DNA from: Patescibacteria group bacterium
GTDB taxonomy: Bacteria; Patescibacteriota; Microgenomatia; UBA10105; UBA927
Assembly (NCBI GenBank): GCA_018821245.1
Contig: JAHJMO010000026.1
Location: 15,518 to 79,517 of the forward strand
Length of the DNA stretch: 64,000 bases
Reading direction: 5' to 3'
The translations under genes and the position numbers were made by a program. The notes beneath the pieces are model-generated. The model was not told where the DNA came from and did no database searches. It saw nothing but the letters and a program-made list of their open reading frames with translations. Shown one piece after another: positions 1 to 64,000 of the stretch. Within the stretch, counting starts at the first letter, position 1; each line of letters starts with the position of its first letter.

Positions 1-1199
1 AAATCGCAATACATGCATGGTTTACGACAACCATCATCGCATGGGTACTGTTTATCCTGACGCATAACATATCGTCGTTCATCACGTCTCCGGTCATTGT
101 GCTTTTTGGGCTTATCGCGTGCAAAAATGACAAAATAAAGCTGTTGTATCTGGTAAAAATCATTCTCCTGGTTATTTTGATTTCGTGTTTTTTTACCCTA
201 CCCGCATTCACACTCACGGATACCATCAAAATTCCGGCGCTCTTAACGAAAGAAATTGCATTACGAAAAATCTACATGATCCCCGTCATGGAACAGATAA
301 AAACGTCTTGGTCCGTCATAATGGGGCAGGACATCATCTACAAGGAATTCACGGTCGGCATACCCATCGTGGGTGCTCTATTTGCCGGATTGTTCTCTCT
401 CGTCTTTTCCCGGACAAGAAAACAGATGAATCCGTTCGTTCTGTCGGTTCTGGGGATACTCATGCTGTCGCTTTTTTTTGTTGATCCTCTATCGGATGTT
501 TTCTATGCATTCCGCCCCTTGCAATATGTCCTGTATCCCTACCGGTTTCTTTTTTTGGCAACCTTTGCCGGTAGTCTCATCGCCGGATGCCTTTTGAGAA
601 AACACCTTTTGGTTGGCATATTTTTTGTCATCGTCACCGTCATGGCAGGATATCCGTTTGCTCATCCGTACATGGACATATTTCTGTTTCCCCGATCGTT
701 CTTTTCCCAGCCACAAATGCTTGGGTTTGCGGTACCGACCCTCAAAACTATGGGGATTGCGGAATTTTTACCGGCAACGGCAGATATCAATTTTCTCGTG
801 AATGAAGAACAGAGATATCTGACACAGGGTACATTGCCGGAAAAATTTATCCTCCCTCCTGATTCCGGAAGCGTAGTGCGTAGCAGCGTCAAACAGGAAT
901 CGCTCTCTGCCACTATACAAGCTGGTCGCAATCTACGGCTTACGGTGAGTACGCTCTACTATCCCAACTGGACTGCTTCGATAGACGGAAAACACGTCCC
1001 GATATCCCATGATACTTTTGGCAGAATTACTCTCGACGTTCCCGCCGGCACTCATGATATTCGACTCCGATTCGGATATAGCACCATAGAGAAGCTCGGG
1101 TGGAGTATCAGCGCCGCCGGGATAGTACTTTTTCTGCTGTTTCTTACGTATCCGCGGATAATTCATGAAGCGATAGTTAAATGTATTAGACCCAAATAA
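1..1199 (+). CDS. Polytopic membrane protein, 5'-truncated by window edge (YfhO-like / GT-C-type C-terminal domain)
   Basis: Frame stays open from nt 3 to the stop at 1199, so the gene starts upstream of the window. Multiple hydrophobic helices; C-terminal motif YYPNW..IDGKHV..GTHDIRLRFGY resembles the C-terminal domain of YfhO-type bacterial membrane proteins. Confidence 0.45.
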   Translation, partial: IAIHAWFTTTIIAWVLFILTHNISSFITSPVIVLFGLIACKNDKIKLLYLVKIILLVILISCFFTLPAFTLTDTIKIPALLTKEIALRKIYMIPVMEQIKTSWSVIMGQDIIYKEFTVGIPIVGALFAGLFSLVFSRTRKQMNPFVLSVLGILMLSLFFVDPLSDVFYAFRPLQYVLYPYRFLFLATFAGSLIAGCLLRKHLLVGIFFVIVTVMAGYPFAHPYMDIFLFPRSFFSQPQMLGFAVPTLKTMGIAEFLPATADINFLVNEEQRYLTQGTLPEKFILPPDSGSVVRSSVKQESLSATIQAGRNLRLTVSTLYYPNWTASIDGKHVPISHDTFGRITLDVPAGTHDIRLRFGYSTIEKLGWSISAAGIVLFLLFLTYPRIIHEAIVKCIRPK

Positions 1200-1206
1200 T
1201 TAATAG

Positions 1207-3033
1207 CTAGCCATTCTGACGCTTCGCGCGAACCCGATCAACGTTAGACAAATATTGTTTGCGCAATCGGAGGTTTTTCGGTGTAATTTCCAACAGCTCA
1301 TCGTCTTCGATAAAATCCAGACACTGTTCAAGTGAAAGGGCCATCGGAGAATCCAGCTGAATAGCAATATCAGCATTAGCAGAATGGATATTGGTGAGTT
1401 TTTTGGTTTTGCAGACGTTGATGTCTATGTCTTCATGCCTATTGTTGATGCCGATAATCATGCCTTCGTAGACAGGTACTCCCGGGCCGATGAGGGCCCG
1501 TCCCCGTTCTTGAACCGTCGTCAGTGCATATCCGGAAGATTTTCCGGTTTCACTTGCGATGAGTACACCGTTGCGGAGTTTAGGGATTTTCGGTACAGAC
1601 GGGAAGTATCCCGTGAAGCGGGTGGCAAACACGCCGTTTCCGCGGGTCTTTGTTAAAATATCCCCGCGGAACCCGAGCAAATTCTTGCTGGAAATTTTGT
1701 AAAGCATTTTCGTCACGCCCGTTGCATTGGTATAAGTATCGAGAAGTTGTGCTCTGCGTTTACCGAGTTCTTCCGAAATGATTCCGACAAATTCTCTTCC
1801 AATTTCTATTATTACCTCTTCGTATGGTTCGCAGGTTTCGTTGTTGATTTTTTTGACAATAACCTCCGGTTTACCGACCTGCATTTCATATCCTTCGCGC
1901 CGCAATGTTTCCAATAGAATTGCCAGATGCAGCTCTCCTCTTCCTGAGACTGCAAAACTGCTTCCTCCTGAATTTTGTTCGATGGTGAGACCGATATTTG
2001 TTTTCTTTTCCTGGATAAGACGTTGATGCAATTGCCTGGCTGTGCCATACGTGCCTTCAAGTCCGGCAAGGGGAGATGTATTTGCAGACAGTATGATTTT
2101 AAGCGTAGGCTCTTCGAGAGTGATTTTAGGAAAGCCCGTCGGGTCCGCAGGATCCGCTATCGTTTGTCCAATACTTACATCGGATTTGCCGGTAACTGCA
2201 ACAATGTCTCCCGTCGTTCCTCTCTCAACCTCTATTCGCTTGAGGCCTTTACTTGTAAACACTTGATCTATGCGGTATTCGCCTGCTTTCTCGTTTTCGT
2301 CAAGCAGAACAACCATCTGTTTTGCCTTTATTGAGCCTTGGGAAATTTTGCCAATTGCGTATGTGCCTTTGTGCGGATCAAAGTCCAGGGATGAAACAAG
2401 CATTTTAAACGGTTTATCAGCCGCATCTGCAGGAGGGTTGGGAATATTAGCAAGAATTGCTTCAAACAGTGCGTCAAGAGATCCTTTTTGGGAAATATCA
2501 TCAGGGAGGCTGTTCCATGCCTTCCCCTGACGGCCTACTGCATACAAAACCGGAAAATCAAGATGGTCCGCGCTGTCCACAAGCCGCAAAAATAAATTTT
2601 CCGTTTCTTTGAGCACTTCCCTCGGACGTGCGTCTGACCGGTCTATTTTATTTATAACAACGATTACACGAAGGTGCGCGCGGAGAGCCTGTTCAAGTAC
2701 AAATTGCGTTTGCGGAAGCGGTCCCTCTGACGCGTCGACCACCAGAAGCGCCCCATCTGCCATGTGGATGATCCGTTCCACCTCTCCTCCGAAATCCGCG
2801 TGACCCGGCGTATCAATGATATTTATTTTCGTGTTTTTGTAGATAACTGCGGTATTTTTTGCCAAAATAGTAATACCCTTTTCCCGCTCCAGGTCATAGC
2901 TATCCAGGATGGTCGCCTGTTGCATTTGTACTTCATTATAGCGGAATGTATGGGTTTGCTTGAGCATGCCATCTACAAGGGTAGTTTTCCCGTGATCGAC
3001 GTGAGCGATGATTGCAACGTTGCGTATATTCAT
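1207..3033 (-). CDS. typA: Translational GTPase TypA/BipA
   Basis: N-terminus [20 protein letters not shown] (G1), DTPGHADF (G3), NKID (G4); EF-G-like domain order. ATG (MNIRN) at 3033 preferred over the alt-codon start at 3060. Confidence 0.9.
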
Positions 3034-3422
3034 GGGTACAGGTAAAAAATATGCCCGCAACTTTTCGGCGGGTTTTTATTCTCGTCCGTATTTGTTCGTG
3101 GGGATAAGATATCCAGAGAAGCAACACGCGCTTAGCGGACTATTGCAGTATATCACGGACAGCTTGGCTTGGGCAACATGTGGCGTGCAATACGCGTACA
3201 GCAACCTATAGTTATATTGACTTTTCCATTCCTTTCTGATACACTCTTTTATTAGCAGATGAAAGAAATGCATCTGCTTAATTTAGAGTAACGTTACTAG
3301 AGACGTAAGATAAAGATAGCTACATAGTACTTCGTATTTTATTGAACTTCTATCTTGTCCCTCTCCAAATAACACCCTTTTAATTTAAGCAGTTTCTTTT
3401 CTTTGATCTGCCGCCGATTTTT

Positions 3423-4607
3423 ATGAGACCACAACACAGCTTTCGACGACCATCTTATCGCCAGCATAAGCGTAGCACTTCAGGCTCCAATGGGGCGACT
3501 CTTGCTGCTATTCGTGCTTCAACCCGCGCGGTGCAAACCGGGCAGTCTACGGCGGAAGCATCGTATGTTCCCCAAAATCAGTTTCAGGATTTTGCTATCT
3601 CGCAGTTATTAAAGACTAATATTGCCGCCAAAGGGTATGCTATTCCAACCCCCATACAAGACCAGGTAATCCCTGCAATTTTGGCAGGACGCGATGTGAT
3701 TGGTATTGCAAATACCGGGACCGGCAAAACCGCAGCGTTTTTGATTCCTTTGATAGAAAAATTATCACGAGACAAAAATCAACGCGTGCTTATCGTGACA
3801 CCCACTCGTGAACTTGCGCTTCAGATAGGGGTGGAGTTACGGGATTTCTCACGAGGCCTTGGTATTCGTTGGGCTATGATCATTGGAGGCGCCGGAGTTT
3901 GGCGTCAAAAACAAGATATTCAGGCTGGCGCCCGCGTCATTATTGGGACACCGGGCAGATTGAAAGATTTGATTCGTGAACGGATTCTTTCGATGTCTCA
4001 GTTTCGGAATGTCGTATTGGATGAAGCAGACCGCATGGTGGATATAGGATTTATTCATGACGTCAGCTATTTTATTTCTCTTCTTCCTAAAGAACGCCAG
4101 TCGTTGTTTTTTTCCGCGACCGTATCAGGGAAAGTGTCCCAGATACTTGCACAGTTTGTCCGCAACCCGGTGACTATATCGGTCAAAAAACAGGATATAG
4201 CACGCGGCGTGAGCCAAAGCATCATAGAGGTAACCAATGGCAAGAAGAAAATAGAGTATCTACATGAACTTCTTATCAAAAAAGATTTTGATAAAGTACT
4301 TGTTTTTGGCCGGACGAAATGGGGAGTTGAGAAGCTCGCGGATGAACTCGTATCCCGAGGGTTTAAAGCTGCCGCTATCCATAGCAACAAGCGTCAAATC
4401 CAGCGCCAGCGCACGCTCGCGCAATTTAAAAACAATGAGATTCAGATTCTCTTAGCTACGGACGTGGCATCACGCGGTCTTGACATTAACAATGTGAGTC
4501 ATGTCATCAATTATGATCCTCCGGCTTCTTATGATGACTATATCCATCGCATCGGCCGTACCGGGAGGGCAAACAAAACCGGCATTGCTCTCACATTTAT
4601 AAGTTAA
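3423..4607 (+). CDS. DEAD-box ATP-dependent RNA helicase
   Basis: Q-motif region, Walker A TGTGKTAAF, DEAD box (VLDEAD), SAT, HRIGRTGR motif VI; Arg-rich N-terminal tail. Confidence 0.9.
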   Translation: MRPQHSFRRPSYRQHKRSTSGSNGATLAAIRASTRAVQTGQSTAEASYVPQNQFQDFAISQLLKTNIAAKGYAIPTPIQDQVIPAILAGRDVIGIANTGTGKTAAFLIPLIEKLSRDKNQRVLIVTPTRELALQIGVELRDFSRGLGIRWAMIIGGAGVWRQKQDIQAGARVIIGTPGRLKDLIRERILSMSQFRNVVLDEADRMVDIGFIHDVSYFISLLPKERQSLFFSATVSGKVSQILAQFVRNPVTISVKKQDIARGVSQSIIEVTNGKKKIEYLHELLIKKDFDKVLVFGRTKWGVEKLADELVSRGFKAAAIHSNKRQIQRQRTLAQFKNNEIQILLATDVASRGLDINNVSHVINYDPPASYDDYIHRIGRTGRANKTGIALTFIS

Positions 4608-5059
4608 TGGCTCTTTGTTTGTGGTGATTGTTGCTTGTGGTCTTCTGTTGCGCGAATAACCCGCTCACCGACAATAATATCGTGTCTCGTTTGTTCAGTG
4701 AGGTTTAGTTTGGAAAGTTTCGCGAGCGGAAACCAGCAAACATGCTTGCCTTTATACCGTGAAGATTCTGTGGAATCTGGTATATCAACATAAAAAATAT
4801 AATGATCACCGAGCGTCGTATGAACGTAGTCGTATACCGGCAGAATAAAGTCCGCACGCAGTGTAATTCCCAGGATTTTTGATACAGAACGCTGAAAGAC
4901 CGTTCGGGGATCTTCTCCCTTTCGGCTTTTTCCACGAAAGAGCGTCAGAGGTGAGGTACCATCCTCGGTGAGTTGTTGCAAGAGAATTTGCTGGGAAGGC
5001 GAATGGTAAAGAAATCCGCTTGCATAAAATGTTTTATGCACGATCCCATCATACCACAA
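4604..5059 (-). CDS. Nudix-fold protein with degenerate Nudix box
   Basis: G-x5-E-x7-R spacing (GKSRKGEDPRTVFQRSVSKILGI) matches Nudix box geometry, but the REUxEE glutamates are replaced by R-S-V-S-K, so it is probably non-catalytic or divergent. Confidence 0.35.
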   Translation of the reverse strand: MWYDGIVHKTFYASGFLYHSPSQQILLQQLTEDGTSPLTLFRGKSRKGEDPRTVFQRSVSKILGITLRADFILPVYDYVHTTLGDHYIFYVDIPDSTESSRYKGKHVCWFPLAKLSKLNLTEQTRHDIIVGERVIRATEDHKQQSPQTKSH

Positions 5060-5292
5060 CTGGAGAGTAATTGTTACTACCTGACGACAATTTAAGTTCT
5101 AATAGCTATTGCACCACCCGGCAGGACATAATGCAGGGCATGAAATAACTAAAATCACTTAGCTTTGCGAAGCACACCGTCTCCCTCCGGGGGCCCGCCA
5201 GAGGACGGGTAAACGGGCAGGCAACAAGCGAGCAATTTCTACGGATTTCTATGAATTTCTTCGGATTTTGAAGCATCTGATATACTTGTGTT

Positions 5293-5949
5293 GTGGATAC
5301 TATAGCACGGGTAGGATTAATTGCCTTCATACTATATCTTCCGGTTTTTCTCATGCTGTTATTTCTTGCCGTGAAAAGATATAAAGAGTATTCATTCACC
5401 TCTTTATGGATGAGTAATCTTGGGGATACACGACATCAGAGTAGCTTTTTATTTAACTCAGGCTTTCTCCTCTACGGGCTGCTTAGCCTCTTTTTTGTCA
5501 ATGGATTGTCGAGAATCCTTCCGAACATGCTCATCCCGACTGTCGCTATTTTATTTTTATACATATGTTCTTTCTCAACTATCGTTGCTAGCCTTATTCC
5601 TATGAATAAAAACTTAAATGTCCATCACAAGTTTTCAAACATGGTGTTTATGAGTATAACTGCATTCTCCGCGTTACTTATTTATCCTATTTCCGTTTCT
5701 AATATAATATCTCGCTATTTCTTGGTACTAAACGTTATTTTAATTGTATTATCAGTTGTTCTCTCTGTCTCTTTTGCAAGATTAGTAAAAAAAACAGGAA
5801 AGATTCCGATAAGTCTTTTTGAAATAAGAAAAACAGAAAAATGCTTTATCGTGCGTAACGCAGCAGTACAGGAGTGGATATTTTTTCTTGTAGTAATTGT
5901 TTGGAATTTTGTTATGAGCCTTATAATCTTGCAGAATTTACATATTTGA
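5293..5949 (+). CDS. Hypothetical polytopic membrane protein
   Basis: 218 aa, about 6 hydrophobic helices, AT-rich codons (about 33% GC); no recognisable motif. Confidence 0.4.
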   Translation: MDTIARVGLIAFILYLPVFLMLLFLAVKRYKEYSFTSLWMSNLGDTRHQSSFLFNSGFLLYGLLSLFFVNGLSRILPNMLIPTVAILFLYICSFSTIVASLIPMNKNLNVHHKFSNMVFMSITAFSALLIYPISVSNIISRYFLVLNVILIVLSVVLSVSFARLVKKTGKIPISLFEIRKTEKCFIVRNAAVQEWIFFLVVIVWNFVMSLIILQNLHI

Positions 5950-5975
5950 TTTCATTTCTGGGGGGTGTTCAAGCC

Positions 5976-6944
5976 ATGAAACCAAAACATAAGATAACCA
6001 GAGCAGTACAGCCAACAGCGCCGTTTAATTTTGATGCCACGTTTCATAAACCCGCACATTTTCCGTCGGGTGATAATTACTGGGAATCTGGTGTCAGGTG
6101 GCAAACCTTTCGTTTTCTTGGAAAAGATTTGGGGGTGGTATTCAAAAATGCTGGTTCTGTTGATAAGCCAAAGATTAATATAGAGATTTACTCTGCTGAA
6201 CGACTGTCTGAAGAGTCTATTGAATGGTTCATCAATGAGGTTACATTCAGATATAACCTAGATCTGGATCTTGATGATTTCTATAAACGCTTTGCTGGTG
6301 ATAAATTTGTGGGGCCGGTAATCAAAAGGATTCGTGGCATGCGTCCCGGTCATCAGGACTCCCTTTACGAGTATCTCATCATCGGCATTGTTTTACAAAA
6401 CTGCACTGTTCTCCGATCAATCCAAATGATGCAGGTTTTGTTTGAAAAATACGGCACCCTGCTTGAGTTTGATGGTAAAAAACTGTGGTGTTTTTGGGAG
6501 CCAGGGAGCCTAAAGAGTGTCACCGAGGACGAACTACGAGCGTTAAAGGTGGGTTATCGTGCTAAATCGATAAAAAGGACCGATGATTACTTTGCTCAAG
6601 GGCTTACCGACGAAATGGAGTTGCGTAAAAAAGGTAGGGATATTCAAACGAAGGAATTGTTAAAACTTTACGGAGTTGGACCCGCTACCGTTTGGTATCT
6701 CCTGTTTGATGTATTTCATCACTGGGATTTTTTTAATCATATTTCCCCCTGGGAGCAAAAGATTTACACGAAGCTGTTTTTTGACAAAGATCCTGAAGCC
6801 CCCGTCCCTGTTAAAAAACTCCTGAAACATTTTGAAAAGTTTGGGGATTATAAACAACTTGCCGTTCACTACATCTGGGAAGATTTGTGGTGGAAACGCA
6901 AGGACGAGCACATTCCGTGGTTAGAAAAATTGATTAGAATATGA
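5976..6944 (+). CDS. HhH-GPD superfamily DNA glycosylase (AlkA/3-methyladenine glycosylase-like)
   Basis: Helix-hairpin-helix segment LLKLYGVGPATVWYLL followed by a conserved Asp region; N-terminal AlkA-like domain. ATG at 5976 with a G-rich SD avoids overlap with the upstream gene. Confidence 0.55.
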   Translation: MKPKHKITRAVQPTAPFNFDATFHKPAHFPSGDNYWESGVRWQTFRFLGKDLGVVFKNAGSVDKPKINIEIYSAERLSEESIEWFINEVTFRYNLDLDLDDFYKRFAGDKFVGPVIKRIRGMRPGHQDSLYEYLIIGIVLQNCTVLRSIQMMQVLFEKYGTLLEFDGKKLWCFWEPGSLKSVTEDELRALKVGYRAKSIKRTDDYFAQGLTDEMELRKKGRDIQTKELLKLYGVGPATVWYLLFDVFHHWDFFNHISPWEQKIYTKLFFDKDPEAPVPVKKLLKHFEKFGDYKQLAVHYIWEDLWWKRKDEHIPWLEKLIRI

Positions 6945-7112
6945 AAATAAATCTCAACTCACTTTTCAAGTATTCCACCTCCAAGGTGGTAAAATAGTAA
7001 CCAGATAATAGGTTCGAACACAGTCCATTGGGCGGAGTAAGTACTTTTTAGCCCGTTCTGACGGGCTATTTTATTAACTTCCTTACAGAAGTAGTATAAT
7101 AACTTCAGGTTT

Positions 7113-8597
7113 ATGTTGGAAAATAAAGATCAACTGATAAAAACGGCACAGAAAAATGTCGTGAAGTTTGGCCAATACGACGTGGCTAAATCACCACTTT
7201 TGTCTGATGCGCTTGTGTTAGCGCAAAGTCAACCAGAACAAATTCTTCGTACATTTGCCACGTATCACATGGTCATTCAGGACCTTTTTAAGTTAAATTC
7301 TGGTGAATTAGATCTTATTAGCCGGGTTAATAAGAAGCTTGGAAAAACGCGTGGCGCAAACGAGTTTATTGAGCGCATGAAACCATACGAGACAGAAATT
7401 TTACATATTGTCCGTCATGCTGGAGATACCCGAAATAAGCTAAATCAACAAGGGGTAAATGAACTTGCGACTATGATGGGAACCGCAGAGCAATTAAAAC
7501 GAACAGAACCAAACTGGAAACCAATCGACGGTGACCCTCGATCAGATAATGTAATATGGGGTTTTGTAAATGGCGCAACTGACCCACAAACTAATATAGA
7601 TTTTGCCATCTGCCATGGCATCGAACGGATATTAACTCAACACTTTCGGAATAATCGTGGTCTTGAATATACCAAACACAAAGATTGGTTACTTTTGGCT
7701 TTAAATGACGTTGTTGCACTCCGTGGCTCAAAAGGAAAATACCCGGAGGCAGGAATATTACCTCGATGGAGCCAGAAGCGACCTGGTGGATTGGGGTGGA
7801 TCAGTCAGCCAAGACTTGATGCATACAAAGCAGATATTAGATATGGGCGTGAGTTTGGGAAAGGCACTCTCTTAGGTGATAAGGGTGATGATTTTTTCCA
7901 AAAACCAATTGAACAGCAGGTTAAAGAAATGGGCTGGTCCCATGCCTGTCCTGTAGTTGACGAAGTAATCAAACATTACGGCGACCAATGGGTTAAAACC
8001 CATACTGAAGCCTCACCAACAGATATTCGTCAAGGAGGAGCTGAATTAGCAAGAGGACGATATGCTGAATGCAACTTTGTTTTTGGATTAATTGCTGATA
8101 CCGCTAGGGAACTAAACAAACCGCTTTACGAAAAATTAACCCGACCAGTTACAAGATTAGAAAACGAACCGGATGGCGATCACGGGTTAGAATTTGTTCC
8201 CGGTTCTCACCTAAGACAAATGTCACCAATGTCAACGCCAATAGGATATGCTTTGCCACGAGTTGTGATTGAACAAATGGGAAGGGGAGAAAAAAACATT
8301 AATAGAACTCCGGAACGAATGCATAAAGCTTTGGAAGTTATAGAAGAGGTTGTTAAAGATAGCAAAACTCCAATTGAATTAACAATCAGGTTGTCCGAAG
8401 AAGTTTCCCAAATGGACGCCGACCCTAAAAATGTTTTATATCTTTTGCTTTCCGCCGATATTCTCGGGGAAGAAAATTGTGTGACGATGTTCAGGGATAT
8501 GGTAGCTGAGATGAGAAAATCAGCTCCGACTCTAACCAGAGTCTATGATGAAATGTCCTCTGCAGAAAAACAGGATTTGGGTGTCGTTGATTTCTAA
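7113..8597 (+). CDS. Hypothetical protein (494 aa, soluble, no recognisable domain)
   Basis: Long uninterrupted ORF, about 40% GC, no TM segments, no motif I can name; sits in a low-GC island upstream of a HIT protein. Confidence 0.5.
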   Translation: MLENKDQLIKTAQKNVVKFGQYDVAKSPLLSDALVLAQSQPEQILRTFATYHMVIQDLFKLNSGELDLISRVNKKLGKTRGANEFIERMKPYETEILHIVRHAGDTRNKLNQQGVNELATMMGTAEQLKRTEPNWKPIDGDPRSDNVIWGFVNGATDPQTNIDFAICHGIERILTQHFRNNRGLEYTKHKDWLLLALNDVVALRGSKGKYPEAGILPRWSQKRPGGLGWISQPRLDAYKADIRYGREFGKGTLLGDKGDDFFQKPIEQQVKEMGWSHACPVVDEVIKHYGDQWVKTHTEASPTDIRQGGAELARGRYAECNFVFGLIADTARELNKPLYEKLTRPVTRLENEPDGDHGLEFVPGSHLRQMSPMSTPIGYALPRVVIEQMGRGEKNINRTPERMHKALEVIEEVVKDSKTPIELTIRLSEEVSQMDADPKNVLYLLLSADILGEENCVTMFRDMVAEMRKSAPTLTRVYDEMSSAEKQDLGVVDF

Positions 8598-8771
8598 CAA
8601 TAAACATAGAAGGTTCGAACATCGTCGTTTCGTCCGCCGTAGCTTTTAGCGGAGGAGACCATTGCTCGGAGCAATGATAGTTTAGAGCGTATTGACAAGC
8701 TAAATTAACTACTATTACATCAGTATTTAAGTCTTACGATTCCATTGTATTAGTTCTGATATAATTTAGTC

Positions 8772-9404
8772 ATGGATGATTTTACTGAGGAGAATCTAAA
8801 AAATAACTGTCCACATTGCGATCCCAACTCATTCGCACTGAAGTATCCGCTGGAAAAAACCAGTAAATTTTGGATTGTTTGTGATGTCCATCCTTTAACT
8901 GAAGGACATATTTTAATCATTCCAAAGAAGCACTTGAGTTGTATTGGTGAATACCAAGAAAATGATTATTCAGAATTTCTTTCTTTGTTTAATAAGTATT
9001 CAGACTTTATAAGAAAAACATATGGTTATGTTAGTACATTTGAACATGGCAAGATTGGTCAGACTGTATTTCATTCTCATGTCCACCTGTTACCATTTAA
9101 AGGTTCTTCCATAGAAATAATTCCAGAAGGATTAAATAATCTTGCTTTATTTAGTGATTTTTCTCATTTAAAAGATGTATTTCGTAAAGAAGGAAAATAT
9201 TTATATTTTTCAATTGGTGATAAAAAATGGGTTGTTAATACAGGTTTAGGATCTCCAAGATTCTTCAGGGACAGATTTGCAAAAGCCATTGGAAATCCCT
9301 TGCGGGGTGATTGGAAAAAGATGAGCCAAAATAGCAAATTAATGATGGAAGCCGAGCGAGATATTCAAGATCTTCGTGACAAATGGAATTCCTTTAAGAA
9401 GTGA
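8772..9404 (+). CDS. HIT (histidine triad) family nucleotide hydrolase/transferase with C-terminal extension
   Basis: GHILIIPKKH plus histidine triad HSHVHLLPF; about 100 aa C-terminal extension; very AT-rich (about 33% GC). Confidence 0.7.
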   Translation: MDDFTEENLKNNCPHCDPNSFALKYPLEKTSKFWIVCDVHPLTEGHILIIPKKHLSCIGEYQENDYSEFLSLFNKYSDFIRKTYGYVSTFEHGKIGQTVFHSHVHLLPFKGSSIEIIPEGLNNLALFSDFSHLKDVFRKEGKYLYFSIGDKKWVVNTGLGSPRFFRDRFAKAIGNPLRGDWKKMSQNSKLMMEAERDIQDLRDKWNSFKK

Positions 9405-9644
9405 GGTTATTAGTAGGGGACGGTTCTCTTTTAGCCTCATTTTTAGGTGTAAACCTAAAACACCCTCCAGGTGGAAAACACCAGTCAACACAAAGTCAAT
9501 TTTTCAACACACTCATTACATGGTGTAGCCTGAATTCTAATTGTTTACATATATCTGTTTTTCGGGGACGGGGATCAAGCTCCATCTCAATAATTTCTTT
9601 TAGGGAGAAGAATTTATCGATTTGCTTTATAATAATAATAACAA

Positions 9645-10121
9645 ATGAAACATTCCCTTAAAACCGGATTGAGCTTTGGTTTGACGTCTGCTACCATTAC
9701 TACCTTGGGTCTGATGGTAGGATTGTATTCTGGCACGCATTCCAAAGCAGCAGTGCTCGGTGGTATTTTTACGATTGCAGTCGCGGACGCTTTTTCCGAT
9801 GCATTAGGAATTCATATTTCCGAAGAATCGGAAAACATCCATAGCCCCCGGGAAATCTGGGAATCTACTTTTTCCACTTTCTTTTCCAAATTTTTTTTCG
9901 CTTTAACCTTTGCCGTGCCGTTATTGACGCTGTCTCTCCCTACTGCAATCACTGTTAGTGTCGTTTGGGGGTTGACACTGCTTACTGTATTTAGCGTGTA
10001 TTTAGCTAAGCTGCAAAAAATAAATCCCAAGGGAGTAGTGCTGGAACATTTGATTATCGGTATTGCTGTAATCGTGGTCTCTCGATTTATTGGTATGGGA
10101 GTGGCTAAAACTTTCGGTTGA
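9645..10121 (+). CDS. VIT1/CCC1-like small membrane protein
   Basis: GLSFGLTSA...GGIFTIAVADAFSDALG resembles the C-terminal TM domain of the VIT1/CCC1 iron/manganese transporter family; 158 aa, 4-5 TM helices. Confidence 0.4.
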   Translation: MKHSLKTGLSFGLTSATITTLGLMVGLYSGTHSKAAVLGGIFTIAVADAFSDALGIHISEESENIHSPREIWESTFSTFFSKFFFALTFAVPLLTLSLPTAITVSVVWGLTLLTVFSVYLAKLQKINPKGVVLEHLIIGIAVIVVSRFIGMGVAKTFG

Positions 10122-10135
10122 TTTTTCGTTTGGAT

Positions 10136-11749
10136 TTATTTACACAACGAGAGCAACACTTCTTTGATATAAGGATCCCTCTTTTGATAAATAGTGATTG
10201 TGGGATGATCGAATACGCGAAACGTTTCCTCGCTTGCGGTGTCGGAGATCACAATCGGACCTAAGTGGGGGACGGATGAAAATTGGGCTACCCTGTCAAA
10301 TCCGATGGCTCCCGAACCCAGATGGCGGTAAAAGCAGCTTGCATAAGGATAAAGGTTAGAAAGCCGCATGACAGACTGCTCCACCTTATCGCTCTCTATA
10401 ATAACGTAGTCAGCCAGCTCCAGGTTTTCGATAAGACGGTTACGTTTATCGGCATCATCGGGAAGCGTGTAGAAGTTGAAAAGACTTCTTTGGTATGGAA
10501 CGGATGACAGCGGCGGCATATCATAACGTATGATTTCATTCCATTCTTCAGACAAAATGCGTGAGCCGGGCTCTACATGCTCCATGAGCCATTGGGAAGC
10601 AAGAACTGCAGAATGCTGTTTTTGATATATAGAAGAAAATACCAACGCCCAAAGCATTGTGGCAATCAGCGCACAAGCAGTCAACGTGTTTCCTATCCAA
10701 GCCCGGGAACGTCTTGCGGTGCTTATGAGTCCTGCTCCAAAGATCGAAAAAAGTGGACCAACTGGCGCAAGATACCGGATGAACTTGACATATTGCATGG
10801 AGAGAAGCGCAAGAAACGCAATGCACCATATAGCCAGAATAACCAACAGTGCAGGTGACTTTTTATGATGAACAAGAGTCTGAATCATGCCTATACTCGC
10901 AAGTACCGGAACAGCAGGACCGAAGGCAAAAAATACGTTGCGGACCCAAAACAATGCGTTCGTCTGTTGGAATTGCATAGTCCAGTCAAAGACGAGTTTG
11001 CCGCTTACGACGTCGGAAAGATATCGAAAACGGCTGAGATACCCGGGCCAATCGATAAACGAGTACGGTGAAAGAACAAAAAACGTAGTTATACAAAATA
11101 GAGCAGTGATTGTTAAATGAAGAAATCGTTTTTTTTCTGATTTTTTTTTGGTAATAATTGCAAAAGCAGGAATTCCAAGAAACAGATACCCTGTATTTTT
11201 TGTAGCCAAACCGCATCCCGCAGCAATACCCATAAGTAGTCCACCAAGACGCGATGGTTTACGAAAAAATCTTACAGCAGAGAGGCACAACAGAAGCAGA
11301 AAAAACACAAGGAATGTGTCCGTTGTATACATGTGGGCCAGTTGGATATGAAGAGGAAGAAAAGCAAAAAACAAAGCAGAGAGCATTGCGCCTTGGGCTC
11401 CGAACAGACTTTTCCCTAAAAGATAGACTAGGAAAATAGAAATGCTCGCGAACGTAGCGCTTGAGAATCTGCCGACGCGTGTCATGTCAGCCGGAACAGT
11501 TACAAATGCGGAATTGTTTGTGATACGCGCGGCGCATTCGGCCGCCGCACGGAGAGCGTATACAGTAAGTCCGTTGTAATCATGAAATCCGGGGTTCAGT
11601 TGGTTAGGGAAGCGAATAGTCAGTGCGCGATTCACGATAAGCGCTTCATCAGGATGAATATTGCGGCCACCGTCCCATCGAAGATTTTGAAATCTCAAAA
11701 GCATTCCAATGAGTATAAAGAAGAGGAAGGTTATCCTTTTTGCTTTCAT
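10136..11749 (-). CDS. GT-C fold membrane glycosyltransferase (ArnT/PMT-like, GT39/GT83 family)
   Basis: N-terminal TM followed by the first-loop motif HPDE (GGRNIHPDEALI), about 12 TM helices, C-terminal soluble domain; typical ArnT/PMT architecture. ATG at 11749 preferred. Confidence 0.7.
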   Translation of the reverse strand: MKAKRITFLFFILIGMLLRFQNLRWDGGRNIHPDEALIVNRALTIRFPNQLNPGFHDYNGLTVYALRAAAECAARITNNSAFVTVPADMTRVGRFSSATFASISIFLVYLLGKSLFGAQGAMLSALFFAFLPLHIQLAHMYTTDTFLVFFLLLLCLSAVRFFRKPSRLGGLLMGIAAGCGLATKNTGYLFLGIPAFAIITKKKSEKKRFLHLTITALFCITTFFVLSPYSFIDWPGYLSRFRYLSDVVSGKLVFDWTMQFQQTNALFWVRNVFFAFGPAVPVLASIGMIQTLVHHKKSPALLVILAIWCIAFLALLSMQYVKFIRYLAPVGPLFSIFGAGLISTARRSRAWIGNTLTACALIATMLWALVFSSIYQKQHSAVLASQWLMEHVEPGSRILSEEWNEIIRYDMPPLSSVPYQRSLFNFYTLPDDADKRNRLIENLELADYVIIESDKVEQSVMRLSNLYPYASCFYRHLGSGAIGFDRVAQFSSVPHLGPIVISDTASEETFRVFDHPTITIYQKRDPYIKEVLLSLCK

Positions 11750-11970
11750 CACCTTTTGTATTGTACCAAAAGTGTGCTCTAGCAATGTGATGGAATAGTA
11801 TGGTATACTTCTGCCTGGCCCTGAAAGAATAAGGGTGACCTAGGAAAGAAGTGTGGAATAGCCGCGCTGAAAAAGTGCGAGCTTAACGTCCCTGTGAGAT
11901 CAGAAGGTATCTTCTTGAACTCTCTTTAGGCGATGTCCCCTTTAAGTCCTAAGGAGAAAGGAGTCCCAAT

Positions 11971-12249
11971 ATGGCAAATTTATTTATAGGGAATCTTCCC
12001 TATAACATGACAAGTGACCAGATGGGGCAATTATTTGCTCAAGCTGGTACAGTCGTGTCCGCAAAAGTGATCAGCGACAAATATTCAGGCCGTTCACGCG
12101 GTTTTGGTTTTGTCGAAATGTCAAACGATGAAGAGTCAAAGAAAGCTATTGAGATGTTCAACGGGAAAGACGTAGAAGGCAGAGCACTAGTGGTAAACGA
12201 AGCAAGACCAAGAGAAGATCGACCGAGGGAAGATAGACCGAGAAGATAA
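11971..12249 (+). CDS. RRM-domain RNA-binding protein
   Basis: RNP-2 LFIGNL and RNP-1 RGFGFVEM; C-terminal REDRP repeats; strong SD AAGGAGAAAGGAG. Confidence 0.85.
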   Translation: MANLFIGNLPYNMTSDQMGQLFAQAGTVVSAKVISDKYSGRSRGFGFVEMSNDEESKKAIEMFNGKDVEGRALVVNEARPREDRPREDRPRR

Positions 12250-12310
12250 TATAGTATAGATAAGTTTGGTAATAGATAAATTACGTAGTTACTTGGTTGG
12301 TAAATACTAC

Positions 12311-12340
12311 AGCCCCGCCATCGGCGGGGCTGTTTGTGAT
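12311..12340 (+). terminator. Intrinsic terminator after the RRM gene
   Basis: AGCCCCGCC-ATCG-GCGGGGCT hairpin followed by GTTTGTG. Confidence 0.6.
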
Positions 12341-12370
12341 GTCGCGATCAATTTGCTACCATAAGCCCGT

Positions 12371-12841
12371 ATGTTTCACAGCCCCAGCTTCGGACCGCTT
12401 ACGTTGGCAGAGGTGCGGGAGAAAATTTTGTCATTTCTTGCTAAGGATCCGGAGCGGAAATACCGTCTTGTTGTCGGAACAGACTCGCAACCCCGCAACG
12501 GAGCAGGAGTAGATTTTGTCACGGCGATCGTCGTTCATCGCGTCGGAACAGGAGGAATTTATTTTTGGAAGCGGGTCGTGAACAAAAAGGTATATGTTCT
12601 GCGGCAGAGGATGTACGAAGAAGCGATGGCGTCTTTGACTATGGCGGAGGAGGTGTTGGCCCTTTTGCATCAGGACGGCGTGACGAAATATGACGTAGAG
12701 ATTCATGTGGATATCGGCCAGTTTGGAGAGACGCGGGATATGATTGCAGAAATAGTCGGCATGGTGCGCGGAAGCGGGTACAGTGTGAAGATTAAACCGG
12801 AAAGTTATGCGGCAAGCTCCATAGCGGATAGGCACACGTAG
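12371..12841 (+). CDS. DUF458/YkuK-like RNase H-fold protein
   Basis: VVGTDSQ motif near the N-terminus characteristic of DUF458 (YkuK) proteins; 156 aa. Confidence 0.45.
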   Translation: MFHSPSFGPLTLAEVREKILSFLAKDPERKYRLVVGTDSQPRNGAGVDFVTAIVVHRVGTGGIYFWKRVVNKKVYVLRQRMYEEAMASLTMAEEVLALLHQDGVTKYDVEIHVDIGQFGETRDMIAEIVGMVRGSGYSVKIKPESYAASSIADRHT

Positions 12842-12896
12842 TAAAAGTCAAATGTCAAAGGTTAAAAGTCAAATATTGCCGCGAAACAGAGGGCAG

Positions 12897-14855
12897 TCAT
12901 TCTTGTGATTCAGCAGGTGTGGGTGAAGGAACAGGAAAAACTGCGCATCGGCCGTTTTTCGGTTCTGTGCCTCGGATAAAGTACTCCGTACGTCCAAAGT
13001 AGCACGGTATTGCGACGACACCGGACGGCTTGGGAAGTACTTCATCTTCTTTATCTTTGAGAAGTTCAATCATAATATCGTGCCAAATCGGAGAAGCCCC
13101 GGTAATACCTGATGTAAGATACGGATCCATTGGCGCGTTGTTGTTGTTTCCGACCCATACAACCACCACGTAAGAGGGGGCGTATCCGATGGTCCAATTA
13201 TCTCGTTTGTCATTGCTTGTGCCGGTTTTGACGGAGACGGTATGTCCGGGGATAACGAGTGATGATCCTCTCCCGAATGCTGCGGCACGTGCGTCGTTGT
13301 CGCTTAAGATGTTCCCCAATATCCACGCTACTTCCGGTGTTACGGCCTGTACTCCTTTCTTTGGCGTGTGGTGTTCAAGGATGTGTCCTGTATAGTCTGT
13401 AACTTCCAAAATAGGTATGAGTTTTCCTCTGCGCCCGCCGTTGGCCAGTGTTCCGTAGACTTTTGCCATATCAAGCATGGTAACGTCCCCCCCTCCCAGT
13501 GTGAGAGAGAGTCCGTAGCGGCTTTCATCCTGCCATGAGGTAATTCCCATGAGTCTGCCTTTGTTTATCATTGTTTGGACACCAATTTTTGAAAGAACTT
13601 TTACTGCAGGAACGTTATAAGAATTTGCAAGTGCGTATCGAAGCGGTGTTGGTCCGTGAAATTTACCGTCATAATTTACCGGTGCGTACGGTTTGCTTCC
13701 CGGAACCGTATAGACAACCGGAGAATCGTCTATGATTGTTGCGGCAGTAAACCCGTTTTCCAGAGCTGCTGCATAGTTAACCACCTTAATCGATGATCCG
13801 GGTTGACGCAGGCTTGTTGCGACATTAACATTGCCTTCGTCTTCAAGGTTGAAGTAGTCTTTGCTGCCTACCATAGAGAGAATTTCTCCGGTTTTCGGAT
13901 TGGTCACAAGCGCAGCTCCGTTGCCGACGCGAAGCGCGGCGAGAGATTCAATCTGTGACCTGATGATATCTTCTACTTTTTCCTGAAGTGTGATATCAAG
14001 GGACGTTACGATGCGTAACCCCCCCCGCTCTACAAGCCGCGGTCCGTATGTTGCCTCTAGAATTTCTTTGACAAACATGACAAAATGTGGAGCCCGGATA
14101 GGGATTCGGGGAGTGGCAAAGCGCATCTGCTCAGATAGCGCTTTCTCCTCGTCTCCATTTCCGATATATCCATATTCTGTCATAAGGCGTAATACCTCAG
14201 CCTGTCTGGCAAATGCTTTTTCGGGATGGTTGCCGAACGGAGAATATTCGCTTGGTGCCGCCGGAAGACCAGCCAAAAGCGCGCTTTCACTAAGTGTTAG
14301 TTCTTTTACGGATTTGCCAAAATACATTTGGCTTGCAGCTTCTATACCCCAAGCGGTGCCGCCATAGGGGACTTGATTAAAATACATTTCAAGAATCTGA
14401 TCTTTGCTGTATATCCGTTCTGCCCAGAATGCAAGGAAAATCTCTTTGAGTTTGCGTCGTATACTTAACTCCGGCGTTAATAGGGCGGACCGTATAAGTT
14501 GCTGGGTGATGGTGGATCCGCCTTGGATTTGTTTGTTTACGACAGTCTCTTTTAACGCTCTGAGGATTCCGCGGCCGGAAAAGCCGAGATGACGGTAGAA
14601 ATCGTGATCTTCAATGGCGATTGTGGCGTTGATAACGGTTTGGGGTATCTCCGAAAGCGTGAGAGGCGTTCTATTTTGATCGGCATAAATTTCATATAAT
14701 AGAATTCCGTTACGGTCAAAGATTTTTGTAGACACCTCAAGATCGCGGCTGGTGAGTAAATGAGGATCCGGGAGAGACTTAAGCATTTGATATCCCTGAT
14801 ACGGAATAAAAAAGAATAAAACGGTTACTGCTACACCAAACAAGAAAGACCGCAT
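12897..14855 (-). CDS. Class A penicillin-binding protein (bifunctional transglycosylase/transpeptidase), copy 1
   Basis: GT51 motifs EDHDFYRHLG, GGSTITQQL, RKxxE; transpeptidase SSIK (SxxK), SYN-like and KTGT. Start moved to the ATG preceding the single TM helix (MRSFLFGVAV...). Confidence 0.9.
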   Translation of the reverse strand: MRSFLFGVAVTVLFFFIPYQGYQMLKSLPDPHLLTSRDLEVSTKIFDRNGILLYEIYADQNRTPLTLSEIPQTVINATIAIEDHDFYRHLGFSGRGILRALKETVVNKQIQGGSTITQQLIRSALLTPELSIRRKLKEIFLAFWAERIYSKDQILEMYFNQVPYGGTAWGIEAASQMYFGKSVKELTLSESALLAGLPAAPSEYSPFGNHPEKAFARQAEVLRLMTEYGYIGNGDEEKALSEQMRFATPRIPIRAPHFVMFVKEILEATYGPRLVERGGLRIVTSLDITLQEKVEDIIRSQIESLAALRVGNGAALVTNPKTGEILSMVGSKDYFNLEDEGNVNVATSLRQPGSSIKVVNYAAALENGFTAATIIDDSPVVYTVPGSKPYAPVNYDGKFHGPTPLRYALANSYNVPAVKVLSKIGVQTMINKGRLMGITSWQDESRYGLSLTLGGGDVTMLDMAKVYGTLANGGRRGKLIPILEVTDYTGHILEHHTPKKGVQAVTPEVAWILGNILSDNDARAAAFGRGSSLVIPGHTVSVKTGTSNDKRDNWTIGYAPSYVVVVWVGNNNNAPMDPYLTSGITGASPIWHDIMIELLKDKEDEVLPKPSGVVAIPCYFGRTEYFIRGTEPKNGRCAVFPVPSPTPAESQE

Positions 14856-15227
14856 GTCGTGGAAAAACGAAGGGAATGCAATAGGGTGCCGCGGTAGAGG
14901 AAACGATGGAAGCCTGATGGCCACCCGCCGAAGTTTAGGAATCCTGATGTGGGGCCTTGTTGACAAACACATGCGACGTATATCATTCCATCCTTTCCTA
15001 AACGTACGTACTACAAGGCCAGCAAAAATTAAAACCATTCGGATTACGAAACGGAAGATATGTCTAACGAAGTCACCGATTTTAATACAAACAATTACCG
15101 GCCACCAATGAAATAACGATGGCGAAGTCGTATTTTTCAAGCCTTTTTGTTTCGGATTGTTGCGGCGCGCCATAGTGGGTGAGTTATAGCACAAACGATA
15201 AGAGAAGAGCAAGAAGCTGTTAATGCA

Positions 15228-17435
15228 TCACCTGACGAGTATAGTTTGGTTTTCCTGGTGCGCGCAGTCAAGGCACCATATGGATATGAGGTCTCGCAGA
15301 ACCTGATGTTCCTGCATCTCAAGATTATCTGTTTGTCCTGGTCGGGCAAGATCGCCGGTTGATTTGTCTATAACCACCGGCTGTGAAAGACGTTCCCGCT
15401 CCGAAGGCACAGTTCCTCTGATAAAATATTCAAAGCGGGTTTCGCATCCTTTATCCTCACCCTCCGGCGGAAGGAGCCCCGAGACGGTACAGATTTGAGC
15501 GCCGACAATGCCATCCGGAATCTTTGGCCAAATATCCGGTTTATCATCAAGTACCTTGCGCATAATGCTGTTCCAAATCGGAGCTGCTCCTGTAACGCCG
15601 GATACCAAAGATTGATTCATCGGGGTATTGTCATTGTTTCCAACCCATGTGACAACAAGGCGTTGCGGCGTATAGCCTATGGTCCAGTTGTCCCGCAGGT
15701 CATCTGTCGTGCCGGTCTTGACAGATACCGCTCGCCCCGGAATTACCAATGACGAATGTGGACCGAAAGCATCCTGCCGTGCGTTATTATCCAAAAGGAT
15801 ATGTGAGATAAGATACGCTGTTTCCGGAGAAATGACGCGGGTTCCGGATAAAAGAAGTTGCGAAGGCACGTCTTTGTTAAGGTTGGGATCTTTATATTCT
15901 TCCAGGATTTTTCCGACTTTGTCTTCGACTTTTAGGATCGCATGGAGTTCTTTATGGATTCCGGCATTTGCAAAAACACCGAAAGCCTGCGCCATATCTG
16001 TCATACGCACTTCTCCTGCGCCTAAGGTAAGAGAAAGCCCATAATGCTTCGGATCTTTTAACGTAGTGAGTCCGAAGGCGCTTGCGGATGCGACCATATC
16101 GCTTACTGTATTAAGATACAGCATTTTGACTGCCGGGATATTATATGAGTTTCCCAAAGCAAGCCTGAGTTGTACCGGCCCATGGAATTTGCCGTCGTAG
16201 TTATGCGGGCAGTAATTTGGCTGGTTGATGTTGGCAAAACATGTGGGGATATCCAGAAACATGGTGGCAGGGGTTACGATTTTTTTCTCCAGCCCTATGG
16301 CGTAATTGATGGGTTTGATGGAAGAACCGGGTTGTCGAAGCGCTGTCGTCACATTGAAGCTTCCTGAAGGAGATGCAAAATAGTCAACAGACCCAACCAT
16401 TGCAAGTATTTCTCCTGTTGCCGGATTAGTGACAAGTGTTGCTCCATTGGTAACGCGCATTCTGGAGAGTTTGTTGACTTCTGCCGAAACAGTCGCTTGA
16501 GCGTACTTCTGGAGATTAAGATCCAGAGTGGTGGTGACTTTAAGCCCGCCGAGCTCGACCAGACGTTCGCCGTAGGTATTCACCAGCTGTTCCTTGACAT
16601 GCATCACAAAATGCGGCGCTTGTATACCGACTGCCGGGCGAAATATAAGTTCTTCTTGTTTGGCGGCTTCCGACTGCCCCTTTGTTATATATTGATCTTC
16701 CGTCATGCGCAGAAGCACTTCTTCCTGCCGGGTTTTCGCAAGTTCAGGATGAGCGCCGTATGGTGAGTAAAGCGTTGGAGCTTGTGGAAGACCGGCCAAA
16801 AGTGCGCTTTCGGCAAGTGTCAGCTCTTTGACGTGTTTGCCGAAATACGTTTCGGCGGCTGTTTCAATGCCCCATGCGGTCCCTCCGTATGGAACTTGAT
16901 TCAAATACATTTCAAGTATTTTTTCTTTGGAATAGAGCATTTCCACCCAGAAGGCTAAGATTATCTCTTTTATTTTTCTTGTGAGCGTGCGCTCCGGGGT
17001 GAGGAGCGCCGACTTGACAAGTTGTTGCGTAATAGTAGATCCCCCTTGGAGTTTATGTTTGGCGATGGTGGCCGCCGCTGCCCGCAAAATCCCCCCCACA
17101 GGATTGATGCCGCGGTGTTGATAGAAATTTTTGTCTTCAATGGCTATGGTTGCAACTTGCACATATTTCGGTATCTCCGAAAGAGGAACAGTCGTGCGGT
17201 TTTGTTCGGCAAAAATATCAAAAAGGAGTTCTCCGTTTCGGTCATAAATTTTGGTAGCCAATGGTATATCATAGGAGGAGAGTTTCCTGGGCGACGGTAA
17301 ATCTTTGATGACGAAAACATACGAACTTATTATTATTCCGGCCGGCAAAAGCCAGAAAGCAAACTGCCGTTTTTTCCAAAAGGGTGTAGCCAGTTTTGAA
17401 AGAAATGTTCTGATAGCCGGTAACATGACATTCAT
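15228..17435 (-). CDS. Class A penicillin-binding protein, copy 2 (tandem paralog)
   Basis: EDKNFYQHRG, GGSTITQQL, RQPGSSIKP, KTGTTDD; same domain order as the downstream paralog. ATG at 17435 precedes the TM helix. Confidence 0.9.
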   Translation of the reverse strand: MNVMLPAIRTFLSKLATPFWKKRQFAFWLLPAGIIISSYVFVIKDLPSPRKLSSYDIPLATKIYDRNGELLFDIFAEQNRTTVPLSEIPKYVQVATIAIEDKNFYQHRGINPVGGILRAAAATIAKHKLQGGSTITQQLVKSALLTPERTLTRKIKEIILAFWVEMLYSKEKILEMYLNQVPYGGTAWGIETAAETYFGKHVKELTLAESALLAGLPQAPTLYSPYGAHPELAKTRQEEVLLRMTEDQYITKGQSEAAKQEELIFRPAVGIQAPHFVMHVKEQLVNTYGERLVELGGLKVTTTLDLNLQKYAQATVSAEVNKLSRMRVTNGATLVTNPATGEILAMVGSVDYFASPSGSFNVTTALRQPGSSIKPINYAIGLEKKIVTPATMFLDIPTCFANINQPNYCPHNYDGKFHGPVQLRLALGNSYNIPAVKMLYLNTVSDMVASASAFGLTTLKDPKHYGLSLTLGAGEVRMTDMAQAFGVFANAGIHKELHAILKVEDKVGKILEEYKDPNLNKDVPSQLLLSGTRVISPETAYLISHILLDNNARQDAFGPHSSLVIPGRAVSVKTGTTDDLRDNWTIGYTPQRLVVTWVGNNDNTPMNQSLVSGVTGAAPIWNSIMRKVLDDKPDIWPKIPDGIVGAQICTVSGLLPPEGEDKGCETRFEYFIRGTVPSERERLSQPVVIDKSTGDLARPGQTDNLEMQEHQVLRDLISIWCLDCAHQENQTILVR

Positions 17436-17497
17436 TATATAATACGTGACAGAAGAAAGGATATTGAGCGCCGGTTTATGCAGGCAATACGGATGCC

Positions 17498-18268
17498 ATG
17501 ACGATAGCAGATCCACGTATTCAGAAACGCAGCCAACCCAAAGAAACTGTTATTTTTGCCGCAGGACAGCTTCAGGGACAGCGAGATCTTCAGGAGGACC
17601 GGTTCCTCAATTTCAGCGATGAGTGTTTCGTCATAGCAGATGGGGTAGGAGGGATGCCGCATGGGGAGGTTGCGGCAACTATCGCCTGTGAGACAGCCAT
17701 CTGGGGGTATAAGCATATTCGGCAACGGCGTTGCTATTGGTTGAACAAAAAGCAGTTTATGCATAGGATTTTCCGTTCGACAAATTTGGCTGTCTGGCAG
17801 AAACACCGGGAAACAGGATTTGGAGACGGACTAGCCTCTACTCTTCTTGTGCTGATTGTCGGCGCAGAGACTCTGTGGATAGGTTCAGCGGGCGACAGCA
17901 ATGCATTTTTCTTTCGTAACGGCATGGTTCAGAAGCTCACTCATGAGGATGTTGATGCAGTTGGAAATCTTACAAAGGCACTGGGATTGAAGCGTTTGGG
18001 GCTCATGCCGCAGTTTATCAGGGAAGATTTTTTTGTACATGATGTCATTCTTTTGGCAACCGATGGAGTTTCTGATTATGTTACGACAAACGATTTGATG
18101 ATGATTATGTCCTCGGCAGGTTCAACGGCGGAAACTGTCAAAAGCGCAGTTGACTCTCTCATTCAGATTGCCGAGGAAAACGGTAGCAAAGACAATATGA
18201 CGGCTTGTTTGATCAAGCGGGCGTCCGTTGTGGGGCAATCTGTATTATCTTCGGATTCCATGATATAG
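17498..18268 (+). CDS. PP2C-family Ser/Thr protein phosphatase
   Basis: ADGVGG, GDSNAFF and ATDGVSD metal-binding Asp motifs of PPM phosphatases; divergent from the PBP pair. Confidence 0.8.
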   Translation: MTIADPRIQKRSQPKETVIFAAGQLQGQRDLQEDRFLNFSDECFVIADGVGGMPHGEVAATIACETAIWGYKHIRQRRCYWLNKKQFMHRIFRSTNLAVWQKHRETGFGDGLASTLLVLIVGAETLWIGSAGDSNAFFFRNGMVQKLTHEDVDAVGNLTKALGLKRLGLMPQFIREDFFVHDVILLATDGVSDYVTTNDLMMIMSSAGSTAETVKSAVDSLIQIAEENGSKDNMTACLIKRASVVGQSVLSSDSMI

Positions 18269-18307
18269 TAAAAAAGAATACAGAGTTTACGCGCTTTATA
18301 CTATAAT

Positions 18308-19792
18308 ATGCCTGCCGAATTTTTTAGCGAAATAAGCAATCACGCAACCCCTCCGACCTACAGGTTTTTTGACGGAGCGGGCTGGAAGGAAAGCACAAGT
18401 GCCGCGACGAGCGACGTTACCTCGCCGATACAAGGGGAAATTCTCGGACGGCTTCAGGTGGTGACTCACCAGGAGATAGACCAAGCGCTGGCAAACGCTC
18501 AAAAAGCACAGCCACAGTGGGAATCTACGCCATTACACCAGCGCGTCAAAATCATGCACCTATCGGCTGATTGGATTCGCCATTTTCGCGGATATCTCGC
18601 TTCGCTTCTTATTAAAGAAATTGGCAAGACAGATCTGGAAGCACAAGGAGAAATCGACAGGACGGCAGATCTTATTGACTATTTTGCCGATGAGGTTCAG
18701 TCGATCAGGGGGGAAACGTTGGATAGCGATAATTTTCCCGGTTTCGACAAAGGACGTTTGGCGATGATTGAGCGCGTGGCTTATGGAGTGGTCGTCGCTA
18801 TCGCACCATTTAACTATCCGGTTAACCTGGCGGCAAGTAAAATTGTTCCAGCACTTCTTATGGGTAACAGCGTCGTGTTTAAGCCGCCGACACAAGGAGG
18901 GATCAGCGGAGTGCATTTGACGCGGTTGTTTGAAAAAGCCGGGGTACCGCAGGGCGTGCTTTCTTGTATTACCGGCGGCGGAGGAGACATTGGGGACTAT
19001 CTCGTGGGTCACAGTGGTGTTGATATGTTGGCGTTTACGGGCGGCAGCGATACCGGAGTCCATATCGCAAAACAAGCAGGTATGGTACCGATGCTTTTTG
19101 AATGCGGAGGAAATAATCCGGCGGTTGTCTTACCTGATGCGGATCTGGCATTAGCCGCAAGAGAGATAGTTAGAGGTGCTTTCAGTTATTCCGGCCAACG
19201 TTGTACGGCAATTAAATATGTGCTAACTACAGAAAGTATTTTGAATCAATTATTGCCGCAGGTATTAAATAATATAAAAGAAATGGTGCGGATGGGCGAT
19301 CCTAGGAGTCCTGAAACTAAATTAGTCGGGCCGGTAATCTCTCCTAGTGCCGCGGAAAAAATTTTGCAGGCGATAAGCGAGTCAGTCGGTTTGGGTGCAA
19401 AAATAGAAATAGGAGGTAAGCGAAAAGACGCGCTTGTTGAACCGACAGTCTTAACACATGTTAAATCTCAGATGCCGGTAGTGGCGCATGAAATTTTCGG
19501 ACCGCTGGTTTCTTTTATTCAAGTCGCAAGTTTTGATGAGGCTTCCGAGATTATCAATAGCTCCAATTACGGCTTACAAGCCAGTATATTTACTCGCGAT
19601 GAGGGGACCGGTATTAATTTTGCCAAAAATCTCAAAGTCGGTTCGGTGCAGATAAACGGTTCGCCCCAGCGGGGACCCGATCATTTTCCGTTTTTAGGCG
19701 TCAAGCATTCCGGCGTGGGCGTCCAGGGTGTGCGGTATTCGTTGGAAGCCATGAGCAGGTTGAAGCCGGTGGTCCTCAATAAGCCGCAGTGA
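18308..19792 (+). CDS. Aldehyde dehydrogenase (non-phosphorylating GAPDH/GapN-like)
   Basis: ALDH motifs: FTGGSDTG, FECGGNNP (catalytic Glu region), GQRCTA (catalytic Cys); about 494 aa. Confidence 0.85.
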   Translation: MPAEFFSEISNHATPPTYRFFDGAGWKESTSAATSDVTSPIQGEILGRLQVVTHQEIDQALANAQKAQPQWESTPLHQRVKIMHLSADWIRHFRGYLASLLIKEIGKTDLEAQGEIDRTADLIDYFADEVQSIRGETLDSDNFPGFDKGRLAMIERVAYGVVVAIAPFNYPVNLAASKIVPALLMGNSVVFKPPTQGGISGVHLTRLFEKAGVPQGVLSCITGGGGDIGDYLVGHSGVDMLAFTGGSDTGVHIAKQAGMVPMLFECGGNNPAVVLPDADLALAAREIVRGAFSYSGQRCTAIKYVLTTESILNQLLPQVLNNIKEMVRMGDPRSPETKLVGPVISPSAAEKILQAISESVGLGAKIEIGGKRKDALVEPTVLTHVKSQMPVVAHEIFGPLVSFIQVASFDEASEIINSSNYGLQASIFTRDEGTGINFAKNLKVGSVQINGSPQRGPDHFPFLGVKHSGVGVQGVRYSLEAMSRLKPVVLNKPQ

Positions 19793-19800
19793 GTGTTATG

Positions 19801-20469
19801 TTACGCTTTAAAAATATCGGATTGTAGTTTTTTCGCTTCTTCCAAAAAGAATTTTTCCATTTCATGTCTGTCAAAAGGCACAATCATTCTCGGGATGTCT
19901 TTCAAAACTACGACTTGAGTAAACGTTTGTCCAAGCTGAATCGGATCGATGTGCCAATCGATTTTCGCTTTAGCCAGCGAGATCATCTTTTTTAAGTCAA
20001 AATCTTTGTCTTTCATGATAAAAAAGAGATCAACAAAGTCTCTGTCTCTGGCGTGGGTATAGATCGTATGGATTTTATTTGCCGTGATATCTTCCAGGCT
20101 GTCTATTTCCAACCCTTTCCATGTGCCGCCTTTCTGTATGCGGGGAAAAGGATAATAATTGAAATCAACTTTCAACTGGACATGAGGAAGTTGAAAGACA
20201 TATGAATACAGTCCTAAATACCGTTTAAATGCAATTTCTTTTGCGCCTAATTTTTTTCCGGCAAGCGCGACAAATTTATTGATGCTTGCTATATGAATTT
20301 CCTGATGTTCCGAAAAAAGATCGATATCTTCGGATTCTCTATGGTGGAGATAAAATTCCGAAAGGACCGTACCGCCCGTCCAATAAAACCGCTTTCGGAT
20401 GTACGGTTCGTTTACGACAAGTTCCAAAAATTTCTTATGATGTCTTTTGAGGATGGAGTTTTTCCCCAT
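19801..20469 (-). CDS. AbiEii/AbiGii-like nucleotidyltransferase toxin (type IV TA/abortive-infection family)
   Basis: FYWTGGTVLSEFYLHHRESEDIDLFS matches the DUF1814/AbiEii hallmark (GGTAL ... RxSxDxD); AT-rich (about 36% GC) unlike neighbouring guaA. Confidence 0.55.
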   Translation of the reverse strand: MGKNSILKRHHKKFLELVVNEPYIRKRFYWTGGTVLSEFYLHHRESEDIDLFSEHQEIHIASINKFVALAGKKLGAKEIAFKRYLGLYSYVFQLPHVQLKVDFNYYPFPRIQKGGTWKGLEIDSLEDITANKIHTIYTHARDRDFVDLFFIMKDKDFDLKKMISLAKAKIDWHIDPIQLGQTFTQVVVLKDIPRMIVPFDRHEMEKFFLEEAKKLQSDIFKA

Positions 20470-20663
20470 AATACATACGTTAAGTACGCTCGTGCATTTG
20501 GATCAAGCCGATCTTTTATTTTCGGCCAGGCTTTAATGAGCTTCTGTTTTTCTAATTTTTCATGCCCCAGACCATAATTTATAAGCTGAGTCATTTTCCA
20601 CAACTCGTATTCTTTGGGGTTTTCTTTCTTAAACTTTTTTTCATCTACCGACCAGTTATACAT
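20412..20663 (-). CDS. Small ORF overlapping the AbiEii-like gene start (possible partner/antitoxin fragment)
   Basis: 83-aa ORF with ATG at 20663 overlaps the downstream toxin-like gene by 58 nt in another frame. Too short for a canonical AbiEi antitoxin, so it may be a remnant. Confidence 0.3.
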   Translation of the reverse strand: MYNWSVDEKKFKKENPKEYELWKMTQLINYGLGHEKLEKQKLIKAWPKIKDRLDPNARAYLTYVLWGKTPSSKDIIRNFWNLS

Positions 20664-20723
20664 AGCTCTATTGTACCACAAATGACCATCTGTAGCCCTG
20701 ATTTTTTAGGGGGTTTTGTATTG

Positions 20724-22241
20724 CTATTCCCACTCCATGGTGGCAGGAGGTTTGGTGGTAATGTCGTAGACAACGCGGGATACTCCAGGGACTTCGTTGA
20801 CAATGCGCGAAGAAATTTTTTGAAGAAGACTATCAGGGAGCTTGGCCCAATCGGCAGTCATCCGATCCCGAGAGACTACTGCCCGTACCGCTATCACTTC
20901 TCCGAGTCCCCGGCCATCGCCTTTAACTGCGGTTGACTGTATACCGGTAGCCACGGCGAAAGAGTGAAGAAGCTTCTCATACCAGCCCGTCATGTTTACT
21001 TCTTCAACGATGATGGCATCAGCTAAACAAACACGTACAAGTCGTTCCTTGGTAACCTCTCCGATGATGCGGATGGCATAGCCGGGGCCGGGGTGCGGCT
21101 GTTGAGAGATGAATTGGCGCGGGATTCTGAGTCTTTTGGCTAACGAGCGGACTTGATCAGTGTATAATTCCCTGATCGGTTCAACCAGAATAAGCTTCAT
21201 TCTTTTGGGCAGGCCGCCGATATTGTGGTGGGATTTGATATTGGCGGCATATCTGGTTCCCTTGCTTTCTATAACATCAGAATAGATAGTTCCCTGGACC
21301 AGAAACTCGACATGTGTGTGGTTTTTAAGTTCTTTCTCAAACAGTTCAATGTATAATTTGCCAATCGCTTTTCGTTTTTCCTCCGGATCGGTTTTGCCCT
21401 TGAGGACTTTCAAAAATTCCTTTTCTTTAGAAAGAACAATCGGGTTGATGCCGAGCTTATTTCGGAAGTAGGAAACGACAGTCTGTGTGGTGCCTTTGCG
21501 CATGAGCCCGTTTTCGATATGAACAGGGATTAGTTGTTTTCCGATGGCGCGGGCAACGAGTGTTGCCGATACAGTTGAATCCAGTCCGCCGGAAACGGCT
21601 GCTATGGCTTTTTTGCTGCCGACGGTTTTTTTGATGGTTTTGATCATTGCTTCAATATCAACAGACTGTTGTTTGGCAGAAAGTCCACAGATATCCAGAA
21701 AATTTTTGAAGATTAAAGCGCCATGTTCTGTATGTTCGACTTCCGGATGGAACTGCACACAGTAAATCCTCCGTTTTTCATGAGTCATTGCCGCGGCCGC
21801 AACAGTTTCCGTATTGCCGACAAACGAAAACCCCAATGGGGGAGAGGCAACAACGTCGCCATGGCTCATCCAGACACGGGAACGAGTGGAGAGGGAGGAG
21901 AATAAGCGGGTATTACCATCGATGACGAGGGCTGCCGGCCCGAACTCCTTGGTTTTACCCGGTTTGACTTTTCCTCCCAAAAGATGAGCAGTTAGCTGTT
22001 GCCCGTAGCATATGCCTAATATCGGTATTCCGAGGGTATAGATCGTTTTACTGACTGTTGGGGCATGCCTTTCGTAAACGCTGGCCGGGCCGCCGGAGAA
22101 AATGATTCCGGCAGGTTTTACTGCAGTAATGACTTCTAAAGCGACGTCTGGTTCAATTATTTTGACCTGAATTCCAAAGTCCGCTACTCTCCGGGAAATA
22201 AGATGTGTAGTCTGCGATCCGAAGTCAACAACGATGATCAT
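20724..22241 (-). CDS. guaA: GMP synthase (glutamine-hydrolysing)
   Basis: N-terminal class I GATase (GICYGQQ catalytic Cys), ATP-PPase SGGLDS motif, C-terminal dimerisation domain ending PPATMEWE. Confidence 0.95.
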   Translation of the reverse strand: MIIVVDFGSQTTHLISRRVADFGIQVKIIEPDVALEVITAVKPAGIIFSGGPASVYERHAPTVSKTIYTLGIPILGICYGQQLTAHLLGGKVKPGKTKEFGPAALVIDGNTRLFSSLSTRSRVWMSHGDVVASPPLGFSFVGNTETVAAAAMTHEKRRIYCVQFHPEVEHTEHGALIFKNFLDICGLSAKQQSVDIEAMIKTIKKTVGSKKAIAAVSGGLDSTVSATLVARAIGKQLIPVHIENGLMRKGTTQTVVSYFRNKLGINPIVLSKEKEFLKVLKGKTDPEEKRKAIGKLYIELFEKELKNHTHVEFLVQGTIYSDVIESKGTRYAANIKSHHNIGGLPKRMKLILVEPIRELYTDQVRSLAKRLRIPRQFISQQPHPGPGYAIRIIGEVTKERLVRVCLADAIIVEEVNMTGWYEKLLHSFAVATGIQSTAVKGDGRGLGEVIAVRAVVSRDRMTADWAKLPDSLLQKISSRIVNEVPGVSRVVYDITTKPPATMEWE

Positions 22242-22252
22242 ACTTACGGCGT

Positions 22253-22525
22253 TTATGTGTTTGCTCCCGTGAGGGAGAATAAGTAGACGGTTTTTTGGTC
22301 CCGCGTGTTGGAGCCGAAATGTTTTCCAGCCGTAATTTTTTCTACGACAGTCTGTATTCCCCTGTCATCTTCATCTACTATACTGTGAAGCAAAATATGC
22401 AGTCCGTCGTTTCCGTTTGCCCAAACCGTAATTGTTTCGCCGGGTGACAGTGCTTTTGTAACAGGAAGACTATCCGGAAAAATATTAATTTGTTCGGTAA
22501 CCCTCTCCAGCATTTGTACGCTCAT
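22253..22525 (-). CDS. Hypothetical small protein (possibly cupin-like)
   Basis: 90 aa, beta-rich composition; no firm motif. Confidence 0.3.
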   Translation of the reverse strand: MSVQMLERVTEQINIFPDSLPVTKALSPGETITVWANGNDGLHILLHSIVDEDDRGIQTVVEKITAGKHFGSNTRDQKTVYLFSLTGANT

Positions 22526-23127
22526 TTTATTGTTTTCGGGAACACCATTTTGTTGAAATAGTATTTTTTTACAAAAGCAATTTGTTCATCTGTATATCCA
22601 AGCGAACACAATATTTTTTGAGCATCGTTTTCTGATGCGCCGTCTTTCGCCAGTTGTTGAGAGATGAGAGTAAGCATCTCTGTAGGTTCGTAAGGGAAAA
22701 GTATCCACTTGGTTGTTTCTTGTACGAAGAAATCAGGCCGCAATTCAGAACGTGGTTTATAAAACATCGTAGCGGTGATGATGCGCCTGGGACAGAGAGA
22801 GGCAAGATATGTAACTGCTCTTTTGAGTGTTCTTCCGCTATCTGCCACATCGTCAGCAAGCAGTATATTCTTGTCTTTAATTGAGGTTTGTAGTTTGGCC
22901 GTAATTTTGATTTTTCCTTGAGATTGGATATCGGTGTAGCTTTGGATGGTAATAGTAGATATTGGAATTCGGAGAAAATCGCTCAAAAGATGGCCAAGCG
23001 TCAGGCCTCCGCGTGCAATTGCCACAATTTCGTCAACGATAATTTGATTGGAAAGTATATCGCCGGCCAGTTTTTGCGCGAGGGCGTGGTATTCTTGCCA
23101 ACCAACCGGAAGATATTGAGGGCGCAT
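22522..23127 (-). CDS. Type I phosphoribosyltransferase (purine/xanthine PRT-like)
   Basis: PRPP-binding motif ILLADDVADSGRTL; 201 aa; adjacent to guaA. Confidence 0.75.
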   Translation of the reverse strand: MRPQYLPVGWQEYHALAQKLAGDILSNQIIVDEIVAIARGGLTLGHLLSDFLRIPISTITIQSYTDIQSQGKIKITAKLQTSIKDKNILLADDVADSGRTLKRAVTYLASLCPRRIITATMFYKPRSELRPDFFVQETTKWILFPYEPTEMLTLISQQLAKDGASENDAQKILCSLGYTDEQIAFVKKYYFNKMVFPKTIK

Positions 23128-23228
23128 AATCTATTATCCAACGCACCTTGACGAAAGTCAACACTTCGACAAACACAGTATTGATCCCCTAGCTTGTCGA
23201 AGGGGCAATGAGGTTTTATAATAGGGAC

Positions 23229-23840
23229 ATGGAGCAGGCATCCAAAAAACCTCTCAAATACCAAAGCGTTGCTATTTCAGGTCGGCCGGGTGCGGGCCGG
23301 TCGACGCTTCTTGCCAATCTTAAACCATATCTTATGCCGCTTGGGTGGGAATTTTTTTCCGGCGGGGACTGGGCCAGACAGTTTGCGATTGAAAATAATA
23401 AACATAACGCCAATGACACTAAACATCATTTTGCTACAGACTACGGGGAAGAAATCGACCACCAGATAGATTTGGCAATGCGCGACAAATTGGCAGACCC
23501 CAACAACCACTTGGCAATTGAGTCCTGGATAGCCGGATGGAATATGCGAGGCCTAAAGCACGTCCTTAAAGTTCTTCTTATGTGTGACGATGCGCTGCGC
23601 ATCGACCGTGTCGTCAACCGGGATAATCTAACGGTGGAGGAAACCAAACAACACTTGCGGGATAGGGAAGAGGCAAATATTGCCAAATGGAAAAAAATGT
23701 ACGGTGTCGACGATTTTTGGGATCCGAAATACTACGACATCATTATCAACACATACTCGCACGGACCCAAAGAAACGCTTGATGTCGTTCTTCAGGCCCT
23801 CGGATATTATTCTGCCAACGGGCAACCAAAAAATGACTGA
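23229..23840 (+). CDS. P-loop NMP kinase (cytidylate kinase-like)
   Basis: Walker A ISGRPGAGRST; about 200 aa; ATG at 23229 lies 6 nt after a TATAAT box, so it is possibly leaderless. Confidence 0.5.
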   Translation: MEQASKKPLKYQSVAISGRPGAGRSTLLANLKPYLMPLGWEFFSGGDWARQFAIENNKHNANDTKHHFATDYGEEIDHQIDLAMRDKLADPNNHLAIESWIAGWNMRGLKHVLKVLLMCDDALRIDRVVNRDNLTVEETKQHLRDREEANIAKWKKMYGVDDFWDPKYYDIIINTYSHGPKETLDVVLQALGYYSANGQPKND

Positions 23841-23987
23841 TTGCATGAAAAACAGTTCTATCGCTAGCCTCTTTTTTTAAAAGTGCACAAATTTCTTGAG
23901 GATTTTCTGAAGGAGTTTCTTGCAGAAGTAGAGGGGAGAAGATAGGGGACAGTATCGGGTAGCATACCCGTTTAGATAGATATCGCT

Positions 23988-24539
23988 ATGCCGTATCAGG
24001 AAACATCATTACCCGTCGGTATCCAAGAAGGAGGTGCTTATCGCCTATGGGAGAAAACGCAACGCCTTCTTGCGGTTATTTTTCCTGGCCAAAACTTTTT
24101 TGTAACAAGTGCCAATCATAATACTCCGACTATTTGTGCATACGATGCGATTCCAGTTACAGCGGATCGCCGTCGGGCATTAGCTCCAATTCTTGATATG
24201 TTAGGATATGGGGCACTCAATCATTTTTTAACGTCGGGCGGAATGGATACGATGGAAGTTACGACATATCATAAAGAGAGTGCCACCAATGCTGTTGAAG
24301 TAGGGTTTTACAAAGTACGAGAGCACACTGATGGAGGTATATATTTTCGACTTGAACTAGGAGGCACAGATGATTCTTCAGCGTCGATTGTATTGCGCAC
24401 TGGGTGTAACGAGTCTCCGTCCTTCACGAGGGGATTTGCTCGAGAACTTGCTGTTAGCCCACCGTCTACATTTCCCATCTGTGAACTCCTTGATGGATTC
24501 ATCCAAGCGAAACAAAGTAGTACATTATTCGCTAGATGA
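23988..24539 (+). CDS. Hypothetical protein
   Basis: 183 aa ORF with good coding potential, no motif recognised; hairpin CGGGTAGCATACCCG immediately upstream. Confidence 0.35.
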   Translation: MPYQETSLPVGIQEGGAYRLWEKTQRLLAVIFPGQNFFVTSANHNTPTICAYDAIPVTADRRRALAPILDMLGYGALNHFLTSGGMDTMEVTTYHKESATNAVEVGFYKVREHTDGGIYFRLELGGTDDSSASIVLRTGCNESPSFTRGFARELAVSPPSTFPICELLDGFIQAKQSSTLFAR

Positions 24540-24560
24540 GAAGGACGAGAGAGCATAGAG

Positions 24561-24600
24561 AGTAATACCTATTGACATAAGTATTACTTTATAGTATAGT
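24561..24600 (+). promoter_or_regulatory. vapBC promoter with overlapping inverted-repeat operator
   Basis: AGTAATAC...GTATTACT inverted repeat brackets a TTGACA -35 (24572-24577); 17-nt spacer; TATAGT -10 (24595-24600); a third half-site TTATTACT follows. Confidence 0.45.
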
Positions 24601-24607
24601 TATTACT

Positions 24608-24871
24608 ATGCAACTACAATTCATGACTACGATTACCACAAAAGGACAGGTGACGATACCGGAGTCGGTACGTCGAGCATTGGACGTGAGCGTTGGAGAC
24701 AAAGTGGCCTTTGTTCGTGTGGAGAGAGCGAGTAAGGAAGCCACCATTCGAATTATTTCCACAAGCGTCGTTGATAAACTCGCCGGTTCGTTAAAGAACG
24801 CAGTACCCTATACACCCCAAGCGAAGGTACGAAAGATTCTTGCCAGAGAACGTGCGAAACGATATACATGA
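24608..24871 (+). CDS. vapB: AbrB/MazE/SpoVT-family antitoxin (VapB-like)
   Basis: TKGQVTIPESVRRAL..GDKV swapped-hairpin DNA-binding motif; 4-nt overlap (ATGA) with the downstream PIN gene. Alternative ATG at 24623. Confidence 0.7.
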   Translation: MQLQFMTTITTKGQVTIPESVRRALDVSVGDKVAFVRVERASKEATIRIISTSVVDKLAGSLKNAVPYTPQAKVRKILARERAKRYT

Positions 24872-25269
24872 AAACTACGCAGGCGGTCCTTTTAGACACA
24901 AACGTCATTCTTCGATTTTTTCGTGAAGATCATCCCGAACATTTCAGGCGTGTAAAAAACCTATTTCAACAAGCGGAGAAAGGAATGATATTCTGTTATA
25001 TAGATCCTGTAGTTTTTGCAGAAGTGGTTTGGACACTGGCGTCATTTTATAAAGTAAACCGTTCTGAAATTACAACGAAGCTAGAAACACTTTTGGCACA
25101 GAAATGGATGGTCAACGAGCATAAGCAAACACTCCTTTCTGCGCTCTATCAGTATCAAGAAACAAATTTGGATTACATTGACTGTTGGCTTCTGGCAGTT
25201 TCGGAGGAATATGCTATCCCTATAGAAACATTTGATAAGAAATTGCAAAAACTCGTTCATGCATTGTGA
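24868..25269 (+). CDS. vapC: PIN-domain ribonuclease toxin (VapC-like)
   Basis: LLDTNVIL (first acidic residue), further conserved D/E positions, 133 aa; coupled to the upstream antitoxin. Confidence 0.8.
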   Translation: MKTTQAVLLDTNVILRFFREDHPEHFRRVKNLFQQAEKGMIFCYIDPVVFAEVVWTLASFYKVNRSEITTKLETLLAQKWMVNEHKQTLLSALYQYQETNLDYIDCWLLAVSEEYAIPIETFDKKLQKLVHAL

Positions 25270-25276
25270 CGTGTAT

Positions 25277-25858
25277 ATGATTCCAACGGAAGATCAGTGC
25301 AGGCAATTGTGGGAAAAGTATCACTTGCCGGAAAAAAAGCGCCGGCACGTAGAGTTAGTGGCGTGCGTTGCGCGCTTTCTCTCTCAACAATTAACAATTA
25401 ACAATTCACAATTAACAATTAATCACTCGCTTCTTGTTGCCGGAGCGCTCCTTCATGATATTGACAGCAAAGTACCTAAATTATCTGGAGAAAAACATCC
25501 GGATGCAGGTGTGAGAGTTCTTAAAATTGAAGGTTTAGCAAAGATAGCGCAGTTAATTAAGACGCATGCTTTGCATACAATTCTTGATCGACATTCTTGT
25601 CCAAAAACCCTGGAAGAAAAAATTTTGTTTTTGGCGGATAAAATGGTCAAATACGATATCATTACGGTAGACGAGCGTTTCAGGTTGTGGGGGAATGAGT
25701 CTTTGTCAGACGCCGAACAGAGAGTTCTTCGCGCGGCTTACCCCAAGGTGAAAGCTCTTGAAAAAGAACTATTATATCTTGCCGGGATTGGAAGTCCGGG
25801 ACAGGTGGCAAAGTTGATCATGGAAGAGTATACTAACAAAAAGAAGGAGGGCGTATGA
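25277..25858 (+). CDS. HD-domain phosphohydrolase
   Basis: H...HD motif (ALLHDIDSK) and downstream conserved D/K; carries an in-frame 7-bp tandem repeat insertion (25386-25423) encoding QQLTINNSQLTINHS. Confidence 0.6.
   Translation: MIPTEDQCRQLWEKYHLPEKKRRHVELVACVARFLSQQLTINNSQLTINHSLLVAGALLHDIDSKVPKLSGEKHPDAGVRVLKIEGLAKIAQLIKTHALHTILDRHSCPKTLEEKILFLADKMVKYDIITVDERFRLWGNESLSDAEQRVLRAAYPKVKALEKELLYLAGIGSPGQVAKLIMEEYTNKKKEGV
25386..25423 (+). repeat. Tandem heptamer array (AATTAAC/AATTCAC) x5, in-frame inside the HD-domain CDS
   Basis: caattaa caattaa caattca caattaa caattaa; translates QQLTINNSQLTINHS. Confidence 0.8.
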
Positions 25859-26427
25859 AACATATATTACGAATGCTTGTTATCGTTATTGTATTCCTTT
25901 TTGTTCTGTTTGTTTCCGGAGTTGCCGGGGGGTCTGTCTCTGCGGTAGACACAACTCCAGTAGCGACCCAGGCGACAAGCGCGCAAGGCGCCAAAGAATA
26001 TTTTCTTCCCTACCCGGGTATCCTCCCTGACCATCCTTTATACAAGATAAAGCTAGTGCGCGATTGGATTTTAGAACGGATCATCGTAGACCCGATACGA
26101 AAAACAGAATTTTACATTCTTCAGGGTGATAAGCGCCTCAACATGGGGATTGCTCTTGTGGAAAAAGGAAACAGCGCGCTCGCTGGTGAAGTCATAAGTC
26201 AATCGGGAAACTTCATGGAACAAGCCATGCATACCCTCACTTCTATAAAGACTGCCGGTCGGGAAGTCCCTCTATATGTTTTGGAACATATGGAGAGTGC
26301 TCTCGTAAAACATAATGACGTATTAGAAACCATGCGGGTAAATCAAAGCGGCTCTGCAGAGAGCGTTATTATAGATGCACAGAAACACATACAGGCACTC
26401 CGGCAGGACATTGCAAAAGTCAGGTAG
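25855..26427 (+). CDS. Secreted/membrane-anchored hypothetical protein (DUF5667-like)
   Basis: N-terminal TM/signal anchor; YFLPYPGILPDHPLYKIK motif resembles DUF5667 proteins; overlaps the HD gene by 4 nt. Confidence 0.4.
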   Translation: MKHILRMLVIVIVFLFVLFVSGVAGGSVSAVDTTPVATQATSAQGAKEYFLPYPGILPDHPLYKIKLVRDWILERIIVDPIRKTEFYILQGDKRLNMGIALVEKGNSALAGEVISQSGNFMEQAMHTLTSIKTAGREVPLYVLEHMESALVKHNDVLETMRVNQSGSAESVIIDAQKHIQALRQDIAKVR

Positions 26428-26750
26428 GGAGCAAAAGACGGGGACAGAAAACACTTAATTTGTGGAAAAACATTGGTTTCCGAACACAAAAATTATTCCC
26501 CGGTTTGGCAATATCGCTCCGTTGTCATTTCCAACATTACATTCTCCGTAGTATTCCCTCAAACTATAACAGGTCGAGGCTAAGAATAGACCATGAAAGG
26601 TTTTGATATAGAAATTGCCAGTTGACGCCGCTTATTTAGTGTCTTAGGATGTTTAGTGGCACCACCTATAGCGTTTTAGTTTTCATGCTTCACCAGGTAC
26701 AGTAGTCGCGTTTTCGGGTGTTATAACGAAGTGAAGCATGATTTTTATTC

Positions 26751-27197
26751 ATGAAATGTCCATATTGCAATCATAACGACACTGACGTTATCGAGACGCG
26801 CGACAGCGAGGATCTGCGAGTTACCAGAAGGAGGAGGTACTGCGCGAAATGCGAAAAAAGGTTTACCACGTATGAACGGATTGAAAGTGTTCCGTTGACG
26901 GTTATCAAAAAGGACGAGCGCAGAGAAACATTTGACAGAGAAAAGCTTAAGCGAGGTATTTTGAGAGCCAGCGGTAAGACAAAAATTACAGCAGTTGACG
27001 TGGACCGCATCGTTGACGAAGTTGAAAGAGAGCTGATTTCCGGAGACTCAACCGAAGTAAAAAGCAAGCAGATTGGGCAATTAGTAGCCAAGAGGCTCAA
27101 GAAATTGGATAAAATTGCCTACATTAGATTTGCCAGCGTGTTTCGTCGTTTTCTGGACATAGAAGATTTTGAAAAGGAAGTGAAAAAATTGCTGTAA
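26751..27197 (+). CDS. nrdR: Transcriptional repressor NrdR
   Basis: MKCPYCNHNDTDVIETR...YCAKCEKRFTTYERIE zinc ribbon followed by an ATP-cone. Confidence 0.95.
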   Translation: MKCPYCNHNDTDVIETRDSEDLRVTRRRRYCAKCEKRFTTYERIESVPLTVIKKDERRETFDREKLKRGILRASGKTKITAVDVDRIVDEVERELISGDSTEVKSKQIGQLVAKRLKKLDKIAYIRFASVFRRFLDIEDFEKEVKKLL

Positions 27198-27225
27198 GCA
27201 ATTTTTTCATGGTGAGAATTTACGT

Positions 27226-29343
27226 ATGGTAAAAAAGACAATTACCAAAATTAAAAAGCGAAGCGGTCGGATTGTTAAGTTTAATCCGCTAAAAATCGTC
27301 AACGCGATTGAAAAGGCATTTAAGGCTATTGGTGAAAAGGATGGGGCAAGAGTCAAGGTATTGGCAGACAAAGCTGTCAAGAAACTTGAAGAGCGGTACG
27401 ATGGGAAGATTATTCCTCAGGTTGAAGAGATCCAAAATATTATTGAAGAGGTCTTAATGCAACACTGCCATTATGATGTGGCTCGGGCCTATATTTTATA
27501 CAGAGATCTTAAGAATCGCGTTCGTGATATTCACTCTTTGATTGACTCGGACGAACTCGTCGGCGATTATCTTTCCAAACTTGATTGGCGCGTCCGGGAA
27601 AATTCCAACATGGCCTATTCTCTTCAGGGGTTAAACAATCATGTCTCCTCGGTGGTTTCTGCCAATTATTGGCTTAACAAGATTTATCCCCCTCAGATTA
27701 GACAAGTCCATGTTGATGGCGATCTTCATATTCATAATTTACAGATGTTGGCAGCCTATTGCTGTGGTTGGGATTTAAAGGATCTTTTAGTCGGGGGTTT
27801 CGGGGGAGTTCCTGGCAAGATTGAGTGTAAACCGCCAAAGCATTTTCGGACTACATTAGGGCAGTTGGTTAATTTTTTTTATACGCTTCAGGGGGAAATT
27901 GCCGGCGCGGTGGCAGTTTCTAATTTTGATAGCCTTCTCGCACCTTTTATCGCCTTTGATGGTCTTTCCTATTCAGAAGTAAAACAATCTCTTCAAGAAT
28001 TTATTTTTAACATGAATGTCCCCACCAGGGTAGGTTTTCAAACGCCCTTTTCTAATGTTACCCTTGATCTTATTATTCCTGACTTTTTGGCCAAAGAACC
28101 GGTGATTATCGGAGGCATTCCACAAGGTAAAACGTATGAAGAGTTTCAAAAAGAAGTTGATGTATTCAACAAAGCCTTTGCCGAAGTGATGCTTGAAGGA
28201 GATGCGAAGGGGCGAGTTTTTACTTTTCCCATTCCCACCTATAGTATAACCCGCGATTTTAATTGGGATAATCCGATTTATAAAGGAATTTGGGAAATGA
28301 CCCGCAAATACGGCATTCCTTATTTTTCCAATTTTGTCAATTCGGATATGAAACCGGAAGATGTCAGGAGTATGTGCTGCCGGTTGAGATTGTCAACCAA
28401 AGAACTTCAACATCGGGGAGGAGGGCTTTTTGGCGCTAATCCGTTGACTGGAAGCCTTGGTGTCGTAACTCTTAATTTACCAAGGATTGGTTATCTCGCT
28501 AAAACGAAAAAAGAATATTTTGAGAAACTTTCTCACTTGATGGACCTGGCCAAAGAAGCCCTGCTTCTCAAAAGGACAGTAGTGGAGAAGTTTACCGAAG
28601 AAGGACTTTATCCGTACTCCAAAGTGTATTTGGGGGGAGTTAAAGGCCGCTTCGGCGAATATTGGAAAAATCACTTCAACACCATTGGTTTAATTGGTAT
28701 GAACGAATCGCTTCTTAACTTTATGAACAAGAATATCGGCGAGGAGGAGGGACGGGTCTTTGCAGAAGAAATTCTGGATTTTATGCGGACTAAACTTTTA
28801 ATATATCAAAAAGAAACTGACCAGATGTTTAATCTGGAAGCCACGCCTGCCGAGGGGACTTCTTATAATTTGGCCAGACTTGACAAGAAACTGTACCCTA
28901 AGATTATCTGTGCTAATGAAAAGGAAATCGGCAAAGATCATGCAGAACCTTTTTATACTAATTCAACACATCTGCCGGTTAATTTTACCGATGATATTTT
29001 TCAAGCTCTTGACCTTCAAGATAACCTCCAGACAAAATATACCGGCGGAACGGTTTTCCATGGATTTTTAGGGGAAAGCTTGCCGGATACGGTCGCCGTT
29101 AAAACCATGGTAAAAAAAATTGCCGAGCATTATCACCTTCCTTATTATACCTTAACCCCCACCTTTAGCGTTTGTCCCGGTCACGGTTATCTTAAAGGGA
29201 AACAGGATACATGTCAGGAGTGCGGCAAAACGTGTGAGGTTTGGTCAAGAATTGTTGGCTACTTACGACCGGTTGTTCAGTGGAATGTTGGGAAACAGGT
29301 GGAATTTGCAGAAAGGAAGACTTACCGGATTAAAACAACCTAA
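27226..29343 (+). CDS. nrdD: Anaerobic ribonucleoside-triphosphate reductase (class III) NrdD
   Basis: N-terminal ATP-cone; C-terminal Zn-ribbon CPGHGYLKG...CQECG and glycyl-radical motif RIVGYLRPV. Confidence 0.9.
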   Translation: MVKKTITKIKKRSGRIVKFNPLKIVNAIEKAFKAIGEKDGARVKVLADKAVKKLEERYDGKIIPQVEEIQNIIEEVLMQHCHYDVARAYILYRDLKNRVRDIHSLIDSDELVGDYLSKLDWRVRENSNMAYSLQGLNNHVSSVVSANYWLNKIYPPQIRQVHVDGDLHIHNLQMLAAYCCGWDLKDLLVGGFGGVPGKIECKPPKHFRTTLGQLVNFFYTLQGEIAGAVAVSNFDSLLAPFIAFDGLSYSEVKQSLQEFIFNMNVPTRVGFQTPFSNVTLDLIIPDFLAKEPVIIGGIPQGKTYEEFQKEVDVFNKAFAEVMLEGDAKGRVFTFPIPTYSITRDFNWDNPIYKGIWEMTRKYGIPYFSNFVNSDMKPEDVRSMCCRLRLSTKELQHRGGGLFGANPLTGSLGVVTLNLPRIGYLAKTKKEYFEKLSHLMDLAKEALLLKRTVVEKFTEEGLYPYSKVYLGGVKGRFGEYWKNHFNTIGLIGMNESLLNFMNKNIGEEEGRVFAEEILDFMRTKLLIYQKETDQMFNLEATPAEGTSYNLARLDKKLYPKIICANEKEIGKDHAEPFYTNSTHLPVNFTDDIFQALDLQDNLQTKYTGGTVFHGFLGESLPDTVAVKTMVKKIAEHYHLPYYTLTPTFSVCPGHGYLKGKQDTCQECGKTCEVWSRIVGYLRPVVQWNVGKQVEFAERKTYRIKTT

Positions 29344-29349
29344 GACCTC

Positions 29350-30063
29350 ATGCTTATCAAAGGCCTACAAAAAACAACCTTGCTCGATTACCCTGGAAAA
29401 GTTTCCTGTATCGTGTTTGTCGGCGGTTGCAACTTCCGCTGCCCCTTTTGTCATAATTCTGATTTAGTTTTGGAGCCACAAAAATTACCCACTATCGCAG
29501 AAGATGATTTTTTTAACTTTATAAAGACAAGAGTCGGGCTTTTAGATGGGGTGGTTATCACCGGTGGCGAGCCCACTCTTTACTCTGATCTTTCCCGGTT
29601 TATGAAAAAAGTAAAAGGCTTGGGTTTTTTGGTTAAATTGGATACCAATGGGAGTAATCCGGAGATGGTGAAAGAATTGATAAAAGATAGATTAGTGGAT
29701 TATATAGCAATGGACCTGAAGGGGCCGCTAAAGAAATATTACAAATATATTGGACAAAGTCAAAATCACGGTCGTAATGCAGAACATATTGAGACGAGTA
29801 TAAAGATTATTTCGGAAAGCAGAGTGGAGTTTGAATTAAGGACCACGGTGGTGCCGACGCTACACACGAAGAAAGACTTACTAGAGATGGCAAAGCAGCT
29901 AAATAATATTGGTAATGTTAAGTGGTATCTTCAGCAATTCAGTCCAAAACAATGTTTGGATCCAGGGTTTGAGAAAATTAAGCCATACCCAAAGAGTTTT
30001 TTTGAGGATTCACTATCCGAGATTAAAAAATATTTGTCGACAACATTTTTAAGGGGTGTTTAG
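29350..30063 (+). CDS. nrdG: Anaerobic RNR activating enzyme NrdG (radical SAM)
   Basis: CNFRCPFCHN radical-SAM cluster motif; directly follows nrdD. Confidence 0.85.
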   Translation: MLIKGLQKTTLLDYPGKVSCIVFVGGCNFRCPFCHNSDLVLEPQKLPTIAEDDFFNFIKTRVGLLDGVVITGGEPTLYSDLSRFMKKVKGLGFLVKLDTNGSNPEMVKELIKDRLVDYIAMDLKGPLKKYYKYIGQSQNHGRNAEHIETSIKIISESRVEFELRTTVVPTLHTKKDLLEMAKQLNNIGNVKWYLQQFSPKQCLDPGFEKIKPYPKSFFEDSLSEIKKYLSTTFLRGV

Positions 30064-30097
30064 TCTGACACAAGGGTCGGCCTCCTCGTATTTGTGA

Positions 30098-30123
30098 CAA
30101 ATAAACAAATATACAAATAAATG
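30098..30123 (+). repeat. Tandem octamer array CAAATAWA x3, intergenic nrdG-pduO
   Basis: caaataaa caaatata caaataaa. Confidence 0.6.
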
Positions 30124-30159
30124 ACTTAATAACAAAACGGTTGAATGATTTGTAGATTT

Positions 30160-30714
30160 ATGAATATCTATACCCGCGCCGGCGACAAAGGATTTACTTC
30201 TATTTTTGGTGGGAAGCGAGTTTTGAAATGCCACGAGCTTGTGGATACATATGGGTTCATAGACGAGCTAAATAGTTGGGTGGGGTTGATAATTTCACAA
30301 CTTAATAAAAACGATGAAACCCGATTTTTTGTAGAAGTTCAGAAGCAACTGCTTGCTATTGGAAGTAGTCTGGCCGGCTGGAAGGGTTTGAAAAAAGAAT
30401 TAGTAGAAAAACAAATCAAGAAGATGGAGATCAAAATAGATTTGATGGAAAAAACTCTTCCTACGATAAAAAATTTTGTTCTTCCAGGCGGATCACGCGT
30501 GGGATCAATAGTTCATATTGCCAGAAGTATTTGCCGTAGGGCCGAACGACAAACCGTTTCCTTGGCACAGAAACAAATAATACAACCGGAGATCATCAAA
30601 TACCTGAATCGCCTGTCGGACTTGCTTTTTGTTTTCGCACGGTTTATAAACAGTCAGGGCGGCGTCACCGAAGTCGTTTGGTCTGGAGACGCGTCCACAG
30701 AAAAGAAACGGTAA
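30160..30714 (+). CDS. PduO-type ATP:cob(I)alamin adenosyltransferase
   Basis: N-terminal IYTRAGDKGFTSIFGG matches the PduO/MMAB ATR signature (iYTrtGDkGeTsl); about 185 aa. Confidence 0.8.
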   Translation: MNIYTRAGDKGFTSIFGGKRVLKCHELVDTYGFIDELNSWVGLIISQLNKNDETRFFVEVQKQLLAIGSSLAGWKGLKKELVEKQIKKMEIKIDLMEKTLPTIKNFVLPGGSRVGSIVHIARSICRRAERQTVSLAQKQIIQPEIIKYLNRLSDLLFVFARFINSQGGVTEVVWSGDASTEKKR

Positions 30715-30715
30715 A

Positions 30716-30870
30716 GATAAGAGGAATCCAGTGTAAATCTGGGGCTGTGCCGCAACGGTAGCCCTGTCGATGTCGTTTTACGACATAATGACCGGGGAGC
30801 CCGGAACTCATCTTTACCAAAAACAATCCCGAGCAGGAGAACTACGCGTAAGCGGAGAATGGAAAAATCT
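30716..30870 (+). promoter_or_regulatory. Cobalamin (B12) riboswitch aptamer
   Basis: GAGGAATCCAGTGTAAATCTGGGGCTGTGCCGCAACGGTAGCC aligns almost base-for-base with the conserved core of the E. coli btuB leader (GGGAAUCCAGUGCGAAUCUGGAGCUGACGCGCAGCGGUAAGG). Downstream helices GTCGTTTTACGAC and CCGGGGAGCCCGG, and a B12-box-like AATCCCGAGCAGGAG. Confidence 0.7.
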
Positions 30871-30943
30871 ACAGAATCACTAACGTACGAATAGGCAACG
30901 AGTATTCGTTCGTAGAGGTCTTTCGTAGATTTTGACATAGGAT

Positions 30944-30973
30944 CCCTCTCGGGAAAGAGAGGGTTTTTTATTT
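30944..30973 (+). terminator. Intrinsic terminator (likely riboswitch expression platform)
   Basis: CCCTCTC-GGGAAA-GAGAGGG followed by TTTTTTATTT; ends 9 nt before the ATG at 30982 with the SD AGAGGA inside/after the U-tract. Confidence 0.7.
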
Positions 30974-30981
30974 AGAGGAAT

Positions 30982-32925
30982 ATGCCATTTGCACGCGCAG
31001 AACTACCGGGTATGGGGCCACAATCATCAGGATGTTCCTGTTCTGTTGATACCGGTCTTTGGGTGAACTTATATAACGAAATTTATGATGATGTAGCAGA
31101 AAAAATGAAACAGACAGGATTGTTTTTTAACGAAGAACACGTAAAACACGAAGCGAGTAAACGATTCATGTTGCATGTTTACCTGCCAGACATAAAGAGT
31201 GTTGTTAAAGAGTGGAGAGGCGACAAGGTGATGGACGGGACAGTATATGACGTGACTAATCATGGACTGGAGATAGTATGGAAAGGTGAGAGAATAACTG
31301 CGGAGTATGAATTTGTTCTGAAGCGTCGCTCAATGGGCCTGGAAGATCCAGATGAGACACGCACGTTCTACAGAGCGCAAAAGAAAATTCTCGCCTCACC
31401 GAATGCAGATGTGTGGTTTCCGGTACACGAAAAAGCAGACGGAGAAGACCGCATACGGTATGCGGCCCACTGGGTGCGGGACGGCAATCGCGTACGCGCG
31501 GAAACGCACCGTATAGCAGGTGACCGGGATTTAAGCCTAAAAGAAGCGCGTCAGGTCATACGAGAAAAGGTCGGCTCATATGCGCCGCATGAGACAAGCA
31601 AGACAGATGCGTCGTTTGTGTTTTCCAACATTCAGGAGGCGGATCATAGGAGGAAAACCTTGCAAGCGCAATATGATCACAACATAAAACAGCAGAAAGA
31701 TATCATTTCACCACAGGATATTGACATAAAGATGGTTCACGTCGAAAAAATATACAACCCCAACCGTCAAGTTGATGCGTATCCGGCCGAACATCGGGTA
31801 ATTCGTGATGCAGCCGACACTTTATTACATTCTTCTCAACGTATAACAAAAGACACTACGACAGCGAGTGTAGCGTTTGCTTCTTTTTTGCGTGAATCGT
31901 TCAGGAAAAAAAAGAGAATTGATGCCCGAAGTACCATAAAAAATATTGAGAGCAGGCGACAGCAGAAAGCAAAAGAAAAGTTCATATCACAGAAAATTTT
32001 GTCGTTCTTTCGTCAATCGCAACCAGAAAGACCGGAAGGAAAAATTCGCCACAAGGTAGCCCACTGGATGCGTCGTTTAGAAAACAACGTGGACACACAG
32101 CATGTTGTTCATGCCGTAGCGAACATGTCAGCTGGTATAAGAAAGAAAATTGTGTTGTTGAGTGATATAGTTTCAAAATTTTTTCCTTGGACGAGGGGCG
32201 CGACAGGAACATTGGAAGGCGGAGCTGCAAAACGCAGGACACAATCTATAAAGGAGAAACAAGGAGAGAGGGAAAGAGAGTTTAAAAAAGCCGGTTGGTT
32301 TATAAAGCTGTTCAAAAGAGAGAACGATAAGCAAGCAGTAGAGGAACATTGGAATATTATCTGCAAAGTGCAACCGTTGAAGGCAGAAAAAATATCGCCG
32401 TTTTACACAATGCTTCGTGCGCTGGCTGCAAAGCTTCAAATATTTCCCGTCGCTTCCAAGCGGGAGGGAATAGAAATTACCACACAACAGGTCAAAGAAA
32501 AACAAGAGCTGATGTCAGAAGAGATGCTTCCGGAAGACAATCACCTTGTTCGGGAGAAGTCAATAGATATGTTTGAAACAACAAGCGACTTTTTTGTTTC
32601 AGCTCTCTTATGGTATGTATTGTATGAAGCAGATGTAGTCAATTTCGACGCGCAGAACCCCAGTCTTGTTGATGAGAAAAATATTAATGTATCGATACAT
32701 CAATATAAGACAGAAAAATTGGTGCAGAGTACAGCAGGTGGAAATTGGATTCTGTTTTCTATTATTTGGTATCTGGCGATGATCCGCGAACAAGGGAAAA
32801 GACAAGGCGTGAAACAAAAGAAAAAAGGAGGATCGAAGAAAAAGACGATTATTTGGGATAGAAACACAACAAACCCACCGGCGATACTTCCGCAACACAA
32901 TATAATATTTGTTTTTCGTTCGTGA
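30982..32925 (+). CDS. Hypothetical 647-aa protein, highly charged, two C-terminal TM helices
   Basis: Long ORF immediately after the riboswitch and terminator; K/R/E/Q-rich; hydrophobic segments FFVSALLWYVLY and NWILFSIIWYLAMI near the C-terminus; no known domain recognised. Confidence 0.5.
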   Translation: MPFARAELPGMGPQSSGCSCSVDTGLWVNLYNEIYDDVAEKMKQTGLFFNEEHVKHEASKRFMLHVYLPDIKSVVKEWRGDKVMDGTVYDVTNHGLEIVWKGERITAEYEFVLKRRSMGLEDPDETRTFYRAQKKILASPNADVWFPVHEKADGEDRIRYAAHWVRDGNRVRAETHRIAGDRDLSLKEARQVIREKVGSYAPHETSKTDASFVFSNIQEADHRRKTLQAQYDHNIKQQKDIISPQDIDIKMVHVEKIYNPNRQVDAYPAEHRVIRDAADTLLHSSQRITKDTTTASVAFASFLRESFRKKKRIDARSTIKNIESRRQQKAKEKFISQKILSFFRQSQPERPEGKIRHKVAHWMRRLENNVDTQHVVHAVANMSAGIRKKIVLLSDIVSKFFPWTRGATGTLEGGAAKRRTQSIKEKQGEREREFKKAGWFIKLFKRENDKQAVEEHWNIICKVQPLKAEKISPFYTMLRALAAKLQIFPVASKREGIEITTQQVKEKQELMSEEMLPEDNHLVREKSIDMFETTSDFFVSALLWYVLYEADVVNFDAQNPSLVDEKNINVSIHQYKTEKLVQSTAGGNWILFSIIWYLAMIREQGKRQGVKQKKKGGSKKKTIIWDRNTTNPPAILPQHNIIFVFRS

Positions 32926-32943
32926 TATGATGAAGATATTCTT

Positions 32944-33405
32944 ATGAACAATCTGCCCGATGATACTCAAATTCGCGCGAACAATACTCCGCCGGGGACT
33001 AACAACACGGCTTCGCAGACGGCGCCATCCGCCGGAGGCGCGTTTCTTAAGGAAGTTGAGAGGCCTTCCGCGGTTTCTTCTGAGGTGTCGATACGCCCCG
33101 CCACAGCAGAGACAGAATTACCGAAAGAGGTAGCGTCGGCAGGAGTGACGTTGAGACCCACAAGTGTCCCGATTCCGCCGAAGCTATCGCAAATGGGTGT
33201 TAAGCCTGCGGGAAACAATGTACCCACGCAGCCCAAGGCAACAACTGTCGCCCTGCCGCTTACCGATGACCAGATCGCTCAAGGGCTCCATCAGGGAATA
33301 ATGAGCTCATGGAGATGGCTTGCACAGTGGTGTCTTCGCCGCCTGAAACAATTACACGTTGGACTGAAAGCAATGCACGGGAAGTTAACAAGGGTTCGCG
33401 CGTAA
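32944..33405 (+). CDS. Hypothetical Pro/Thr/Ala-rich protein
   Basis: Low-complexity 153-aa ORF with a C-terminal amphipathic W/R-rich helix; stop TAA 3 nt before the next ATG (translationally coupled). Confidence 0.4.
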   Translation: MNNLPDDTQIRANNTPPGTNNTASQTAPSAGGAFLKEVERPSAVSSEVSIRPATAETELPKEVASAGVTLRPTSVPIPPKLSQMGVKPAGNNVPTQPKATTVALPLTDDQIAQGLHQGIMSSWRWLAQWCLRRLKQLHVGLKAMHGKLTRVRA

Positions 33406-33407
33406 CC

Positions 33408-35756
33408 ATGTCAGAACAATTATTAGATCTTACCTATCGTTTGGAGATGTTTGGAATAAGTCTCCTGTTTATCGCCTTGTTTCTGGCGGGGATGGCGCTT
33501 CTGGCCTACGGCGTGTTTTTGCTGTGGAAATACCGCGACAGAGAAAAGCAATCGCTTGAGTACGCGCTTCTTCAGGTGGCGGTGCCGCGCGACAATGAAA
33601 TAAAAATAGACGCATCCGAGCAAATGTTTGCAAGTCTGCATGGTATATATCACGGTGGTTTTTGGTCGTTTCTTACGCCGTCTCCGCATCTGTCGTTTGA
33701 GATTGTGGCGAAAAAAGAAGATATCCGGTTCTATATTTCTGTTCCGCGCAAATTTACGGATTTGGTCGAAAAACAAATTCACGGCGCTTATCCCGGAGCG
33801 GATATAAGGACAGTGGATGAGTATTCTATTTTTTCCGAAAAAGGCAATGTAGCCTTTGCAGCACTGCGACTGAAAAACCCAGACTATTTGCCTATCCGCA
33901 TCTTTCGGGATCTGCCGGTTGATCCTCTTTCGTCTATTACATCTGTTCTTGCCAAAATGCAGGAGGGTGAAGGAGCGGCAATTCAAATACTCGTCCAGCC
34001 CACGGGAGGAAAATGGCGAAACATAGGAAGGTCATATATTTCCAAGGTGAAGAAAAATGAGGCAAACCCGGAAAAAGCAAGCTTTAAAGTGGATCAAAAG
34101 TCCCTGGAGGCGATAGAACAAAAAACCAGCAAACCTGGCTTCAACGTCGTTGTCAGGATCGTTGTGTCTTCTGGGACGAAGGAATCGGCAGACATTCATT
34201 TGGAGAACATCCTTTCCTCGTTCTACCAGTTTACATCGGATCATAATGCATTTACCAAGGTCAAGCACCCCATAAAAAAATTATTCATGCTGGATTTTAT
34301 CTACAGGTATTTTCCGATTTGGAATTTTCCGTTCTTTCGTCAATATAGCGTGCTTAATAGTGATGAGTTGGCTACGGTATACCATTTGCCGAATAAATTC
34401 GTAGAAACGCCGCACGTTTTTTGGTTGAACGCCAAGCGTGCGCCAGCCCCATCACAAATCCCCTCAAGCGGGCTGTTTATAGGTGCTTCGCAATACCGAG
34501 GAGTTGACCGCCCGATTTACGTAGGCGACGACGACCGAAGGCGCCATACATATATCATTGGTAAGACAGGAACAGGTAAAACACAACTTCTGGAAGAGTT
34601 GGTTATGCAGGATATTTCCGCTGGTCGGGGGGTAGCTGTCATAGATCCGCATGGAGACCTGATCGACGGAATATTGTGCCGTATGCCGCCGGAGCGGGCA
34701 GAAGATGTAATCTATTTTGACCCGTCCGACACCGAGCGACCCATGGGGCTTAACATGCTTGAGTCATACACAGAGGAACAGAAGCATTATGTGGTAACGT
34801 CGATTGTCGGGCTTATGTACAAGTTGTATGATCCGATGAAAACAGGCATCATCGGCCCGCGTTTTGAGCACGCCATCAGGAATGCGATGCTCACGGTTAT
34901 GTGTGAGCCGGGGAATACATTTGTCGAAGTAGTCCGGGTGCTCACAGACAGTTCATTCGTTCAGGAATTGCTTCCCAAAGTGGACGATCCGGTTATTCGC
35001 CGTTATTGGACTGACCAGATTGCGCAAACCGCTGATTTTCATAAGTCCGAGGTATTGGACTATATCGTTTCGAAATTCGGCCGGTTCGTGACCAATAAAC
35101 TCATGCGCAACATCATCGGCCAGTCTAAATCATCATTCGATTTCCGTAAAGTTATGGATGAGGGCAAGGTGTTGCTGGTAAATTTGGCAAAGGGGAAAAT
35201 CGGTGAGGAGAATAGCAATTTCTTGGGTCTTATTATCGTTCCAAAGATTCTGATAGCCGCCATGAGCAGGCAGGAAGTGGCAGAAGAAAAACGGCGCGAC
35301 TTTTACCTCTATGTCGATGAGTTTCAGAATTTCGCAACGCCGGACTTTGCCCAGATTCTTTCAGAGGCCAGAAAGTATAAGCTCAACCTGATCGTTGCTA
35401 ACCAGTTTATCGGTCAGATGGAGGAAGAAGTAAAGAATGCTGTATTTGGTAACGTTGGGACACTCATCGCGTTCCGCGTGGGTGTGACGGACGCTAACTA
35501 CCTGCAGCATGAGTATCAGCCGACGTTTAATGAAATCGACCTTATCAATATCGATAAGTACAACGCATATGTCAAAACTATCGTGAATAATGAACCGGTT
35601 AAACCGTTTAGCCTGGATCTTACGAAAGACATGGGGAGGATCTATCAAACCCGCAATCCGCAGGTAGCCAAAGCAATTATTCAACTGTCGCGCCTGAAGT
35701 ACGGCAGGTCCAGGGAGTTGATCGAGGCGGAAATTGCGCATCGCGCGCGTTTATAG
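33408..35756 (+). CDS. VirD4/TraG/TraD-family (type IV coupling protein-like) membrane ATPase
   Basis: N-terminal TM helix; Walker A IGKTGTGKT; AVIDPHGDL (TraG/TrwB-type); Walker B FYLYVDEF; C-terminal TraD/TraG-like region. Confidence 0.6.
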   Translation: MSEQLLDLTYRLEMFGISLLFIALFLAGMALLAYGVFLLWKYRDREKQSLEYALLQVAVPRDNEIKIDASEQMFASLHGIYHGGFWSFLTPSPHLSFEIVAKKEDIRFYISVPRKFTDLVEKQIHGAYPGADIRTVDEYSIFSEKGNVAFAALRLKNPDYLPIRIFRDLPVDPLSSITSVLAKMQEGEGAAIQILVQPTGGKWRNIGRSYISKVKKNEANPEKASFKVDQKSLEAIEQKTSKPGFNVVVRIVVSSGTKESADIHLENILSSFYQFTSDHNAFTKVKHPIKKLFMLDFIYRYFPIWNFPFFRQYSVLNSDELATVYHLPNKFVETPHVFWLNAKRAPAPSQIPSSGLFIGASQYRGVDRPIYVGDDDRRRHTYIIGKTGTGKTQLLEELVMQDISAGRGVAVIDPHGDLIDGILCRMPPERAEDVIYFDPSDTERPMGLNMLESYTEEQKHYVVTSIVGLMYKLYDPMKTGIIGPRFEHAIRNAMLTVMCEPGNTFVEVVRVLTDSSFVQELLPKVDDPVIRRYWTDQIAQTADFHKSEVLDYIVSKFGRFVTNKLMRNIIGQSKSSFDFRKVMDEGKVLLVNLAKGKIGEENSNFLGLIIVPKILIAAMSRQEVAEEKRRDFYLYVDEFQNFATPDFAQILSEARKYKLNLIVANQFIGQMEEEVKNAVFGNVGTLIAFRVGVTDANYLQHEYQPTFNEIDLINIDKYNAYVKTIVNNEPVKPFSLDLTKDMGRIYQTRNPQVAKAIIQLSRLKYGRSRELIEAEIAHRARL

Positions 35757-35813
35757 CCGGTCGTTGCCAAACTCCTTCTTTACAAAATTTACCAATGCGG
35801 TATTCTACATTTC

Positions 35814-37169
35814 ATGATTGTTTATATCAGCAACGTATCAGAAGACGTATGGCCGTTTATTAGCTCCATATCCCAGGCGCAGGCGCGTGAGTTTGAAATT
35901 CAGGAGAATGCCAATCTGGCAGAGCGCGACCTTTTTTCGTTCCCTGGCGAGGATCACTTTCTTTTCGTCTCTCCCCGGTCTATCAGCCGGACCTTTCTGG
36001 ATTATTACATAGGATTATTCGGTAATAAGCATCTTTCTGTCTCAACGCCCAAGGTCCATACAGGAGTTATTTGTGAGGATATTCTGGCGGATGACGATGT
36101 CATGGATGAAATAGCGATTGCCGCAAACGGGGCCAAGCGATTAACACTTGTTTCCTACACCGCCTCACCACAGTTTTTGGCGCTTGTGTCGGAACTTCGA
36201 AAGAAAGGTTTTAACGTGTACACTCCTGAAGCACCGGAGCAGGAGGACGCATGGACGGTAAACTTTTTCGGCAGCAAGTCCGGGATACGTCAGCTTGCGC
36301 AGAAAAGTGCGGCAGTTGAACCGGACTTCGTCATGGCGGACGGCTTGGTTTGTTCGGGTATAGGAGACGCGGCGAAAATCGCAGCAAAAAAATATATTCG
36401 CGAAAAAGGCGTTGTCGTCAAAACCAATAAAGGGCATTCAGGCGCAGGAGTACTCATTTTCCGGCAGGGAGATTTGCCCGAGAATTACGATGAGTGCGAG
36501 GAACAGATAAAAACCACGCTTTCCCGTGACGGGTATTGGGAAAAATTCCCAATTGTCATTGAGAGTTTTGTAAAAGAAAACCGTGCGGTGGCCGGAGGAT
36601 TTCCAAATGTTGAGTTTAAGATTGCCAAACACGGTGAAGTGGAGTTCCTCTACTACTGCGCGCTTAGGGTGACGCCGGAGGGGGTATTTAAGGGGATAGA
36701 AATTCAAGATGAAGCAGTGTCGGATAAGCTCGGAGCACGCATGATGGATACGGGATTCTATGTAGGCGAGCAATATGCCTCTTACGGATATCGGGGATAT
36801 TTTGACGTGGACTTTGTCGCCAGTCGAAACGGACAACTGTATGTGACGGAGTCCAATACGCGGCGGACAGGGGGAACGCACGTGTATGAAACAACAAAAG
36901 CTCTATTTGGGAAAAACTTTATGACCGAGGTATATACATTGTCAAACAATATCTATCCATTGCCGAAACGGAAACAGATTTTTTTGGAAAATCTTTTAAA
37001 CGCGCTTTCGCCGATACTGTTTGACAAAAAAAGCAAAGAAGGTTTGATCGTCGCTTCTGAGCACATCTTAAACCAGGGGGCTTTTTCCTACATCATCTAC
37101 GGCCAGACGAAAAAGCGCGCTCTTGCCATCGAGGAAAAAATGGAAGAGATTGTACAAAAGTTAGTCTAA
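35814..37169 (+). CDS. ATP-grasp fold protein
   Basis: KGHSGAGV (P-loop-like), ...E-x-N-x-R (VTESNTRRTGG) catalytic loop typical of ATP-grasp ligases; 451 aa. Confidence 0.45.
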   Translation: MIVYISNVSEDVWPFISSISQAQAREFEIQENANLAERDLFSFPGEDHFLFVSPRSISRTFLDYYIGLFGNKHLSVSTPKVHTGVICEDILADDDVMDEIAIAANGAKRLTLVSYTASPQFLALVSELRKKGFNVYTPEAPEQEDAWTVNFFGSKSGIRQLAQKSAAVEPDFVMADGLVCSGIGDAAKIAAKKYIREKGVVVKTNKGHSGAGVLIFRQGDLPENYDECEEQIKTTLSRDGYWEKFPIVIESFVKENRAVAGGFPNVEFKIAKHGEVEFLYYCALRVTPEGVFKGIEIQDEAVSDKLGARMMDTGFYVGEQYASYGYRGYFDVDFVASRNGQLYVTESNTRRTGGTHVYETTKALFGKNFMTEVYTLSNNIYPLPKRKQIFLENLLNALSPILFDKKSKEGLIVASEHILNQGAFSYIIYGQTKKRALAIEEKMEEIVQKLV

Positions 37170-37234
37170 GAACCGCGTGCTCCATTCCGGTTTCATCGCA
37201 ATTTTTCCGCTGATTTAGTACAATGATATCCGAC

Positions 37235-37306
37235 GCGCCCGTAGCTCAGCGGAAGAGCGCGTGTCTTATAAACACGAGGTGCTTGGATCGTCACCAAGCG
37301 GGCGCA
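37235..37306 (+). tRNA. tRNA-Ile (anticodon UAU, reads AUA)
   Basis: Cloverleaf: acceptor GCGCCCG/CGGGCGC (7 bp), D-arm GCTC/GAGC, anticodon stem CGTGT/ACACG with loop CTTATAA (anticodon TAT), 5-nt variable loop, T-arm CTTGG/CCAAG, discriminator A, no encoded CCA. T-loop ATCGTCA is non-canonical (A54/T58), so a tRNAscan check is needed. Confidence 0.6.
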
Positions 37307-37307
37307 C

Positions 37308-37343
37308 AATATTAAACAAATTAACAATTAACAATTAACAATG
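37308..37343 (+). repeat. Tandem heptamer array AATTAAC x4 between tRNA 3' end and the idi start codon
   Basis: attaaac aaattaac aattaac aattaac aATG; the last unit supplies the idi ATG context. Confidence 0.75.
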
Positions 37344-37901
37344 ATCGAGTTAGTTATATTAGTAGATGAGCAGAATAACCAGATTGGCACGGCCGCGAAA
37401 GATACAGTGCACACAAAACATACTCCTTTACATCGCGCGTTTTCATTATTTCTGTTTAACAGTAAAAAAGAATTATTGATCACCCAACGGGCAAAAACAA
37501 AAAAAACGTTCCCCGGTGTCTGGACCAATACGGTTTGCGGCCATCCTGCGCCAGAAGAATCGATTCTGGACGCGGCACGACGCAGACTAAAGGAAGAATT
37601 GGGGATTGTTAGAACAACTAAAACGAGGCCTGGCCTCGGAAGGAGCGACAATACGCTCCCGGCGATTACTGAAGTAACTCAATATAGGTATCGTTTTGCA
37701 GACAAAAACGGTACCGTCGAAAACGAAATCTGTCCGATTTTGGTTACTTACGCAGACATTGATCCTAAGCCAAATCCATTGGAAATCGATGATTGGAAGT
37801 GGATGCCATGGAATGAATTTCTTAAAGATATTAAAACGAATAAAGACAAATATTCCCCTTGGTGCCGCGAAGAAGCGCAAATCCTTGCCCCCTTTATTTA
37901 A
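37341..37901 (+). CDS. idi: Isopentenyl-diphosphate delta-isomerase, type 1 (Nudix)
   Basis: LHRAFSLFLFN ... TFPGVWTNTVCGHP matches the IDI-1 signature (TNTCCSHP) and Nudix fold. Confidence 0.85.
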   Translation: MIELVILVDEQNNQIGTAAKDTVHTKHTPLHRAFSLFLFNSKKELLITQRAKTKKTFPGVWTNTVCGHPAPEESILDAARRRLKEELGIVRTTKTRPGLGRSDNTLPAITEVTQYRYRFADKNGTVENEICPILVTYADIDPKPNPLEIDDWKWMPWNEFLKDIKTNKDKYSPWCREEAQILAPFI

Positions 37902-37919
37902 CTTGTAGCTTGATGTAAA

Positions 37920-37957
37920 GCCACGACAAAATTCCGCTCGAGCGAGTGTTTGTCGTG
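37920..37957. terminator. Strong hairpin between convergent idi and tsaD (candidate bidirectional terminator)
   Basis: CCACGACAAA...TTTGTCGTGG 10-bp perfect stem with an 18-nt loop containing the palindrome GCTCGAGC; no clear U-tract. Confidence 0.35.
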
Positions 37958-38008
37958 GAGAATGTTTGACAAAAGCTAGGTGGCACGACATTGTTTGCTC
38001 TTGGCCGA

Positions 38009-39139
38009 TTATGCCTCCCCAACTTCAACCGCCAGATCAGGAACAGCCGTAATTTTTTTCCAGTCAGTTGATTTTCCGCGGAAAAAAGCATAAGCCCCGA
38101 TGTAGGCGGCGTTGTCGGTACAGAGTTCCGGAGACGGCACGTGAATTGTTATATTGTTAAATTGTTTTATTGTTGAAAAAAACTTTTCTCTAAGACGGAT
38201 ATTTGCTGCAACCCCGCCGGAGAGCAAAATACTTTTTGCTTTATATTTTTGAGCCGCCCGCAGTGTTTTTTCGACCAAAACATCAGTTATTGCTTCCTGA
38301 ACCTCGTAAGATGATTGTTCTATTGTTCTATTGTTATATTGTTGATTACGTTTCAGTTTATCGATCTCACGAAGAATGGCGGTTTTAAGGCCGCTGAAGG
38401 AGAAGTTAAGAGAATCATCGTTTAACATAGGGCGAGGGAGGGGAATCGTGAATTGTGAATTATGAATTGTGAATTTAGCAGCTGTTTCTTGGATGGCAAC
38501 ACCACCTCTATTGCCAAATCCAAGCAGTCTCGCAGCTTTGTCAAAACATTCTCCAGCGGCGTCATCCAGCGTTCCGCCGAGCCAGCATAGTTCCTTAACT
38601 GATTTCATTAGATAAAGTTCGGTGTGCCCACCGGAAACAACAAGAGATATGGCAGGGAATTTAATTGTTTTGTCATCCCAGACTTGATCGGGGATCTGCG
38701 TTTTTGAAGTCAGATTCCCGTCTTCGCGGGAATGACAAGAAAGCGGCTCAAGAAAATTCGCATACATGTGCGCCAGCACGTGATTGACGGGGATTATGGG
38801 TTTGTCGGTTACATACGCAATGGTTTTGGCGGTTTCAACGCCTGTCAGAAGCGAGCCTATCAACCCCGGCCCGACTGTCACGGCAATGGCGTCAATAGAA
38901 TCATTGATACATTGAAACATTGATACATTGACACCTGTTTTTAACGGTTTTAACGCTTCAATGATGACAGGGATGACGCACTTGAGTTGCTCGCGGGCGG
39001 CAACTTCCGGCACTATCCCGCCGTATTTTTCATGCATCGCCGAGGATGAAGCCACGACATTGCTTAATATTTTCGTTCCATCCTGAACTACGGAAGCAGC
39101 CGTCTCGTCACAAGAAGTTTCGATAGCGAGGATTTTCAT
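38009..39139 (-). CDS. tsaD: tRNA N6-adenosine threonylcarbamoyltransferase TsaD (Kae1/Gcp family)
   Basis: MKILAIETSCDETAASVV N-terminus, HxxGH-type metal motif region (SGGHTELY), C-terminal GG..AN motif; carries four in-frame AT-rich tandem-repeat insertions. Confidence 0.9.
   Translation of the reverse strand: MKILAIETSCDETAASVVQDGTKILSNVVASSSAMHEKYGGIVPEVAAREQLKCVIPVIIEALKPLKTGVNVSMFQCINDSIDAIAVTVGPGLIGSLLTGVETAKTIAYVTDKPIIPVNHVLAHMYANFLEPLSCHSREDGNLTSKTQIPDQVWDDKTIKFPAISLVVSGGHTELYLMKSVKELCWLGGTLDDAAGECFDKAARLLGFGNRGGVAIQETAAKFTIHNSQFTIPLPRPMLNDDSLNFSFSGLKTAILREIDKLKRNQQYNNRTIEQSSYEVQEAITDVLVEKTLRAAQKYKAKSILLSGGVAANIRLREKFFSTIKQFNNITIHVPSPELCTDNAAYIGAYAFFRGKSTDWKKITAVPDLAVEVGEA
38143..38176 (-). 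repeat. Tandem 8-mer array (AACAATWW) in-frame in tsaD, insertion 1
   Basis: Coding strand aacaataa aacaattt aacaatat aacaattc; encodes TIKQFNNITIH. Confidence 0.7.
38314..38346 (-). repeat. Tandem 8-mer array (AACAATAN) in-frame in tsaD, insertion 2
   Basis: Plus strand attgttct attgttct attgttat attgttga; encodes NQQYNNRTIEQ. Confidence 0.7.
38448..38476 (-). repeat. Tandem heptamer array (AATTCAC/AATTCAT) in-frame in tsaD, insertion 3
   Basis: Plus strand gtgaatt gtgaatt atgaatt gtgaatt; encodes KFTIHNSQFTIP, closely matching the HD-protein insert. Confidence 0.8.
38903..38934 (-). repeat. Tandem 8-mer array (CATTGAWA) in-frame in tsaD, insertion 4
   Basis: cattgata cattgaaa cattgata cattgaca; encodes NVSMFQCINDSI. 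Confidence 0.65.
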
Positions 39140-39149
39140 GTGTTCAATT

Positions 39150-39587
39150 CTACTCGAGGCCCAGGAGTTTAGCCAGTTGAGACGTTGATGGAGTATGGAT
39201 TTTAGGGATGACTGCCAGTTTGGCACCGAATTGACTAGCTTGTTTTTGTTTTTTATCTAAGATTGGGTCTCCTTCGGTAACTGCAATTACTTGGGGTTTA
39301 ATTTGGTTGACCAAGCCAAAATATTCTTCATCTGATTTCATCGGCGGGAGAGTAATTACTTCATCGACAAATTTTAAAGCTTCTAACATTTTTTTCCGTT
39401 GAATTTGCGAGTGGATCGGGCGGCTGTCGCCTTTCATCCGCCGAACATTAGCATCTGATTCCAGCGCCACGATCAGCCAATCACCCAGAGTCTTAGCTTG
39501 TCTAAGAAATTCGATGTGGCCAAAGTGCAAAAGATCGAAGCAGCCGCCCACCAAAACCACCATCTTTTTGTTTTTCATAGTAGACAT
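39150..39587 (-). CDS. Cytidylyltransferase-like nucleotidyltransferase (HxGH motif)
   Basis: VVLVGGCFDLLHFGH (HIGH-type) motif of the cytidylyltransferase/RfaE-domain-II family; 145 aa. Confidence 0.6.
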   Translation of the reverse strand: MSTMKNKKMVVLVGGCFDLLHFGHIEFLRQAKTLGDWLIVALESDANVRRMKGDSRPIHSQIQRKKMLEALKFVDEVITLPPMKSDEEYFGLVNQIKPQVIAVTEGDPILDKKQKQASQFGAKLAVIPKIHTPSTSQLAKLLGLE

Positions 39588-39611
39588 ATTAGTCTAATGA
39601 GCCGGATAAGT

Positions 39612-41006
39612 CTAATTTGATATACCCCGCAAGTACACCGCCTGCCACGGACGGAAGCTTGAGTAAAATGTTTGGTCCTGAAGGGTTTGTCCGTTTTTTG
39701 TTACAAGATATCGGAAGCTCGTTTTTGCCCCCCATGCCGCCCAGTCTACTTGTTTGACAACACCCGGGGCAAGCGTGGGGTCGTCTTGATAAAGAGGAGG
39801 CGGCGGCGCGGAGATATCCCACATTTTCTGTTCAAGTATCTGGGAAAATCTTCCGTCTTTTGCGCCATACAGATCAAAGACGAGACTCATTTGAGAAGTG
39901 TTGGGTTTTGCCTGAATGAGGATATAAGAAGGAGTGTCGTTTTTGATTTTAAGGTCAACTGATGGCGCAAAGACCGTTGCGTCAATGCCGGGCTTATATC
40001 CGGCTTGTTCATAATATTGGACCCGGTATGAGTGAGCATGGCGCTCGACGATTGAGAGCCCCGCGGCAAGCGCGGCACGAAAGAGAGTTGTTGACACTTG
40101 GCAGACGCCCCCACCGTCTCCCAGCACAGTTTTGCCGTCTTTTATGATGTACGCTGATTGATAGCCGGTGGCGGCGGAAATGTCACCGACTGCATTATTG
40201 AATGAAAATATCGATCCCGGCGCAATGAGAAGTCCGTTGATTCTGGACGCGGCAAGAACGACATTGTGTACTCTGCCGGGTATGGAATGCGCAAATTTCG
40301 AATATCCTCGTCCGATAAGCTCCCTGACGCCAAAAGAGTTCGCTTGGCCCGTGGTGATGGCGGCCTGTACGCGTTCGACGGGAAGATGGATAATAAACAC
40401 GTATCTGGAAGAAGAAACACCGGTAAGGGCATCCTGAAAACGCTTTTTGGCTGCGTCCGGATCCACGCGTCTCCCATCTCGCGAAGGCCGGAACGCGACG
40501 ACTCTTCCGTTCGCAAATTGGAATAGAGCGTCCTGCTCTGGAATATTTATGTGTGACGATAGGTCTGACAGAACATCATCCAAAAGCTGACTGTTCCAGC
40601 GGAAATACGGCGACAAATCCGTGGATCGCTTGATGAATTTTTGATAGAAATCGGAAAATATATATCCGGAGCGCCCGACCTGATATGCCTGTGTTGCAGA
40701 AAGCGTTGCGTCATACCCCAGATCAAGTTCCTGGCCCGAAAGCGTTGCTACCTCGTTTTCAAACCGGAATTCAAATGTTGCCCGCGTGAACGGTTCGTTT
40801 TTGGAAAGCCAATATCCCTTTATCTCTTCCGGCGTTTTTCCATCGAAAACGATATGGCCCACGGATACGCCACGGTAAGCTCTCCCTTTGTAGTAATGTT
40901 CAAATGCCCAGAGGGCGAAGGATGCCGTAATAACGATAAAGACTATGCCAATGAGGATGCCTACGGAGAACGAATAAAGAAAAGATGTTTTCTGCGTTCT
41001 TCTCAT
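39612..41006 (-). CDS. VanW-family protein
   Basis: N-terminal TM anchor; GGGVCQVSTTLF motif diagnostic of the VanW domain. Confidence 0.75.
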   Translation of the reverse strand: MRRTQKTSFLYSFSVGILIGIVFIVITASFALWAFEHYYKGRAYRGVSVGHIVFDGKTPEEIKGYWLSKNEPFTRATFEFRFENEVATLSGQELDLGYDATLSATQAYQVGRSGYIFSDFYQKFIKRSTDLSPYFRWNSQLLDDVLSDLSSHINIPEQDALFQFANGRVVAFRPSRDGRRVDPDAAKKRFQDALTGVSSSRYVFIIHLPVERVQAAITTGQANSFGVRELIGRGYSKFAHSIPGRVHNVVLAASRINGLLIAPGSIFSFNNAVGDISAATGYQSAYIIKDGKTVLGDGGGVCQVSTTLFRAALAAGLSIVERHAHSYRVQYYEQAGYKPGIDATVFAPSVDLKIKNDTPSYILIQAKPNTSQMSLVFDLYGAKDGRFSQILEQKMWDISAPPPPLYQDDPTLAPGVVKQVDWAAWGAKTSFRYLVTKNGQTLQDQTFYSSFRPWQAVYLRGISN

Positions 41007-41031
41007 GATATGATAATTGTAGCGCTTTAGT

Positions 41032-42618
41032 ATGGATGACGAAATCGGCAAATCAACGCAATCACAAGGCGGGGTGGTGATGGCCTATCCTCCGGAAGGC
41101 GTGAAAGGAGACAATGAGCAAAATACGGCCACCGACGGGAAGCACTCCGGTATTTCGGGGGATTCTCCACAGGCGTATGAGCCGGAAACAGTCGTTGTTC
41201 CTCCAGCGGCTACTTTTTCGGCCAATGCATTTATCCCAAACATTCCGAAAGCCGGAGGATCCGGCGGAGCAACTTCCGGTGGCGCGCAAACACCATCTTC
41301 TTCCGTTTCTTCATGGAAGAGGCGGATTTTGTCATTGGCAATCCTTTTTATCATTGCGGTTGCGTTATTTTTCGGCGGACGGTTTGTCGTCGGATATCTA
41401 GCCCGTTCCAAAGAGGTAACGATTTCTTATTGGGGGTTGTGGGAGAATGAAGCCGTAATACGCGGGATTCTTAACGATTTTGAAGCAAAAAATCCTAAGA
41501 TAAAAGTGCAATATGCAAAACAATCCCACAAACAGTACCGGGAGCGCCTACAAGCCGCAATTAACCGCGGTGATGGTCCGGACGTGTTTCGCTTTCACAA
41601 TACGTGGGTTGCAATGCTCAAAAACGAGCTTGCGCCGGTACCGAAAAACATTATGTCACCGGAGACATTTTCCTCAACATTCTACCCGACGGCAACGAAT
41701 GATCTTGTTGCCGGAGGAACGATATATGGAGTTCCGCTCATGATTGACGGATTGGGCTTATATTACAACGAGGATATTTTTACCAGTGCCGGGGTATCAC
41801 CTCCTACCACATGGGTCGAGCTTCTGAACATAGTTCCTAAGCTTACAGCAAAAGAAGGCAGCACTATTATGACTTCCGCTATTGCCCTGGGAACTGTTGG
41901 CAACGTTGAGCACTTCAGCGACATTTTGGCCTTGATGTTTTTGCAAAATGGTGCCAATCTCGCAGCTCCAACAGGGACACAAGCAGAAGAGACGCTCATT
42001 TTCTACCATAACTTTGCAGATCCAGCCAATCCGTACTATACATGGAACGAGACGTTAGACAATTCAATATACGCTTTTGCTATCGGGCGTGTGGCCATGA
42101 TTCTGGCTCCTTCATGGCGGGCATTTGATATACAGGAAATGAATCCCAGTCTCCATTTCAGAGTCGCACCGGTTCCGCAGCTTCCCGGAAATAATGTGAC
42201 GTGGGCTTCGTATTGGGTAGAAGGCGTTTCGGAGAAAAGTAAATATCAGGAGGCGGCTTGGAAGCTTATATCGTATTTGGCAGAAAGAGATGTTGTTTCG
42301 AAGTTATATACCGAAGCGTCAAAAACCCGGCTTTTTGGTGAACCATATGCCAGAGTAGACCTTGGTAATCAATTGACTGCGGACCCAATCGTTGGGGCAT
42401 ATATAACACAGGCGTCTTCTGCCCGTTCTTTTCCTTTAGCATCCCGGACGTTTGATAACGGTCTCAACGACAAAATGAGTAAATATCTGGAGGATGCTGT
42501 AAATAGTGTATCCGGTGGGGTAGCCCCTTCTGCGGCTCTTCAAACAATGAACGCTGGGTTTCGCCAGGTTCTCACTACATACGGATTGACATCCGGCGCT
42601 GCCCCAAGCACACAGTGA
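41032..42618 (+). CDS. Extracellular solute-binding protein (ABC transporter SBP family 1, sugar-type)
   Basis: Low-complexity N-terminus, TM anchor ILSLAILFIIAVALFF, then an SBP_bac_1-like fold (ISYWGLWENEAV..., NPKIKVQY). Confidence 0.65.
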   Translation: MDDEIGKSTQSQGGVVMAYPPEGVKGDNEQNTATDGKHSGISGDSPQAYEPETVVVPPAATFSANAFIPNIPKAGGSGGATSGGAQTPSSSVSSWKRRILSLAILFIIAVALFFGGRFVVGYLARSKEVTISYWGLWENEAVIRGILNDFEAKNPKIKVQYAKQSHKQYRERLQAAINRGDGPDVFRFHNTWVAMLKNELAPVPKNIMSPETFSSTFYPTATNDLVAGGTIYGVPLMIDGLGLYYNEDIFTSAGVSPPTTWVELLNIVPKLTAKEGSTIMTSAIALGTVGNVEHFSDILALMFLQNGANLAAPTGTQAEETLIFYHNFADPANPYYTWNETLDNSIYAFAIGRVAMILAPSWRAFDIQEMNPSLHFRVAPVPQLPGNNVTWASYWVEGVSEKSKYQEAAWKLISYLAERDVVSKLYTEASKTRLFGEPYARVDLGNQLTADPIVGAYITQASSARSFPLASRTFDNGLNDKMSKYLEDAVNSVSGGVAPSAALQTMNAGFRQVLTTYGLTSGAAPSTQ

Positions 42619-42621
42619 TGC

Positions 42622-43563
42622 ATGAAGATTACCGTCCGTGAATCATTTTTGGCTACCATCGCGTACGCCGATATATTTGACTACCCTCTTACACTAGAAG
42701 AGTGTGATATGTGGCGCATCTGCACCCCTAATACTGATTCACGGATTCATGAATGGTCAAATATAGTAACGAGACTAAAAAAGCGCGACAGGATTTTTTA
42801 TAGCCTTCGAAGAGATAGGTCTATCATAGATAAACGGGAAGACCGCGCCCGGTGGTCAGCAAAAAAAATCAATATAGCCCGACGCATGGCGCGCGTTTTG
42901 CGTTTCATCCCTACCATCAGGCTTATAGGAGTTACAGGCGGATTGGCTATGTATAATACCGAAAAAAACGATGATATAGATTTTTTCTGTATAGCCGCAA
43001 GCGGTACTCTGTGGATAAGCCGTTTTTTGGCAGTAGCGTTTATGGAGGTATTCGGACGCCGCCGCCGGCCGGCAGATGTGCGCGTGAAAGACAAAATCTG
43101 TCTGAACATGTTTATGTCAGAAGACGCACTGTGTGTTCCTGTACAAGAACAGGATTTGTACACGGCCCACGAGGTATTGCAGATGAGGGTATTATGGGAA
43201 AGAGGTGGGGTATACAGGGCCTTTTTGCGTGCTAACGGTTGGGTACGGAATTTTCTTCCGAATGCGTGGGAAGAAAGTTCACAGTTCATAGTTCATAGTT
43301 CACAGAAAAAACCCAAAAATAAATTATTTAAAAAAATCTTAGGGGTTTTGCTGTTAACTATTAACTATTTACTAATAACTATTGAGTCAATTGCAAAATT
43401 GGCTCAACTTTGGTATATGCAAAAACATCGGACTACGGAAGTGGTTACCGACACCATGATTCGTTTCCATCCGAAAGATGCTCGCCGCCGGGTAAGAGCG
43501 GCACTTGGGAAACGATTGAAACAGTGGAACATCCCCCTTGACAATATATTTTATGACCGTTAA
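42622..43563 (+). CDS. Hypothetical protein with Pol-beta-like nucleotidyltransferase signature
   Basis: GVTGGLAMY...DIDFFCIA resembles the hG[GS]...DxD minimal NTase motif; contains two in-frame tandem heptamer insertions (43276-43305, 43354-43386). Confidence 0.4.
   Translation: MKITVRESFLATIAYADIFDYPLTLEECDMWRICTPNTDSRIHEWSNIVTRLKKRDRIFYSLRRDRSIIDKREDRARWSAKKINIARRMARVLRFIPTIRLIGVTGGLAMYNTEKNDDIDFFCIAASGTLWISRFLAVAFMEVFGRRRRPADVRVKDKICLNMFMSEDALCVPVQEQDLYTAHEVLQMRVLWERGGVYRAFLRANGWVRNFLPNAWEESSQFIVHSSQKKPKNKLFKKILGVLLLTINYLLITIESIAKLAQLWYMQKHRTTEVVTDTMIRFHPKDARRRVRAALGKRLKQWNIPLDNIFYDR
43276..43305 (+). repeat. Tandem heptamer array AGTTCAY x4, in-frame in the 42622-43563 CDS
   Basis: agttcac agttcat agttcat agttcac; encodes SQFIVHSSQ. 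Confidence 0.75.
43354..43386 (+). repeat. Tandem heptamer array WTTAACT x4-5, in-frame in the 42622-43563 CDS
   Basis: ttaacta ttaacta tttacta ataacta ttgag; encodes LTINYLLITIE. Confidence 0.7.
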
Positions 43564-43565
43564 AA

Positions 43566-43590
43566 TAGCAGTCACTTCTAAAGACTGCCA
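43566..43590 (+). promoter_or_regulatory. CIRCE-like inverted repeat upstream of groES
   Basis: AGCAGTC-N9-GACTGCC, compared with CIRCE TTAGCACTC-N9-GAGTGCTAA; correct 9-nt spacer but degenerate arms. Confidence 0.3.
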
Positions 43591-43641
43591 ATTATACTAG
43601 CAGTAATTTTTATTAATAATGATTCAAAAGGAGGTAATGAT

Positions 43642-43938
43642 ATGGCGAAATTAAATATTCATCCTTTATTCGATAATGTACTCATTAAGCCGATTGAGGC
43701 CGAGGAAAGATTACCCTCAGGGATAGTATTACCCGACAGCGCTAAAGAAAAACCACAAATGGGGTTAGTGATGGCTGTTGGGCCGGGGACCACCGATGAC
43801 AAAGGCAATCCGGTTAAAATAATGGTTAAAGTCGGGCAGAAAGTGATGTATAAGAAATGGGGCGGCAATGAAGTTAAAGTGGGCGGTGAAGAGTGGACAA
43901 TGGTAGAACAAAAAGACATATTGGCAGTAGTTGAATAA
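43642..43938 (+). CDS. groES: Co-chaperonin GroES
   Basis: 98 aa, LPSGIVLPDSAKEKPQMGLVMAVGPG mobile-loop region; strong SD AAAGGAGG. Confidence 0.95.
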   Translation: MAKLNIHPLFDNVLIKPIEAEERLPSGIVLPDSAKEKPQMGLVMAVGPGTTDDKGNPVKIMVKVGQKVMYKKWGGNEVKVGGEEWTMVEQKDILAVVE

Positions 43939-45606
<1,668 letters not shown>

Positions 45607-45607
45607 A

Positions 45608-45623
45608 AAGTTCATAGTTCATA
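45608..45623 (+). repeat. Tandem heptamer AGTTCAT x2, 2 nt after the groEL stop
   Basis: agttcat agttcat ag; same unit as 43276-43305. Confidence 0.55.
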
Positions 45624-45648
45624 GAAAAACAAGATATAAAAATACAAA

Positions 45649-45676
45649 CGTCCCCCGCTCATCGGGGGACTTTTGA
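45649..45676 (+). terminator. Intrinsic terminator of the groESL operon
   Basis: GTCCCCC-GCTCATC-GGGGGAC followed by TTTTGAT. Confidence 0.7.
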
Positions 45677-45780
45677 TATAATAAGAGAGACGATCCACAC
45701 ACCAGGAAATCAGGAGAAATCCAACATATTCACGTGTTAACACGTTAATATATTAGTGTATTAATATGAAGCAGTAGGCA

Positions 45781-46551
45781 ATGTTTATTATCAATCGCTT
45801 TGGCGAGAAGTTGGAAGCACTGTGGCGGCGGCCGGTCGGCAACGGTCCGTTTCCGGTGGTTCTTTTTGTTTCCGGATTTGGGATGGATCTTCATGAGTCC
45901 AAAAATTCAAATGATGAAATATCTAATCAATTACTAAATAAAGGATTTGCTACGCTGCAGTTTTCTTTTGCGGGATGCGGGAGGTCAGAAGGAAATTACA
46001 CGGAAATGACGCTGGAACGTCAGGCAAAGCAAGTTGAGGATATGTTGACATGGTTGAGGCAGAGAGGTGATATAGATAATCAGAGAATTGGAATTCACGC
46101 TACGTCCATGGGCGTTGCCACAGTGCTTCTTGCGGATTTTGCTCGATGCGCGTCACTTTGTTTTGTCGCCGGTGTTTACAATGTAAACAGAAGCATTCAT
46201 CAGGTTTATGAAGAAGAACGAGGCGTCAAGATACACCATGAAGGAACCACACAGCTTCCACGCGGAAGCGGCGCAACTACTCCGGTTGGTCCTGTGTTTT
46301 GGAAAAGTATCGCCGCTTTTAACGTGATAACGCTAATTCAAAAACTTACGCTTCCTGTATTTCTTGTTCATGGCGATCAAGATACAAAAGTGTCGACGAG
46401 CGAAGTTCGAGAGGTGTTTGATAAAATACCAAGTAAAGAAAAAAGGTTAAAAATCTTTGCAGGAGGCGATCACGGTATAATTGATGTCCCGCGCTCAATG
46501 CGAGAAGAGTTTCTAAAGGAAGTTGTTAACTGGTTTCGAGAAACATTATGA
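45781..46551 (+). CDS. Alpha/beta-hydrolase (dienelactone hydrolase/peptidase S9-like)
   Basis: VVLFVSGFG ... GHSMG-like nucleophile elbow (HATSMGVA), C-terminal GGDHG; 256 aa. Confidence 0.65.
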   Translation: MFIINRFGEKLEALWRRPVGNGPFPVVLFVSGFGMDLHESKNSNDEISNQLLNKGFATLQFSFAGCGRSEGNYTEMTLERQAKQVEDMLTWLRQRGDIDNQRIGIHATSMGVATVLLADFARCASLCFVAGVYNVNRSIHQVYEEERGVKIHHEGTTQLPRGSGATTPVGPVFWKSIAAFNVITLIQKLTLPVFLVHGDQDTKVSTSEVREVFDKIPSKEKRLKIFAGGDHGIIDVPRSMREEFLKEVVNWFRETL

Positions 46552-47306
46552 CTCAGGCAACCCCCGAGATAATTGAGCCATCAGGAATTGTTGAACTAGT
46601 TGATGGGCAAAATAAAATCCGGATCAATCCGCATGGCGCTAGGATATTGAGTTTGGAGCTGCAGGGAAAGCAAATTTTGGGAGATTTTATAAGGGCAGAC
46701 GGTAAAGCAGGGAATTCCCATCCGGGTACTCCTATTCTGGGCGCCGAAAGAACCACCTGCTTCGGTTTGCCTCAACATGGACCTGGCCGGAATAGTCCTT
46801 GGCAAATAATTGAACGCAGCAACAGCCGCCTAGTTCTTGTTTATCAAGTCGAGGTAGAAATATATCCCAAAGGCATGGAAGTAAGACAGGAATTTATCTT
46901 GGATAAAGACGGTTTTCGTCTGATAACTACCCATGTTAATACAGGTGAGAATCCAGCGCCGGTAAATTCTGGCGAACATTTTTACTGGAACACGTCGGAA
47001 GGTTGGGATGGATTAAGAATAAACGGGGAATTGATGACGGATTTGGTAAAAAGCAACGGTGTTATTTCCATTCAACCAGACAATATTCTAGAAATTCCTG
47101 GATTGCCGAAAATTTCGCTTAAGCAAAAAGGTTTACCGTGGGCAACTTTGTGGGCAATCAGTAAGGATGGTAAATTTGATAGTCAGTATGTTTGCATTGA
47201 ACCAGGAGAAGGCGATCAGACCTACAGTGATTTTTTTGCGACCAAAAGAGCCTTGATTAACCCTGGACAAAGTCGGCAAACTGAGATATTAATAAATCTA
47301 GTTTAA
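46548..47306 (+). CDS. Aldose 1-epimerase family protein (glucose-6-phosphate 1-epimerase-like)
   Basis: PHGARILSL, GEHFYWN and CIEPGEG resemble the conserved motifs of YeaD/aldose-1-epimerase beta-sandwich proteins. Confidence 0.45.
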   Translation: MTQATPEIIEPSGIVELVDGQNKIRINPHGARILSLELQGKQILGDFIRADGKAGNSHPGTPILGAERTTCFGLPQHGPGRNSPWQIIERSNSRLVLVYQVEVEIYPKGMEVRQEFILDKDGFRLITTHVNTGENPAPVNSGEHFYWNTSEGWDGLRINGELMTDLVKSNGVISIQPDNILEIPGLPKISLKQKGLPWATLWAISKDGKFDSQYVCIEPGEGDQTYSDFFATKRALINPGQSRQTEILINLV

Positions 47307-47328
47307 AAAAAGATAAGATATTTTTTGT

Positions 47329-48378
47329 ATGAAATACAGAATTCTTGGGAAAACACATCTAAAAGTTTCAGAAGTTGGAATGGGGACCTGGCAACTCGCA
47401 GGTAAACCATGGGGTTGGGATGCTCCAGACGAAGAAGAAAGCATGAGAGCTCTTTATAGATTTGTAGAACTTGGTGGGAATTTTATTGATACAGCTTGGG
47501 TTTACGGAAGAGATGATGTACAGGATGACGAAAAGGGTAAACATTGCTCAGAAGAATTAATCGGCAAGTTTATAAAAGAATCAGGTAATAGAGACAAGGT
47601 GATTGTTGCCTCAAAAATTTCAGGTAAAAATCGTAAATGGCCAGCTTGGAAAGGTATCCCTATTTCAGAAGTTTTTCCAGAAGGTTATATCGAGACGATG
47701 GTTGACAGTTCTCTCAAAAGTTTGGGAATTGAAGCATTAGATTTAATGCAGTTTCATGTTTGGCAGGACGATTTTGCAAAAGAAGATGGTTGGAAAGAAG
47801 AGACTCAAAGAATTACAAAGAAAGGTAAAGTAAAATACTGGGGAATTTCGATAAATGACTACCAGCCAAGTAATTGTCTAAAGACACTTGATACCGGATT
47901 AATCGACACTATTCAATTCATTTTTAATATCTTTCACCAAAAACCTACAGAAAAGCTTCTTCCTTATGCAAAAGAACACAATATTGGTTTAATTGCCAGA
48001 GTTCCTCGTGATGAAGGGGGTCTAACAGGAAAATTAACATTAGATACAAAGTTTGATGACGATATGAGATCTAAATATTTTAGTAAGGAAAGATTACAAG
48101 AATTTATACCAAGAATTAAAGAATTGGAAAAAATTTTAGGCGATGAAGCAAAAACTTTACCAGAATTAGCACTTAGATACATCTTGTTTTTTGATGAAGT
48201 TTCGACAGTGATTCCGGGAACTCGAAAAGTAAAATATGTTGACGAAAATGTTTCAGTTTCTGACGGAAGAAAGTTGTCGGAAAAATTGATGGATGAATTA
48301 AAAAAGCACGCATGGGAAAGAAATTTCTACGTTGACCGTGATCCTTCAATTGGAAAAGACAGCTATATTGAGAAATAG
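47329..48378 (+). CDS. Aldo/keto reductase
   Basis: N-terminus YRILGKTHLKVSEVGMGTWQLAG (AKR signature), catalytic D/Y/K/H positions; AT-rich relative to neighbours. Confidence 0.85.
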   Translation: MKYRILGKTHLKVSEVGMGTWQLAGKPWGWDAPDEEESMRALYRFVELGGNFIDTAWVYGRDDVQDDEKGKHCSEELIGKFIKESGNRDKVIVASKISGKNRKWPAWKGIPISEVFPEGYIETMVDSSLKSLGIEALDLMQFHVWQDDFAKEDGWKEETQRITKKGKVKYWGISINDYQPSNCLKTLDTGLIDTIQFIFNIFHQKPTEKLLPYAKEHNIGLIARVPRDEGGLTGKLTLDTKFDDDMRSKYFSKERLQEFIPRIKELEKILGDEAKTLPELALRYILFFDEVSTVIPGTRKVKYVDENVSVSDGRKLSEKLMDELKKHAWERNFYVDRDPSIGKDSYIEK

Positions 48379-48448
48379 AACCCCTATTGACGCAAGCGAC
48401 ATCACCGGTCACGTCCTTGTTGTAGACGGCGGTTATAGCCTTAGATAG
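48362..48448 (+). pseudogene. Remnant of a short-chain dehydrogenase/reductase (SDR) C-terminus
   Basis: Frame 2 reads ...RNRTPIDASDITGHVLVVDGGYSLR*, the canonical SDR C-terminal end (..sDeASyITGq.lvVDGG..). No SDR N-terminal part exists upstream; it overlaps the AKR 3' end. Confidence 0.5.
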
Positions 48449-48512
48449 TCACAGCATTAACTACTATTTGTTTTTCTTGTTTGTCCGATTTTTTACCCGA
48501 TCATTTATATAT

Positions 48513-48893
48513 TTATATTAAGTATGCTATAGCAATGGGAATATAAAAACTACGGGAAATATATCTTTCGGTAAAGTTGGTAAGCCTTGAGGCCAAGCCA
48601 ATTGTCTGGCAAAAGTTGAAACGGAAGTTGCGGATCATCGCGCAAGATCGATAAATATCTCGTAGCACCAAACGGATTTTTAGTTGGCAAAAGGCGCGTT
48701 TGATAGTGTCGTAGTTAATATCATCAAGAAGGCGTTGCGCCTCTTCAAGCATTTGATGTGCTCCAATGCTGGTTTTGCTCTTGCCTACTGAAGCAAGTGT
48801 TAGAAAAAGAGTAAAGAGGAGTGTGTCGGTAACACCGTGGAATAGCCCATCCGTTAGTTTTAGAGCTATATTCGCGGATTTTTTGTTGTACAT
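48513..48893 (-). CDS. Hypothetical 126-aa ORF flanked by identical palindromes (possible IS/transposase C-terminal remnant)
   Basis: ORF has its own TTGACT-17-TATAAA promoter. The 10-bp perfect palindrome TGCTATAGCA occurs at both ends (48525-48534 and 48912-48921). C-terminal residues loosely resemble IS5-type transposase tails. Confidence 0.3.
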   Translation of the reverse strand: MYNKKSANIALKLTDGLFHGVTDTLLFTLFLTLASVGKSKTSIGAHQMLEEAQRLLDDINYDTIKRAFCQLKIRLVLRDIYRSCAMIRNFRFNFCQTIGLASRLTNFTERYISRSFYIPIAIAYLI

Positions 48894-49060
48894 ACTTTTT
48901 TTATACTAAACATGCTATAGCAAGTCAAGAATAAAATATTTTATTAACACAAAGCATGCGCCGCAGGGGAAAAGCATTATTTGTGAATTGTTGGCGAAAG
49001 GCAGAACTGATAGTATTGATAAGGGCATAAAGCAGGTAGCAAAATAAGAAAAAGCAAATC

Positions 49061-49834
49061 ATGAATAAATTAATTTTTTTAGGCACAGGAAACGCTGCGC
49101 ACCTTACGCGGCAGATGACGAGCTTGTGCATAGACACACCCAAAGGCGCTTTGCTTATCGACTGCGGGGACGGCATGGGAACAGTACGTCAGTTGGTGCG
49201 GGCAGGCGTAGATCTTGCGTCGGTAAACGACGTTTTTATCACTCACCGGCATGCCGATCACGTCATCGGTATGCCGCATTTTTTATTCCTTAAAATGCTT
49301 GATAAGTCTACCAGTGTACGCGTATGGGGACCTGATCAGGCGCTTCGGGTCGTCAAGCAGATATCGTTTCTCACTCACGACCTTCTCGTTATGAATAAAG
49401 AAAGAATTGCATTTTGCGTGGTATCACCCTGGAAGTCACGCGTTGTATCGAATGGTTGCAGGGTTACGGCGGCACCTGTGCGTCATATATCCGTAACGAC
49501 ATATGCGTTAAAAGTAGAAGTTGACGGGAAGAGTATCGTTTTTACATCCGACATGGGACCCAACGACAACATAGAGAGGCTTTCAAATGGTACAGACATT
49601 TTGATCCACGAGTGTTTTGGTTTATCCAAGGGTGAGGATCGGTTCCACGCCGGCCATAGCAGTGCAAAAGACGCCGGGGTTCTTGCGCAGAAAGCCGGAG
49701 TCAAACAACTTATTCTTACGCATTTTCCTGCGGGGGTTAATTTTGTCGAGCCCGAAGCCCTTGCGTCGGAAGCCCGACTGTATTTTAAGGGAGAGGTCCG
49801 TATAGCAAAAGATTTAATGGAATTGTGTATCTAG
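49061..49834 (+). CDS. MBL-fold metallo-hydrolase
   Basis: HRHADHVIG (HxHxDH) zinc motif plus downstream His/Asp ligands; 257 aa. Confidence 0.75.
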   Translation: MNKLIFLGTGNAAHLTRQMTSLCIDTPKGALLIDCGDGMGTVRQLVRAGVDLASVNDVFITHRHADHVIGMPHFLFLKMLDKSTSVRVWGPDQALRVVKQISFLTHDLLVMNKERIAFCVVSPWKSRVVSNGCRVTAAPVRHISVTTYALKVEVDGKSIVFTSDMGPNDNIERLSNGTDILIHECFGLSKGEDRFHAGHSSAKDAGVLAQKAGVKQLILTHFPAGVNFVEPEALASEARLYFKGEVRIAKDLMELCI

Positions 49835-49855
49835 CCACTCTCTGTCCTTTGTGCT

Positions 49856-50773
49856 ATGATCAAAATCGACATGAAATCGAAGCTCGGCTTTTTGCTTACG
49901 CTTATAGTATTGATAGGCCTGGGTTTTGCTGTTGTGCGCTTGATGAAGGGTAGATCTCCTAAAGAAGGTGAACTTCGAGTGGATAGCGCTCCAACCGTCA
50001 GTGTATTTTTGGACAATCAGCACCTAGGGAGGACGCCGTTTCGTAGTAAAGTGGCGGCCGGAGAACATACTGTTAAATTGGTTACCGACTCCGCTACCGC
50101 TCCGATTGCCGGTTGGCAGGGGAAGGTGGTCATAAGTACGAGCTTGTTGACATTCATCAATGCCAGTCTTGCCGAATCGGAATTTGCGTCCGCTGTCGAT
50201 ATTTTATGGCTGGAGAAAATATCCGGGAAGCATTCTGAATTGTCCGTCATCACCAATCCTGACGGAGCGACGGTGCACATAGATGATCAAACGAAAGGAT
50301 CAACCCCCCTGAATTTACAGGATATATCTGTGGGTGATCACAACATGACGGTTACCTCGCCGGGATTTGCTACACGAACGGTGAAGATAAAAACTGCTGC
50401 CGGGTATAAATTAATAGCCTCCCTCAAGCTTGCATTGTTTGACGGTATGACTGCGGAAGAAGCAACCGCTTCAGCCACGCCTTCCGCTCAAATCAAAGGA
50501 ACTCCAAAACCGACAGCAAAACAAGAAGCGTCACAGCGTCAGAACCCGCCACCCAAGCCATATGCGGTTATAAAGGAAACACCCATAGGATATTTGCGCG
50601 TACGCATGGAACCCACGACCGTTGCTACAATTGCCGGTCAGGTAAAACCCGGTGAACAATACACAATTCTGGAAACAAAAGAAGATGTTAAGGGAACCCC
50701 TTGGTACCAGGTTGTTTTCGATGGGACCAACAAAGGTTGGATTTCCAGCCAGTACGCGGAGAAAGTGGAGTAG
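49856..50773 (+). CDS. PEGA-domain protein with C-terminal bacterial SH3 domain
   Basis: N-terminal TM anchor; two PEGA-like repeats (VSVFLDNQHLGRTPF..GEHTVKL; ATVHIDDQTKGSTPLNL..GDHNMTV); C-terminal SH3b-like GYLRVRMEP...WYQVVFDGTNKGWISSQY. Confidence 0.6.
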   Translation: MIKIDMKSKLGFLLTLIVLIGLGFAVVRLMKGRSPKEGELRVDSAPTVSVFLDNQHLGRTPFRSKVAAGEHTVKLVTDSATAPIAGWQGKVVISTSLLTFINASLAESEFASAVDILWLEKISGKHSELSVITNPDGATVHIDDQTKGSTPLNLQDISVGDHNMTVTSPGFATRTVKIKTAAGYKLIASLKLALFDGMTAEEATASATPSAQIKGTPKPTAKQEASQRQNPPPKPYAVIKETPIGYLRVRMEPTTVATIAGQVKPGEQYTILETKEDVKGTPWYQVVFDGTNKGWISSQYAEKVE

Positions 50774-50776
50774 TAG

Positions 50777-51715
50777 TTAACCTCCAATGCCGTAGATGAC
50801 GATCAGCACCGTCAATCCCCAGAAAACAACTGTTGAAAGAAGCGGTAAGTCAGATGTGAGTATTTGTTCAGGCGACTCTCCTTTGCCTTCATAAATAAGC
50901 TGGAGATACCGCATGATGCCGTAAAGAACGAACGGGATTGTAATCATCATCCACTTACGCTCCGGAAAATCAGAGATAAAACCAGGATAGCTGCGCATAA
51001 GAAATCCACGACCGATCGGGCGCTCCAAGAAAGTATAGTACGCATAGGTAATAAACGTGGAGTTGGCAAACATAGCCGTGTATGTATCCAGAAGCTTTTC
51101 GGAATATCGGGAGAGACTTGCCCGCGTGTCTTTGGGGAGTATTCCTTGATATCCCTGAATAAGGGTAAGTTCTGCCCTTCGTTTCCCGATAGCCAGAAAG
51201 AGCGCCAAAGAAAGAGCTGCTAACGCAAGCCAGATAGAAATATGGTAACCGGTGGCCGCTTCTCCGGCATATACACGTATGACATAGCCGGTGGTGATAG
51301 AGAGGATGTCTACCACCGGGATGCGTTTAAGAATCAAAGAGTATGCATATTGAAGGAGAATAAAAACGGTCGCGATAAGAAAAAAAGGGTATCCCAATCG
51401 ATAACTTATAAACAAACCGATACACAACGCGGAGAATGAAACCATAAGCGCAATAGGTATCGGAAGCTTGCCGCTTGCCACGGGCCGGAAACGCTTAAAA
51501 GGATGCTTCCGGTCTGCCGGAGCATCCAACACGTCATTTGCGATATAGTTCGATGATGACAGAAGGCAAAAAGCGATGAATCCAAAGACGCTTATCGTAA
51601 GCAACCTGTGTTCAAGTAGTTGACCGGTGAAAAGGACAGTGGTAAACAACGCGAGATTTTTTAGCCACTGTTTTGGTCGTGCGGCTTTGATAATTGAGAA
51701 AAATAGCTCATCCAT
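50777..51715 (-). CDS. UbiA-family prenyltransferase (decaprenyl-phosphate phosphoribosyltransferase-like)
   Basis: RPKQWLKN...NDVLDAPADRKH (NDxxDxxxD) and second Asp-rich motif; 8-9 TM helices. ATG at 51715 overlaps the upstream GT4 gene by 55 nt. Confidence 0.7.
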   Translation of the reverse strand: MDELFFSIIKAARPKQWLKNLALFTTVLFTGQLLEHRLLTISVFGFIAFCLLSSSNYIANDVLDAPADRKHPFKRFRPVASGKLPIPIALMVSFSALCIGLFISYRLGYPFFLIATVFILLQYAYSLILKRIPVVDILSITTGYVIRVYAGEAATGYHISIWLALAALSLALFLAIGKRRAELTLIQGYQGILPKDTRASLSRYSEKLLDTYTAMFANSTFITYAYYTFLERPIGRGFLMRSYPGFISDFPERKWMMITIPFVLYGIMRYLQLIYEGKGESPEQILTSDLPLLSTVVFWGLTVLIVIYGIGG

Positions 51716-52752
51716 ATCAGAAATCCTCCGACAACAACTGCCAGAACTAGAAACGTAAACAATTTTTGTCTGCTGTTGACAGTGAGCGCTATCCAGCCCA
51801 GTATAGCCGACACGCTCCAGTAAAACAAGGCGATGCGGCGTTTCCCCCATCCGAGATCCAGAAGACGATGATGGAGATGCCCGCGATCAGCAAGCATCGG
51901 AGATTTATGACTTCCTAACCTGCGGAACAATGTGTATGCAGCATCGATCATGGGGACCCCCAACACAAGAAGAGCAGTGCCGAATTTCCCAAACGAAAGG
52001 ATTCCCAGAAGCGCCAAAAAAAATCCGGCAAGCGTCTTGCCTCCGTAACCGGGCATAATTTTCTGAGGATAGAAATTCCACGGCAAGAATCCTGCGTAGG
52101 CTCCACATACAATAAACGCCAACATACTTACCCATATCTGTTTGGGGTCACTGGCGACAAAACGGAGAGAGAGAAGGCCTAGGGCAAATGCGCTGATTGT
52201 TACAAATCCAGGCATTTGTCCATCAACCCCGGCGGACCATCCGACGATATTCATCGTCCACATGATCCAAATAAACGCCAGGATATCAGCCCATACGAGA
52301 ATCGAGTGCGAGCCAAAGAAGCTAAATGTTATACGCCATGAATCCAAAGGGAGTATGCCTCCGGTTAATGGGTTTGTTATATACGGTATGCCAGCTCCCG
52401 CACCGATGACAGTGAGTGCCGCAATGACATTTGTCGTAAGTCGTATATAAGGATTTATATCTTTTTTATCATCAGCGAGTCCGACGAGCATAAGGATAAC
52501 AGAGGCGATTATGATGCCAAACGTTAACTTTGATAGCGGAATATACAGAAGCATCGTTATTACAATACCGGCAAATAATGCAAGGCCGCCTGCGCGTGGA
52601 ATAACTCCTTTATGTGTGTGCGCCGGATGATACCGTTTTTTGGGGTCGTCAACGAGGTTGAGTTTATGAGCAAAACGCTTAACCAGGGCTGTAGAAAAAA
52701 ATGTAATGGCGGCTGCTATAATCAACGGTTCAAAAAAGACTATTGGAGTCAT
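51661..52752 (-). CDS. Polyprenyl-phosphate sugar-1-phosphate transferase (MraY/WecA/TagO, GT4 family)
   Basis: VDDPKKRYHPAHTHKGVIPRAGGLA, DD motif (GLADDKKDI), about 10 TM helices. Confidence 0.8.
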   Translation of the reverse strand: MTPIVFFEPLIIAAAITFFSTALVKRFAHKLNLVDDPKKRYHPAHTHKGVIPRAGGLALFAGIVITMLLYIPLSKLTFGIIIASVILMLVGLADDKKDINPYIRLTTNVIAALTVIGAGAGIPYITNPLTGGILPLDSWRITFSFFGSHSILVWADILAFIWIMWTMNIVGWSAGVDGQMPGFVTISAFALGLLSLRFVASDPKQIWVSMLAFIVCGAYAGFLPWNFYPQKIMPGYGGKTLAGFFLALLGILSFGKFGTALLVLGVPMIDAAYTLFRRLGSHKSPMLADRGHLHHRLLDLGWGKRRIALFYWSVSAILGWIALTVNSRQKLFTFLVLAVVVGGFLIWMSYFSQLSKPHDQNSG

Positions 52753-52754
52753 AG

Positions 52755-53144
52755 TTAAGTGACAATGAATAAAATATTTATCAACGTCGCCAGAGTCATG
52801 ATATTTACGAGTATCGACGTAAGCTGAAGCACTTTGGTGAATGTGGGGTGATCTTGTGTTATTGTCGTTGCTGCACCAACATTGGTTAGATAGATACAAA
52901 GACTTGAAAATGGAAGTAAAAAGAGCCACCCCGGATGAGCAAGCTGTTCCTCTCCCCATGGGCGGCTGTACCATAGCGGCACGGCAGGCGGGAGCAATTG
53001 CCAGGAAGATACAATTGCCGCGCAGGAAATGATGAAGCCCGTGACAGAAGTAATGGTAGCAATTTTACCGATCCATCCGCTATGGAATTGTCGTAAAACA
53101 CCAGACACGAGTACGCGTGAAGGAAATTTTGGCGCTATGGTCAT
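52755..53144 (-). CDS. Small hypothetical membrane protein
   Basis: 129 aa, 3-4 TM helices, embedded in the glycosyltransferase operon. Confidence 0.4.
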   Translation of the reverse strand: MTIAPKFPSRVLVSGVLRQFHSGWIGKIATITSVTGFIISCAAIVSSWQLLPPAVPLWYSRPWGEEQLAHPGWLFLLPFSSLCIYLTNVGAATTITQDHPTFTKVLQLTSILVNIMTLATLINILFIVT

Positions 53145-53153
53145 AGGTTTTTG

Positions 53154-54515
53154 TTATTGTGCGAGCGGTATAGCAGCATCCAGTTTATATACAATTTCAA
53201 ATGTTCCGTCCTCTTGGACAAGGAAAGCACGCATAGGGTATGGAGGGAAATCGTTGACTAATTGATCGGAAGACACTATGGCATCTCCTACGTACCATGG
53301 AAATGGCGAACCATGCGGATTGTAGAGGTATACGCGATCGCCGGTAAGTGAAGATCCGGGAGGGCGTACGCTGTAATATATAGACTCGAAAAAGATAAGC
53401 GGACTTGCGGCGAGAATGACATCATCGTCTTTATAGAGAACCAGTATCTGTTCGAAGGTATTTCGGATAGGAAGTTTGGGGTGGTGAGCTGGATACCACA
53501 GGCTAAAAGCTATGACGAAGATTGTCATCACCGATGCCAACGCTGCTCGGAATTTTTCCCTCTTCACGCTGCCGATGGCAAATATCACGACGAAGACTTC
53601 ACTTATAGAGACGGGTATAAGGTAACGGTTGACAAACATGGGCTTAACAAACGAGATGCCCACAATAACGGCAAGAGGAACAAAAATCATCCAAAGAAAA
53701 AACAGGACGAGCCGCCGGTTTTTTTTCTTCCGAAGTGCAAGAACGAAAAAGCTTATTAATATTAGCGATAGCCATGCCGTATATTTCCATCCATACCATG
53801 GGGTTCCCTCATAACCCAGGAACATATTTCCGAGGACTGACTTAATAAGCTGGAAATTTACCGGGAAAAACCAGGATTGTCTAAGCCGCGATAGTTCTCT
53901 GATGATTTTGATAAGCCAAGGAGCGATGAACAGGCCTATTGCGGCAAAAGACAGGACGTGCGGATCGCGACATATTGTGCTTATGCTTTTACGCTTTTTG
54001 GCAGAAATAACCTCCGTAGTCATCCAGTGCAACGCTTGAGCAAAGAGGAATACTGTGAAGTAGATATGGGTGTAGCATCCGAGAGTTGACCATATGACGT
54101 ACCAAACCCAGCGCTTTTTGCAATAGGCATACATTGATGCGGTTGCAAAAAATATATACCAACCATATGCCCGTACCTCAAAAGCATAGTAGAGAAGCAT
54201 GGGGTTTGTGAAGAAGAAAAGAGGCATGAACCACGAAAGCCAATGTTTTTTGAACAATTGTTCTGCCCAAACAATGACGATGAGTGTGGCAAGCGCAAAC
54301 CCCAAAAGAGATAAACTTCTGGCAGCGACTTCACCCGTGCCAAACACTTTGAGCCAGAAGTGCAAGAGCGCATAGTAGACAGGCGGTTCAAACCCGAGGT
54401 TTTTTACGATAAACGGAAGCGATCGCTGTGCCGTAAGGATAGAAAACGCTTCATCACGCCAAAGAGACTGGGTTAAATACAATAAAGGGCTGTGGTTTAA
54501 TAAAAAATTAAACAT
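53154..54515 (-). CDS. GT-C fold membrane glycosyltransferase (ArnT/PMT-like)
   Basis: N-terminal loop motif RDEAF after the first TM, about 11 TM helices, same family architecture as the 10136-11749 gene. Confidence 0.65.
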   Translation of the reverse strand: MFNFLLNHSPLLYLTQSLWRDEAFSILTAQRSLPFIVKNLGFEPPVYYALLHFWLKVFGTGEVAARSLSLLGFALATLIVIVWAEQLFKKHWLSWFMPLFFFTNPMLLYYAFEVRAYGWYIFFATASMYAYCKKRWVWYVIWSTLGCYTHIYFTVFLFAQALHWMTTEVISAKKRKSISTICRDPHVLSFAAIGLFIAPWLIKIIRELSRLRQSWFFPVNFQLIKSVLGNMFLGYEGTPWYGWKYTAWLSLILISFFVLALRKKKNRRLVLFFLWMIFVPLAVIVGISFVKPMFVNRYLIPVSISEVFVVIFAIGSVKREKFRAALASVMTIFVIAFSLWYPAHHPKLPIRNTFEQILVLYKDDDVILAASPLIFFESIYYSVRPPGSSLTGDRVYLYNPHGSPFPWYVGDAIVSSDQLVNDFPPYPMRAFLVQEDGTFEIVYKLDAAIPLAQ

Positions 54516-54535
54516 TTTTTAAGCACCTATCTCTA

Positions 54536-56017
54536 TTATATCTTTTCCGTAACCCGATATTCCAGACGTTTGCCCAGAAGCAGTCGGGTATGTGCATCAA
54601 GTCCCGGGAGAGCAGAAAGAAAGAAAGAAATGACCGGTAACGTGATCCATTGCAAATACAGGAGCGGTAGCTTCCAGCGTGGGTAATTCTGTGGCCGTGG
54701 CGGTTTGATGCGCCAGTCGATCATAAATACGACAATAAGAAAGATAGTAGAAAGCGTAAGTATGCTCGAAGAAATCCTGGCCAGATTATGCCCCAGGACT
54801 GTCCGGCCGAAAAGCGGATTGATCAAAGGCGGGATGGTGCTTCCGATAGTCAAAAGAAACCAATTAGCCGGCCAGAAAATATGATGCTCCATCAGAATCA
54901 ATAAGCGCTTGACCCGGTCAATCAATGAAATTTCCGTATGAAGCACGGCACCTCTGATGACATATGGTATATCCGCCACTCCCCAAGCCCAACGTTTCGC
55001 CTGTTCGTATTGGTTGATAAATGTAGGGAAAAACCCACGGCTTTCTGCTGCATCGACTAATATGGGAAGAAAAATCGGCTCGACGTGCACCTTATCACCA
55101 AGTTCAAAATATATTTTGAAGAACATATGATAATCTTCGGGAATGACATCGACAGACCAAAAACCTACCTTGGCAGCAGTAGCGTATGGTAAAGAATAGG
55201 TAGAAAAGTTTATTAACCTGTTTTTTTGAGAAAGAATAGCCAGATTCCAAATGCTATTTAATGTGTTAAGAAACCTGTTAGGGAGGGGGATGCGCCAGAT
55301 ATTATTGTGGAAAAGTATAGCACCCTGCCAAAGGTGAAATTTCCGATTCGGATCTGTCAAAAACTTATAGGAAAGACAAGAAAAATATTTCGGGTGCAGA
55401 AGGGCATCAGCGTCACATGACGTGACGGTGGTAAAATTAATCGGAATCTTTTTCTTCTGAAGATACCCGACAATGCTTTTTGCGGCATGAGCCATATTGG
55501 AAGATTTGCCTGCGATTTCTCCGTAATGAAGGACATGTCTGGTAATCAGGAAATGTCCAAAGCCCGCGCCGAAATCGCTCTTTAGTTGTCCGGCTACTTT
55601 TCTGGCGTTACTGTCTTTGTCCTCGGTAGCCAATACGATGATAAGTCGTTCTTTAGGAAAATCCTGGTGAGCAAGATTTTCCAGTGTGCGACGGAGTATG
55701 TGGATCGGTTCCTTGTACTCCGGAATAATGACGATATGATGGAGTTTCCCCCAATTGGGCAAAACTTGAGCGAGCTTTTTCCAGTCGACAGCGGTGTGGG
55801 CGGTAAGATTCACAAATGATCGAAGAGAGTGGACAACAAGGGCTAGTGATTTGTAGAACCAATAGACGTCAAAGGTAATAATTACATATGCTACCATCGC
55901 AGGGTGCCAGAAAGACAGCCAAAAAGGAAGGGTAATCAACATCCATGAGGAGGACGGCACTAATATCTCCAATGCCCGGCGGGTCTTATTTGGATACAAT
56001 TTGAATAATCGGCGCAT
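54536..56017 (-). CDS. Processive GT2 family glycosyltransferase (cellulose-synthase-like)
   Basis: DAD-type motif (SCDADALL), Q-x-x-RW motif (YEQAKRWAWG), flanking TM helices. Confidence 0.7.
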   Translation of the reverse strand: MRRLFKLYPNKTRRALEILVPSSSWMLITLPFWLSFWHPAMVAYVIITFDVYWFYKSLALVVHSLRSFVNLTAHTAVDWKKLAQVLPNWGKLHHIVIIPEYKEPIHILRRTLENLAHQDFPKERLIIVLATEDKDSNARKVAGQLKSDFGAGFGHFLITRHVLHYGEIAGKSSNMAHAAKSIVGYLQKKKIPINFTTVTSCDADALLHPKYFSCLSYKFLTDPNRKFHLWQGAILFHNNIWRIPLPNRFLNTLNSIWNLAILSQKNRLINFSTYSLPYATAAKVGFWSVDVIPEDYHMFFKIYFELGDKVHVEPIFLPILVDAAESRGFFPTFINQYEQAKRWAWGVADIPYVIRGAVLHTEISLIDRVKRLLILMEHHIFWPANWFLLTIGSTIPPLINPLFGRTVLGHNLARISSSILTLSTIFLIVVFMIDWRIKPPRPQNYPRWKLPLLYLQWITLPVISFFLSALPGLDAHTRLLLGKRLEYRVTEKI

Positions 56018-56054
56018 AACAGCAGTCTAATTATAACACGAGGAATAAGAATTG

Positions 56055-56750
56055 TTAGCGGATGTCAGGAAATCCGATTTTATCCGCCCGTCGGAACAAA
56101 AAATAATAAGTAAATGCCTTAAATATCCGCCAGAGAAGCACCGGGCCTTCATTGCCCCGCCGTCCCGAGCTTAAGACAACGAGATCTTGTCGAAAAATAA
56201 CGTTCCCTTGGGACTTTAATCTCCTCATCATTTCCAGATCTTCGGCAATCTTAAATTCCGGGGGGAATCCGCCAACCGCCCTGCCCGCGTCAGTTTTAAA
56301 AGCCATGTTTTGTCCGGCGGCCATCAGGATACCAAGCCAGTAAAGAATCTGATTAGCAATCTGCTGGATGGTGTTAACCCAAAACCGATACACCCACCAG
56401 CCGGAAGGTACGCGAAAAGTACCAAAAACCCCTACGACACCCGGGCTGCTCAAGGTTGTATGGATTTTAGTCAGCCAATCGGCAGGTACGACAGTATCAG
56501 CATCGGTGTAAGCGGTAATCTCGCTTTTGACGATTTCAAGCCCCTTTTGCCGGGCAAAACCGATTCCACGATGGGGGACCCGAAGAACTTTAGCACCCAT
56601 TTTCCCGGCGATCTCAGCGGTTTTATCTGTGGACATTCCGTCGACAACGATAATTTCGCTTGGTGGAGTGTCTAATTTTTGCAGCGATCTGAGCGTAGTC
56701 GGCAAATATTTTTCTTCGTTAAATGTTGGAATGACGACAGAGATGGTCAT
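56055..56750 (-). CDS. GT2 glycosyltransferase (dolichyl/polyprenyl-phosphate sugar synthase-like)
   Basis: MTISVVIPTFNEEKYL, VVDGMSTD, YTDADTV (DxD); 231 aa GT-A fold. Confidence 0.8.
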   Translation of the reverse strand: MTISVVIPTFNEEKYLPTTLRSLQKLDTPPSEIIVVDGMSTDKTAEIAGKMGAKVLRVPHRGIGFARQKGLEIVKSEITAYTDADTVVPADWLTKIHTTLSSPGVVGVFGTFRVPSGWWVYRFWVNTIQQIANQILYWLGILMAAGQNMAFKTDAGRAVGGFPPEFKIAEDLEMMRRLKSQGNVIFRQDLVVLSSGRRGNEGPVLLWRIFKAFTYYFLFRRADKIGFPDIR

Positions 56751-56762
56751 ATTTTAAAAATA

Positions 56763-56788
56763 GAGATACTAAGATATTAGGATACTAG
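56763..56788 (+). repeat. Tandem 8-mer array RGATAYTA x3, intergenic between GT2 and tatD
   Basis: agatacta agatatta ggatacta gg. Confidence 0.55.
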
Positions 56789-56798
56789 GAAAAGAACA

Positions 56799-57584
56799 TT
56801 AAGGCAACCCAAAAAGCGCACGGGCATTACGCATGACTGTTTCCTCAATTGTTTTAACCGGAATATTTTTTAGTTCTGCAGCGCGTCTGGCTATAAGAGG
56901 GATATACTTCGGTTCGTTGCGGGAGCCGCGGTGGGGAACAGGGGTAAGGTACGGTGCGTCTGTTTCCAAAAGTAACATTTCTAAAGGAATGTGGGGAACA
57001 ATCATCTGAAGTTGTTTAGAATATGTAACATTACCGTCAATACCCACATACATCCCGTATTCCTTAATCATTCTCAGATCCTGTAACCCGCCGGAAAAAC
57101 AATGGAAAACGCCGGCCGGCATTTTCGGCAGGTTATCCAGAACATGAAAGCAGTCCGCAAAAGCTTCGCGGCAGTGGATAATCACTGGCAGATTATGTTT
57201 AAGCGCCAACAAAAGCTGTTCTTCAAACAATATTTTTTGTACATCTTTCCTGCCCGCTGCTAACTCACCTTTATACATGTGATAATCAAGCCCGCATTCG
57301 CCGATGGCGATAATAGTTCTTGGTTCATAGTTATTAGTTCTGAGAAAAGATTCTAGTTTGCTTATGTCAGGTTCATGAACTGCTTCATAAGGGTGGAAGC
57401 CGACCGCGGCATAAACTACGCCGGGATATTTTTGGGACAGCTCGATTGCGGTTTTAGAGAAGTAGAGATCACAGCCCGGGTTAATGAATTTTTTGACCCC
57501 GGCTTTTTTGGCGTTGCCGATGACCATTGCCCGGTCTTGGTCATATTCCTTGAAGTTGAGGTGGCAGTGAGTATCGATGTACAT
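56799..57584 (-). CDS. tatD: TatD-family metal-dependent deoxyribonuclease
   Basis: MYIDTHCHLNF N-terminus and conserved His/Glu/Asp metal ligands across 261 aa. Confidence 0.9.
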   Translation of the reverse strand: MYIDTHCHLNFKEYDQDRAMVIGNAKKAGVKKFINPGCDLYFSKTAIELSQKYPGVVYAAVGFHPYEAVHEPDISKLESFLRTNNYEPRTIIAIGECGLDYHMYKGELAAGRKDVQKILFEEQLLLALKHNLPVIIHCREAFADCFHVLDNLPKMPAGVFHCFSGGLQDLRMIKEYGMYVGIDGNVTYSKQLQMIVPHIPLEMLLLETDAPYLTPVPHRGSRNEPKYIPLIARRAAELKNIPVKTIEETVMRNARALFGLP

Positions 57585-57587
57585 ACA

Positions 57588-57614
57588 ATGCTAAATGATA
57601 AATGACCAATACTA
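57588..57614 (+). repeat. Tandem heptamer-like array (TAAATGA/CTAAATA), filling the tatD-metG intergenic gap
   Basis: ctaaatga taaatgac caatac taaata; occupies almost the whole 34-nt spacer. Confidence 0.5.
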
Positions 57615-57618
57615 AATA

Positions 57619-59058
57619 TTATACTATTCTTGGGAATAGTGGTTGTTCAGACTTGATGGTCGGTCCGCCGAATTGTTTTAAAATAATTTCAGCAGTTTTT
57701 GGAAGAAAGGGTTGTGATTGAGTAGCAATAGTTCGAATGTTTTGTATTGCCTGTTCAAGAATCTTCTGAAGCGCGGTTCCTGATAGAGTCCATGGCTTTT
57801 TATCGTTGATATATTGATCCGTTGTTTTTATCGTATCCCAAACACACGCAATCGCATCATGGAGCCGAAATTCCTCGATAGCTTTTTTATAATTTCCTAT
57901 GTATACATCTTTGTATTTAGCATTTATCATTGGCCATTTAGCATTGCTTGCCAGCTTTGCTGTGCGGGCAATGACGTTGCCCAAGCCGTTGGCAAGATCT
58001 GCGTTATAGAGTTCCTTAAACCGCCGTTCGGAAAAGTCGCCGTCGGCAAAAGGCGGAATTTCGCGAAGTAAGTAATATCGCAGAGCATCGCTTCCGTATT
58101 TTTCAATCATAACAGATGGGTCAATGATGTTGCCGATAGTTTTGCTCATTTTTTGTCCGTTGACGGTAAAGTAACCGTGGACAAAAAGAGTTTTAGGAAG
58201 AGACAGTTTTGCTGAGAGTAAAAAAGCCGGCCAGTAGACGGCGTGGAAGCGGATAATGCCTTTGCCGATCACATGGACATCCGCCGGCCACCATTTATGA
58301 TACGTTTTTTCGTCCCACCCAAAACCAATTCCCGATTGGTAGATATTTAAAGCGTCAAACCAAACGTAGATTCGTTGCGTAGCATCTCCCGGTACCGGCA
58401 CACCCCAATTTTTTGCCCTGGCATTCGTGCGGGAAATACTAATGTCATGAAGCGGTTGTTTAAGGAATGATAATACTTCGTTTTTTCGGAAATCCGGGAC
58501 GATTTTTAAAGTATCGGAAGAAATGAGGTCAATCAGCTGTGTTTGGTATTTGGATAATTTGAAAAAATAATTTTCTTCGCTGACTTTGTCGAGTTTCTTG
58601 CCGGGATGCTCAGAGCATTCGCCGTTTGAATCCAGTTCATCCGGGGTATAAAAAGCCTCGCAACCCAAACAGTACAGTCCTTCATACGGCTTTTTGTAGA
58701 TGTCGCCATTTCTGGCGCAAAGCTCCCAAAGTTTTTGGCTGGAAGGGAAATGGTGAATTTGGTCGCTGCCTTTTTGGAAAATATCGAACTGTACATTAAG
58801 CGACTGGGCTAATTTTTGGAAGAGTTGGGAATAGACGTCAATGAATTGTTTCACCGGCACGCCGGCTTTTTCTGCCGCCTGCACGTTTTTGAGTGCGTTT
58901 TCGTCTCCGCCGGACAGCAAACACACTTCGTCACCAAGCAAGCGCCGGTAACGCGCTATCACATCCGCCTGAACGAACTCAAGAGCGTGCCCCACGTGCG
59001 GAGCGGCGTTGGTGTAGGGAATCGCGGTGGTGAGATAGAACTTTGCCATGAGCTCCAT
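57619..59058 (-). CDS. metG: Methionine--tRNA ligase (short form)
   Basis: TTAIPYTNAAPHVGHA (HIGH), KMSKT motif (GQKMSKTIGN); class I fold; no C-terminal dimerisation domain. Confidence 0.9.
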   Translation of the reverse strand: MELMAKFYLTTAIPYTNAAPHVGHALEFVQADVIARYRRLLGDEVCLLSGGDENALKNVQAAEKAGVPVKQFIDVYSQLFQKLAQSLNVQFDIFQKGSDQIHHFPSSQKLWELCARNGDIYKKPYEGLYCLGCEAFYTPDELDSNGECSEHPGKKLDKVSEENYFFKLSKYQTQLIDLISSDTLKIVPDFRKNEVLSFLKQPLHDISISRTNARAKNWGVPVPGDATQRIYVWFDALNIYQSGIGFGWDEKTYHKWWPADVHVIGKGIIRFHAVYWPAFLLSAKLSLPKTLFVHGYFTVNGQKMSKTIGNIIDPSVMIEKYGSDALRYYLLREIPPFADGDFSERRFKELYNADLANGLGNVIARTAKLASNAKWPMINAKYKDVYIGNYKKAIEEFRLHDAIACVWDTIKTTDQYINDKKPWTLSGTALQKILEQAIQNIRTIATQSQPFLPKTAEIILKQFGGPTIKSEQPLFPRIV

Positions 59059-59081
59059 TGTACAGATATGGCGTGGGTTCT

Positions 59082-59870
59082 TCAAGAAAGTTTTTTATTA
59101 ATCAGATCAATCTTCTTTGTTAATGCATCAATTTTTTGTTCAACCCGTTCCTGCTCAATATCCTGGCCTTTTTCCGTGAAATAGGAGGCTAGCGATGCGG
59201 TAAAGTAGGAAACAAGGACAGTGCCGACAACGATAAGAAATATCGAAACCGCTTTGGCCTCTGGTGTTTCGGGATAGACGTTGGCATAGCCGCCGGAAAA
59301 AGCGTTGACGACAGTCAGCCACAAACTTTCGGCAAGATTATTTACCCCTGTTTCGACATTTTGGTCGAAGTTGTACGTCAGTACGGTTCCCAATCCGATA
59401 AGTCCCAGAAAGACGAGCAAGAGGTAATTGAACCCGAAGCTGGAAAAAACGGTTTTTACCTCTGTGGTAAATCTGACAAACACGGCTAGTACACGGGCAA
59501 AACGGAGAATCCGAAGCGCCCGGGTGCTTCTGGCAAGTCTGGCTCCACGGGCGAGCCGCGCAACGCGGAAGATACGGAATATCCGAAGGAGAGGGAGAGC
59601 CACAACTAGGACATCGATCCAATGAGTGCGCAGGTATTGCCAGCGATTTCCGGAAAGATAGGTTTTAACTGTCAGCTCCAGCGCGAATGCGCCCCAGATA
59701 AACCAGTCAACAAGCTCTAAAACATGCTCAACAGCCGGATCAAGTGTCAACACAATCGGAAGGACTAGGGTGATGATCATGACGATGACCAAAACAAGCA
59801 TCGGCACCTCGGTATACCGTTCGATTTTCTCAAGTAATTGTTCTCGATTTAATTTTGTTTTTTGTTTCAT
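59082..59870 (-). CDS. Voltage-gated ion channel family protein (6-TM Ion_trans)
   Basis: S4 voltage-sensor with Arg every third residue (RIFRIFRVARLARGARLARSTRALRILRFARV), pore-loop TVVNAFSGGYANVYPET; ATG at 59870 has the SD AGGAAGG. Confidence 0.7.
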   Translation of the reverse strand: MKQKTKLNREQLLEKIERYTEVPMLVLVIVMIITLVLPIVLTLDPAVEHVLELVDWFIWGAFALELTVKTYLSGNRWQYLRTHWIDVLVVALPLLRIFRIFRVARLARGARLARSTRALRILRFARVLAVFVRFTTEVKTVFSSFGFNYLLLVFLGLIGLGTVLTYNFDQNVETGVNNLAESLWLTVVNAFSGGYANVYPETPEAKAVSIFLIVVGTVLVSYFTASLASYFTEKGQDIEQERVEQKIDALTKKIDLINKKLS

Positions 59871-60104
59871 ACGATTCCCCTTCCTTTTGCGTAGACGAAA
59901 TCTAAGCAAGAGGAAAGGCAGTTGGATCATGAAGGGCTTGAGCAGATTGCTCATCATGATACACCTTGCGGTGCGACCAACTGTCTTGTTCCCGAAGGTT
60001 ATAGAAGTACTTGAATGCCAAAAAGGCATATAGCCATGAATATTAAAATCAGCAATAGTATGGCAACTATTGCTGCTGAATCGTCTTTCATTGCTCCTCC
60101 TTGT

Positions 60105-60305
60105 TTATCCGAATGAGATGAGAAGCCATGCAATCAAGGCCAGCCCGATAACAAAGGTTGGGCCCATGAAGGCCAAGGTGGCACGTATAGCCCTTTTTCG
60201 ATCTTCTGGCGGTGAATATCTATTTACTTGCACCACCACCATGGTCAAAAAAGCAGCCCCAGCCGCAACGGCTGGTAAGAACTGACTCCAAAAATTATCA
60301 GGCAT
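60105..60305 (-). CDS. Small hydrophobic protein (66 aa)
   Basis: Perfect SD AAAGGAGGAAG 7 nt upstream of the ATG; two hydrophobic segments. Confidence 0.4.
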   Translation of the reverse strand: MPDNFWSQFLPAVAAGAAFLTMVVVQVNRYSPPEDRKRAIRATLAFMGPTFVIGLALIAWLLISFG

Positions 60306-60318
60306 CTTCTTCCTCCTT

Positions 60319-60432
60319 TTAGGATTTCAGAATGGCTAGGCAGGTTGCGAGTCCGCCCAGCAGAGTGAAAGCGAAGATTGTAATATAAAATACTGCAATC
60401 AGAATGTTCAAGATTATTTTTTTGAATTTCAT
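60319..60432 (-). CDS. Small hydrophobic peptide (37 aa, not in ORF track)
   Basis: ATG at 60432 preceded by the SD GAGGAG; MKFKKIILNILIAVFYITIFAFTLLGGLATCLAILKS; single TM with a GG pair. Confidence 0.3.
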   Translation of the reverse strand: MKFKKIILNILIAVFYITIFAFTLLGGLATCLAILKS

Positions 60433-60666
60433 GATTTTCTCCTCGTGAGCCGAATGGGATTTGGGTTTGGTTGGCTCAGCCAAGCTAAAGCGGAAAATTC
60501 CGCCTCAAATCGGCTAAGCCAACCTTTGTAACTTTTTTATAACCTTCAGGAATGTTAAAGAGCGAAAATATGCAATAAGTATATTCGCTTTTGAATAGCT
60601 TATAGCATATATCAATGCGTAGGATTATAGCGTCATGACCATTTTTCTACTTGAGTTGATGCTGAT

Positions 60667-60695
60667 TTGATTCTGAGGCGAAAATAGTGTATAAT
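60667..60695 (+). promoter_or_regulatory. Sigma-70-type promoter driving a leaderless transcript of the wHTH regulator gene
   Basis: TTGATT (60667-60672), 17 nt, TATAAT (60690-60695); ATG at 60704 begins 8 nt after the -10, with no SD. Confidence 0.45.
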
Positions 60696-60703
60696 TCACC
60701 TTT

Positions 60704-61879
60704 ATGAAAATAGCTCCTTATTATCAGAAATTGCTTGAGGCTGGCATGCAGGCTGCCAGTAGTCTTGAGCCTATAACTTTCGCGGGAATGTCGGACAGCG
60801 GTATTGACTATATTTTTACTTTATCCGTACCGCTTTTTACTTCCGAACTGGGAGGTGAGATAAAACCAGTTTTTCTCGATATTTCCGGATTAACCACGGC
60901 GGAAATGATTAGTGCGGAAATCAGTGCAATATTGTCTGATGAATTTGGTCAAAATATAGATAGCGATTATTCTTCAATTTCAAAGGCAGTAAAATTATTT
61001 ACTCAAAAAACAAAACTTGTTTTCGTGATGCACCTCGGCCACGACGGATTTCAGGAGAGTTCATTATTTGTTTTCATCAACCATTTACGAAACCTTTTAG
61101 GTTGGAGATTTTCCTATTGTATATTTACTTACGCTCGAGTTTTGTTTCAAGATAACGTTGCCGTCGTTGACAAAGTACTCAAAAGGAATATTGTGCCGGT
61201 GTTACCGCTTCTTCCGCCGGACGCACAGGTTGTACTGGGAAATTATGAAGAACGATACGGGGAAAAAACATCAAAGAACGCCAAAAATACCATCATCAGT
61301 AATTCTGGTGGAAATCCTGGCCTTCTTAAAGCTCTTTATTTACAGGCGATTCATGATCCCAATTGGAAAGAGCCAAATATTTTGGAAGAACAATTATATT
61401 TTCGCCTCAACAACATCGCGCTTGACCTTTCCAAAGAAGCAAAAGCCTATATCCAGAAACAAAACATAAAAGTGAATCCGCTTTTGGAGTATTTATTGTT
61501 TCGTTATGGGTACATACAAAAAATAAGTAAACATAACAGCGCATTCACACCGCTCTTAGTGGATTTTTTGCAAAAATACCAAAAGAAGGCTCCACAGTTG
61601 CCAATAATGAAACATAATGCCATTAATGAAGAATTATTGTATTTTACTAAAACCCAAAGGAAAGTTATGGATTATTTACGGGAGCATACCGGCGAGTTGA
61701 TTTCTAAAGATACATTGGCGCAAGTGCTTTGGGGAGAGAACTGGGCCGATCGGTATTCCGACTGGGCGATTGATCAGCTTATTTCAACGTTGCGTGATAA
61801 GCTGCATGTTGTAAAACACGAAGGGCAAATAATCACAAAGAGGGGCGAAGGGATTATTTATTTATCAAAGAAAATTTAG
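60704..61879 (+). CDS. Transcriptional regulator with C-terminal OmpR/PhoB-type winged-helix DNA-binding domain
   Basis: C-terminal 100 aa match the trans_reg_C pattern (LTKTQRKVMDYL..ISKDTLAQVLWGE...DQLISTLRDKL...ITKRGEGIIY); N-terminal 280 aa of unknown function, no receiver domain. Confidence 0.55.
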   Translation: MKIAPYYQKLLEAGMQAASSLEPITFAGMSDSGIDYIFTLSVPLFTSELGGEIKPVFLDISGLTTAEMISAEISAILSDEFGQNIDSDYSSISKAVKLFTQKTKLVFVMHLGHDGFQESSLFVFINHLRNLLGWRFSYCIFTYARVLFQDNVAVVDKVLKRNIVPVLPLLPPDAQVVLGNYEERYGEKTSKNAKNTIISNSGGNPGLLKALYLQAIHDPNWKEPNILEEQLYFRLNNIALDLSKEAKAYIQKQNIKVNPLLEYLLFRYGYIQKISKHNSAFTPLLVDFLQKYQKKAPQLPIMKHNAINEELLYFTKTQRKVMDYLREHTGELISKDTLAQVLWGENWADRYSDWAIDQLISTLRDKLHVVKHEGQIITKRGEGIIYLSKKI

Positions 61880-61880
61880 T

Positions 61881-63020
61881 ATGAGCACATGGCTACCAAT
61901 ATGTCCATCAAGTCCGGAGTTTTCGGGACCCTATGAACTTGTAGAGGTAGATATTCCCGTGTCGATTAACACCGGGAATCAGGCCTTACAGACAGAGCGG
62001 GGTCCAGATAGAAGGGTATGGTTTAATCGTGCGACAGATGATGTGGTTCATGAGGATCTTTGTGAGAATCGGTCGTTTGCAGCAATTGTTTCCGACTTTG
62101 ATGGGGTGATTGTAGATTCCGAAGGCCCGTATGGTTATTTTGCCGTTTCGTGGCGGGCGCTTTTTCGCGAAGCTGGTATTCAAGGATCGGATGAAGAATT
62201 AGAAGCATTACGTAAACTGGTTTATGGTTGGAGGAACGATCTCAACACCTCGGTCTCTCTGATGATTGAAAGAATAATCAGTGGCAGGAGTAAAGACGGT
62301 GGTGCTCTTACTGAAATCGAGAAGGAGAAGCTTCGTCAATTGATAGACGTTTCGGTGTTATACAAATGGAGTGAGTTTATGGATTGGCTAATAGCAGGAG
62401 ATAGTTTAGGTGAAAACGTGGTTCGTATAATAGCGGATCGTAAAGAACAGATAGGTAAAGCAATATTGGAAGAAGACCCAGCCCGTGTTTTGACGCTCGC
62501 GCCAATACTGCCGGGAGTTAAAGATTTTTTTGAAGCTCTACCACCGGATGTCATTGTCGCGTTGGCTTCAGCCTCGCGCGTTGAGACAACCATCAGGCCG
62601 ATTCTGGAAGCACATGCGAAAGTCGGTAATGAATGGTTGCTAGCAAGATTCAACGGGCTTATTTTCGGGGAGGGAGATTATTGCGGGTACAGCAAACCTC
62701 ACCGCAGGTTCTATGAATACGCGACACTTCGGGTAGGCACGGCGTTGTATGATAGGGGTATGTTGCCTCCAGGAGGACTCACCGTTTCTGACATGCTTTA
62801 TATAGGGGATGTGATTGCCCGTACGAAAGTTGGGGATCTGCCGATGACCAGGAAAGGAATGCACCACATTGTATTTCAACGGGGGAAAGACACAAACGCT
62901 TTCGGTCCACGTGCGGCAGTGGTTTCTGATTTTCTGGCGCTTCTTGATGTGGCAGGAAGTAGGAATATTATAGACAATATAACACTTCGAAGGCTCGCTT
63001 TGACACTTCAAATTCGTTAA
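61881..63020 (+). CDS. HAD-superfamily hydrolase with large cap insertion
   Basis: Motif I DFDGVIVDSEG (DxDG), motif II LASAS, motif III/IV K...GDVIA; stop/start abutting the regulator gene. Confidence 0.6.
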   Translation: MSTWLPICPSSPEFSGPYELVEVDIPVSINTGNQALQTERGPDRRVWFNRATDDVVHEDLCENRSFAAIVSDFDGVIVDSEGPYGYFAVSWRALFREAGIQGSDEELEALRKLVYGWRNDLNTSVSLMIERIISGRSKDGGALTEIEKEKLRQLIDVSVLYKWSEFMDWLIAGDSLGENVVRIIADRKEQIGKAILEEDPARVLTLAPILPGVKDFFEALPPDVIVALASASRVETTIRPILEAHAKVGNEWLLARFNGLIFGEGDYCGYSKPHRRFYEYATLRVGTALYDRGMLPPGGLTVSDMLYIGDVIARTKVGDLPMTRKGMHHIVFQRGKDTNAFGPRAAVVSDFLALLDVAGSRNIIDNITLRRLALTLQIR

Positions 63021-63021
63021 C

Positions 63022-63330
63022 CTACGAGTTTCGAAAGACAAGCTCCAGAGACAGAAGAGATGCTATCAGGAGTCCAAGATACATTGGCTCATAGAGACCC
63101 CATAATCGTAAGAACAGGAAAACAACAACTCCACAAGCTATCAACAAGCCACGTCGCACATTATTTAATACATAGAAAGACAGAAAAACCGTTGAAAGAA
63201 AAATAAGAACAAAGAATATTACCAAATATATTGTTTTTCCCGGTGCAATGAAATTGACGAACGACACAAATCCAGTGAGATTAATAATACCCAACATCAA
63301 CCACCAAAAGTCTCTTTTTTTGTGTCTCAT
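63022..63330 (-). CDS. Small hypothetical membrane protein
   Basis: 102 aa, three hydrophobic helices. Confidence 0.35.
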   Translation of the reverse strand: MRHKKRDFWWLMLGIINLTGFVSFVNFIAPGKTIYLVIFFVLIFLSTVFLSFYVLNNVRRGLLIACGVVVFLFLRLWGLYEPMYLGLLIASLLSLELVFRNS

Positions 63331-63377
63331 TGTTTTAATTGTAAAACCATCAGTAGCAGTGTTACAATGACTGCGTT

Positions 63378-64000
63378 ATGCAGGTTGATTTTATCATTCT
63401 CGCTATTGCCTTAATTGCCGGTTTTGTGTTTTTGGCATGGTTGGTGAAGCGTGAACTTTCCAAGCTCTCCGAGAAAAAAGAAGACACGACGCTTACGGAG
63501 TGGCTCAAAAGCATGCAATCGTCGATTGAGTCGACCAACAAAGCACTCAACGAAGCAATGCGCGGTCAAACCAGTGACGTAGCTAAACTTCTTCAATCGA
63601 ATACGAAACAACTTAATGAACGCTTAGATACTGCCGCACGGGTTATCGGTGACCTGAAGAAAAATTTAGGGGAAATGTCGGAAGTCGGCCGGGGAATTAA
63701 ATCACTGCAGGAGTTTTTACAATCGCCAAAACTGCGCGGTAATATCGGCGAGCAGGTACTCACGGACATGATTGGGCAGACCTTCCCAAAAAATTCTTTC
63801 CACCTGCAATATTCTTTCAAGTCTGGGGCGAAGGTTGACGCAGTCTTGAAGACAGACGCAGGACTTCTTTGTATAGATAGCAAGTTTCCTATGGAAAATT
63901 TCACTGCCATGCACAAGGGTGAAACCGAGACCGACCGCAGCCGTGCCAAAAAAGAATTTTTGTCAGACGTCAAAAAGCATGTCCACGACATAAGCAAAAA
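63378..64000 (+). CDS. rmuC: DNA recombination protein RmuC (3' truncated by window edge)
   Basis: N-terminal TM, coiled-coil, then LRGNIGEQVLTDMIGQTFP...KVDAVLKT...IDSKFP, characteristic of RmuC; frame open to the window end. Confidence 0.8.
   Translation, partial: MQVDFIILAIALIAGFVFLAWLVKRELSKLSEKKEDTTLTEWLKSMQSSIESTNKALNEAMRGQTSDVAKLLQSNTKQLNERLDTAARVIGDLKKNLGEMSEVGRGIKSLQEFLQSPKLRGNIGEQVLTDMIGQTFPKNSFHLQYSFKSGAKVDAVLKTDAGLLCIDSKFPMENFTAMHKGETETDRSRAKKEFLSDVKKHVHDISK

What the first reader, a model, noticed from the sequence alone, without database searches (positions are those of the whole stretch)
19801..20700. AT-rich islet with an AbiEii-like nucleotidyltransferase toxin and an overlapping short upstream ORF, wedged beside guaA
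The 222-aa protein carries the AbiEii/DUF1814 hallmark GGTVL...RESEDIDLF. GC content drops to about 36% for exactly this about 900-bp stretch. The usual partner (AbiEi, wHTH antitoxin of 200-300 aa) is missing. Instead, an 83-aa ORF overlaps the toxin start by 58 nt in another frame. The module is either decayed or has a non-canonical short partner.
Basis: partly seen in the sequence, partly recalled or inferred. Interest (0 to 1): 0.5.

Follow-up and report, generated by a model that had tools for sequence, protein, structure and literature searches.

The report
Toxin gene with novel small partner
This is an intact two-gene toxin-antitoxin-like module from a tiny uncultured (Patescibacteria) bacterium, in which a known kind of tRNA-modifying toxin is always paired with a previously unnamed 83-residue helical protein whose tail is encoded in the same DNA as the start of the toxin.

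Summary
ORF 19801-20469(-), 222 aa, is a significant PF08843/AbiEii (DUF1814) nucleotidyltransferase with all catalytic motifs intact. An 83-aa ORF (20412-20663, -) overlaps its start by 58 nt. The roughly 880-bp module has 37.9% GC against 46-48% in the flanks.

The module is not decayed, and the small ORF is not a gene fragment. It belongs to a conserved family of 63-98 aa with no Pfam, NCBIfam, PADLOC or PHROG model and no fold relative. It is named only 'hypothetical protein' and occurs almost only in Microgenomates-type Patescibacteria.

Pairing looks obligate. In a toxin-first search, 73 of 73 loci have the small gene directly upstream. In a small-gene-first search, 64 of 74 have a full-length toxin, and the rest are toxin remnants.

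The toxin ATG lies inside codons 65-66 (xxA-TGG) of the small ORF. Synonymous sites of the toxin's first 15 codons are constrained only where the small ORF overlaps them, so both frames are under selection.

Best reading: a MenAT1-like toxin-antitoxin pair with a new, unrelated short antitoxin. No toxicity, neutralisation or binding was tested. I rate it a new variant of a known kind, of moderate interest.

The parts
20670..20678 (-). Extended -10 promoter element TGgTACAAT, exactly 6 nt before the small-ORF ATG. It predicts a leaderless transcript starting at or next to 20663.
   Evidence: The sequence is. The same TGnTAtAAT-N6-ATG layout appears in most of 76 homologous loci and in at least 40 of 72 metagenome loci. 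No transcript data exist. The simple sigma-70 scan, which requires a -35 hexamer, did not call it.
20412..20663 (-). Small ORF of 83 aa (stop included): the putative antitoxin or partner. The predicted four-helix core spans residues 4-66 and is followed by a coil tail at 67-83.
   Evidence: 360 homologs, with invariant P16, W22, Q26-L32, E35-L37, W46, D54 and W66. AF2 gives pLDDT 83. There is no family hit and no fold relative.
20553..20588 (-). Codons 26-37 of the small ORF: the invariant QLINYGL..EKL stretch at the end of helix 2 and the loop before helix 3. This is the most conserved part of the protein and a candidate toxin-contact element (inferred).
   Evidence: Invariant columns come, and secondary structure.
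20412..20469 (-). 58-nt dual-coding overlap. It encodes small-protein residues L65 to S83 (including W66 and the F79-W80 motif) plus the stop, and, in the -1 frame, toxin residues M1-V19.
   Evidence: The toxin ATG lies inside xxA-TGG in 72 of 74 loci. Synonymous codon entropy at conserved toxin residues is 0.35 in the overlap and 0.86 elsewhere, p=4e-5. The constraint appears only in long-tail loci: L15 is xTG in 25/29 against 13/41, and L7 is CTC in 22/29 against 4/41.
19801..20469 (-). DUF1814/AbiEii-family nucleotidyltransferase ORF of 222 aa (stop included): the putative toxin.
   Evidence: PF08843 at E=1.6e-14 and PADLOC AbiEii models. AF2 pLDDT is 91.5. Foldseek finds JHP933 at E=1.7e-8 and MenT1 at E=4e-4. 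The identical protein is named 'nucleotidyl transferase AbiEii/AbiGii toxin family protein' in NCBI.
20371..20376 (-). Toxin motif I, G32-G33 (hG[GS]).
   Evidence: Invariant. The motif definition comes from PMC3985639.
20320..20340 (-). Toxin motif II, R44-E-S46-E-D48-I-D50. It holds the catalytic aspartates and the Ser at the position of the known phosphoacceptors (MenT3 S78, MenT1 T39, AbiEii T65).
   Evidence: R44, S46, D48 and D50 are invariant. The positional equivalence R-x-[ST]-x-D-h-D is inferred from residue numbers in PMC11375011 and the AbiEii preprint, not from a structural superposition.
20164..20166 (-). Toxin D102 (KVDF): presumed third active-site carboxylate on the neighbouring beta-strand.
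   Evidence: Invariant. The assigned role is inferred from general knowledge of pol-beta-type nucleotidyltransferases.
20029..20076 (-). Toxin motifs III and IV: K132...R141 and R143-D144-x-x-D147 (+DxxD).
   Evidence: K132, R141, R143, D144 and D147 are invariant.

Best explanation
The region is an intact, self-contained two-gene toxin-antitoxin-like module of a Microgenomates-type patescibacterium. It sits in a variable gap between guaA and an aldehyde dehydrogenase gene.

The downstream gene encodes a catalytically competent DUF1814 (AbiEii/MenT-type) nucleotidyltransferase. By analogy with MenT1, MenT3 and AbiEii, it would add nucleotides to tRNA 3' ends and stop translation (inferred).

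The upstream gene encodes an 83-residue basic four-helix protein of a previously unnamed family. It is the toxin's obligate partner and most likely its antitoxin. It would neutralise either by binding across the active-site face, as MenA1 does, or by triggering auto-phosphorylation of the invariant Ser46. This is inferred from known MenA/AbiEi biology; no binding or phosphorylation was tested.

The pair has its own extended -10 promoter placed so that the small ORF is probably leaderless. The toxin starts at an ATG embedded in codons 65-66 of the small ORF, in the -1 frame. As a result, the last 17 residues of the small protein (with a conserved Phe-Trp) and the first 19 residues of the toxin are read from the same DNA, and both readings are under selection.

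Shown: the gene pair, its conservation, the obligate linkage, the intact motifs, the dual-coding constraint and the mobility signatures. Inferred: toxicity, the target, neutralisation, and the role of the tail.
For: **Toxin identity.** PF08843 is above threshold. Motifs I-IV plus D102 and S46 are invariant across 32 and 37 homologs. The confident AF2 model is closest to JHP933 and MenT1.

**The partner is a real gene.** It has 360 homologs of similar length, strong conservation and a confident helical model.

**Linkage.**
- 64 of 74 small-gene-first loci carry a full-length toxin starting inside the small ORF.
- 73 of 73 toxin-first loci carry the small gene, down to 39% toxin identity.
- The two genes co-diverge: r=0.65, Mantel 0/999 over 139 pairs.

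**Decay is asymmetric, as expected for toxin-antitoxin pairs.** About ten loci keep the small ORF with a truncated or deleted toxin. No toxin lacks the small gene.

**Mobility signatures.**
- Module GC is below flank GC in 64 of 68 loci.
- Genomic contexts differ: none of 80 loci has guaA or the aldehyde dehydrogenase gene nearby.
- Some genomes carry several copies.
- In a close relative, the same guaA-aldehyde dehydrogenase gap also holds a ParE/Phd pair.

**Precedent.** MenT1 is neutralised by the 68-aa, non-DNA-binding MenA1. Unrelated antitoxins all induce auto-phosphorylation at the equivalent Ser/Thr.

**Dual coding.**
Against: - Nothing functional was tested: toxicity, neutralisation, complex formation and phosphorylation are all unmeasured.
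- The small protein is basic (pI about 9.5). That would also fit binding to nucleic acid.
- It has no detectable similarity to MenA1, AbiEi or any solved fold, so its mode of action cannot be transferred by homology.
- Inter-protein covariation was uninformative.
- The leaderless start rests on promoter geometry only. Similar -10-to-ATG geometry occurs at other genes in the window, so it is a trait of the host rather than of the module.
Confidence: 0.7

Rival explanations
1. The small protein is not an antitoxin. Instead it is a nucleic-acid-binding accessory factor: either a transcriptional autoregulator of the operon, or an RNA/tRNA-binding specificity or activating subunit of the nucleotidyltransferase.
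For: - It is basic, with a family mean pI of 9.46.
- An HMM of the family weakly matches nine repeats of a helical-repeat protein, P0260, at E=1e-6.
- Obligate linkage and co-divergence fit any tight functional partnership, not only neutralisation.
Against: - The profile-profile comparison with the P0260 repeat gives only 12% probability.
- The upstream-small-gene layout and the asymmetric decay (partner kept, toxin lost) are the classic toxin-antitoxin pattern.
- The short-antitoxin precedent is MenA1.
Confidence: 0.17
2. The two ORFs are expressed as one fusion protein by programmed -1 ribosomal frameshifting on the G_GGA_AAA heptamer at 20459-20465, which sits exactly where the toxin frame opens.
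For: - The window has a perfect X_XXY_YYZ heptamer in the small-ORF frame (tgG GGA AAA).
- The toxin is in the -1 frame.
- Many homologs share GGGGAAAA at this position.
Against: - The heptamer is not conserved. WDK, WQK, WEK, WNK, WPK and WGT variants all lack a slippery site.
- By contrast, the ATG is conserved in 72 of 74 loci.
- In short-tail relatives the overlap is only 4-28 nt.
- The one apparent natural fusion, P0216, is a gene-calling artefact: an in-frame TGA plus an A7 homopolymer shift.
- The shared GK in both frames explains the heptamer where it does occur.
Confidence: 0.04
3. The module is a decayed AbiE system that lost its AbiEi antitoxin, and the 83-aa ORF is a chance or remnant ORF.
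For: No AbiEi-like gene is adjacent. The islet is AT-rich.
Against: - The small ORF is a conserved full-length family.
- It is linked to the toxin in 73 of 73 loci.
- All toxin motifs are intact.
- Both frames of the overlap are under selection.
Confidence: 0.02

Closest known systems
MenAT1 (Rv0078B/Rv0078A) of Mycobacterium tuberculosis: the DUF1814 toxin MenT1 with the 68-aa antitoxin MenA1
   Same: - A short DUF1814 nucleotidyltransferase of about 200-220 aa, preceded by a very small non-AbiEi, non-wHTH protein.
- The toxin model matches the MenT1 structure 8AN4 (Foldseek E=4e-4, TM 0.46-0.53).
- A Ser/Thr lies two residues before the first catalytic Asp.
   Different: - The small protein shows no sequence similarity to MenA1: a profile search of all PDB chains at E up to 10 found only a hemocyanin.
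- It is predicted as a four-helix unit plus tail, whereas MenA1 is a two-helix V.
- The host phylum differs.
- The long dual-coding overlap is not described for menAT1 in the sections of the MenAT1 papers I read.
AbiE (AbiEi/AbiEii) of Streptococcus agalactiae and lactococcal plasmids; MenAT3 and MenAT4
   Same: - The same toxin superfamily (PF08843) with motifs I-IV.
- A bicistronic layout with the partner upstream.
- A conserved phosphoacceptor position.
   Different: - The defining antitoxin, a COG5340 protein of about 200-300 aa with a wHTH and a C-terminal domain, is absent.
- The toxin is about 70 aa shorter and is not reached by sequence search from the solved MenT3, MenT4 or AbiEii chains.
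- A rule that requires both AbiEi and AbiEii to call an AbiE system would not call this one. This is an inference from the PADLOC result, where the small protein hit nothing.
JHP933 of Helicobacter pylori J99 (PDB 4O8S, 4OK0)
   Same: It is the closest solved relative of the toxin, both by sequence (E=4.6e-6 with a profile) and by fold (E=1.7e-8, TM 0.60). It is likewise a roughly 230-aa DUF1814 enzyme encoded in a variable genome region.
   Different: Identity is only 18-21%. No partner protein is reported for JHP933 in what I read. I did not examine its neighbourhood.

Membership tests
DUF1814 / AbiEii nucleotidyltransferase superfamily (PF08843) | Significant match to the family model above the curated threshold | tested here: met
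   54.9 bits against a cutoff of 22.5, E=1.6e-14. Twenty PADLOC AbiEii models also hit.
DUF1814 / AbiEii nucleotidyltransferase superfamily (PF08843) | Motifs I (hG[GS]), II (R..DhD), III (K...R) and IV (+DxxD), as defined by Dy et al. 2014 | tested here: met
   G32-G33, R44/D48/D50, K132...R141 and R143-D144-x-x-D147 are all invariant in homologs.
DUF1814 / AbiEii nucleotidyltransferase superfamily (PF08843) | Bi-lobed fold with a nucleotidyltransferase domain and a helical bundle, like solved members | tested here: met
   The AF2 model has pLDDT 91.5. Foldseek finds JHP933 at E=1.7e-8 and MenT1 at E=4e-4.
DUF1814 / AbiEii nucleotidyltransferase superfamily (PF08843) | Growth inhibition through nucleotide transfer to tRNA 3' ends | not testable with these tools
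   This needs expression and tRNA sequencing. It is known for MenT1, MenT3 and MenT4.
AbiE system (AbiEi + AbiEii) | [quoted passage not shown] | tested here: not met
   The upstream gene is 83 aa, with no Pfam, NCBIfam or PADLOC hit. Its model is all-helical with no wing. The neighbours are guaA and an aldehyde dehydrogenase gene.
AbiE system (AbiEi + AbiEii) | A bicistronic operon with the partner gene first | tested here: met
   The operon status is inferred from the overlap and the single promoter, not from transcripts.
MenAT1-type pair (MenA1 + MenT1) | Partner homologous to MenA1 | tested here: not met
MenAT1-type pair (MenA1 + MenT1) | A short DUF1814 toxin with a Ser/Thr phosphoacceptor two residues before the first catalytic Asp | tested here: met
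   S46-x-D48 is invariant, compared with MenT1 T39/D41 and MenT3 S78. The equivalence rests on motif position only.
Toxin-antitoxin module (generic, type II or type VII) | Tight genetic linkage of a small upstream gene with a toxin-family gene, patchy and multi-copy distribution, and variable context | tested here: met
   Linkage is 73/73 and 64/74. Some genomes hold several copies. Contexts differ, and module GC is below flank GC in 64 of 68 loci.
Toxin-antitoxin module (generic, type II or type VII) | The partner neutralises the toxin by binding and/or induced phosphorylation | not testable with these tools
   No experiment was possible.

The most novel reading that the evidence does not exclude
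The small protein founds a fourth, structurally new antitoxin family for DUF1814 toxins. In the subfamily present here, its C-terminal Phe-Trp tail arose by overprinting the toxin's own N-terminal coding sequence and now acts as a second, selected toxin-contact or regulatory element. The antitoxin tail and the toxin N-terminus would then be mutationally locked together. In addition, ribosomes finishing the antitoxin would run across the toxin's start site and so set the toxin-to-antitoxin ratio.
Probability: 0.3. Interest if true: 0.65.

Novelty: new variant of a known kind. Interest (0 to 1): 0.5.

Why it matters
DUF1814 toxins (AbiEii, MenT) are among the most abundant toxin and phage-defence enzymes. 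Their antitoxins are strikingly diverse, yet appear to converge on one mechanism: induced auto-phosphorylation of the toxin.

An unrelated small partner restricted to Patescibacteria would be another independent solution for testing that idea. It would also add a defence or addiction module to organisms whose reduced genomes are thought to carry few such systems.

The small protein hit no PADLOC model, and the viral-contig scan found no homologs. A rule that requires AbiEi would therefore report these loci as orphan toxins at best (inference). A family model for the small protein would correct that.

The overlap is also a clean bacterial example of two reading frames under simultaneous selection. 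It comes with a built-in natural control, because short-tail relatives lack the constraint.

Tried and rejected
- **Programmed -1 frameshift fusion.** The heptamer is perfect in the window but not conserved, so I rejected it as a general mechanism.
- **Natural fusion protein P0216 (282 aa).** On reading the DNA, it is two genes joined by reading TGA as sense, plus an A7 homopolymer shift.
- **In-frame fusions P0134 and P0185.** In these the small N-terminus is joined to the middle of the toxin and motifs I and II are lacking. From their protein sequences they look like deletion remnants; I did not read their DNA.
- **Pfam scan of all 43 family members at E up to 10.** It returned only scattered chance hits.
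- **Inter-protein mutual information on 139 pairs.** The top pairs were dominated by rare variants at otherwise invariant positions, so it was not interpretable.
- **Rfam, at E up to 1 over 19000-21500.** No hit.
- **Boundary repeats.** I found no target-site duplication or terminal inverted repeats. The terminator-like and promoter-like hits of the simple scan were at chance level.
- **Viral contigs.** No homologs.
- **Leaderless start as a peculiarity of the module.** Similar -10-to-ATG geometry and rare Shine-Dalgarno motifs occur at other genes in the window. It is a host trait.

Full report
**What is in the sequence.**

On the minus strand, a 222-aa ORF (19801-20469) is preceded by an ORF that the mechanical list gives as 89 aa from a TTG at 20681. 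Homologs all begin at the position of the ATG at 20663 (MxNWS...), so the 83-aa reading is correct.

The two ORFs share 20412-20469, which is 58 nt, and the toxin is in the -1 frame relative to the small ORF. GC is 0.379 over 19801-20681, against 0.475 and 0.458 in the 4-kb flanks.

guaA (20724-22241, -) ends 60 nt upstream of the small ORF. A convergent aldehyde dehydrogenase gene (18308-19792, +) ends 8 nt from the toxin stop.

The window matches public Patescibacteria assemblies such as GCA_018829345.1. There the toxin is already named 'nucleotidyl transferase AbiEii/AbiGii toxin family protein', and the small protein is 'hypothetical protein'.

**The toxin.**

PF08843 (AbiEii) matches at E=1.6e-14, 54.9 bits against a cutoff of 22.5, and 20 PADLOC AbiEii models also match.

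In alignments of 32 and 37 homologs, every position that defines the family is invariant (definitions from Dy et al. 2014):
- motif I: G32-G33
- motif II: R44, D48, D50
- the beta-strand aspartate: D102
- motif III: K132...R141
- motif IV: R143-D144-x-x-D147

S46 is also invariant. It lies two residues before the first catalytic Asp, in the pattern R-x-[ST]-x-D-h-D. That is where MenT3 S78, MenT1 T39 and AbiEii T65 are auto-phosphorylated. The equivalence is by motif position, not by superposition.

The AF2 model is confident (pLDDT 91.5). Its nearest solved structures are H. pylori JHP933 (E=1.7e-8, TM 0.60) and then MenT1 (E=4e-4), followed by poly(A) polymerases and CCA-adding enzymes. By sequence, only JHP933 is reached.

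The protein is therefore a bona fide, apparently active member of the DUF1814 superfamily, of the short type.

**The small protein.**

It has no hit in Pfam, NCBIfam, PADLOC or PHROGs, whether scanned alone or as 43 family members.

It does have 360 homologs in the 5.8-billion-protein collection, nearly all 80-87 aa, from Gottesman-, Beckwith-, Curtiss-, Woese-, Davies- and related 'bacteria'. A profile search of 1.84 billion cluster representatives finds only 179 at E of 1e-3 or below, so the family is small and lineage-restricted.

Conservation is strong. P16, W22, Q26-L-I-N-Y-G-L32, E35-K-L37, W46, D54 and W66 are invariant.

The protein is basic, with a family mean pI of 9.46.

**Linkage.**

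Starting from the small protein, a scan of one genome per species returned 80 loci. In 64 of the 74 loci with a recognisable small ORF, a full-length toxin ORF begins inside the small ORF.

The remainder carry truncated or deleted toxins next to an intact small ORF. Examples are L001, L007, L022 and L063, and L003 and L072, where the toxin is gone.

Starting from the toxin, a metagenome scan returned 80 loci at 39-75% identity. All 73 with enough upstream sequence carry the small gene immediately upstream.

Pairwise identities of the non-overlapping parts of the two proteins correlate across 139 pairs (r=0.65, and 0 of 999 Mantel permutations reach that value).

The pair is thus inherited as a unit and is never seen as a toxin alone. 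Partner-only remnants do exist, which is the asymmetry expected when the downstream gene is harmful by itself.

**Mobility.**

Module GC is below flank GC in 64 of 68 loci. None of the 80 loci has guaA or the aldehyde dehydrogenase gene nearby. Several genomes hold two or three copies.

In a relative with an 83% identical toxin, the module again follows guaA. However, a ParE/Phd pair and two unknown genes are additionally inserted before the aldehyde dehydrogenase gene. The guaA-aldehyde dehydrogenase gap is therefore a variable islet.

I found no boundary repeats, integrase or tRNA at the site, and no homologs on viral contigs.

**The overlap is selected, not accidental.**

The toxin ATG is formed by the last base of codon 65 (TTA, CTA, ATA or GTA) and the first two bases of the invariant Trp66 codon. 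This holds in 72 of 74 loci.

Across the wider family there are two architectures:
- short small proteins of 63-73 aa that overlap the toxin by 4-34 nt;
- long-tail proteins of 80-98 aa that overlap by 46-91 nt. The window belongs to this group.

In the long-tail group the small-ORF tail keeps a Phe-Trp pair (F79 and W80, each 97% conserved). For that to happen, toxin codons F14 and L15 must be TTT and xTG.
- F14 is TTT in 60 of 60 loci, and L15 is xTG in 60 of 64. At other invariant leucines, xTG accounts for only 16-39%.
- Overall, relative synonymous codon entropy at conserved toxin residues is 0.35 inside the overlap and 0.86 outside (Mann-Whitney p=4e-5).

The control comes from an independent set of loci:
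- L15 is xTG in 25 of 29 long-tail loci but only 13 of 41 short-tail loci.
- L7 is CTC in 22 of 29 long-tail loci but only 4 of 41 short-tail loci.

The constraint exists only where the small ORF actually overlaps those codons. That argues for dual coding rather than an RNA-structure or initiation-region effect.

**Expression signals.**

An extended -10 box (TGgTACAAT, 20678-20670) lies exactly 6 nt before the small-ORF ATG. The same geometry recurs in most homologous loci, which predicts a leaderless transcript.

This is probably a property of the host rather than of the module. Several other genes in the window show a -10 box 5-8 nt from their ATG, and only 5 of 42 large ORFs have a Shine-Dalgarno match of 4 nt or more. 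The toxin ATG also has no Shine-Dalgarno motif.

No Rfam family matches.

**Mechanism and comparison.**

The published picture for this superfamily is as follows. MenT and AbiEii toxins add nucleotides to tRNA 3' ends. Their antitoxins belong to at least three unrelated families. One of them, MenA1, is a 68-aa protein without a DNA-binding domain. MenA1, MenA3 and AbiEi all neutralise by inducing auto-phosphorylation of the active-site Ser/Thr.

The module here fits that picture, with a fourth, unrelated partner. It works like MenAT1: a short toxin with a short non-wHTH partner. It is not a member of either defined pair, because the AbiEi criterion and the MenA1-homology criterion were both tested and not met.

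I put 0.7 on the toxin-antitoxin reading. I put 0.17 on the partner being a nucleic-acid-binding regulator or specificity factor instead; its basic charge and a weak, unconfirmed resemblance to helical-hairpin RNA-binding repeats keep that option open. I put 0.04 on a frameshift fusion and 0.02 on decay.

**Verdict.**

The toxin is a known kind and is already annotated. What is new is the unnamed partner family, its obligate pairing, and the selected dual-coding tail.

I rate it a new variant of a known kind, with interest 0.5.

Noticed in passing
window 17498-18268 (+): A PP2C-type Ser/Thr phosphatase gene (PF13672) lies two genes from the module. A 2026 preprint reports that the sole PP2C-type phosphatase of S. 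agalactiae dephosphorylates AbiEii. The proximity here may well be coincidence.
   Followed up: no
L081 5672-8108 (relative of the window): In a relative, the same guaA-aldehyde dehydrogenase gap also holds a ParE/PhD-YefM pair and two genes of 241 and 379 aa with no Pfam hit. The gap therefore behaves as a small hotspot for toxin-antitoxin or defence genes.
   Followed up: partly
window 20459-20465 (-): A perfect -1 slippery heptamer, G_GGA_AAA, sits in the small-ORF frame just after the toxin ATG. It is not conserved in homologs.
   Followed up: yes
window 37235-37307 (+): The only tRNA gene in the 64-kb window is a tRNA-Ile with anticodon TAT. From my own knowledge, that is an uncommon way for bacteria to read AUA.
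   Followed up: no
window, starts of ORFs at 8772, 60704, 7113, 11749(-), 56017(-) and 18308: Many genes in the window have a TATAAT-like box a few bases before the ATG, and Shine-Dalgarno motifs are rare (5 of 42 large ORFs). This suggests widespread leaderless or SD-independent initiation in this organism.
   Followed up: partly
P0260 (701 aa): A protein with nine repeats of about 51 aa (NLLWAxAKLVDNGLELEKT.KLKEAV.ALLP.VK) weakly resembles residues 20-50 of the small protein. HMMER gives E=1e-6, but hhalign gives only 12% probability. Pfam sees only DUF6746 and DUF1601.
   Followed up: partly
L088 335-1183: A public gene call of 282 aa fuses the small protein and the toxin, because TGA was read as sense. 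The DNA also has an A7 run that shifts the toxin frame. This distant module still has the TGcTATACT-N6-ATG promoter layout.
   Followed up: yes
L059 2615-4869: Two complete small-gene/toxin modules lie back to back in divergent orientation on one contig.
   Followed up: no
L005, L008-L010, L017 and other loci: Many loci carrying this Microgenomates-type module come from records titled 'uncultured Gammaproteobacteria bacterium'. These titles are probably placeholder or wrong taxon labels, but I did not check.
   Followed up: no
window 22253-22525 (-): A conserved 86-90-aa ORF between guaA and the phosphoribosyltransferase gene has no Pfam hit in any of the four public copies.
   Followed up: no

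Follow-up and report, generated by a model that had tools for sequence, protein, structure and literature searches.

Heptanucleotide and octanucleotide tandem arrays translated in frame within tsaD and other genes of Patescibacteria

Heptameric simple sequence repeats (SSRs) are over-represented in many bacteria, an excess for which slippage related to the polymerase footprint has been hypothesized (Mrazek 2007, as reported in PMC4692102). The same source describes the STRR heptamers of cyanobacteria (CCCCAGT, TTGGTCA and CAACAGT) and the GGGAATC and GGGGAYT repeats of Xanthomonas and Nostoc, which are G-rich, intergenic and often long, display G-quadruplex potential and correspond to one or a few units genome-wide. 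The TAACTGA direct repeats of Beggiatoaceae, Cyanobacteria and Bacteroidetes comprise two to six copies of one fixed heptamer, are almost only intergenic, lie in many cases a few nt upstream of start codons and have been proposed to bind S1, Csp or CsrA (PMC4679880). Two other known classes are the phase-variable SSR contingency loci (PMC3315296) and the Rickettsia palindromic elements, i.e. selfish 100-150-bp palindromic dispersed copies of one family found in frame in genes (PMC10969869). Heptamers are not discussed in PMC3315296 or PMC4060949, and a literature search combining CPR/Patescibacteria with SSRs or repeats found nothing.

The arrays described here, found in a 64-kb window (the whole stretch of DNA that was analysed) from a Gottesmanbacteria-like Patescibacterium and in related loci, are probably the CPR version of this known bacterial excess of heptameric tandem repeats. 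Indeed, they display at least three head-to-tail copies of a 5-11-nt unit (TRF) and a frequency above random with a prominent period 7, as expected for members of the heptameric/long SSRs. Like the prokaryotic heptameric long SSRs as presented in PMC4692102, for which a slippage origin is proposed there, they have few copies and are commoner than arrays of other unit lengths. However, whereas the SSRs of that account are mostly intergenic, about two thirds of the CPR arrays are translated in frame, mostly in one essential gene, and they are conserved in position across phyla, concerted in sequence and about 9 times denser. They share with the STRR and Xanthomonas/Nostoc repeats the heptamer period, a location between the same genes in related species and a turnover of sequence and length but, unlike them, they are G-poor (4.8% G), coding, and have a unit that differs per locus; no STRR or Xanthomonas/Nostoc unit matches the TRF consensus units of the window. 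TAACTGA arrays are likewise missing among the window units; the array at 37319 recalls these repeats by its location next to a start codon, but most of the arrays are in CDSs.

Arrays of period 7 and 8 in the window

A preliminary description of this DNA had claimed 12 micro-array loci, and TRF called an array of period 7 or 8 at every one of these coordinates (Table 1). The window carries 10 arrays of period 7 or 8 with a TRF score of at least 40 and 16 with a score of at least 30, versus means of 0.02 (maximum 1) and 2.9 (maximum 8), respectively, in 100 order-3 Markov simulations of the window. Nine of the claimed loci lie far beyond chance, since the simulations give almost no array with a score of at least 40, and these micro-arrays are real tandem repeats; the three others, at 45608 (2.3 copies), 57588 (2.7 copies) and 56763 (83% matches), are in the chance range.

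Table 1. Period-7 and period-8 arrays of the window and the tsaD gene (x, copy number; all arrays called by TRF)
Feature	Position	Strand	Location and remarks
AAAAGTC x4.4	12843-12873	+	Begins 1 nt past a stop codon, between convergent genes; absent from the preliminary description
AACAATT x5.3	25386-25422	+	In frame in HD-domain hydrolase CDS (25277-25858)
ACAAATAA x3.1 (octamer)	30097-30121	+	Spacer between radical-SAM gene (end 30063) and cobalamin adenosyltransferase gene (start 30145)
AATTAAC x3.4	37319-37342	+	Fills the gap from tRNA-Ile(TAT) (37235-37307) to the NUDIX start codon (37341)
tsaD CDS	38009-39139	-	376 aa, MKILAIETS...; hosts four arrays and one palindromic insert
tsaD site D, ATTGTTAT x3.8 (octamer)	38145-38174	-	Coding strand NNAACAAT; aa ~322-333, peptide STIKQFNNITIH
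tsaD site E, ATTGTTCT x3.8 (octamer)	38314-38343	-	Coding strand AACAATAG/T; aa ~266-275, QQYNNRTIEQ
tsaD site C, GAATTGT x4.7	38443-38475	-	Coding strand CACAATT; aa ~221-232, KFTIHNSQFTIP, immediately before LPRPM
tsaD site A, CATTGATA x3.8 (octamer)	38902-38931	-	CAATG core and 3-nt variable part; aa ~68-79, GVNVSMFQCIN
AGTTCAC (AGTTCAY) x4.3	43276-43305	+	In frame in 313-aa protein, SSQFIVHSSQ
TTAACTA x4.3	43354-43383	+	In frame in 313-aa protein, LLLTINYLLITIES
AGTTCAT x2.3 (weak)	45609-45624	+	Directly 3' of groEL stop codon (45606); score within chance range
GATACTAG x3.2 (octamer, weak to moderate)	56765-56790	.	Spacer between GT2 gene and tatD; 83% matches
AATGATA x2.7 (weak)	57587-57605	.	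tatD-metG spacer; score 31, chance level
Weak array	57915-57945		Absent from the preliminary description

Four independent assemblies (ENA ERZ27247117, Logan SRR6514730, GCA_018829345.1 and Logan SRR10598174) could be aligned with the window along 4.5-21.7 kb; each shows a single mismatch and no gap. Array copy numbers are identical in all of them, and this agreement rules out the assembly artefact that had been envisaged at the outset. Such arrays break short-read assemblies, and contigs of two other assemblies begin exactly at the 43276-43305 array.

Copy number does not vary between close strains. No difference was found among the four assemblies of the window strain or among three strains of a Gottesmanbacteria relative (L087-L089), which differ by N-gaps only, and ten protein clusters at 90% identity or more contain no array indel, their length differences being start or end calls. 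Globally, no slippage event was seen, copy number being constant at any divergence below 10%, and none of 164 tsaD loci is frameshifted in consensus assemblies. These results do not support the phase variation or slippage-prone hypervariability suggested by the preliminary description. Contingency loci, i.e. hypermutable repeats that toggle genes on and off by frameshift, do resemble the arrays in that tandem units whose length is not a multiple of three lie inside or beside genes, including inside reading frames, and phase-variable heptanucleotide repeats exist in Haemophilus. However, the arrays analysed here belong to housekeeping genes, are always in frame and contain merely 4-5 units with interruptions, and their copy number is not polymorphic, which makes such a switching role extremely improbable.

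Reading frame, strand and position of the translated arrays

Seven arrays are in frame inside CDSs, as claimed previously: one in the HD hydrolase gene, four in tsaD and two in the gene of the 313-aa protein. Two gene labels did not hold: the 313-aa protein, called 'NTase-like', has no Pfam match, and the gene called 'idi' scores as a NUDIX hydrolase. Translation runs through each heptamer in all three frames and therefore yields a 7-residue peptide repeat; a 7-nt period read through three frames cannot come from protein selection. The peptides found in unrelated proteins, previously described as near-identical, are indeed similar, but this is because they translate similar A-rich units.

The HD array encodes QQLTINNSQLTINHS, and one of its units is AATTCAC exactly where a TAA would be in frame (TAA to TCA). 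A would-be in-frame TGA is likewise replaced by TGT in an array of a relative (L088). Such point variants, located at exactly the would-be-stop units, show that selection keeps the frame open. Furthermore, the consensus unit contains a stop trinucleotide on the coding strand in 33/88 cases (expected 58%) and on the other strand in 65/88, and the strand with fewer stop trinucleotides is favoured as coding strand. The statement that the coding strand is always the A-rich one was too strong, as A = T in both arrays of the 313-aa gene, but a bias does exist in relatives (73:15 in tsaD, 20:9 in other ORFs) and would result from the avoidance of stop codons. GC skew is positive along the window, yet the tsaD arrays, borne by the minus strand, are A-rich on this strand; array orientation therefore follows the gene and not replication.

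Homologues of the HD hydrolase carry heptamer-coded 7-aa repeats at the array site of the window gene, and one of them (P0193) lacks exactly 7 aa, i.e. 3 units. When peptides alone are decoded, at least eight residues are explained by one heptamer in 50/119 TsaD and 29/110 HD proteins, versus 0/119 and 1/110 after shuffling. Arrays are also found in aminoacyl-tRNA synthetase genes, and the host proteins are often tRNA-handling enzymes. In the 313-aa protein, the 43276-43305 array is lineage-specific and the 43354-43383 array belongs to a variable region.

Array density in tsaD is about 13-fold (13.5-fold) that of flanking DNA, and the 88 arrays detected within this gene are all confined to six loop sites, modelled as coil or loop by AF2. 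At site C, five heptamers occur in one register (NNAAATT) in 36 lineages/loci including Gottesmanbacteria, Wildermuthbacteria and Saccharibacteria; the five-unit boundaries are sharp and the flanking frames have an identity at random level (0.21-0.26). The AF2 model predicts a coil at this site with moderate confidence and does not support a beta-hairpin. Site D corresponds to the loop between H314-324 and E331-333 and site E to a helix-loop-helix junction in the same model; period-8 arrays are also present at site E in L086 (AACAATGT) and, with CAATG, at site A in L086 and L090. In LPRPM-type (CPR-type) TsaD loci, site C is in about half of the cases without an array or occupied by a GC-rich palindrome. 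Some array-coded peptides served as search patterns in the metagenome scan for TsaD, so that TsaD proteins with arrays could be slightly over-represented in it; site-C arrays are likewise present in an unbiased genome scan with a TsaD alignment.

The codon register of the TsaD and HD-hydrolase arrays is unchanged in relatives whose identity is as low as about 40%, which does not support recent insertions. Translated arrays thus occur at the same gene positions in distant relatives, each lineage having its own unit sequence, and this combination suggests that a DNA-level copying process shapes essential proteins. Identical inserts in many lineages had been considered in the preliminary description as a sign of ancient protein linkers: the positions are indeed identical in many lineages, but the inserts differ and each of them is internally periodic in DNA.

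In CPR tsaD loci (718 kb), 137 arrays have period 7, versus 20 for period 8, 6 for period 6 and 22 for period 9. In the mixed bacterial control (1.16 Mb of tsaD loci, mostly distant non-CPR ones, among the matches listed by the TsaD-alignment scan of genome contigs), the corresponding numbers are 24 for period 7 and 3 for period 8. This control therefore shows, among the matches listed, the period-7 excess of known heptameric SSRs, the heptamer bias being general and roughly 9 times stronger in CPR loci. Array length peaks at 31-33 nt, outside tsaD too.

Intergenic arrays often adjoin start or stop codons and are not conserved between orthologous spacers. For example, the 37319 array is absent from L088 and L090, where the tRNA gene abuts the ATG, and L085 carries a different 8-mer array over the start codon; the array on the 3' side of groEL (45609) is not present in L085, L086 or L088.

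Concerted change of the units and its possible causes

At site C, the identity of units within an array is 0.79, versus 0.52 between species in the same register. For instance, the same single position distinguishes each of the five window units (CACAATT) from those of L090 (CACAATA), which leads at once to F/Y and S/T replacements and to a synonymous ATT/ATA change; unit-wide changes are also observed among CGAAATC, ACAAATC, AGAAACC and ACAAACT. Identities are unreliable for partial genes, and only individual pairs were used to relate pairwise identity to unit difference. Species differences common to all units, including synonymous positions, are concerted evolution at the DNA level, in agreement with the earlier proposal of a DNA-level phenomenon rather than peptide selection.

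The arrays are probably, in our moderately confident view, heptanucleotide (and some octanucleotide) SSRs of about 4-5 units (about 30-35 nt) homogenised by misalignment or slippage and filtered by reading-frame selection. Replication misalignment between neighbouring units would copy unit variants along the array, either by slippage and transient misalignment with templated correction and realignment or by slip-out and slip-back via short-lived frameshifted intermediates. Because a slip of one unit (7 or 8 nt) would break the frame of an essential gene, array length would remain fixed although the sequence becomes homogeneous. Slips that keep the frame (21 nt) would make alike only every third unit, so that the homogeneity of adjacent units would need length-neutral conversion. 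As nucleic-acid elements the arrays would be without function; the proteins would tolerate them as variable surface loops, a weak protein-level constraint acting on the Lys, Ile and Asn codons that come from the conserved AAATT core. Neutral slippage does not predict the length peak, the sharp five-unit boundaries, the concentration in tsaD or the AAATT core, and frame-locking does not explain the dominance of period 7 over periods 4, 5, 10 or 11.

According to the usual view, non-triplet repeats are either eliminated from essential genes or employed as switches, but here they have stayed in frame for apparently phylum-scale time. If homogenised by misalignment, the arrays would have a sequence governed by DNA copying, selection policing only stop codons and a few residues. 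They would therefore offer a natural example of protein segments dictated by repeat dynamics and not by protein function, a route to new loops and a way of measuring misalignment-driven conversion in uncultivated bacteria whose repair is reduced. Furthermore, their look-alike low-complexity peptides can mislead homology searches and the annotation of CPR proteins.

Alternatively, the 12-residue K-x-x-I-x-N-x-K-x-x-I-K segments could have a function as loops in the TsaD, HD hydrolase and synthetases of CPR, contacting for example tRNA or a partner, the DNA periodicity being only their historical origin. The conservation of Lys, Ile and Asn positions and of loop length, the fixed location of the loops and the frequent tRNA-handling role of the hosts are consistent with such modules. 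They are nevertheless rather unlikely, as the residues between K, I and N vary freely (KSEIRNP, KPETRNQ, KFTIHNS, KLQTTNY), protein selection could not maintain the identity of the 7-nt period and of synonymous positions, many LPRPM-type TsaD proteins lack the array, and the AF2 model gives only a coil at site C.

The tracts could also be selected as nucleic acids. TsaD produces t6A for ANN-decoding tRNAs, and periodic A-rich tracts, poor in G and unstructured, might act in mRNA or ssDNA as the platform of a protein whose domains each cover 7-8 nt (cold-shock, S1, OB-fold) or, in tsaD, as ANN-codon sensors, unit turnover reflecting co-evolution or drift at non-contact positions. The conservation of the AAATT core and of the period over deep divergence, the uniform array size (about 32 nt) even outside tsaD, the orientation biased relative to transcription and the concentration in tsaD, together with the presence in aminoacyl-tRNA synthetase genes, fit this proposal. 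Furthermore, RNA prediction gives no structure at all for the arrays, and intergenic ones often abut start or stop codons, as the TAACTGA repeats of Beggiatoaceae do (PMC4679880). However, two sites of the same genome have units about as unlike as those of two genomes, a diversity incompatible with a single trans-acting factor, and the analysis found no candidate factor. Intergenic arrays, moreover, are not retained in orthologous spacers, the avoidance of stop codons accounts for the orientation bias, and Lys/Ile/Asn codons and A-rich composition can explain the core. No enrichment in promoters or terminators was detected at arrays, and the only known RNA families of the window are a tRNA and a cobalamin riboswitch, neither of them at arrays. 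Compared with protein-binding repeat arrays (iterons, DnaA-box clusters, promoter elements), which are associated with replication genes or promoters, the arrays show no promoter-like enrichment and a unit that is not constant, and the binding array of the preliminary description is kept as a candidate role. Selection as nucleic-acid elements is improbable. This also holds, and somewhat more strongly, for the specific proposal of selected tracts of about 32 nt in tsaD and other tRNA-handling genes across CPR, read either by a single-strand-binding protein with several domains or, as ANN-codon sensors coupling TsaD synthesis to t6A status, by the ribosome. If it were true, the protein loops would be carried along by an RNA-level signal maintained from the early CPR radiation onwards.

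The preliminary description had also suggested footprints of a small mobile element. Such footprints or copies, or templated additions by a dedicated enzyme in many genes, would account for the recurrence of AATTMAC (25386, 37319 and 38443) and AGTTCAY (43276 and 45609) and for the lineage specificity of some arrays, and tsaD does carry a real MITE-like palindromic insert too. This origin is however very improbable: the arrays have no terminal inverted repeats or other terminal repeats, target duplications or shared flanks, and those at homologous sites keep their register across phyla. Units vary by locus, HD and TsaD arrays of the same genomes having different ones, and the search for a genome-specific master unit gave a marginal signal only (similarity of 4.79 of 7 within genomes versus 4.63 between them, permutation p=0.045). 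Like Rickettsia palindromic elements, the arrays are DNA-level repeats translated at surface positions within unrelated housekeeping proteins but, unlike them, they are direct tandem repeats of 30-35 nt with locus-specific units, no RNA structure and no sequence shared as a dispersed family. The analogy fits instead the separate insert of tsaD (38660-38743), which displays an inverted repeat and belongs to the dispersed copies of one family.

Micro-arrays of the window

The heptamer/octamer arrays are a real and statistically strong feature of the window. Tandem Repeats Finder (TRF) recovered period-7/8 arrays at all 12 loci of the preliminary description, with matching sequences, and two additional ones (see table). 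At TRF scores of at least 40, the window carries 10 period-7/8 arrays, whereas 100 order-3 Markov simulations yielded 0.02 on average and never more than 1; at scores of at least 30, it carries 16, against 2.9 on average and at most 8 in the simulations. Since simulated windows reach far fewer arrays at the same scores, nine of the 12 loci are solid; those at 45608 (2.3 copies), 57588 (2.7 copies) and 56763 (83% matches) individually lie inside the chance range. Seven arrays are indeed in frame within coding sequences, as had been described: one in an HD-domain hydrolase gene, four in tsaD and two in a gene whose 313-aa product has no Pfam match.

The window groEL was found on contigs of four independent assemblies (ENA ERZ27247117, Logan SRR6514730, Logan SRR10598174 and GCA_018829345.1, labelled 'Patescibacteria group bacterium' at NCBI), which align with the window over 4.5–21.7 kb with one mismatch each and zero gaps. 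Because these assemblies agree without gaps, the arrays are real, not assembly artefacts, and their copy numbers are reproducible. The nearest named relative by TsaD is Candidatus Gottesmaniibacteriota (67% identity). Contigs of two of these assemblies, JAHJUP010000007.1 and SRR10598174_34155, have their start precisely at the AGTTCAY array (43276/43277), as would be expected of de Bruijn assembly from a short repeat shared with 45609; short-read assemblies appear to be broken by micro-arrays.

Positions of arrays and other features (L0xx/L1xx, loci of relatives; residues, window TsaD numbering)
Feature	Sequence	Position	Remark
HD hydrolase array	window	25386-25422	in frame
tsaD site A array	window	38902-38931	in frame
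tsaD site C array	window	38443-38475	in frame
tsaD site D array	window	38145-38174	in frame
tsaD site E array	window	38314-38343	in frame
Arrays of 313-aa protein gene	window	43276-43305, 43354-43383	in frame
Additional array	window	12843-12873	TRF
Additional array	window	57915-57945	TRF, weak
tsaD array site	window protein	residues 20-29	
tsaD array site	window protein	residues 70-80	
tsaD array site	window protein	residues 130-159	
tsaD array site	window protein	residues 220-229	33 arrays
tsaD array site	window protein	residues 260-279	
tsaD array site	window protein	residues 320-330	
Gene with in-frame array	L129	3337-5547	non-tsaD
Gene with in-frame array	L168	9274-11640	non-tsaD
Gene with in-frame array	L170	7725-10220	non-tsaD
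Gene with in-frame array	L137	908-3115	non-tsaD
Gene with in-frame array	L134	12185-14677	non-tsaD
24-nt unit, two copies	window	38796-38841	82% matches (TRF)
Palindromic insert	window	38660-38743 (-)	~70-80 nt; tsaD residues ~133-158
Site-C inverted repeats	L154, L132, L125, L163, L134, L138, L153, L162, L085	42 nt before LPRP	
tRNA-Ile, anticodon TAT (UAU)	window	37235-37307	
Cobalamin riboswitch aptamer	window	30698-30829	Rfam RF00174, 38 bits
647-aa ORF	window	30982-32925	no Pfam match
NrdD and radical-SAM activase	window	27226-30063	

Position and units of the tsaD arrays

TsaD homologues are 330–435 aa long and differ mainly in a few loops, many of whose peptides contain internal 7- or 8-residue repeats. 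In the DNA of syntenic relatives, arrays occupy corresponding tsaD positions: octamers with a CAATG core make up site A in the window, L086 and L090, octamers (AACAATNN) also form site E of the window and L086, and site C, immediately preceding the LPRPM motif, consists of heptamers, namely CACAATT (window), CACAATA (L090) and GAAAATT (L088). At least three further site-C period-7 arrays occur among the genome-collection matches listed: L005 (TsaD 51% identity), L015 (a Wildermuthbacteria MAG, 40%) and L033 (a Saccharibacteria MAG). A metagenome scan added 80 TsaD loci (37–65% identity) and, all loci pooled, 36 display a 7-nt periodicity of at least 0.6 across the 42 nt preceding LPRP. TsaD of bacteria outside the Patescibacteria (CPR) carry at site C the usual G-N-P-K-A-x-x-F-P-R segment, devoid of periodicity. 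Cut in a single fixed register anchored on the Leu codon, the 36 arrays consist of exactly five units of consensus NNAAATT, flanked by 7-nt frames of random-level identity (0.21–0.26). Overall, 88/88 tsaD arrays fall in six sites, all loops or low-confidence segments of the AlphaFold model (mean pLDDT 83). In the conserved GVETAKT...VTDKP region of tsaD, TRF also reports two copies of a 24-nt unit, which may be fortuitous or stem from an ancient in-frame duplication. In one relative, tsaD is annotated as two ORFs of 80 and 246 aa (P0123 and P0125, cluster of P0011) on a 10,017-base ENA contig, the first stopping at loop site A; this could reflect either a gap in the scaffold or a true disruption at the array site.

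Site-C units are 79% identical within an array versus 52% between species in the same register, and the differences between species are common to all units of an array. For instance, at one unit position all five units of L090 have A where those of the window have T, which yields Phe->Tyr, Ser->Thr and a synonymous ATT to ATA change together. Other species-specific units are CGAAATC, ACAAATC, AGAAACC, ACAAACT and ACAAACC. The encoded peptides are highly divergent (KSEIRNPKSEIK, KPETRNQKPEIK, KFTIHNSQFTIP, KLQTTNYKLQTK); their sole recurrent residues, Lys, Ile and Asn, come from the AAATT core read in three frames. A DNA copying process can produce a 7-nt period with co-varying synonymous sites; protein selection cannot. 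The DNA-level origin proposed in the preliminary description was right. The same behaviour holds for the HD hydrolase array, where homologues, many from Gottesmanbacteria, carry KCQMLNAKCQIN, KLKAQNSKLKIN, QLTINNSQLTIN and similar peptides, one homologue being shorter by exactly seven residues. When peptides were decoded against all 16,384 heptamers, a single heptamer explained at least eight residues in 50/119 TsaD peptides (0/119 after shuffling) and 29/110 HD hydrolase peptides (1/110 after shuffling).

Translation, distribution and maintenance

As a heptamer array traverses all three frames, any stop trinucleotide in the unit comes in frame once per three units. The HD hydrolase unit AACAATT contains TAA, and the copy where it would be in frame reads AATTCAC, giving Ser; in L088, AAATTGA is replaced by AAATTGT (Cys) at the critical copy. 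The coding-strand consensus unit contains a stop trinucleotide in 33/88 tsaD arrays, versus 58% for shuffled units, and the opposite-strand unit in 65/88. The tsaD and HD hydrolase arrays are both translated and under selection against in-frame stops, which accounts for most of the A-richness of the coding strand. First described as invariable, this orientation stands as a bias (73:15 in tsaD, 20:9 in other ORFs), not as a law. It tracks transcription, not replication, since arrays of the minus-strand tsaD are A-rich on the minus strand despite a GC skew positive across nearly the entire window.

The CPR tsaD loci (718 kb) contain 6, 137, 20 and 22 arrays of periods 6, 7, 8 and 9, respectively, versus 24 of period 7 and three of period 8 in mixed bacterial tsaD loci (1.16 Mb). 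A heptamer excess is general in bacteria, as stated in a passage of PMC4692102 citing Mrazek 2007; it is present in this control and ~9x stronger in CPR loci. Within the latter, array density is 13.5x higher in tsaD than in flanks (0.96 versus 0.071 per kb). The modal length of period-7 arrays is 31–33 nt (~4.5 units) both in and outside tsaD (L091–L170 and window) and period-8 arrays have ~3.8 units, so that total length (~30–33 nt) varies less than unit number. In-frame heptamer arrays also occur in genes of class I aminoacyl-tRNA synthetases (three within one synthetase gene of L168), PheRS beta, RecG and GyrA. Other arrays lie in short spacers, in many cases right next to a start or stop codon. 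Spacer arrays are not conserved between orthologous loci: the array 5' of the window NUDIX gene is missing in L088 and L090, whose tRNA directly adjoins the ATG, and L085 has a different 8-mer array there. The arrays of the 313-aa protein gene and the groEL 3' end are also lineage-specific.

The phase variation initially envisaged was not borne out: there are zero indels among four assemblies and three strains of a Gottesmanbacteria relative, no array indels in protein clusters at 90% identity or more, and no frameshifted tsaD (0/164 loci). At this level (assemblies, strains, protein clusters, tsaD loci), the arrays are not phase-variable and no slippage product was observed. Nor are the arrays copies of one mobile element, a possibility also suggested: units share 4.79 of 7 positions within genomes, barely more than the 4.63 shared between genomes (p=0.045), and the TsaD and HD hydrolase arrays of the same genomes have different units. 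Recent insertion was likewise not supported. No RNA structure, Rfam match or promoter-like enrichment was found at the arrays.

The heptamer/octamer repeats are translated, conserved in position, homogenised within arrays, length-stable and purged of in-frame stops. Homogenisation would result from misalignment of neighbouring units during replication or repair, either by templated correction followed by realignment or by a unit being lost and then regained via transient frameshifted intermediates. Selection would eliminate one-unit length changes, since these destroy the frame. A rough estimate assuming slip rates of known SSRs suggests that, in an array of 35 nt, two-step slip-back can match the frequency of point mutation, which would let homogeneity persist. 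A weak point, besides the absence of slippage products, is that in-frame slips of 21 nt alone cannot homogenise adjacent units. Furthermore, slippage predicts neither the preferred ~32-nt size, the conserved AAATT core nor the concentration in tsaD, and leaves the preference for periods 7 and 8 over other non-triplet periods unexplained. These gaps keep alive a functional role, as a single-strand-binding platform or in ANN-codon sensing in the gene of a t6A enzyme, which we consider improbable.

The arrays belong to the prokaryotic long SSRs with heptamer bias and lack the defining features of cyanobacterial STRR and G-rich Xanthomonas/Nostoc heptamers, TAACTGA repeats, contingency loci and RPE-like palindromic elements. 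New relative to known heptameric SSRs are their embedding in coding sequence, deeply conserved position and concerted evolution. No description of heptamer arrays in CPR genomes or of conserved in-frame non-triplet arrays was found in the literature, the incomplete coverage of which makes this absence of evidence.

Palindromic sequences and neighbouring genes

The palindromic insert in tsaD is read in frame as LSCHSREDGNLTSKTQIPDQVWDDK. Terminal inverted repeats (TTGTCATTCC...GGGATGACAA) bound it, it encloses a perfect hairpin (ATTCCCG-CGAAGA-CGGGAAT), and its AlphaFold pLDDT is below 50. Its hairpin core also occurs in L007, L028, L082 and within tsaD of L091. The insert resembles an in-frame insertion of an RPE/MITE-type element and is separate from the tandem arrays. 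In CPR lineages without a heptamer array, the site-C loop is often encoded by a GC-rich perfect inverted repeat (e.g. GGCAGAGGTCAGACCTCTGCC, GCCCGTCCTTCGCGAGTTCGCGAAGGACGGGC), so that either of two types of DNA-level structure can underlie a single protein loop.

Bacterial tRNA-Ile genes with a TAT anticodon, such as that of the window, are rare; the Gottesmanbacteria relative L088 has a near-identical tRNA upstream of its NUDIX gene. The cobalamin riboswitch overlaps the end of a cobalamin adenosyltransferase gene, with the 647-aa ORF downstream and the genes of NrdD (anaerobic ribonucleotide reductase) and its radical-SAM activase just upstream.

What the first reader, a model, noticed from the sequence alone, without database searches (positions are those of the whole stretch)
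30160..30714. PduO-type ATR encoded as the last gene of the nrdR-nrdD-nrdG (class III, B12-independent RNR) operon
An AdoCbl-forming adenosyltransferase is co-transcribed with an anaerobic RNR that uses a glycyl radical, not AdoCbl. No AdoCbl-dependent enzyme (NrdJ, mutases, dehydratases) is present in the window. The only visible AdoCbl consumer is the adjacent riboswitch. This suggests the ATR may primarily feed a regulatory ligand pool or salvage scavenged corrinoids.
Basis: inference. Interest (0 to 1): 0.5.

Follow-up and report, generated by a model that had tools for sequence, protein, structure and literature searches.

The report
B12 adenosyltransferase left beside swapped-in anaerobic RNR
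A real vitamin-B12-activating enzyme gene sits behind a B12-independent ribonucleotide reductase because, in this tiny-genome bacterium, the usual B12-dependent reductase at that spot was replaced by a laterally acquired B12-independent cassette while the activating enzyme and a B12 riboswitch stayed behind.

Summary
Window 30160-30714 encodes a full-length PduO-type corrinoid adenosyltransferase, 96 nt behind nrdR-nrdD-nrdG. A cobalamin riboswitch (30698-30829) starts at its stop codon. No AdoCbl enzyme is in the 64 kb.

The pairing is best explained by history, not by a new function.
- In every other close relative whose upstream sequence is available, pduO follows the B12-dependent class II reductase: nrdR-nrdJ-pduO, often followed by putative B12-uptake genes. 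This resembles the known Lactobacillus nrdJ-cbrS-cbrT-pduO cluster.
- Flanking genes and pduO place the window among these nrdJ loci. Its nrdD and nrdG instead match a more distant Gottesmanbacteria clade.
- Against another strain, synonymous differences drop from saturation in nrdR (pS 0.89) to 0.15-0.20 in nrdD and nrdG. This marks the left edge of an exchanged cassette.

pduO is intact and under purifying selection (dN/dS 0.23), so it is probably still used. The riboswitch most likely gates read-through into a fast-evolving 647-aa protein of unknown fold.

The more distant clade couples nrdDG to a non-homologous CobA-type adenosyltransferase plus riboswitch-controlled uptake genes. The client of AdoCbl in these genomes therefore remains open. 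Whole genomes could not be searched.

The parts
26751..27197 (+). nrdR, the transcriptional repressor of RNR genes. It is of the clade-A (nrdJ-locus) type.
   Evidence: PF22811 plus PF03477. It is 79-85% identical to NrdR of the nrdJ-pduO loci L003, L004 and L006, but 55-58% to the nrdDG-cobA loci. Against L097 its pS is 0.89, which is saturated.
27198..27225 (.). Left recombination breakpoint of the nrdDG cassette, inferred to lie in or next to this 28-nt spacer.
   Evidence: Between window and L097, synonymous difference drops from 0.89 in nrdR to 0.19 in the first 100 codons of nrdD.
27226..29343 (+). nrdD, the class III (glycyl-radical, B12-independent) ribonucleoside-triphosphate reductase. 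It is of the clade-B type and laterally acquired.
   Evidence: PF03477 plus PF13597 at 632 bits. It is 81-83% identical to clade-B NrdD, where within-clade-B identity is 83-87%. It is 96% identical to L097, with pS 0.148.
29350..30063 (+). nrdG, the radical-SAM activase of NrdD. It is part of the same cassette.
   Evidence: PF04055 plus PF13353. It is 58-64% identical to clade B, where within-B identity is 58-66%. Against L097 its pS is 0.204.
30064..30159 (+). nrdG-pduO spacer, holding the pduO leader.
   Evidence: No terminator or + strand promoter is predicted in it. It carries GACAAATAAaCAAAT and ATTTGTAG motifs that are also present in the nrdJ-pduO spacer of L004 and in L002. This similarity is weak evidence only.
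30160..30714 (+). pduO, a PduO-type ATP:cob(I)alamin adenosyltransferase. This is the finding.
   Evidence: PF01923 at 1e-51 and TIGR00636 at 182.5 bits. It keeps all 45 invariant columns of a 57-sequence family alignment. It is 60-65% identical to nrdJ-linked PduO of L003, L004 and L006. dN/dS against L002 is 0.23.
30698..30829 (+). Cobalamin riboswitch aptamer. Its P1 helix is 30711-30717 paired with 30811-30817, and the 5' strand of P1 contains the pduO stop codon TAA at 30712-30714.
   Evidence: RF00174 at 38.1 bits against a gathering score of 31.5. Covariation is seen in 15 of 28 pairs. Syntenic copies are found in L002, L008, L020 and L091-L094.
30818..30981 (+). Expression platform. 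Either 30827-30837 pairs with 30945-30954 (anti-terminator), or 30944-30950 pairs with 30957-30963 followed by a T-run to about 30970 (terminator).
   Evidence: This is the best terminator-like site in 26300-33500. The two alternative folds lie within 2 kcal/mol of each other, at -92.4 and -90.5. The leader is 96% identical to L002. The AUCCCGAGCAGG element is shared with L008.
30982..32925 (+). X647, a 647-aa protein of unknown function and the first gene behind the riboswitch. It belongs to a small, fast-evolving family.
32944..33405 (+). 153-aa conserved ORF that always precedes the DUF8128 ATPase gene.
   Evidence: 53% identical to the 140-aa ORF of L006. Present in all compared loci.
33315..35756 (+). 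DUF8128, a VirD4/TraG-like ATPase. It serves as the conserved right-hand anchor of the locus.
   Evidence: PF26449 and weak T4SS coupling-protein hits. It is 81-83% identical to clade A and 69-70% to clade B.

Best explanation
pduO here is a working corrinoid adenosyltransferase. It was inherited vertically as the third gene of a conserved Patescibacteria (Gottesmanbacteria-like) locus: nrdR, then nrdJ (the AdoCbl-dependent class II reductase), then pduO, then a variable slot that often holds B12-binding or uptake genes, then a 150-aa ORF and a DUF8128 ATPase.

In the window's lineage, nrdJ was replaced in place by an nrdD-nrdG cassette from a more distant Gottesmanbacteria clade. The left edge of that cassette lies between nrdR and nrdD. 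The cassette has since been exchanged again between strains. The adenosyltransferase therefore sits behind a B12-independent reductase for historical reasons.

It is still kept by selection. It would adenosylate scavenged corrinoids. The riboswitch, whose P1 helix starts at the pduO stop codon, would sense the product or a related cobalamin. It would then terminate transcription at 30944-30970, before the next gene, X647.

Shown here: the gene identities, the synteny, the phylogenetic discordance, the breakpoint in synonymous divergence, and the purifying selection.

Inferred only: co-transcription, the off-switch mechanism, the riboswitch ligand, and the existence of an AdoCbl-using enzyme elsewhere in the genome.
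For: **1. Synteny**
- L003, L004 and L006 share both sets of flanking genes with the window; L008, L011 and L012 share at least nrdR and the DUF8128 ATPase. All six carry a class II reductase (Ribonuc_red_lgN, lgC and TSCPD) exactly where the window has nrdDG.
- Of the 80 metagenomic PduO loci, 7 have NrdJ directly upstream and none has NrdD. Only the window and its duplicate L001 have NrdD.

**2. Discordance between flanks and cassette**
- NrdR, DUF8128, the cytidylate-kinase-like protein and PduO place the window in clade A. Identity is 79-85%, 81-83%, 73-80% and 60-65% respectively.
- The same flanks are 55-58%, 69-70% and 65-69% identical to clade B.
- Yet NrdD (81-83%) and NrdG (58-64%) are as close to clade B as clade-B members are to each other (83-87% and 58-66%).

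**3. Breakpoint**
- Window against L097: pS is 0.75-0.89 for aldehyde dehydrogenase, CMK, HD, DUF5667 and nrdR.
- pS is 0.148 for nrdD and 0.204 for nrdG.

**4. pduO is intact and constrained**
- All family-invariant residues are kept.
- dN/dS against L002 is 0.23.
- Its distance to outgroup PduOs (46-47% identity) is about the same as for nrdJ-linked orthologues (47-53%).

**5. Precedent**
- The nrdJ-cbrS-cbrT-pduO cluster of L. delbrueckii (PMC5997447).

**6. Riboswitch**
- It passes the Rfam gathering score, shows covariation and is syntenic in eight loci. In clade B it directly precedes the DUF4430 and DUF6580 genes.
- A terminator and an alternative anti-terminator are both predicted.
Against: - No AdoCbl-dependent client enzyme was found, so 'still in use' rests on selection signatures only.
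- In six clade-B loci, nrdDG is followed by a CobA-type adenosyltransferase gene whose start overlaps the nrdG stop in four of them and abuts it in two, and then by riboswitch-controlled uptake genes. The pairing of an adenosyltransferase with a class III reductase is therefore stable in another lineage, which pure historical accident does not explain.
- The right edge of the original nrdJ-to-nrdDG replacement is not mapped.
- Contig L002 starts in the spacer and L097 ends in it, so no second strain shows the nrdG-pduO junction directly.
- The direction of the swap is inferred from distribution and identity matrices, not from rooted trees.
Confidence: 0.75

Rival explanations
1. The genome has no AdoCbl-dependent enzyme at all. 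The adenosyltransferase exists mainly to turn scavenged corrinoid into the ligand of the adjacent riboswitch, so B12 acts as a signal that controls the downstream genes.
For: - No AdoCbl enzyme or B12 transporter is in the 64 kb.
- The riboswitch begins at the pduO stop codon in the window and in L002, and immediately after it in L008, so producer and sensor are physically coupled.
- pduO is under purifying selection although nrdJ is gone.
- Clade B also keeps an adenosyltransferase and a riboswitch next to nrdDG.
Against: - Only about 5-10% of a typical genome of this group was seen.
- NrdJ and NrdDG often coexist in one genome (PMC545781; bioRxiv 10.1101/772582).
- In clade B the riboswitch controls putative B12-uptake genes, which makes sense only if B12 is consumed.
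- The ligand preference of the riboswitch is unknown.
- The X647 family also occurs behind pduO without a detectable riboswitch, in L004 and L011.
Confidence: 0.12
2. There is real functional coupling. Selection keeps an adenosyltransferase in the NrdR-controlled reductase operon whichever reductase class is present. One reason could be that a second, AdoCbl-dependent reductase elsewhere is co-regulated by NrdR. Another could be that B12 handling is tied to dNTP supply. History alone would then not be the reason for the pairing.
For: - Two non-homologous adenosyltransferase types occupy the same position after the reductase: PduO in clade A and CobA in clade B.
- In four of six clade-B loci (L092, L094, L095, L096) the cobA start overlaps the nrdG stop by 4 nt; in L091 and L093 the two genes abut.
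- The window-L002 pduO divergence (pS 0.22) and the window-L097 nrdD and nrdG divergences (pS 0.15-0.20) are similar, which would fit one shared block if L097 and L002 represent one lineage. That is unproven.
Against: - No mechanism links AdoCbl to glycyl-radical reductases (established knowledge).
- No NrdR-box consensus match was found near these genes.
- None of 80 metagenomic PduO loci from other lineages has nrdD nearby.
- This reading is compatible with the best explanation rather than exclusive of it.
Confidence: 0.3
3. pduO is a decaying leftover with no current function.
For: - Its ancestral partner nrdJ is gone.
- The uptake genes DUF4430 and DUF6580, found in relatives, are absent from the window.
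- Its dN/dS of 0.23 is higher than for DUF8128 (0.04) and the ATP-grasp protein (0.07).
Against: - The ORF is full length and keeps every invariant family residue.
- dN/dS is well below 1.
- It is not accelerated relative to nrdJ-linked orthologues.
- The protein sequence is identical in four independent MAGs.
Confidence: 0.08
4. The direction is the reverse. nrdDG plus an adenosyltransferase is ancestral at this locus, and nrdJ replaced nrdDG in the other clade-A genomes.
For: Clade B (six loci) has nrdDG at the orthologous site.
Against: - nrdJ-pduO is found in clade A and in more distant lineages such as L012, L016 and L020, where NrdR is 59-63% identical. It is also found in Lactobacillus.
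- The window's NrdD and NrdG sit within clade-B diversity, not at the depth of its flanking genes.
- The cassette is demonstrably mobile.
Confidence: 0.08
5. The gene is misassigned. The protein is a PduO-fold protein with a function unrelated to corrinoids.
For: No activity has been measured, and no corrinoid enzyme is nearby.
Against: - It scores well above the cut-off of the equivalog-level model TIGR00636.
- The ATP-binding and FxLPGG/RRAER motifs align with L. reuteri PduO and human MMAB.
- It is flanked by a cobalamin riboswitch, and its orthologues lie next to nrdJ and B12-binding-domain genes.
Confidence: 0.03

Closest known systems
nrdJ-cbrS-cbrT-pduO cluster of Lactobacillus delbrueckii (Rodionov et al. 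2009; Santos et al. 2018, PMC5997447)
   Same: A PduO-type adenosyltransferase is clustered with a ribonucleotide reductase and B12-uptake components in a B12 auxotroph. The window's relatives L003 and L006 have nrdR-nrdJ-pduO-DUF4430-DUF6580. DUF6580 weakly resembles an ECF S-component.
   Different: In the window the reductase is class III (nrdDG), not nrdJ. The uptake genes are replaced by a riboswitch and an unknown 647-aa protein. nrdR heads the operon.
B12-riboswitch control of B12-independent isozymes, for example nrdDG in Desulfovibrio and Desulfuromonas (Rodionov et al. 2004, PMC545781)
   Same: The players are the same: a cobalamin riboswitch, nrdDG, and the logic of switching between B12-dependent and B12-independent reductases.
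   Different: In those genomes the riboswitch lies upstream of nrdDG and represses it when B12 is available, and nrdJ is known to be present. Here the riboswitch lies downstream of nrdDG-pduO, nothing B12-responsive precedes nrdDG, and the presence of nrdJ is unknown.
Riboswitch-controlled B12 uptake operons that include a PduO-type adenosyltransferase, such as B. subtilis btuFCD-yvqK (from my own knowledge; YvqK structure 1rty is the second-best PDB match)
   Same: A stand-alone PduO-type adenosyltransferase is associated with a cobalamin riboswitch and corrinoid salvage.
   Different: In B. subtilis the riboswitch precedes the operon that contains the adenosyltransferase gene. Here the adenosyltransferase gene is upstream of the riboswitch, in the reductase operon.
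Horizontal replacement of ribonucleotide reductase classes (general knowledge, e.g. Lundin et al. 2010)
   Same: One reductase class is replaced by another through lateral transfer.
   Different: Here the replacement is in place, within a conserved operon. Its left edge is mapped to a 28-nt spacer, and it leaves the cofactor-activating gene of the displaced enzyme behind.

Membership tests
PduO-type ATP:cob(I)alamin adenosyltransferase (PF01923 / TIGR00636) | Full-length match to the family models above their curated cut-offs | tested here: met
   PF01923 at 175.9 bits (cut-off 24), covering 1-170/171. TIGR00636 at 182.5 bits (cut-off 108.45).
PduO-type ATP:cob(I)alamin adenosyltransferase (PF01923 / TIGR00636) | Conserved motifs: the N-terminal ATP-binding T-x-x-G-D-x-G-x-T, the Phe of F-[IV]-L-P-G-G that displaces the lower ligand in L. 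reuteri PduO, and R-R-A-E-R. The roles of these motifs are from my own knowledge. | tested here: met
   YTRAGDKGFTS, NFVLPGG and CRRAERQ align column for column with 3ci1, 1rty and 36zl. The same positions are invariant in 57 relatives.
PduO-type ATP:cob(I)alamin adenosyltransferase (PF01923 / TIGR00636) | Catalyses adenosylation of cob(I)alamin, and forms a trimer with active sites at the subunit interfaces | not testable with these tools
   Needs a biochemical assay.
Class III (anaerobic) RNR system NrdD/NrdG | NRDD domain with a C-terminal glycyl-radical motif and Cys-rich Zn site, plus a radical-SAM activase with CX3CX2C | tested here: met
   PF13597 over 1-562/562. The C-terminus reads CPGHG...CQECGKTCEVWSRIVGYL, and NrdG contains CNFRCPFC.
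Cobalamin riboswitch (Rfam clan CL00101) | Reaches the Rfam gathering score, with the conserved core and B12 box | tested here: met
   RF00174 at 38.1 bits against 31.5. The conserved GCUGUGCCGCAAC and AGCCCGGAAC elements are present.
Cobalamin riboswitch (Rfam clan CL00101) | Helices supported by covariation in related sequences | tested here: met
   15 of 28 predicted pairs keep pairing through changes on both sides, across five syntenic copies. The sample is small.
Cobalamin riboswitch (Rfam clan CL00101) | Binds AdoCbl specifically, rather than MeCbl or AqCbl | not testable with these tools
   The peripheral P6 extension is reduced from 44 model positions to 10 nt. The syntenic copies in L091, L093 and L020 score best as RF01689 AdoCbl-II.
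nrdJ-pduO (AdoCbl-dependent RNR plus adenosyltransferase) gene cluster | A class II reductase gene adjacent to the adenosyltransferase gene | tested here: not met
   The window has nrdD and nrdG at that position, and there is no NrdJ-like sequence anywhere in the 64 kb. Orthologous loci in relatives do meet this feature.
   The genes are on the same strand with a 96-nt gap and no predicted terminator or promoter. There are no expression data.

The most novel reading that the evidence does not exclude
Gottesmanbacteria that carry only the class III reductase at this locus keep corrinoid adenosylation, a cobalamin riboswitch and, in clade B, uptake genes. These are the window lineage and at least six clade-B loci. 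They may keep these genes without having any classical AdoCbl enzyme. In that case AdoCbl would act purely as a sensed signal, for instance of host or community B12 status, controlling the genes behind the riboswitch. Alternatively, one of the unannotated riboswitch-linked families would be a new kind of B12-dependent or B12-handling protein. Candidates are X647, X667/X735, the 449-aa protein of L008 and the conserved 106-aa protein after cobA.
Probability: 0.12. Interest if true: 0.7.

Novelty: new variant of a known kind. Interest (0 to 1): 0.38.

Why it matters
- **Annotation and metabolic inference.** An 'odd' operon composition can be a scar of cassette replacement rather than a functional link. 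This is a useful caution when reading metabolism from gene neighbourhoods in Patescibacteria.
- **Recombination in reduced genomes.** The reductase class at a fixed chromosomal site is swapped by recombination among these very small genomes. The breakpoint here can be narrowed to a 28-nt spacer.
- **An open and testable question.** Seven or more genomes keep an adenosyltransferase next to a B12-independent reductase, using either of two unrelated enzyme families, together with a B12 riboswitch. What uses AdoCbl in these organisms is unknown. A simple whole-genome search of named assemblies would answer it.
- **Candidate B12-related proteins.** The riboswitch points to small uncharacterised protein families as candidates.

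Tried and rejected
- **Genome-contig scan with the PduO protein.** It returned only three unrelated loci. The window's genome is not in that collection, so no whole-genome search for nrdJ or other AdoCbl enzymes was possible.
- **Word-indexed homologue search for X647.** It found only three proteins. The full HMMER search was needed to define the family.
- **Fold searches of X647.**
  - No assignment was made.
- **X667/X735 of L092 and L093.** I considered whether these are the same family as X647. Neither tblastn nor an HMM detects a relation.
- **NrdR-box consensus search.** There was no match near nrdR, nrdD or pduO.
- **Joining contigs L097 and L002.** L097 ends after nrdG and L002 starts before pduO, but they do not overlap. 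Whether the L002 lineage has nrdDG upstream is unproven.
- **Riboswitch search in L003, L004, L006 and L011.**
  - Nothing was found at E up to 5 over the whole loci.
  - A 19-bit AdoCbl-like hit in L004 is not significant.
  - X647-family genes are therefore not always riboswitch-controlled.
- **PDB sequence searches with DUF4430 and DUF6580 proteins.** Both found nothing.
- **Literature searches on Patescibacteria or CPR B12 use.** They found nothing relevant.
Full report
**What is there**

On the + strand the window carries, in order:
- nrdR, 26751-27197 (Zn-ribbon plus ATP-cone);
- nrdD, 27226-29343 (ATP-cone plus NRDD at 632 bits, with the C-terminal motif SRIVGYL);
- nrdG, 29350-30063 (radical SAM, CNFRCPFC);
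- a 96-nt spacer;
- a 184-aa ORF at 30160-30714.

The 184-aa ORF matches Cob_adeno_trans end to end (E 1e-51). It also passes the equivalog-level model TIGR00636 PduO_Nterm, scoring 182.5 bits against a cut-off of 108.45. Its best solved relatives are corrinoid adenosyltransferases, including L. reuteri PduO, B. subtilis YvqK and human MMAB. The ATP-binding, FxLPGG and RRAER motifs are aligned with them.

Rfam places a cobalamin riboswitch at 30698-30829, scoring 38.1 bits against a gathering score of 31.5. Pfam scans of 58 ORFs of the window found no AdoCbl enzyme, B12 transporter or cob gene. The partial ORF at the 3' edge (63593-63997, -) and the antisense ORF over the riboswitch were not scanned. 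tblastn with NrdJ, CobA, DUF4430, DUF6580 and toroid queries also found nothing. Co-transcription is only plausible: no terminator or promoter is predicted in the spacer.

**Source**

The proteins are annotated 'Patescibacteria group bacterium'. The same PduO sequence occurs in four NCBI MAGs. The nearest named relatives are Candidatus Gottesmanbacteria.

**Synteny in relatives**

I looked up the contigs that encode the closest PduO homologues. L003, L004 and L006 share the same flanking genes:
- on the left: cytidylate-kinase-like, HD, DUF5667 (identified in L006; the corresponding ORFs of L003 and L004 have no Pfam hit and are 40-41% identical by tblastn) and nrdR;
- on the right: a roughly 150-aa ORF and a DUF8128 VirD4-like ATPase in all three, followed where the locus extends that far by NUDIX (L003, L006), TsaD, a cytidylyltransferase and VanW.

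L008, L011 and L012 were classified by tblastn only; they share nrdR, NrdJ, PduO and the DUF8128 ATPase in the same order.

In every one of these loci the gene between nrdR and pduO is a class II reductase (Ribonuc_red_lgN, lgC and TSCPD; 809-831 aa, or 1558 aa with two inteins). Among the 80 metagenomic PduO loci, 7 have NrdJ directly upstream and none has NrdD. Downstream of pduO, L003 and L006 carry DUF4430 and DUF6580 genes. DUF6580 weakly resembles an ECF S-component.

This matches a known arrangement, the nrdJ-cbrS-cbrT-pduO cluster of the B12 auxotroph L. delbrueckii (PMC5997447).

**Where the window's nrdDG comes from**

The closest NrdD homologues outside the window's own population (81-85% identical) lie in six other Gottesmanbacteria loci: L091-L096, which I call clade B. 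These are the orthologous chromosomal site, with PBP, aldehyde dehydrogenase, cytidylate-kinase-like, DUF5667 and nrdR on the left and DUF8128 on the right (NUDIX follows it in L091, L092 and L094; L095 ends before this point).

| Protein | Window vs clade A | Window vs clade B | Within clade B |
|---|---|---|---|
| NrdR | 79-85% | 55-58% | 78-85% |
| DUF8128 | 81-83% | 69-70% | 80-88% |
| CMK | 73-80% | 65-69% | 76-82% |
| NrdD | absent in clade A | 81-83% | 83-87% |
| NrdG | absent in clade A | 58-64% | 58-66% |

The flanking genes separate two clades, and the window belongs to clade A with L003, L004 and L006. Yet its NrdD and NrdG are as close to clade-B proteins as those are to one another. 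PduO itself follows the flanking genes. The reductase cassette therefore has a different history from the genes on both sides of it.

**A mapped breakpoint and ongoing exchange**

L097 is another clade-A-like strain. Its flanking proteins are as far from the window as any other clade-A member: NrdR 85%, CMK 76%, aldehyde dehydrogenase 69% and DUF5667 40% identical. Its NrdD, however, is 96% identical and its NrdG 87%.

| Gene (window vs L097) | pS |
|---|---|
| aldehyde dehydrogenase, CMK, HD, DUF5667, nrdR | 0.75-0.89 (saturated) |
| nrdD | 0.148 |
| nrdG | 0.204 |

The low value is already reached in the first 100 codons of nrdD. The left edge of the exchanged block therefore lies in or next to the 28-nt nrdR-nrdD spacer.

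Against L002, which begins just upstream of pduO, pS is 0.22 for pduO, 0.36 for the 153-aa ORF, 0.31 for DUF8128 and 0.38 for the ATP-grasp protein. For NUDIX it is 0.79. If L097 and L002 represent one lineage, the recently shared block would run from nrdD to the ATP-grasp gene, roughly 27226-37169. This is unproven, because the two contigs do not overlap.

**Is pduO still functional?**

- It keeps all 45 invariant positions of a 57-sequence family alignment.
- dN/dS against L002 is 0.23.
- Its distance to outgroup PduOs (46-47% identity) is about that of nrdJ-linked orthologues (47-53%).
- The sequence is identical in four MAGs.

A decaying relic is unlikely.

**The riboswitch and what it controls**

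The aptamer's P1 helix pairs 30711-30717 with 30811-30817. Its 5' strand contains the pduO stop codon. Across five syntenic copies, 15 of 28 predicted pairs show compensatory changes. The aptamer and its 150-nt leader are 96% identical between the window and L002.

The leader ends in the best terminator-like hairpin of the region: 30944-30963 followed by a T-run, 12 nt before the ATG of the next gene. An alternative pairing of 30827-30837 with the 5' arm of the terminator lies within 2 kcal/mol. That upstream element, AUCCCGAGCAGG, is conserved in L008. I infer a transcriptional off-switch that gates read-through from the nrd-pduO unit into the downstream genes.

Syntenic riboswitches occur:
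- directly after pduO in L002 and L008 (L008 is nrdR-nrdJ-pduO-riboswitch);
- between nrdJ and pduO in L020;
- between the adenosyltransferase gene and the DUF4430/DUF6580 genes in L091-L094, the four clade-B loci that were scanned.

The ligand preference is open. The P6 extension is short, and three of the copies score best as AdoCbl-II.

**The gene behind the riboswitch**

X647 (30982-32925) has no Pfam or NCBIfam match. It belongs to a family with only 33 representatives among 1.84 billion proteins. The family is also present after pduO in L004 and L011, where no riboswitch is detectable.

**What remains puzzling**

In clade B, nrdG is followed by a CobA/BtuR-type adenosyltransferase gene, which is unrelated to PduO. 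Its start overlaps the nrdG stop by 4 nt in four of the six loci and abuts it in the other two. After that come a riboswitch and, in the loci that extend far enough, DUF4430, an alpha/alpha-toroid protein in three of them (L091, L093, L094) and DUF6580.

So an adenosyltransferase stays next to the reductase whichever class the reductase is and whichever family the adenosyltransferase belongs to. The simplest reading is that these genomes have an AdoCbl client elsewhere. NrdJ and NrdDG do coexist in many bacteria (PMC545781; bioRxiv 10.1101/772582). I could not test this, because the window's genome is not in the searchable genome collection and context look-ups reach only 10 kb either side of a gene.

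**Verdict**

The feature is real. The odd pairing is best explained as an in-place replacement of nrdJ by a laterally acquired nrdDG cassette, inside a known kind of reductase-plus-B12-salvage locus. The adenosyltransferase and a B12 riboswitch were retained and are probably still in use. I rate the interest as moderate to low, and the novelty as a new variant of a known kind.

Noticed in passing
window 30982-32925; also L002 941-2875, L004 8866-10755, L011 8705-10570: X647 is a roughly 600-900 aa protein family with only 33 representatives among 1.84 billion proteins. It has a conserved N-terminal domain (often beginning with a GCxC motif; R159 is one of nine nearly invariant positions, the others being M1 and seven residues in the C-terminal element) and a conserved C-terminal W.L..IIWYLAMIRE.G...VIFA element. 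It evolves far faster than its neighbours and has no fold match.
   Followed up: partly
L091-L096 (e.g. L094 12898-16943): In a second Gottesmanbacteria clade, nrdG is followed by a CobA/BtuR-type adenosyltransferase gene (4-nt overlap in four loci, abutting in two). After it come a B12 riboswitch, DUF4430, an alpha/alpha-toroid protein (in L091, L093 and L094) and DUF6580. Toroid plus DUF4430 recalls the two domains of transcobalamin-like B12 binders; this is my own inference and was not tested.
   Followed up: partly
L093 13429-13749, L095 13385-13705, L094 13908-14228: A conserved 106-aa protein with no Pfam hit (MGNHERGSQ...GVDHGISGDYK...RMDY) lies between cobA and the riboswitch in three clade-B loci.
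   Followed up: no
L092 13960-15963, L093 13938-16145: A second family of large proteins with no Pfam match (667 and 735 aa, 41% identical to each other) is the first gene after the riboswitch and precedes DUF4430. It has no detectable similarity to X647, apart from a similar hydrophobic C-terminal ...VFAF motif.
   Followed up: partly
L008 10706-12055: In the nrdJ-pduO-riboswitch locus L008, the riboswitch is followed by a 449-aa protein with no Pfam match and a Cys-rich, zinc-ribbon-like C-terminus. It occupies the slot that X647 fills in the window.
   Followed up: no
window 32944-33405 and 33315-35756: A roughly 150-aa ORF followed by a DUF8128 VirD4/TraG-like ATPase forms an invariant gene pair at the right side of the locus in all relatives compared. 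Its function is unknown.
   Followed up: no
window 30654-30938 (- strand): A 94-aa ORF called as a gene in a public assembly (L001 4595-4879) lies antisense over the riboswitch. It is probably a spurious call.
   Followed up: no
window 24608-25269; 19801-20469: A MazE-like/PIN toxin-antitoxin pair is inserted between the cytidylate-kinase-like and HD genes, and is also present in L004. An AbiEii-type toxin gene lies further upstream.
   Followed up: no
L004 3240-7916; P0135, P0142, P0146, P0149, P0188, P0214: The NrdJ of L004 carries two inteins with LAGLIDADG domains (1558 aa). Several NrdD homologues are about 1020-1200 aa long, and three of them (P0135, P0146, P0214) carry annotated intein domains.
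   Followed up: no
L008 (CAZGOA010000004.1): This contig is titled 'uncultured Gammaproteobacteria bacterium', yet it carries the Patescibacteria-type locus (NrdR 78%, NrdJ 76% and DUF8128 77% identical to the relatives). It is probably mis-binned or mislabelled.
   Followed up: no
L092 and L093 (GCA_040960625.1, contigs of 788 kb and 602 kb); L091 and L095 (GCA_040961635.1): Each of these assemblies holds two different copies of the whole nrdR-nrdDG-cobA locus on separate contigs. Each bin probably mixes two genomes.
   Followed up: no
window 12897-17516 (- strand): Two tandem class A penicillin-binding protein genes (transglycosylase plus transpeptidase; 771 and 762 aa).
   Followed up: no
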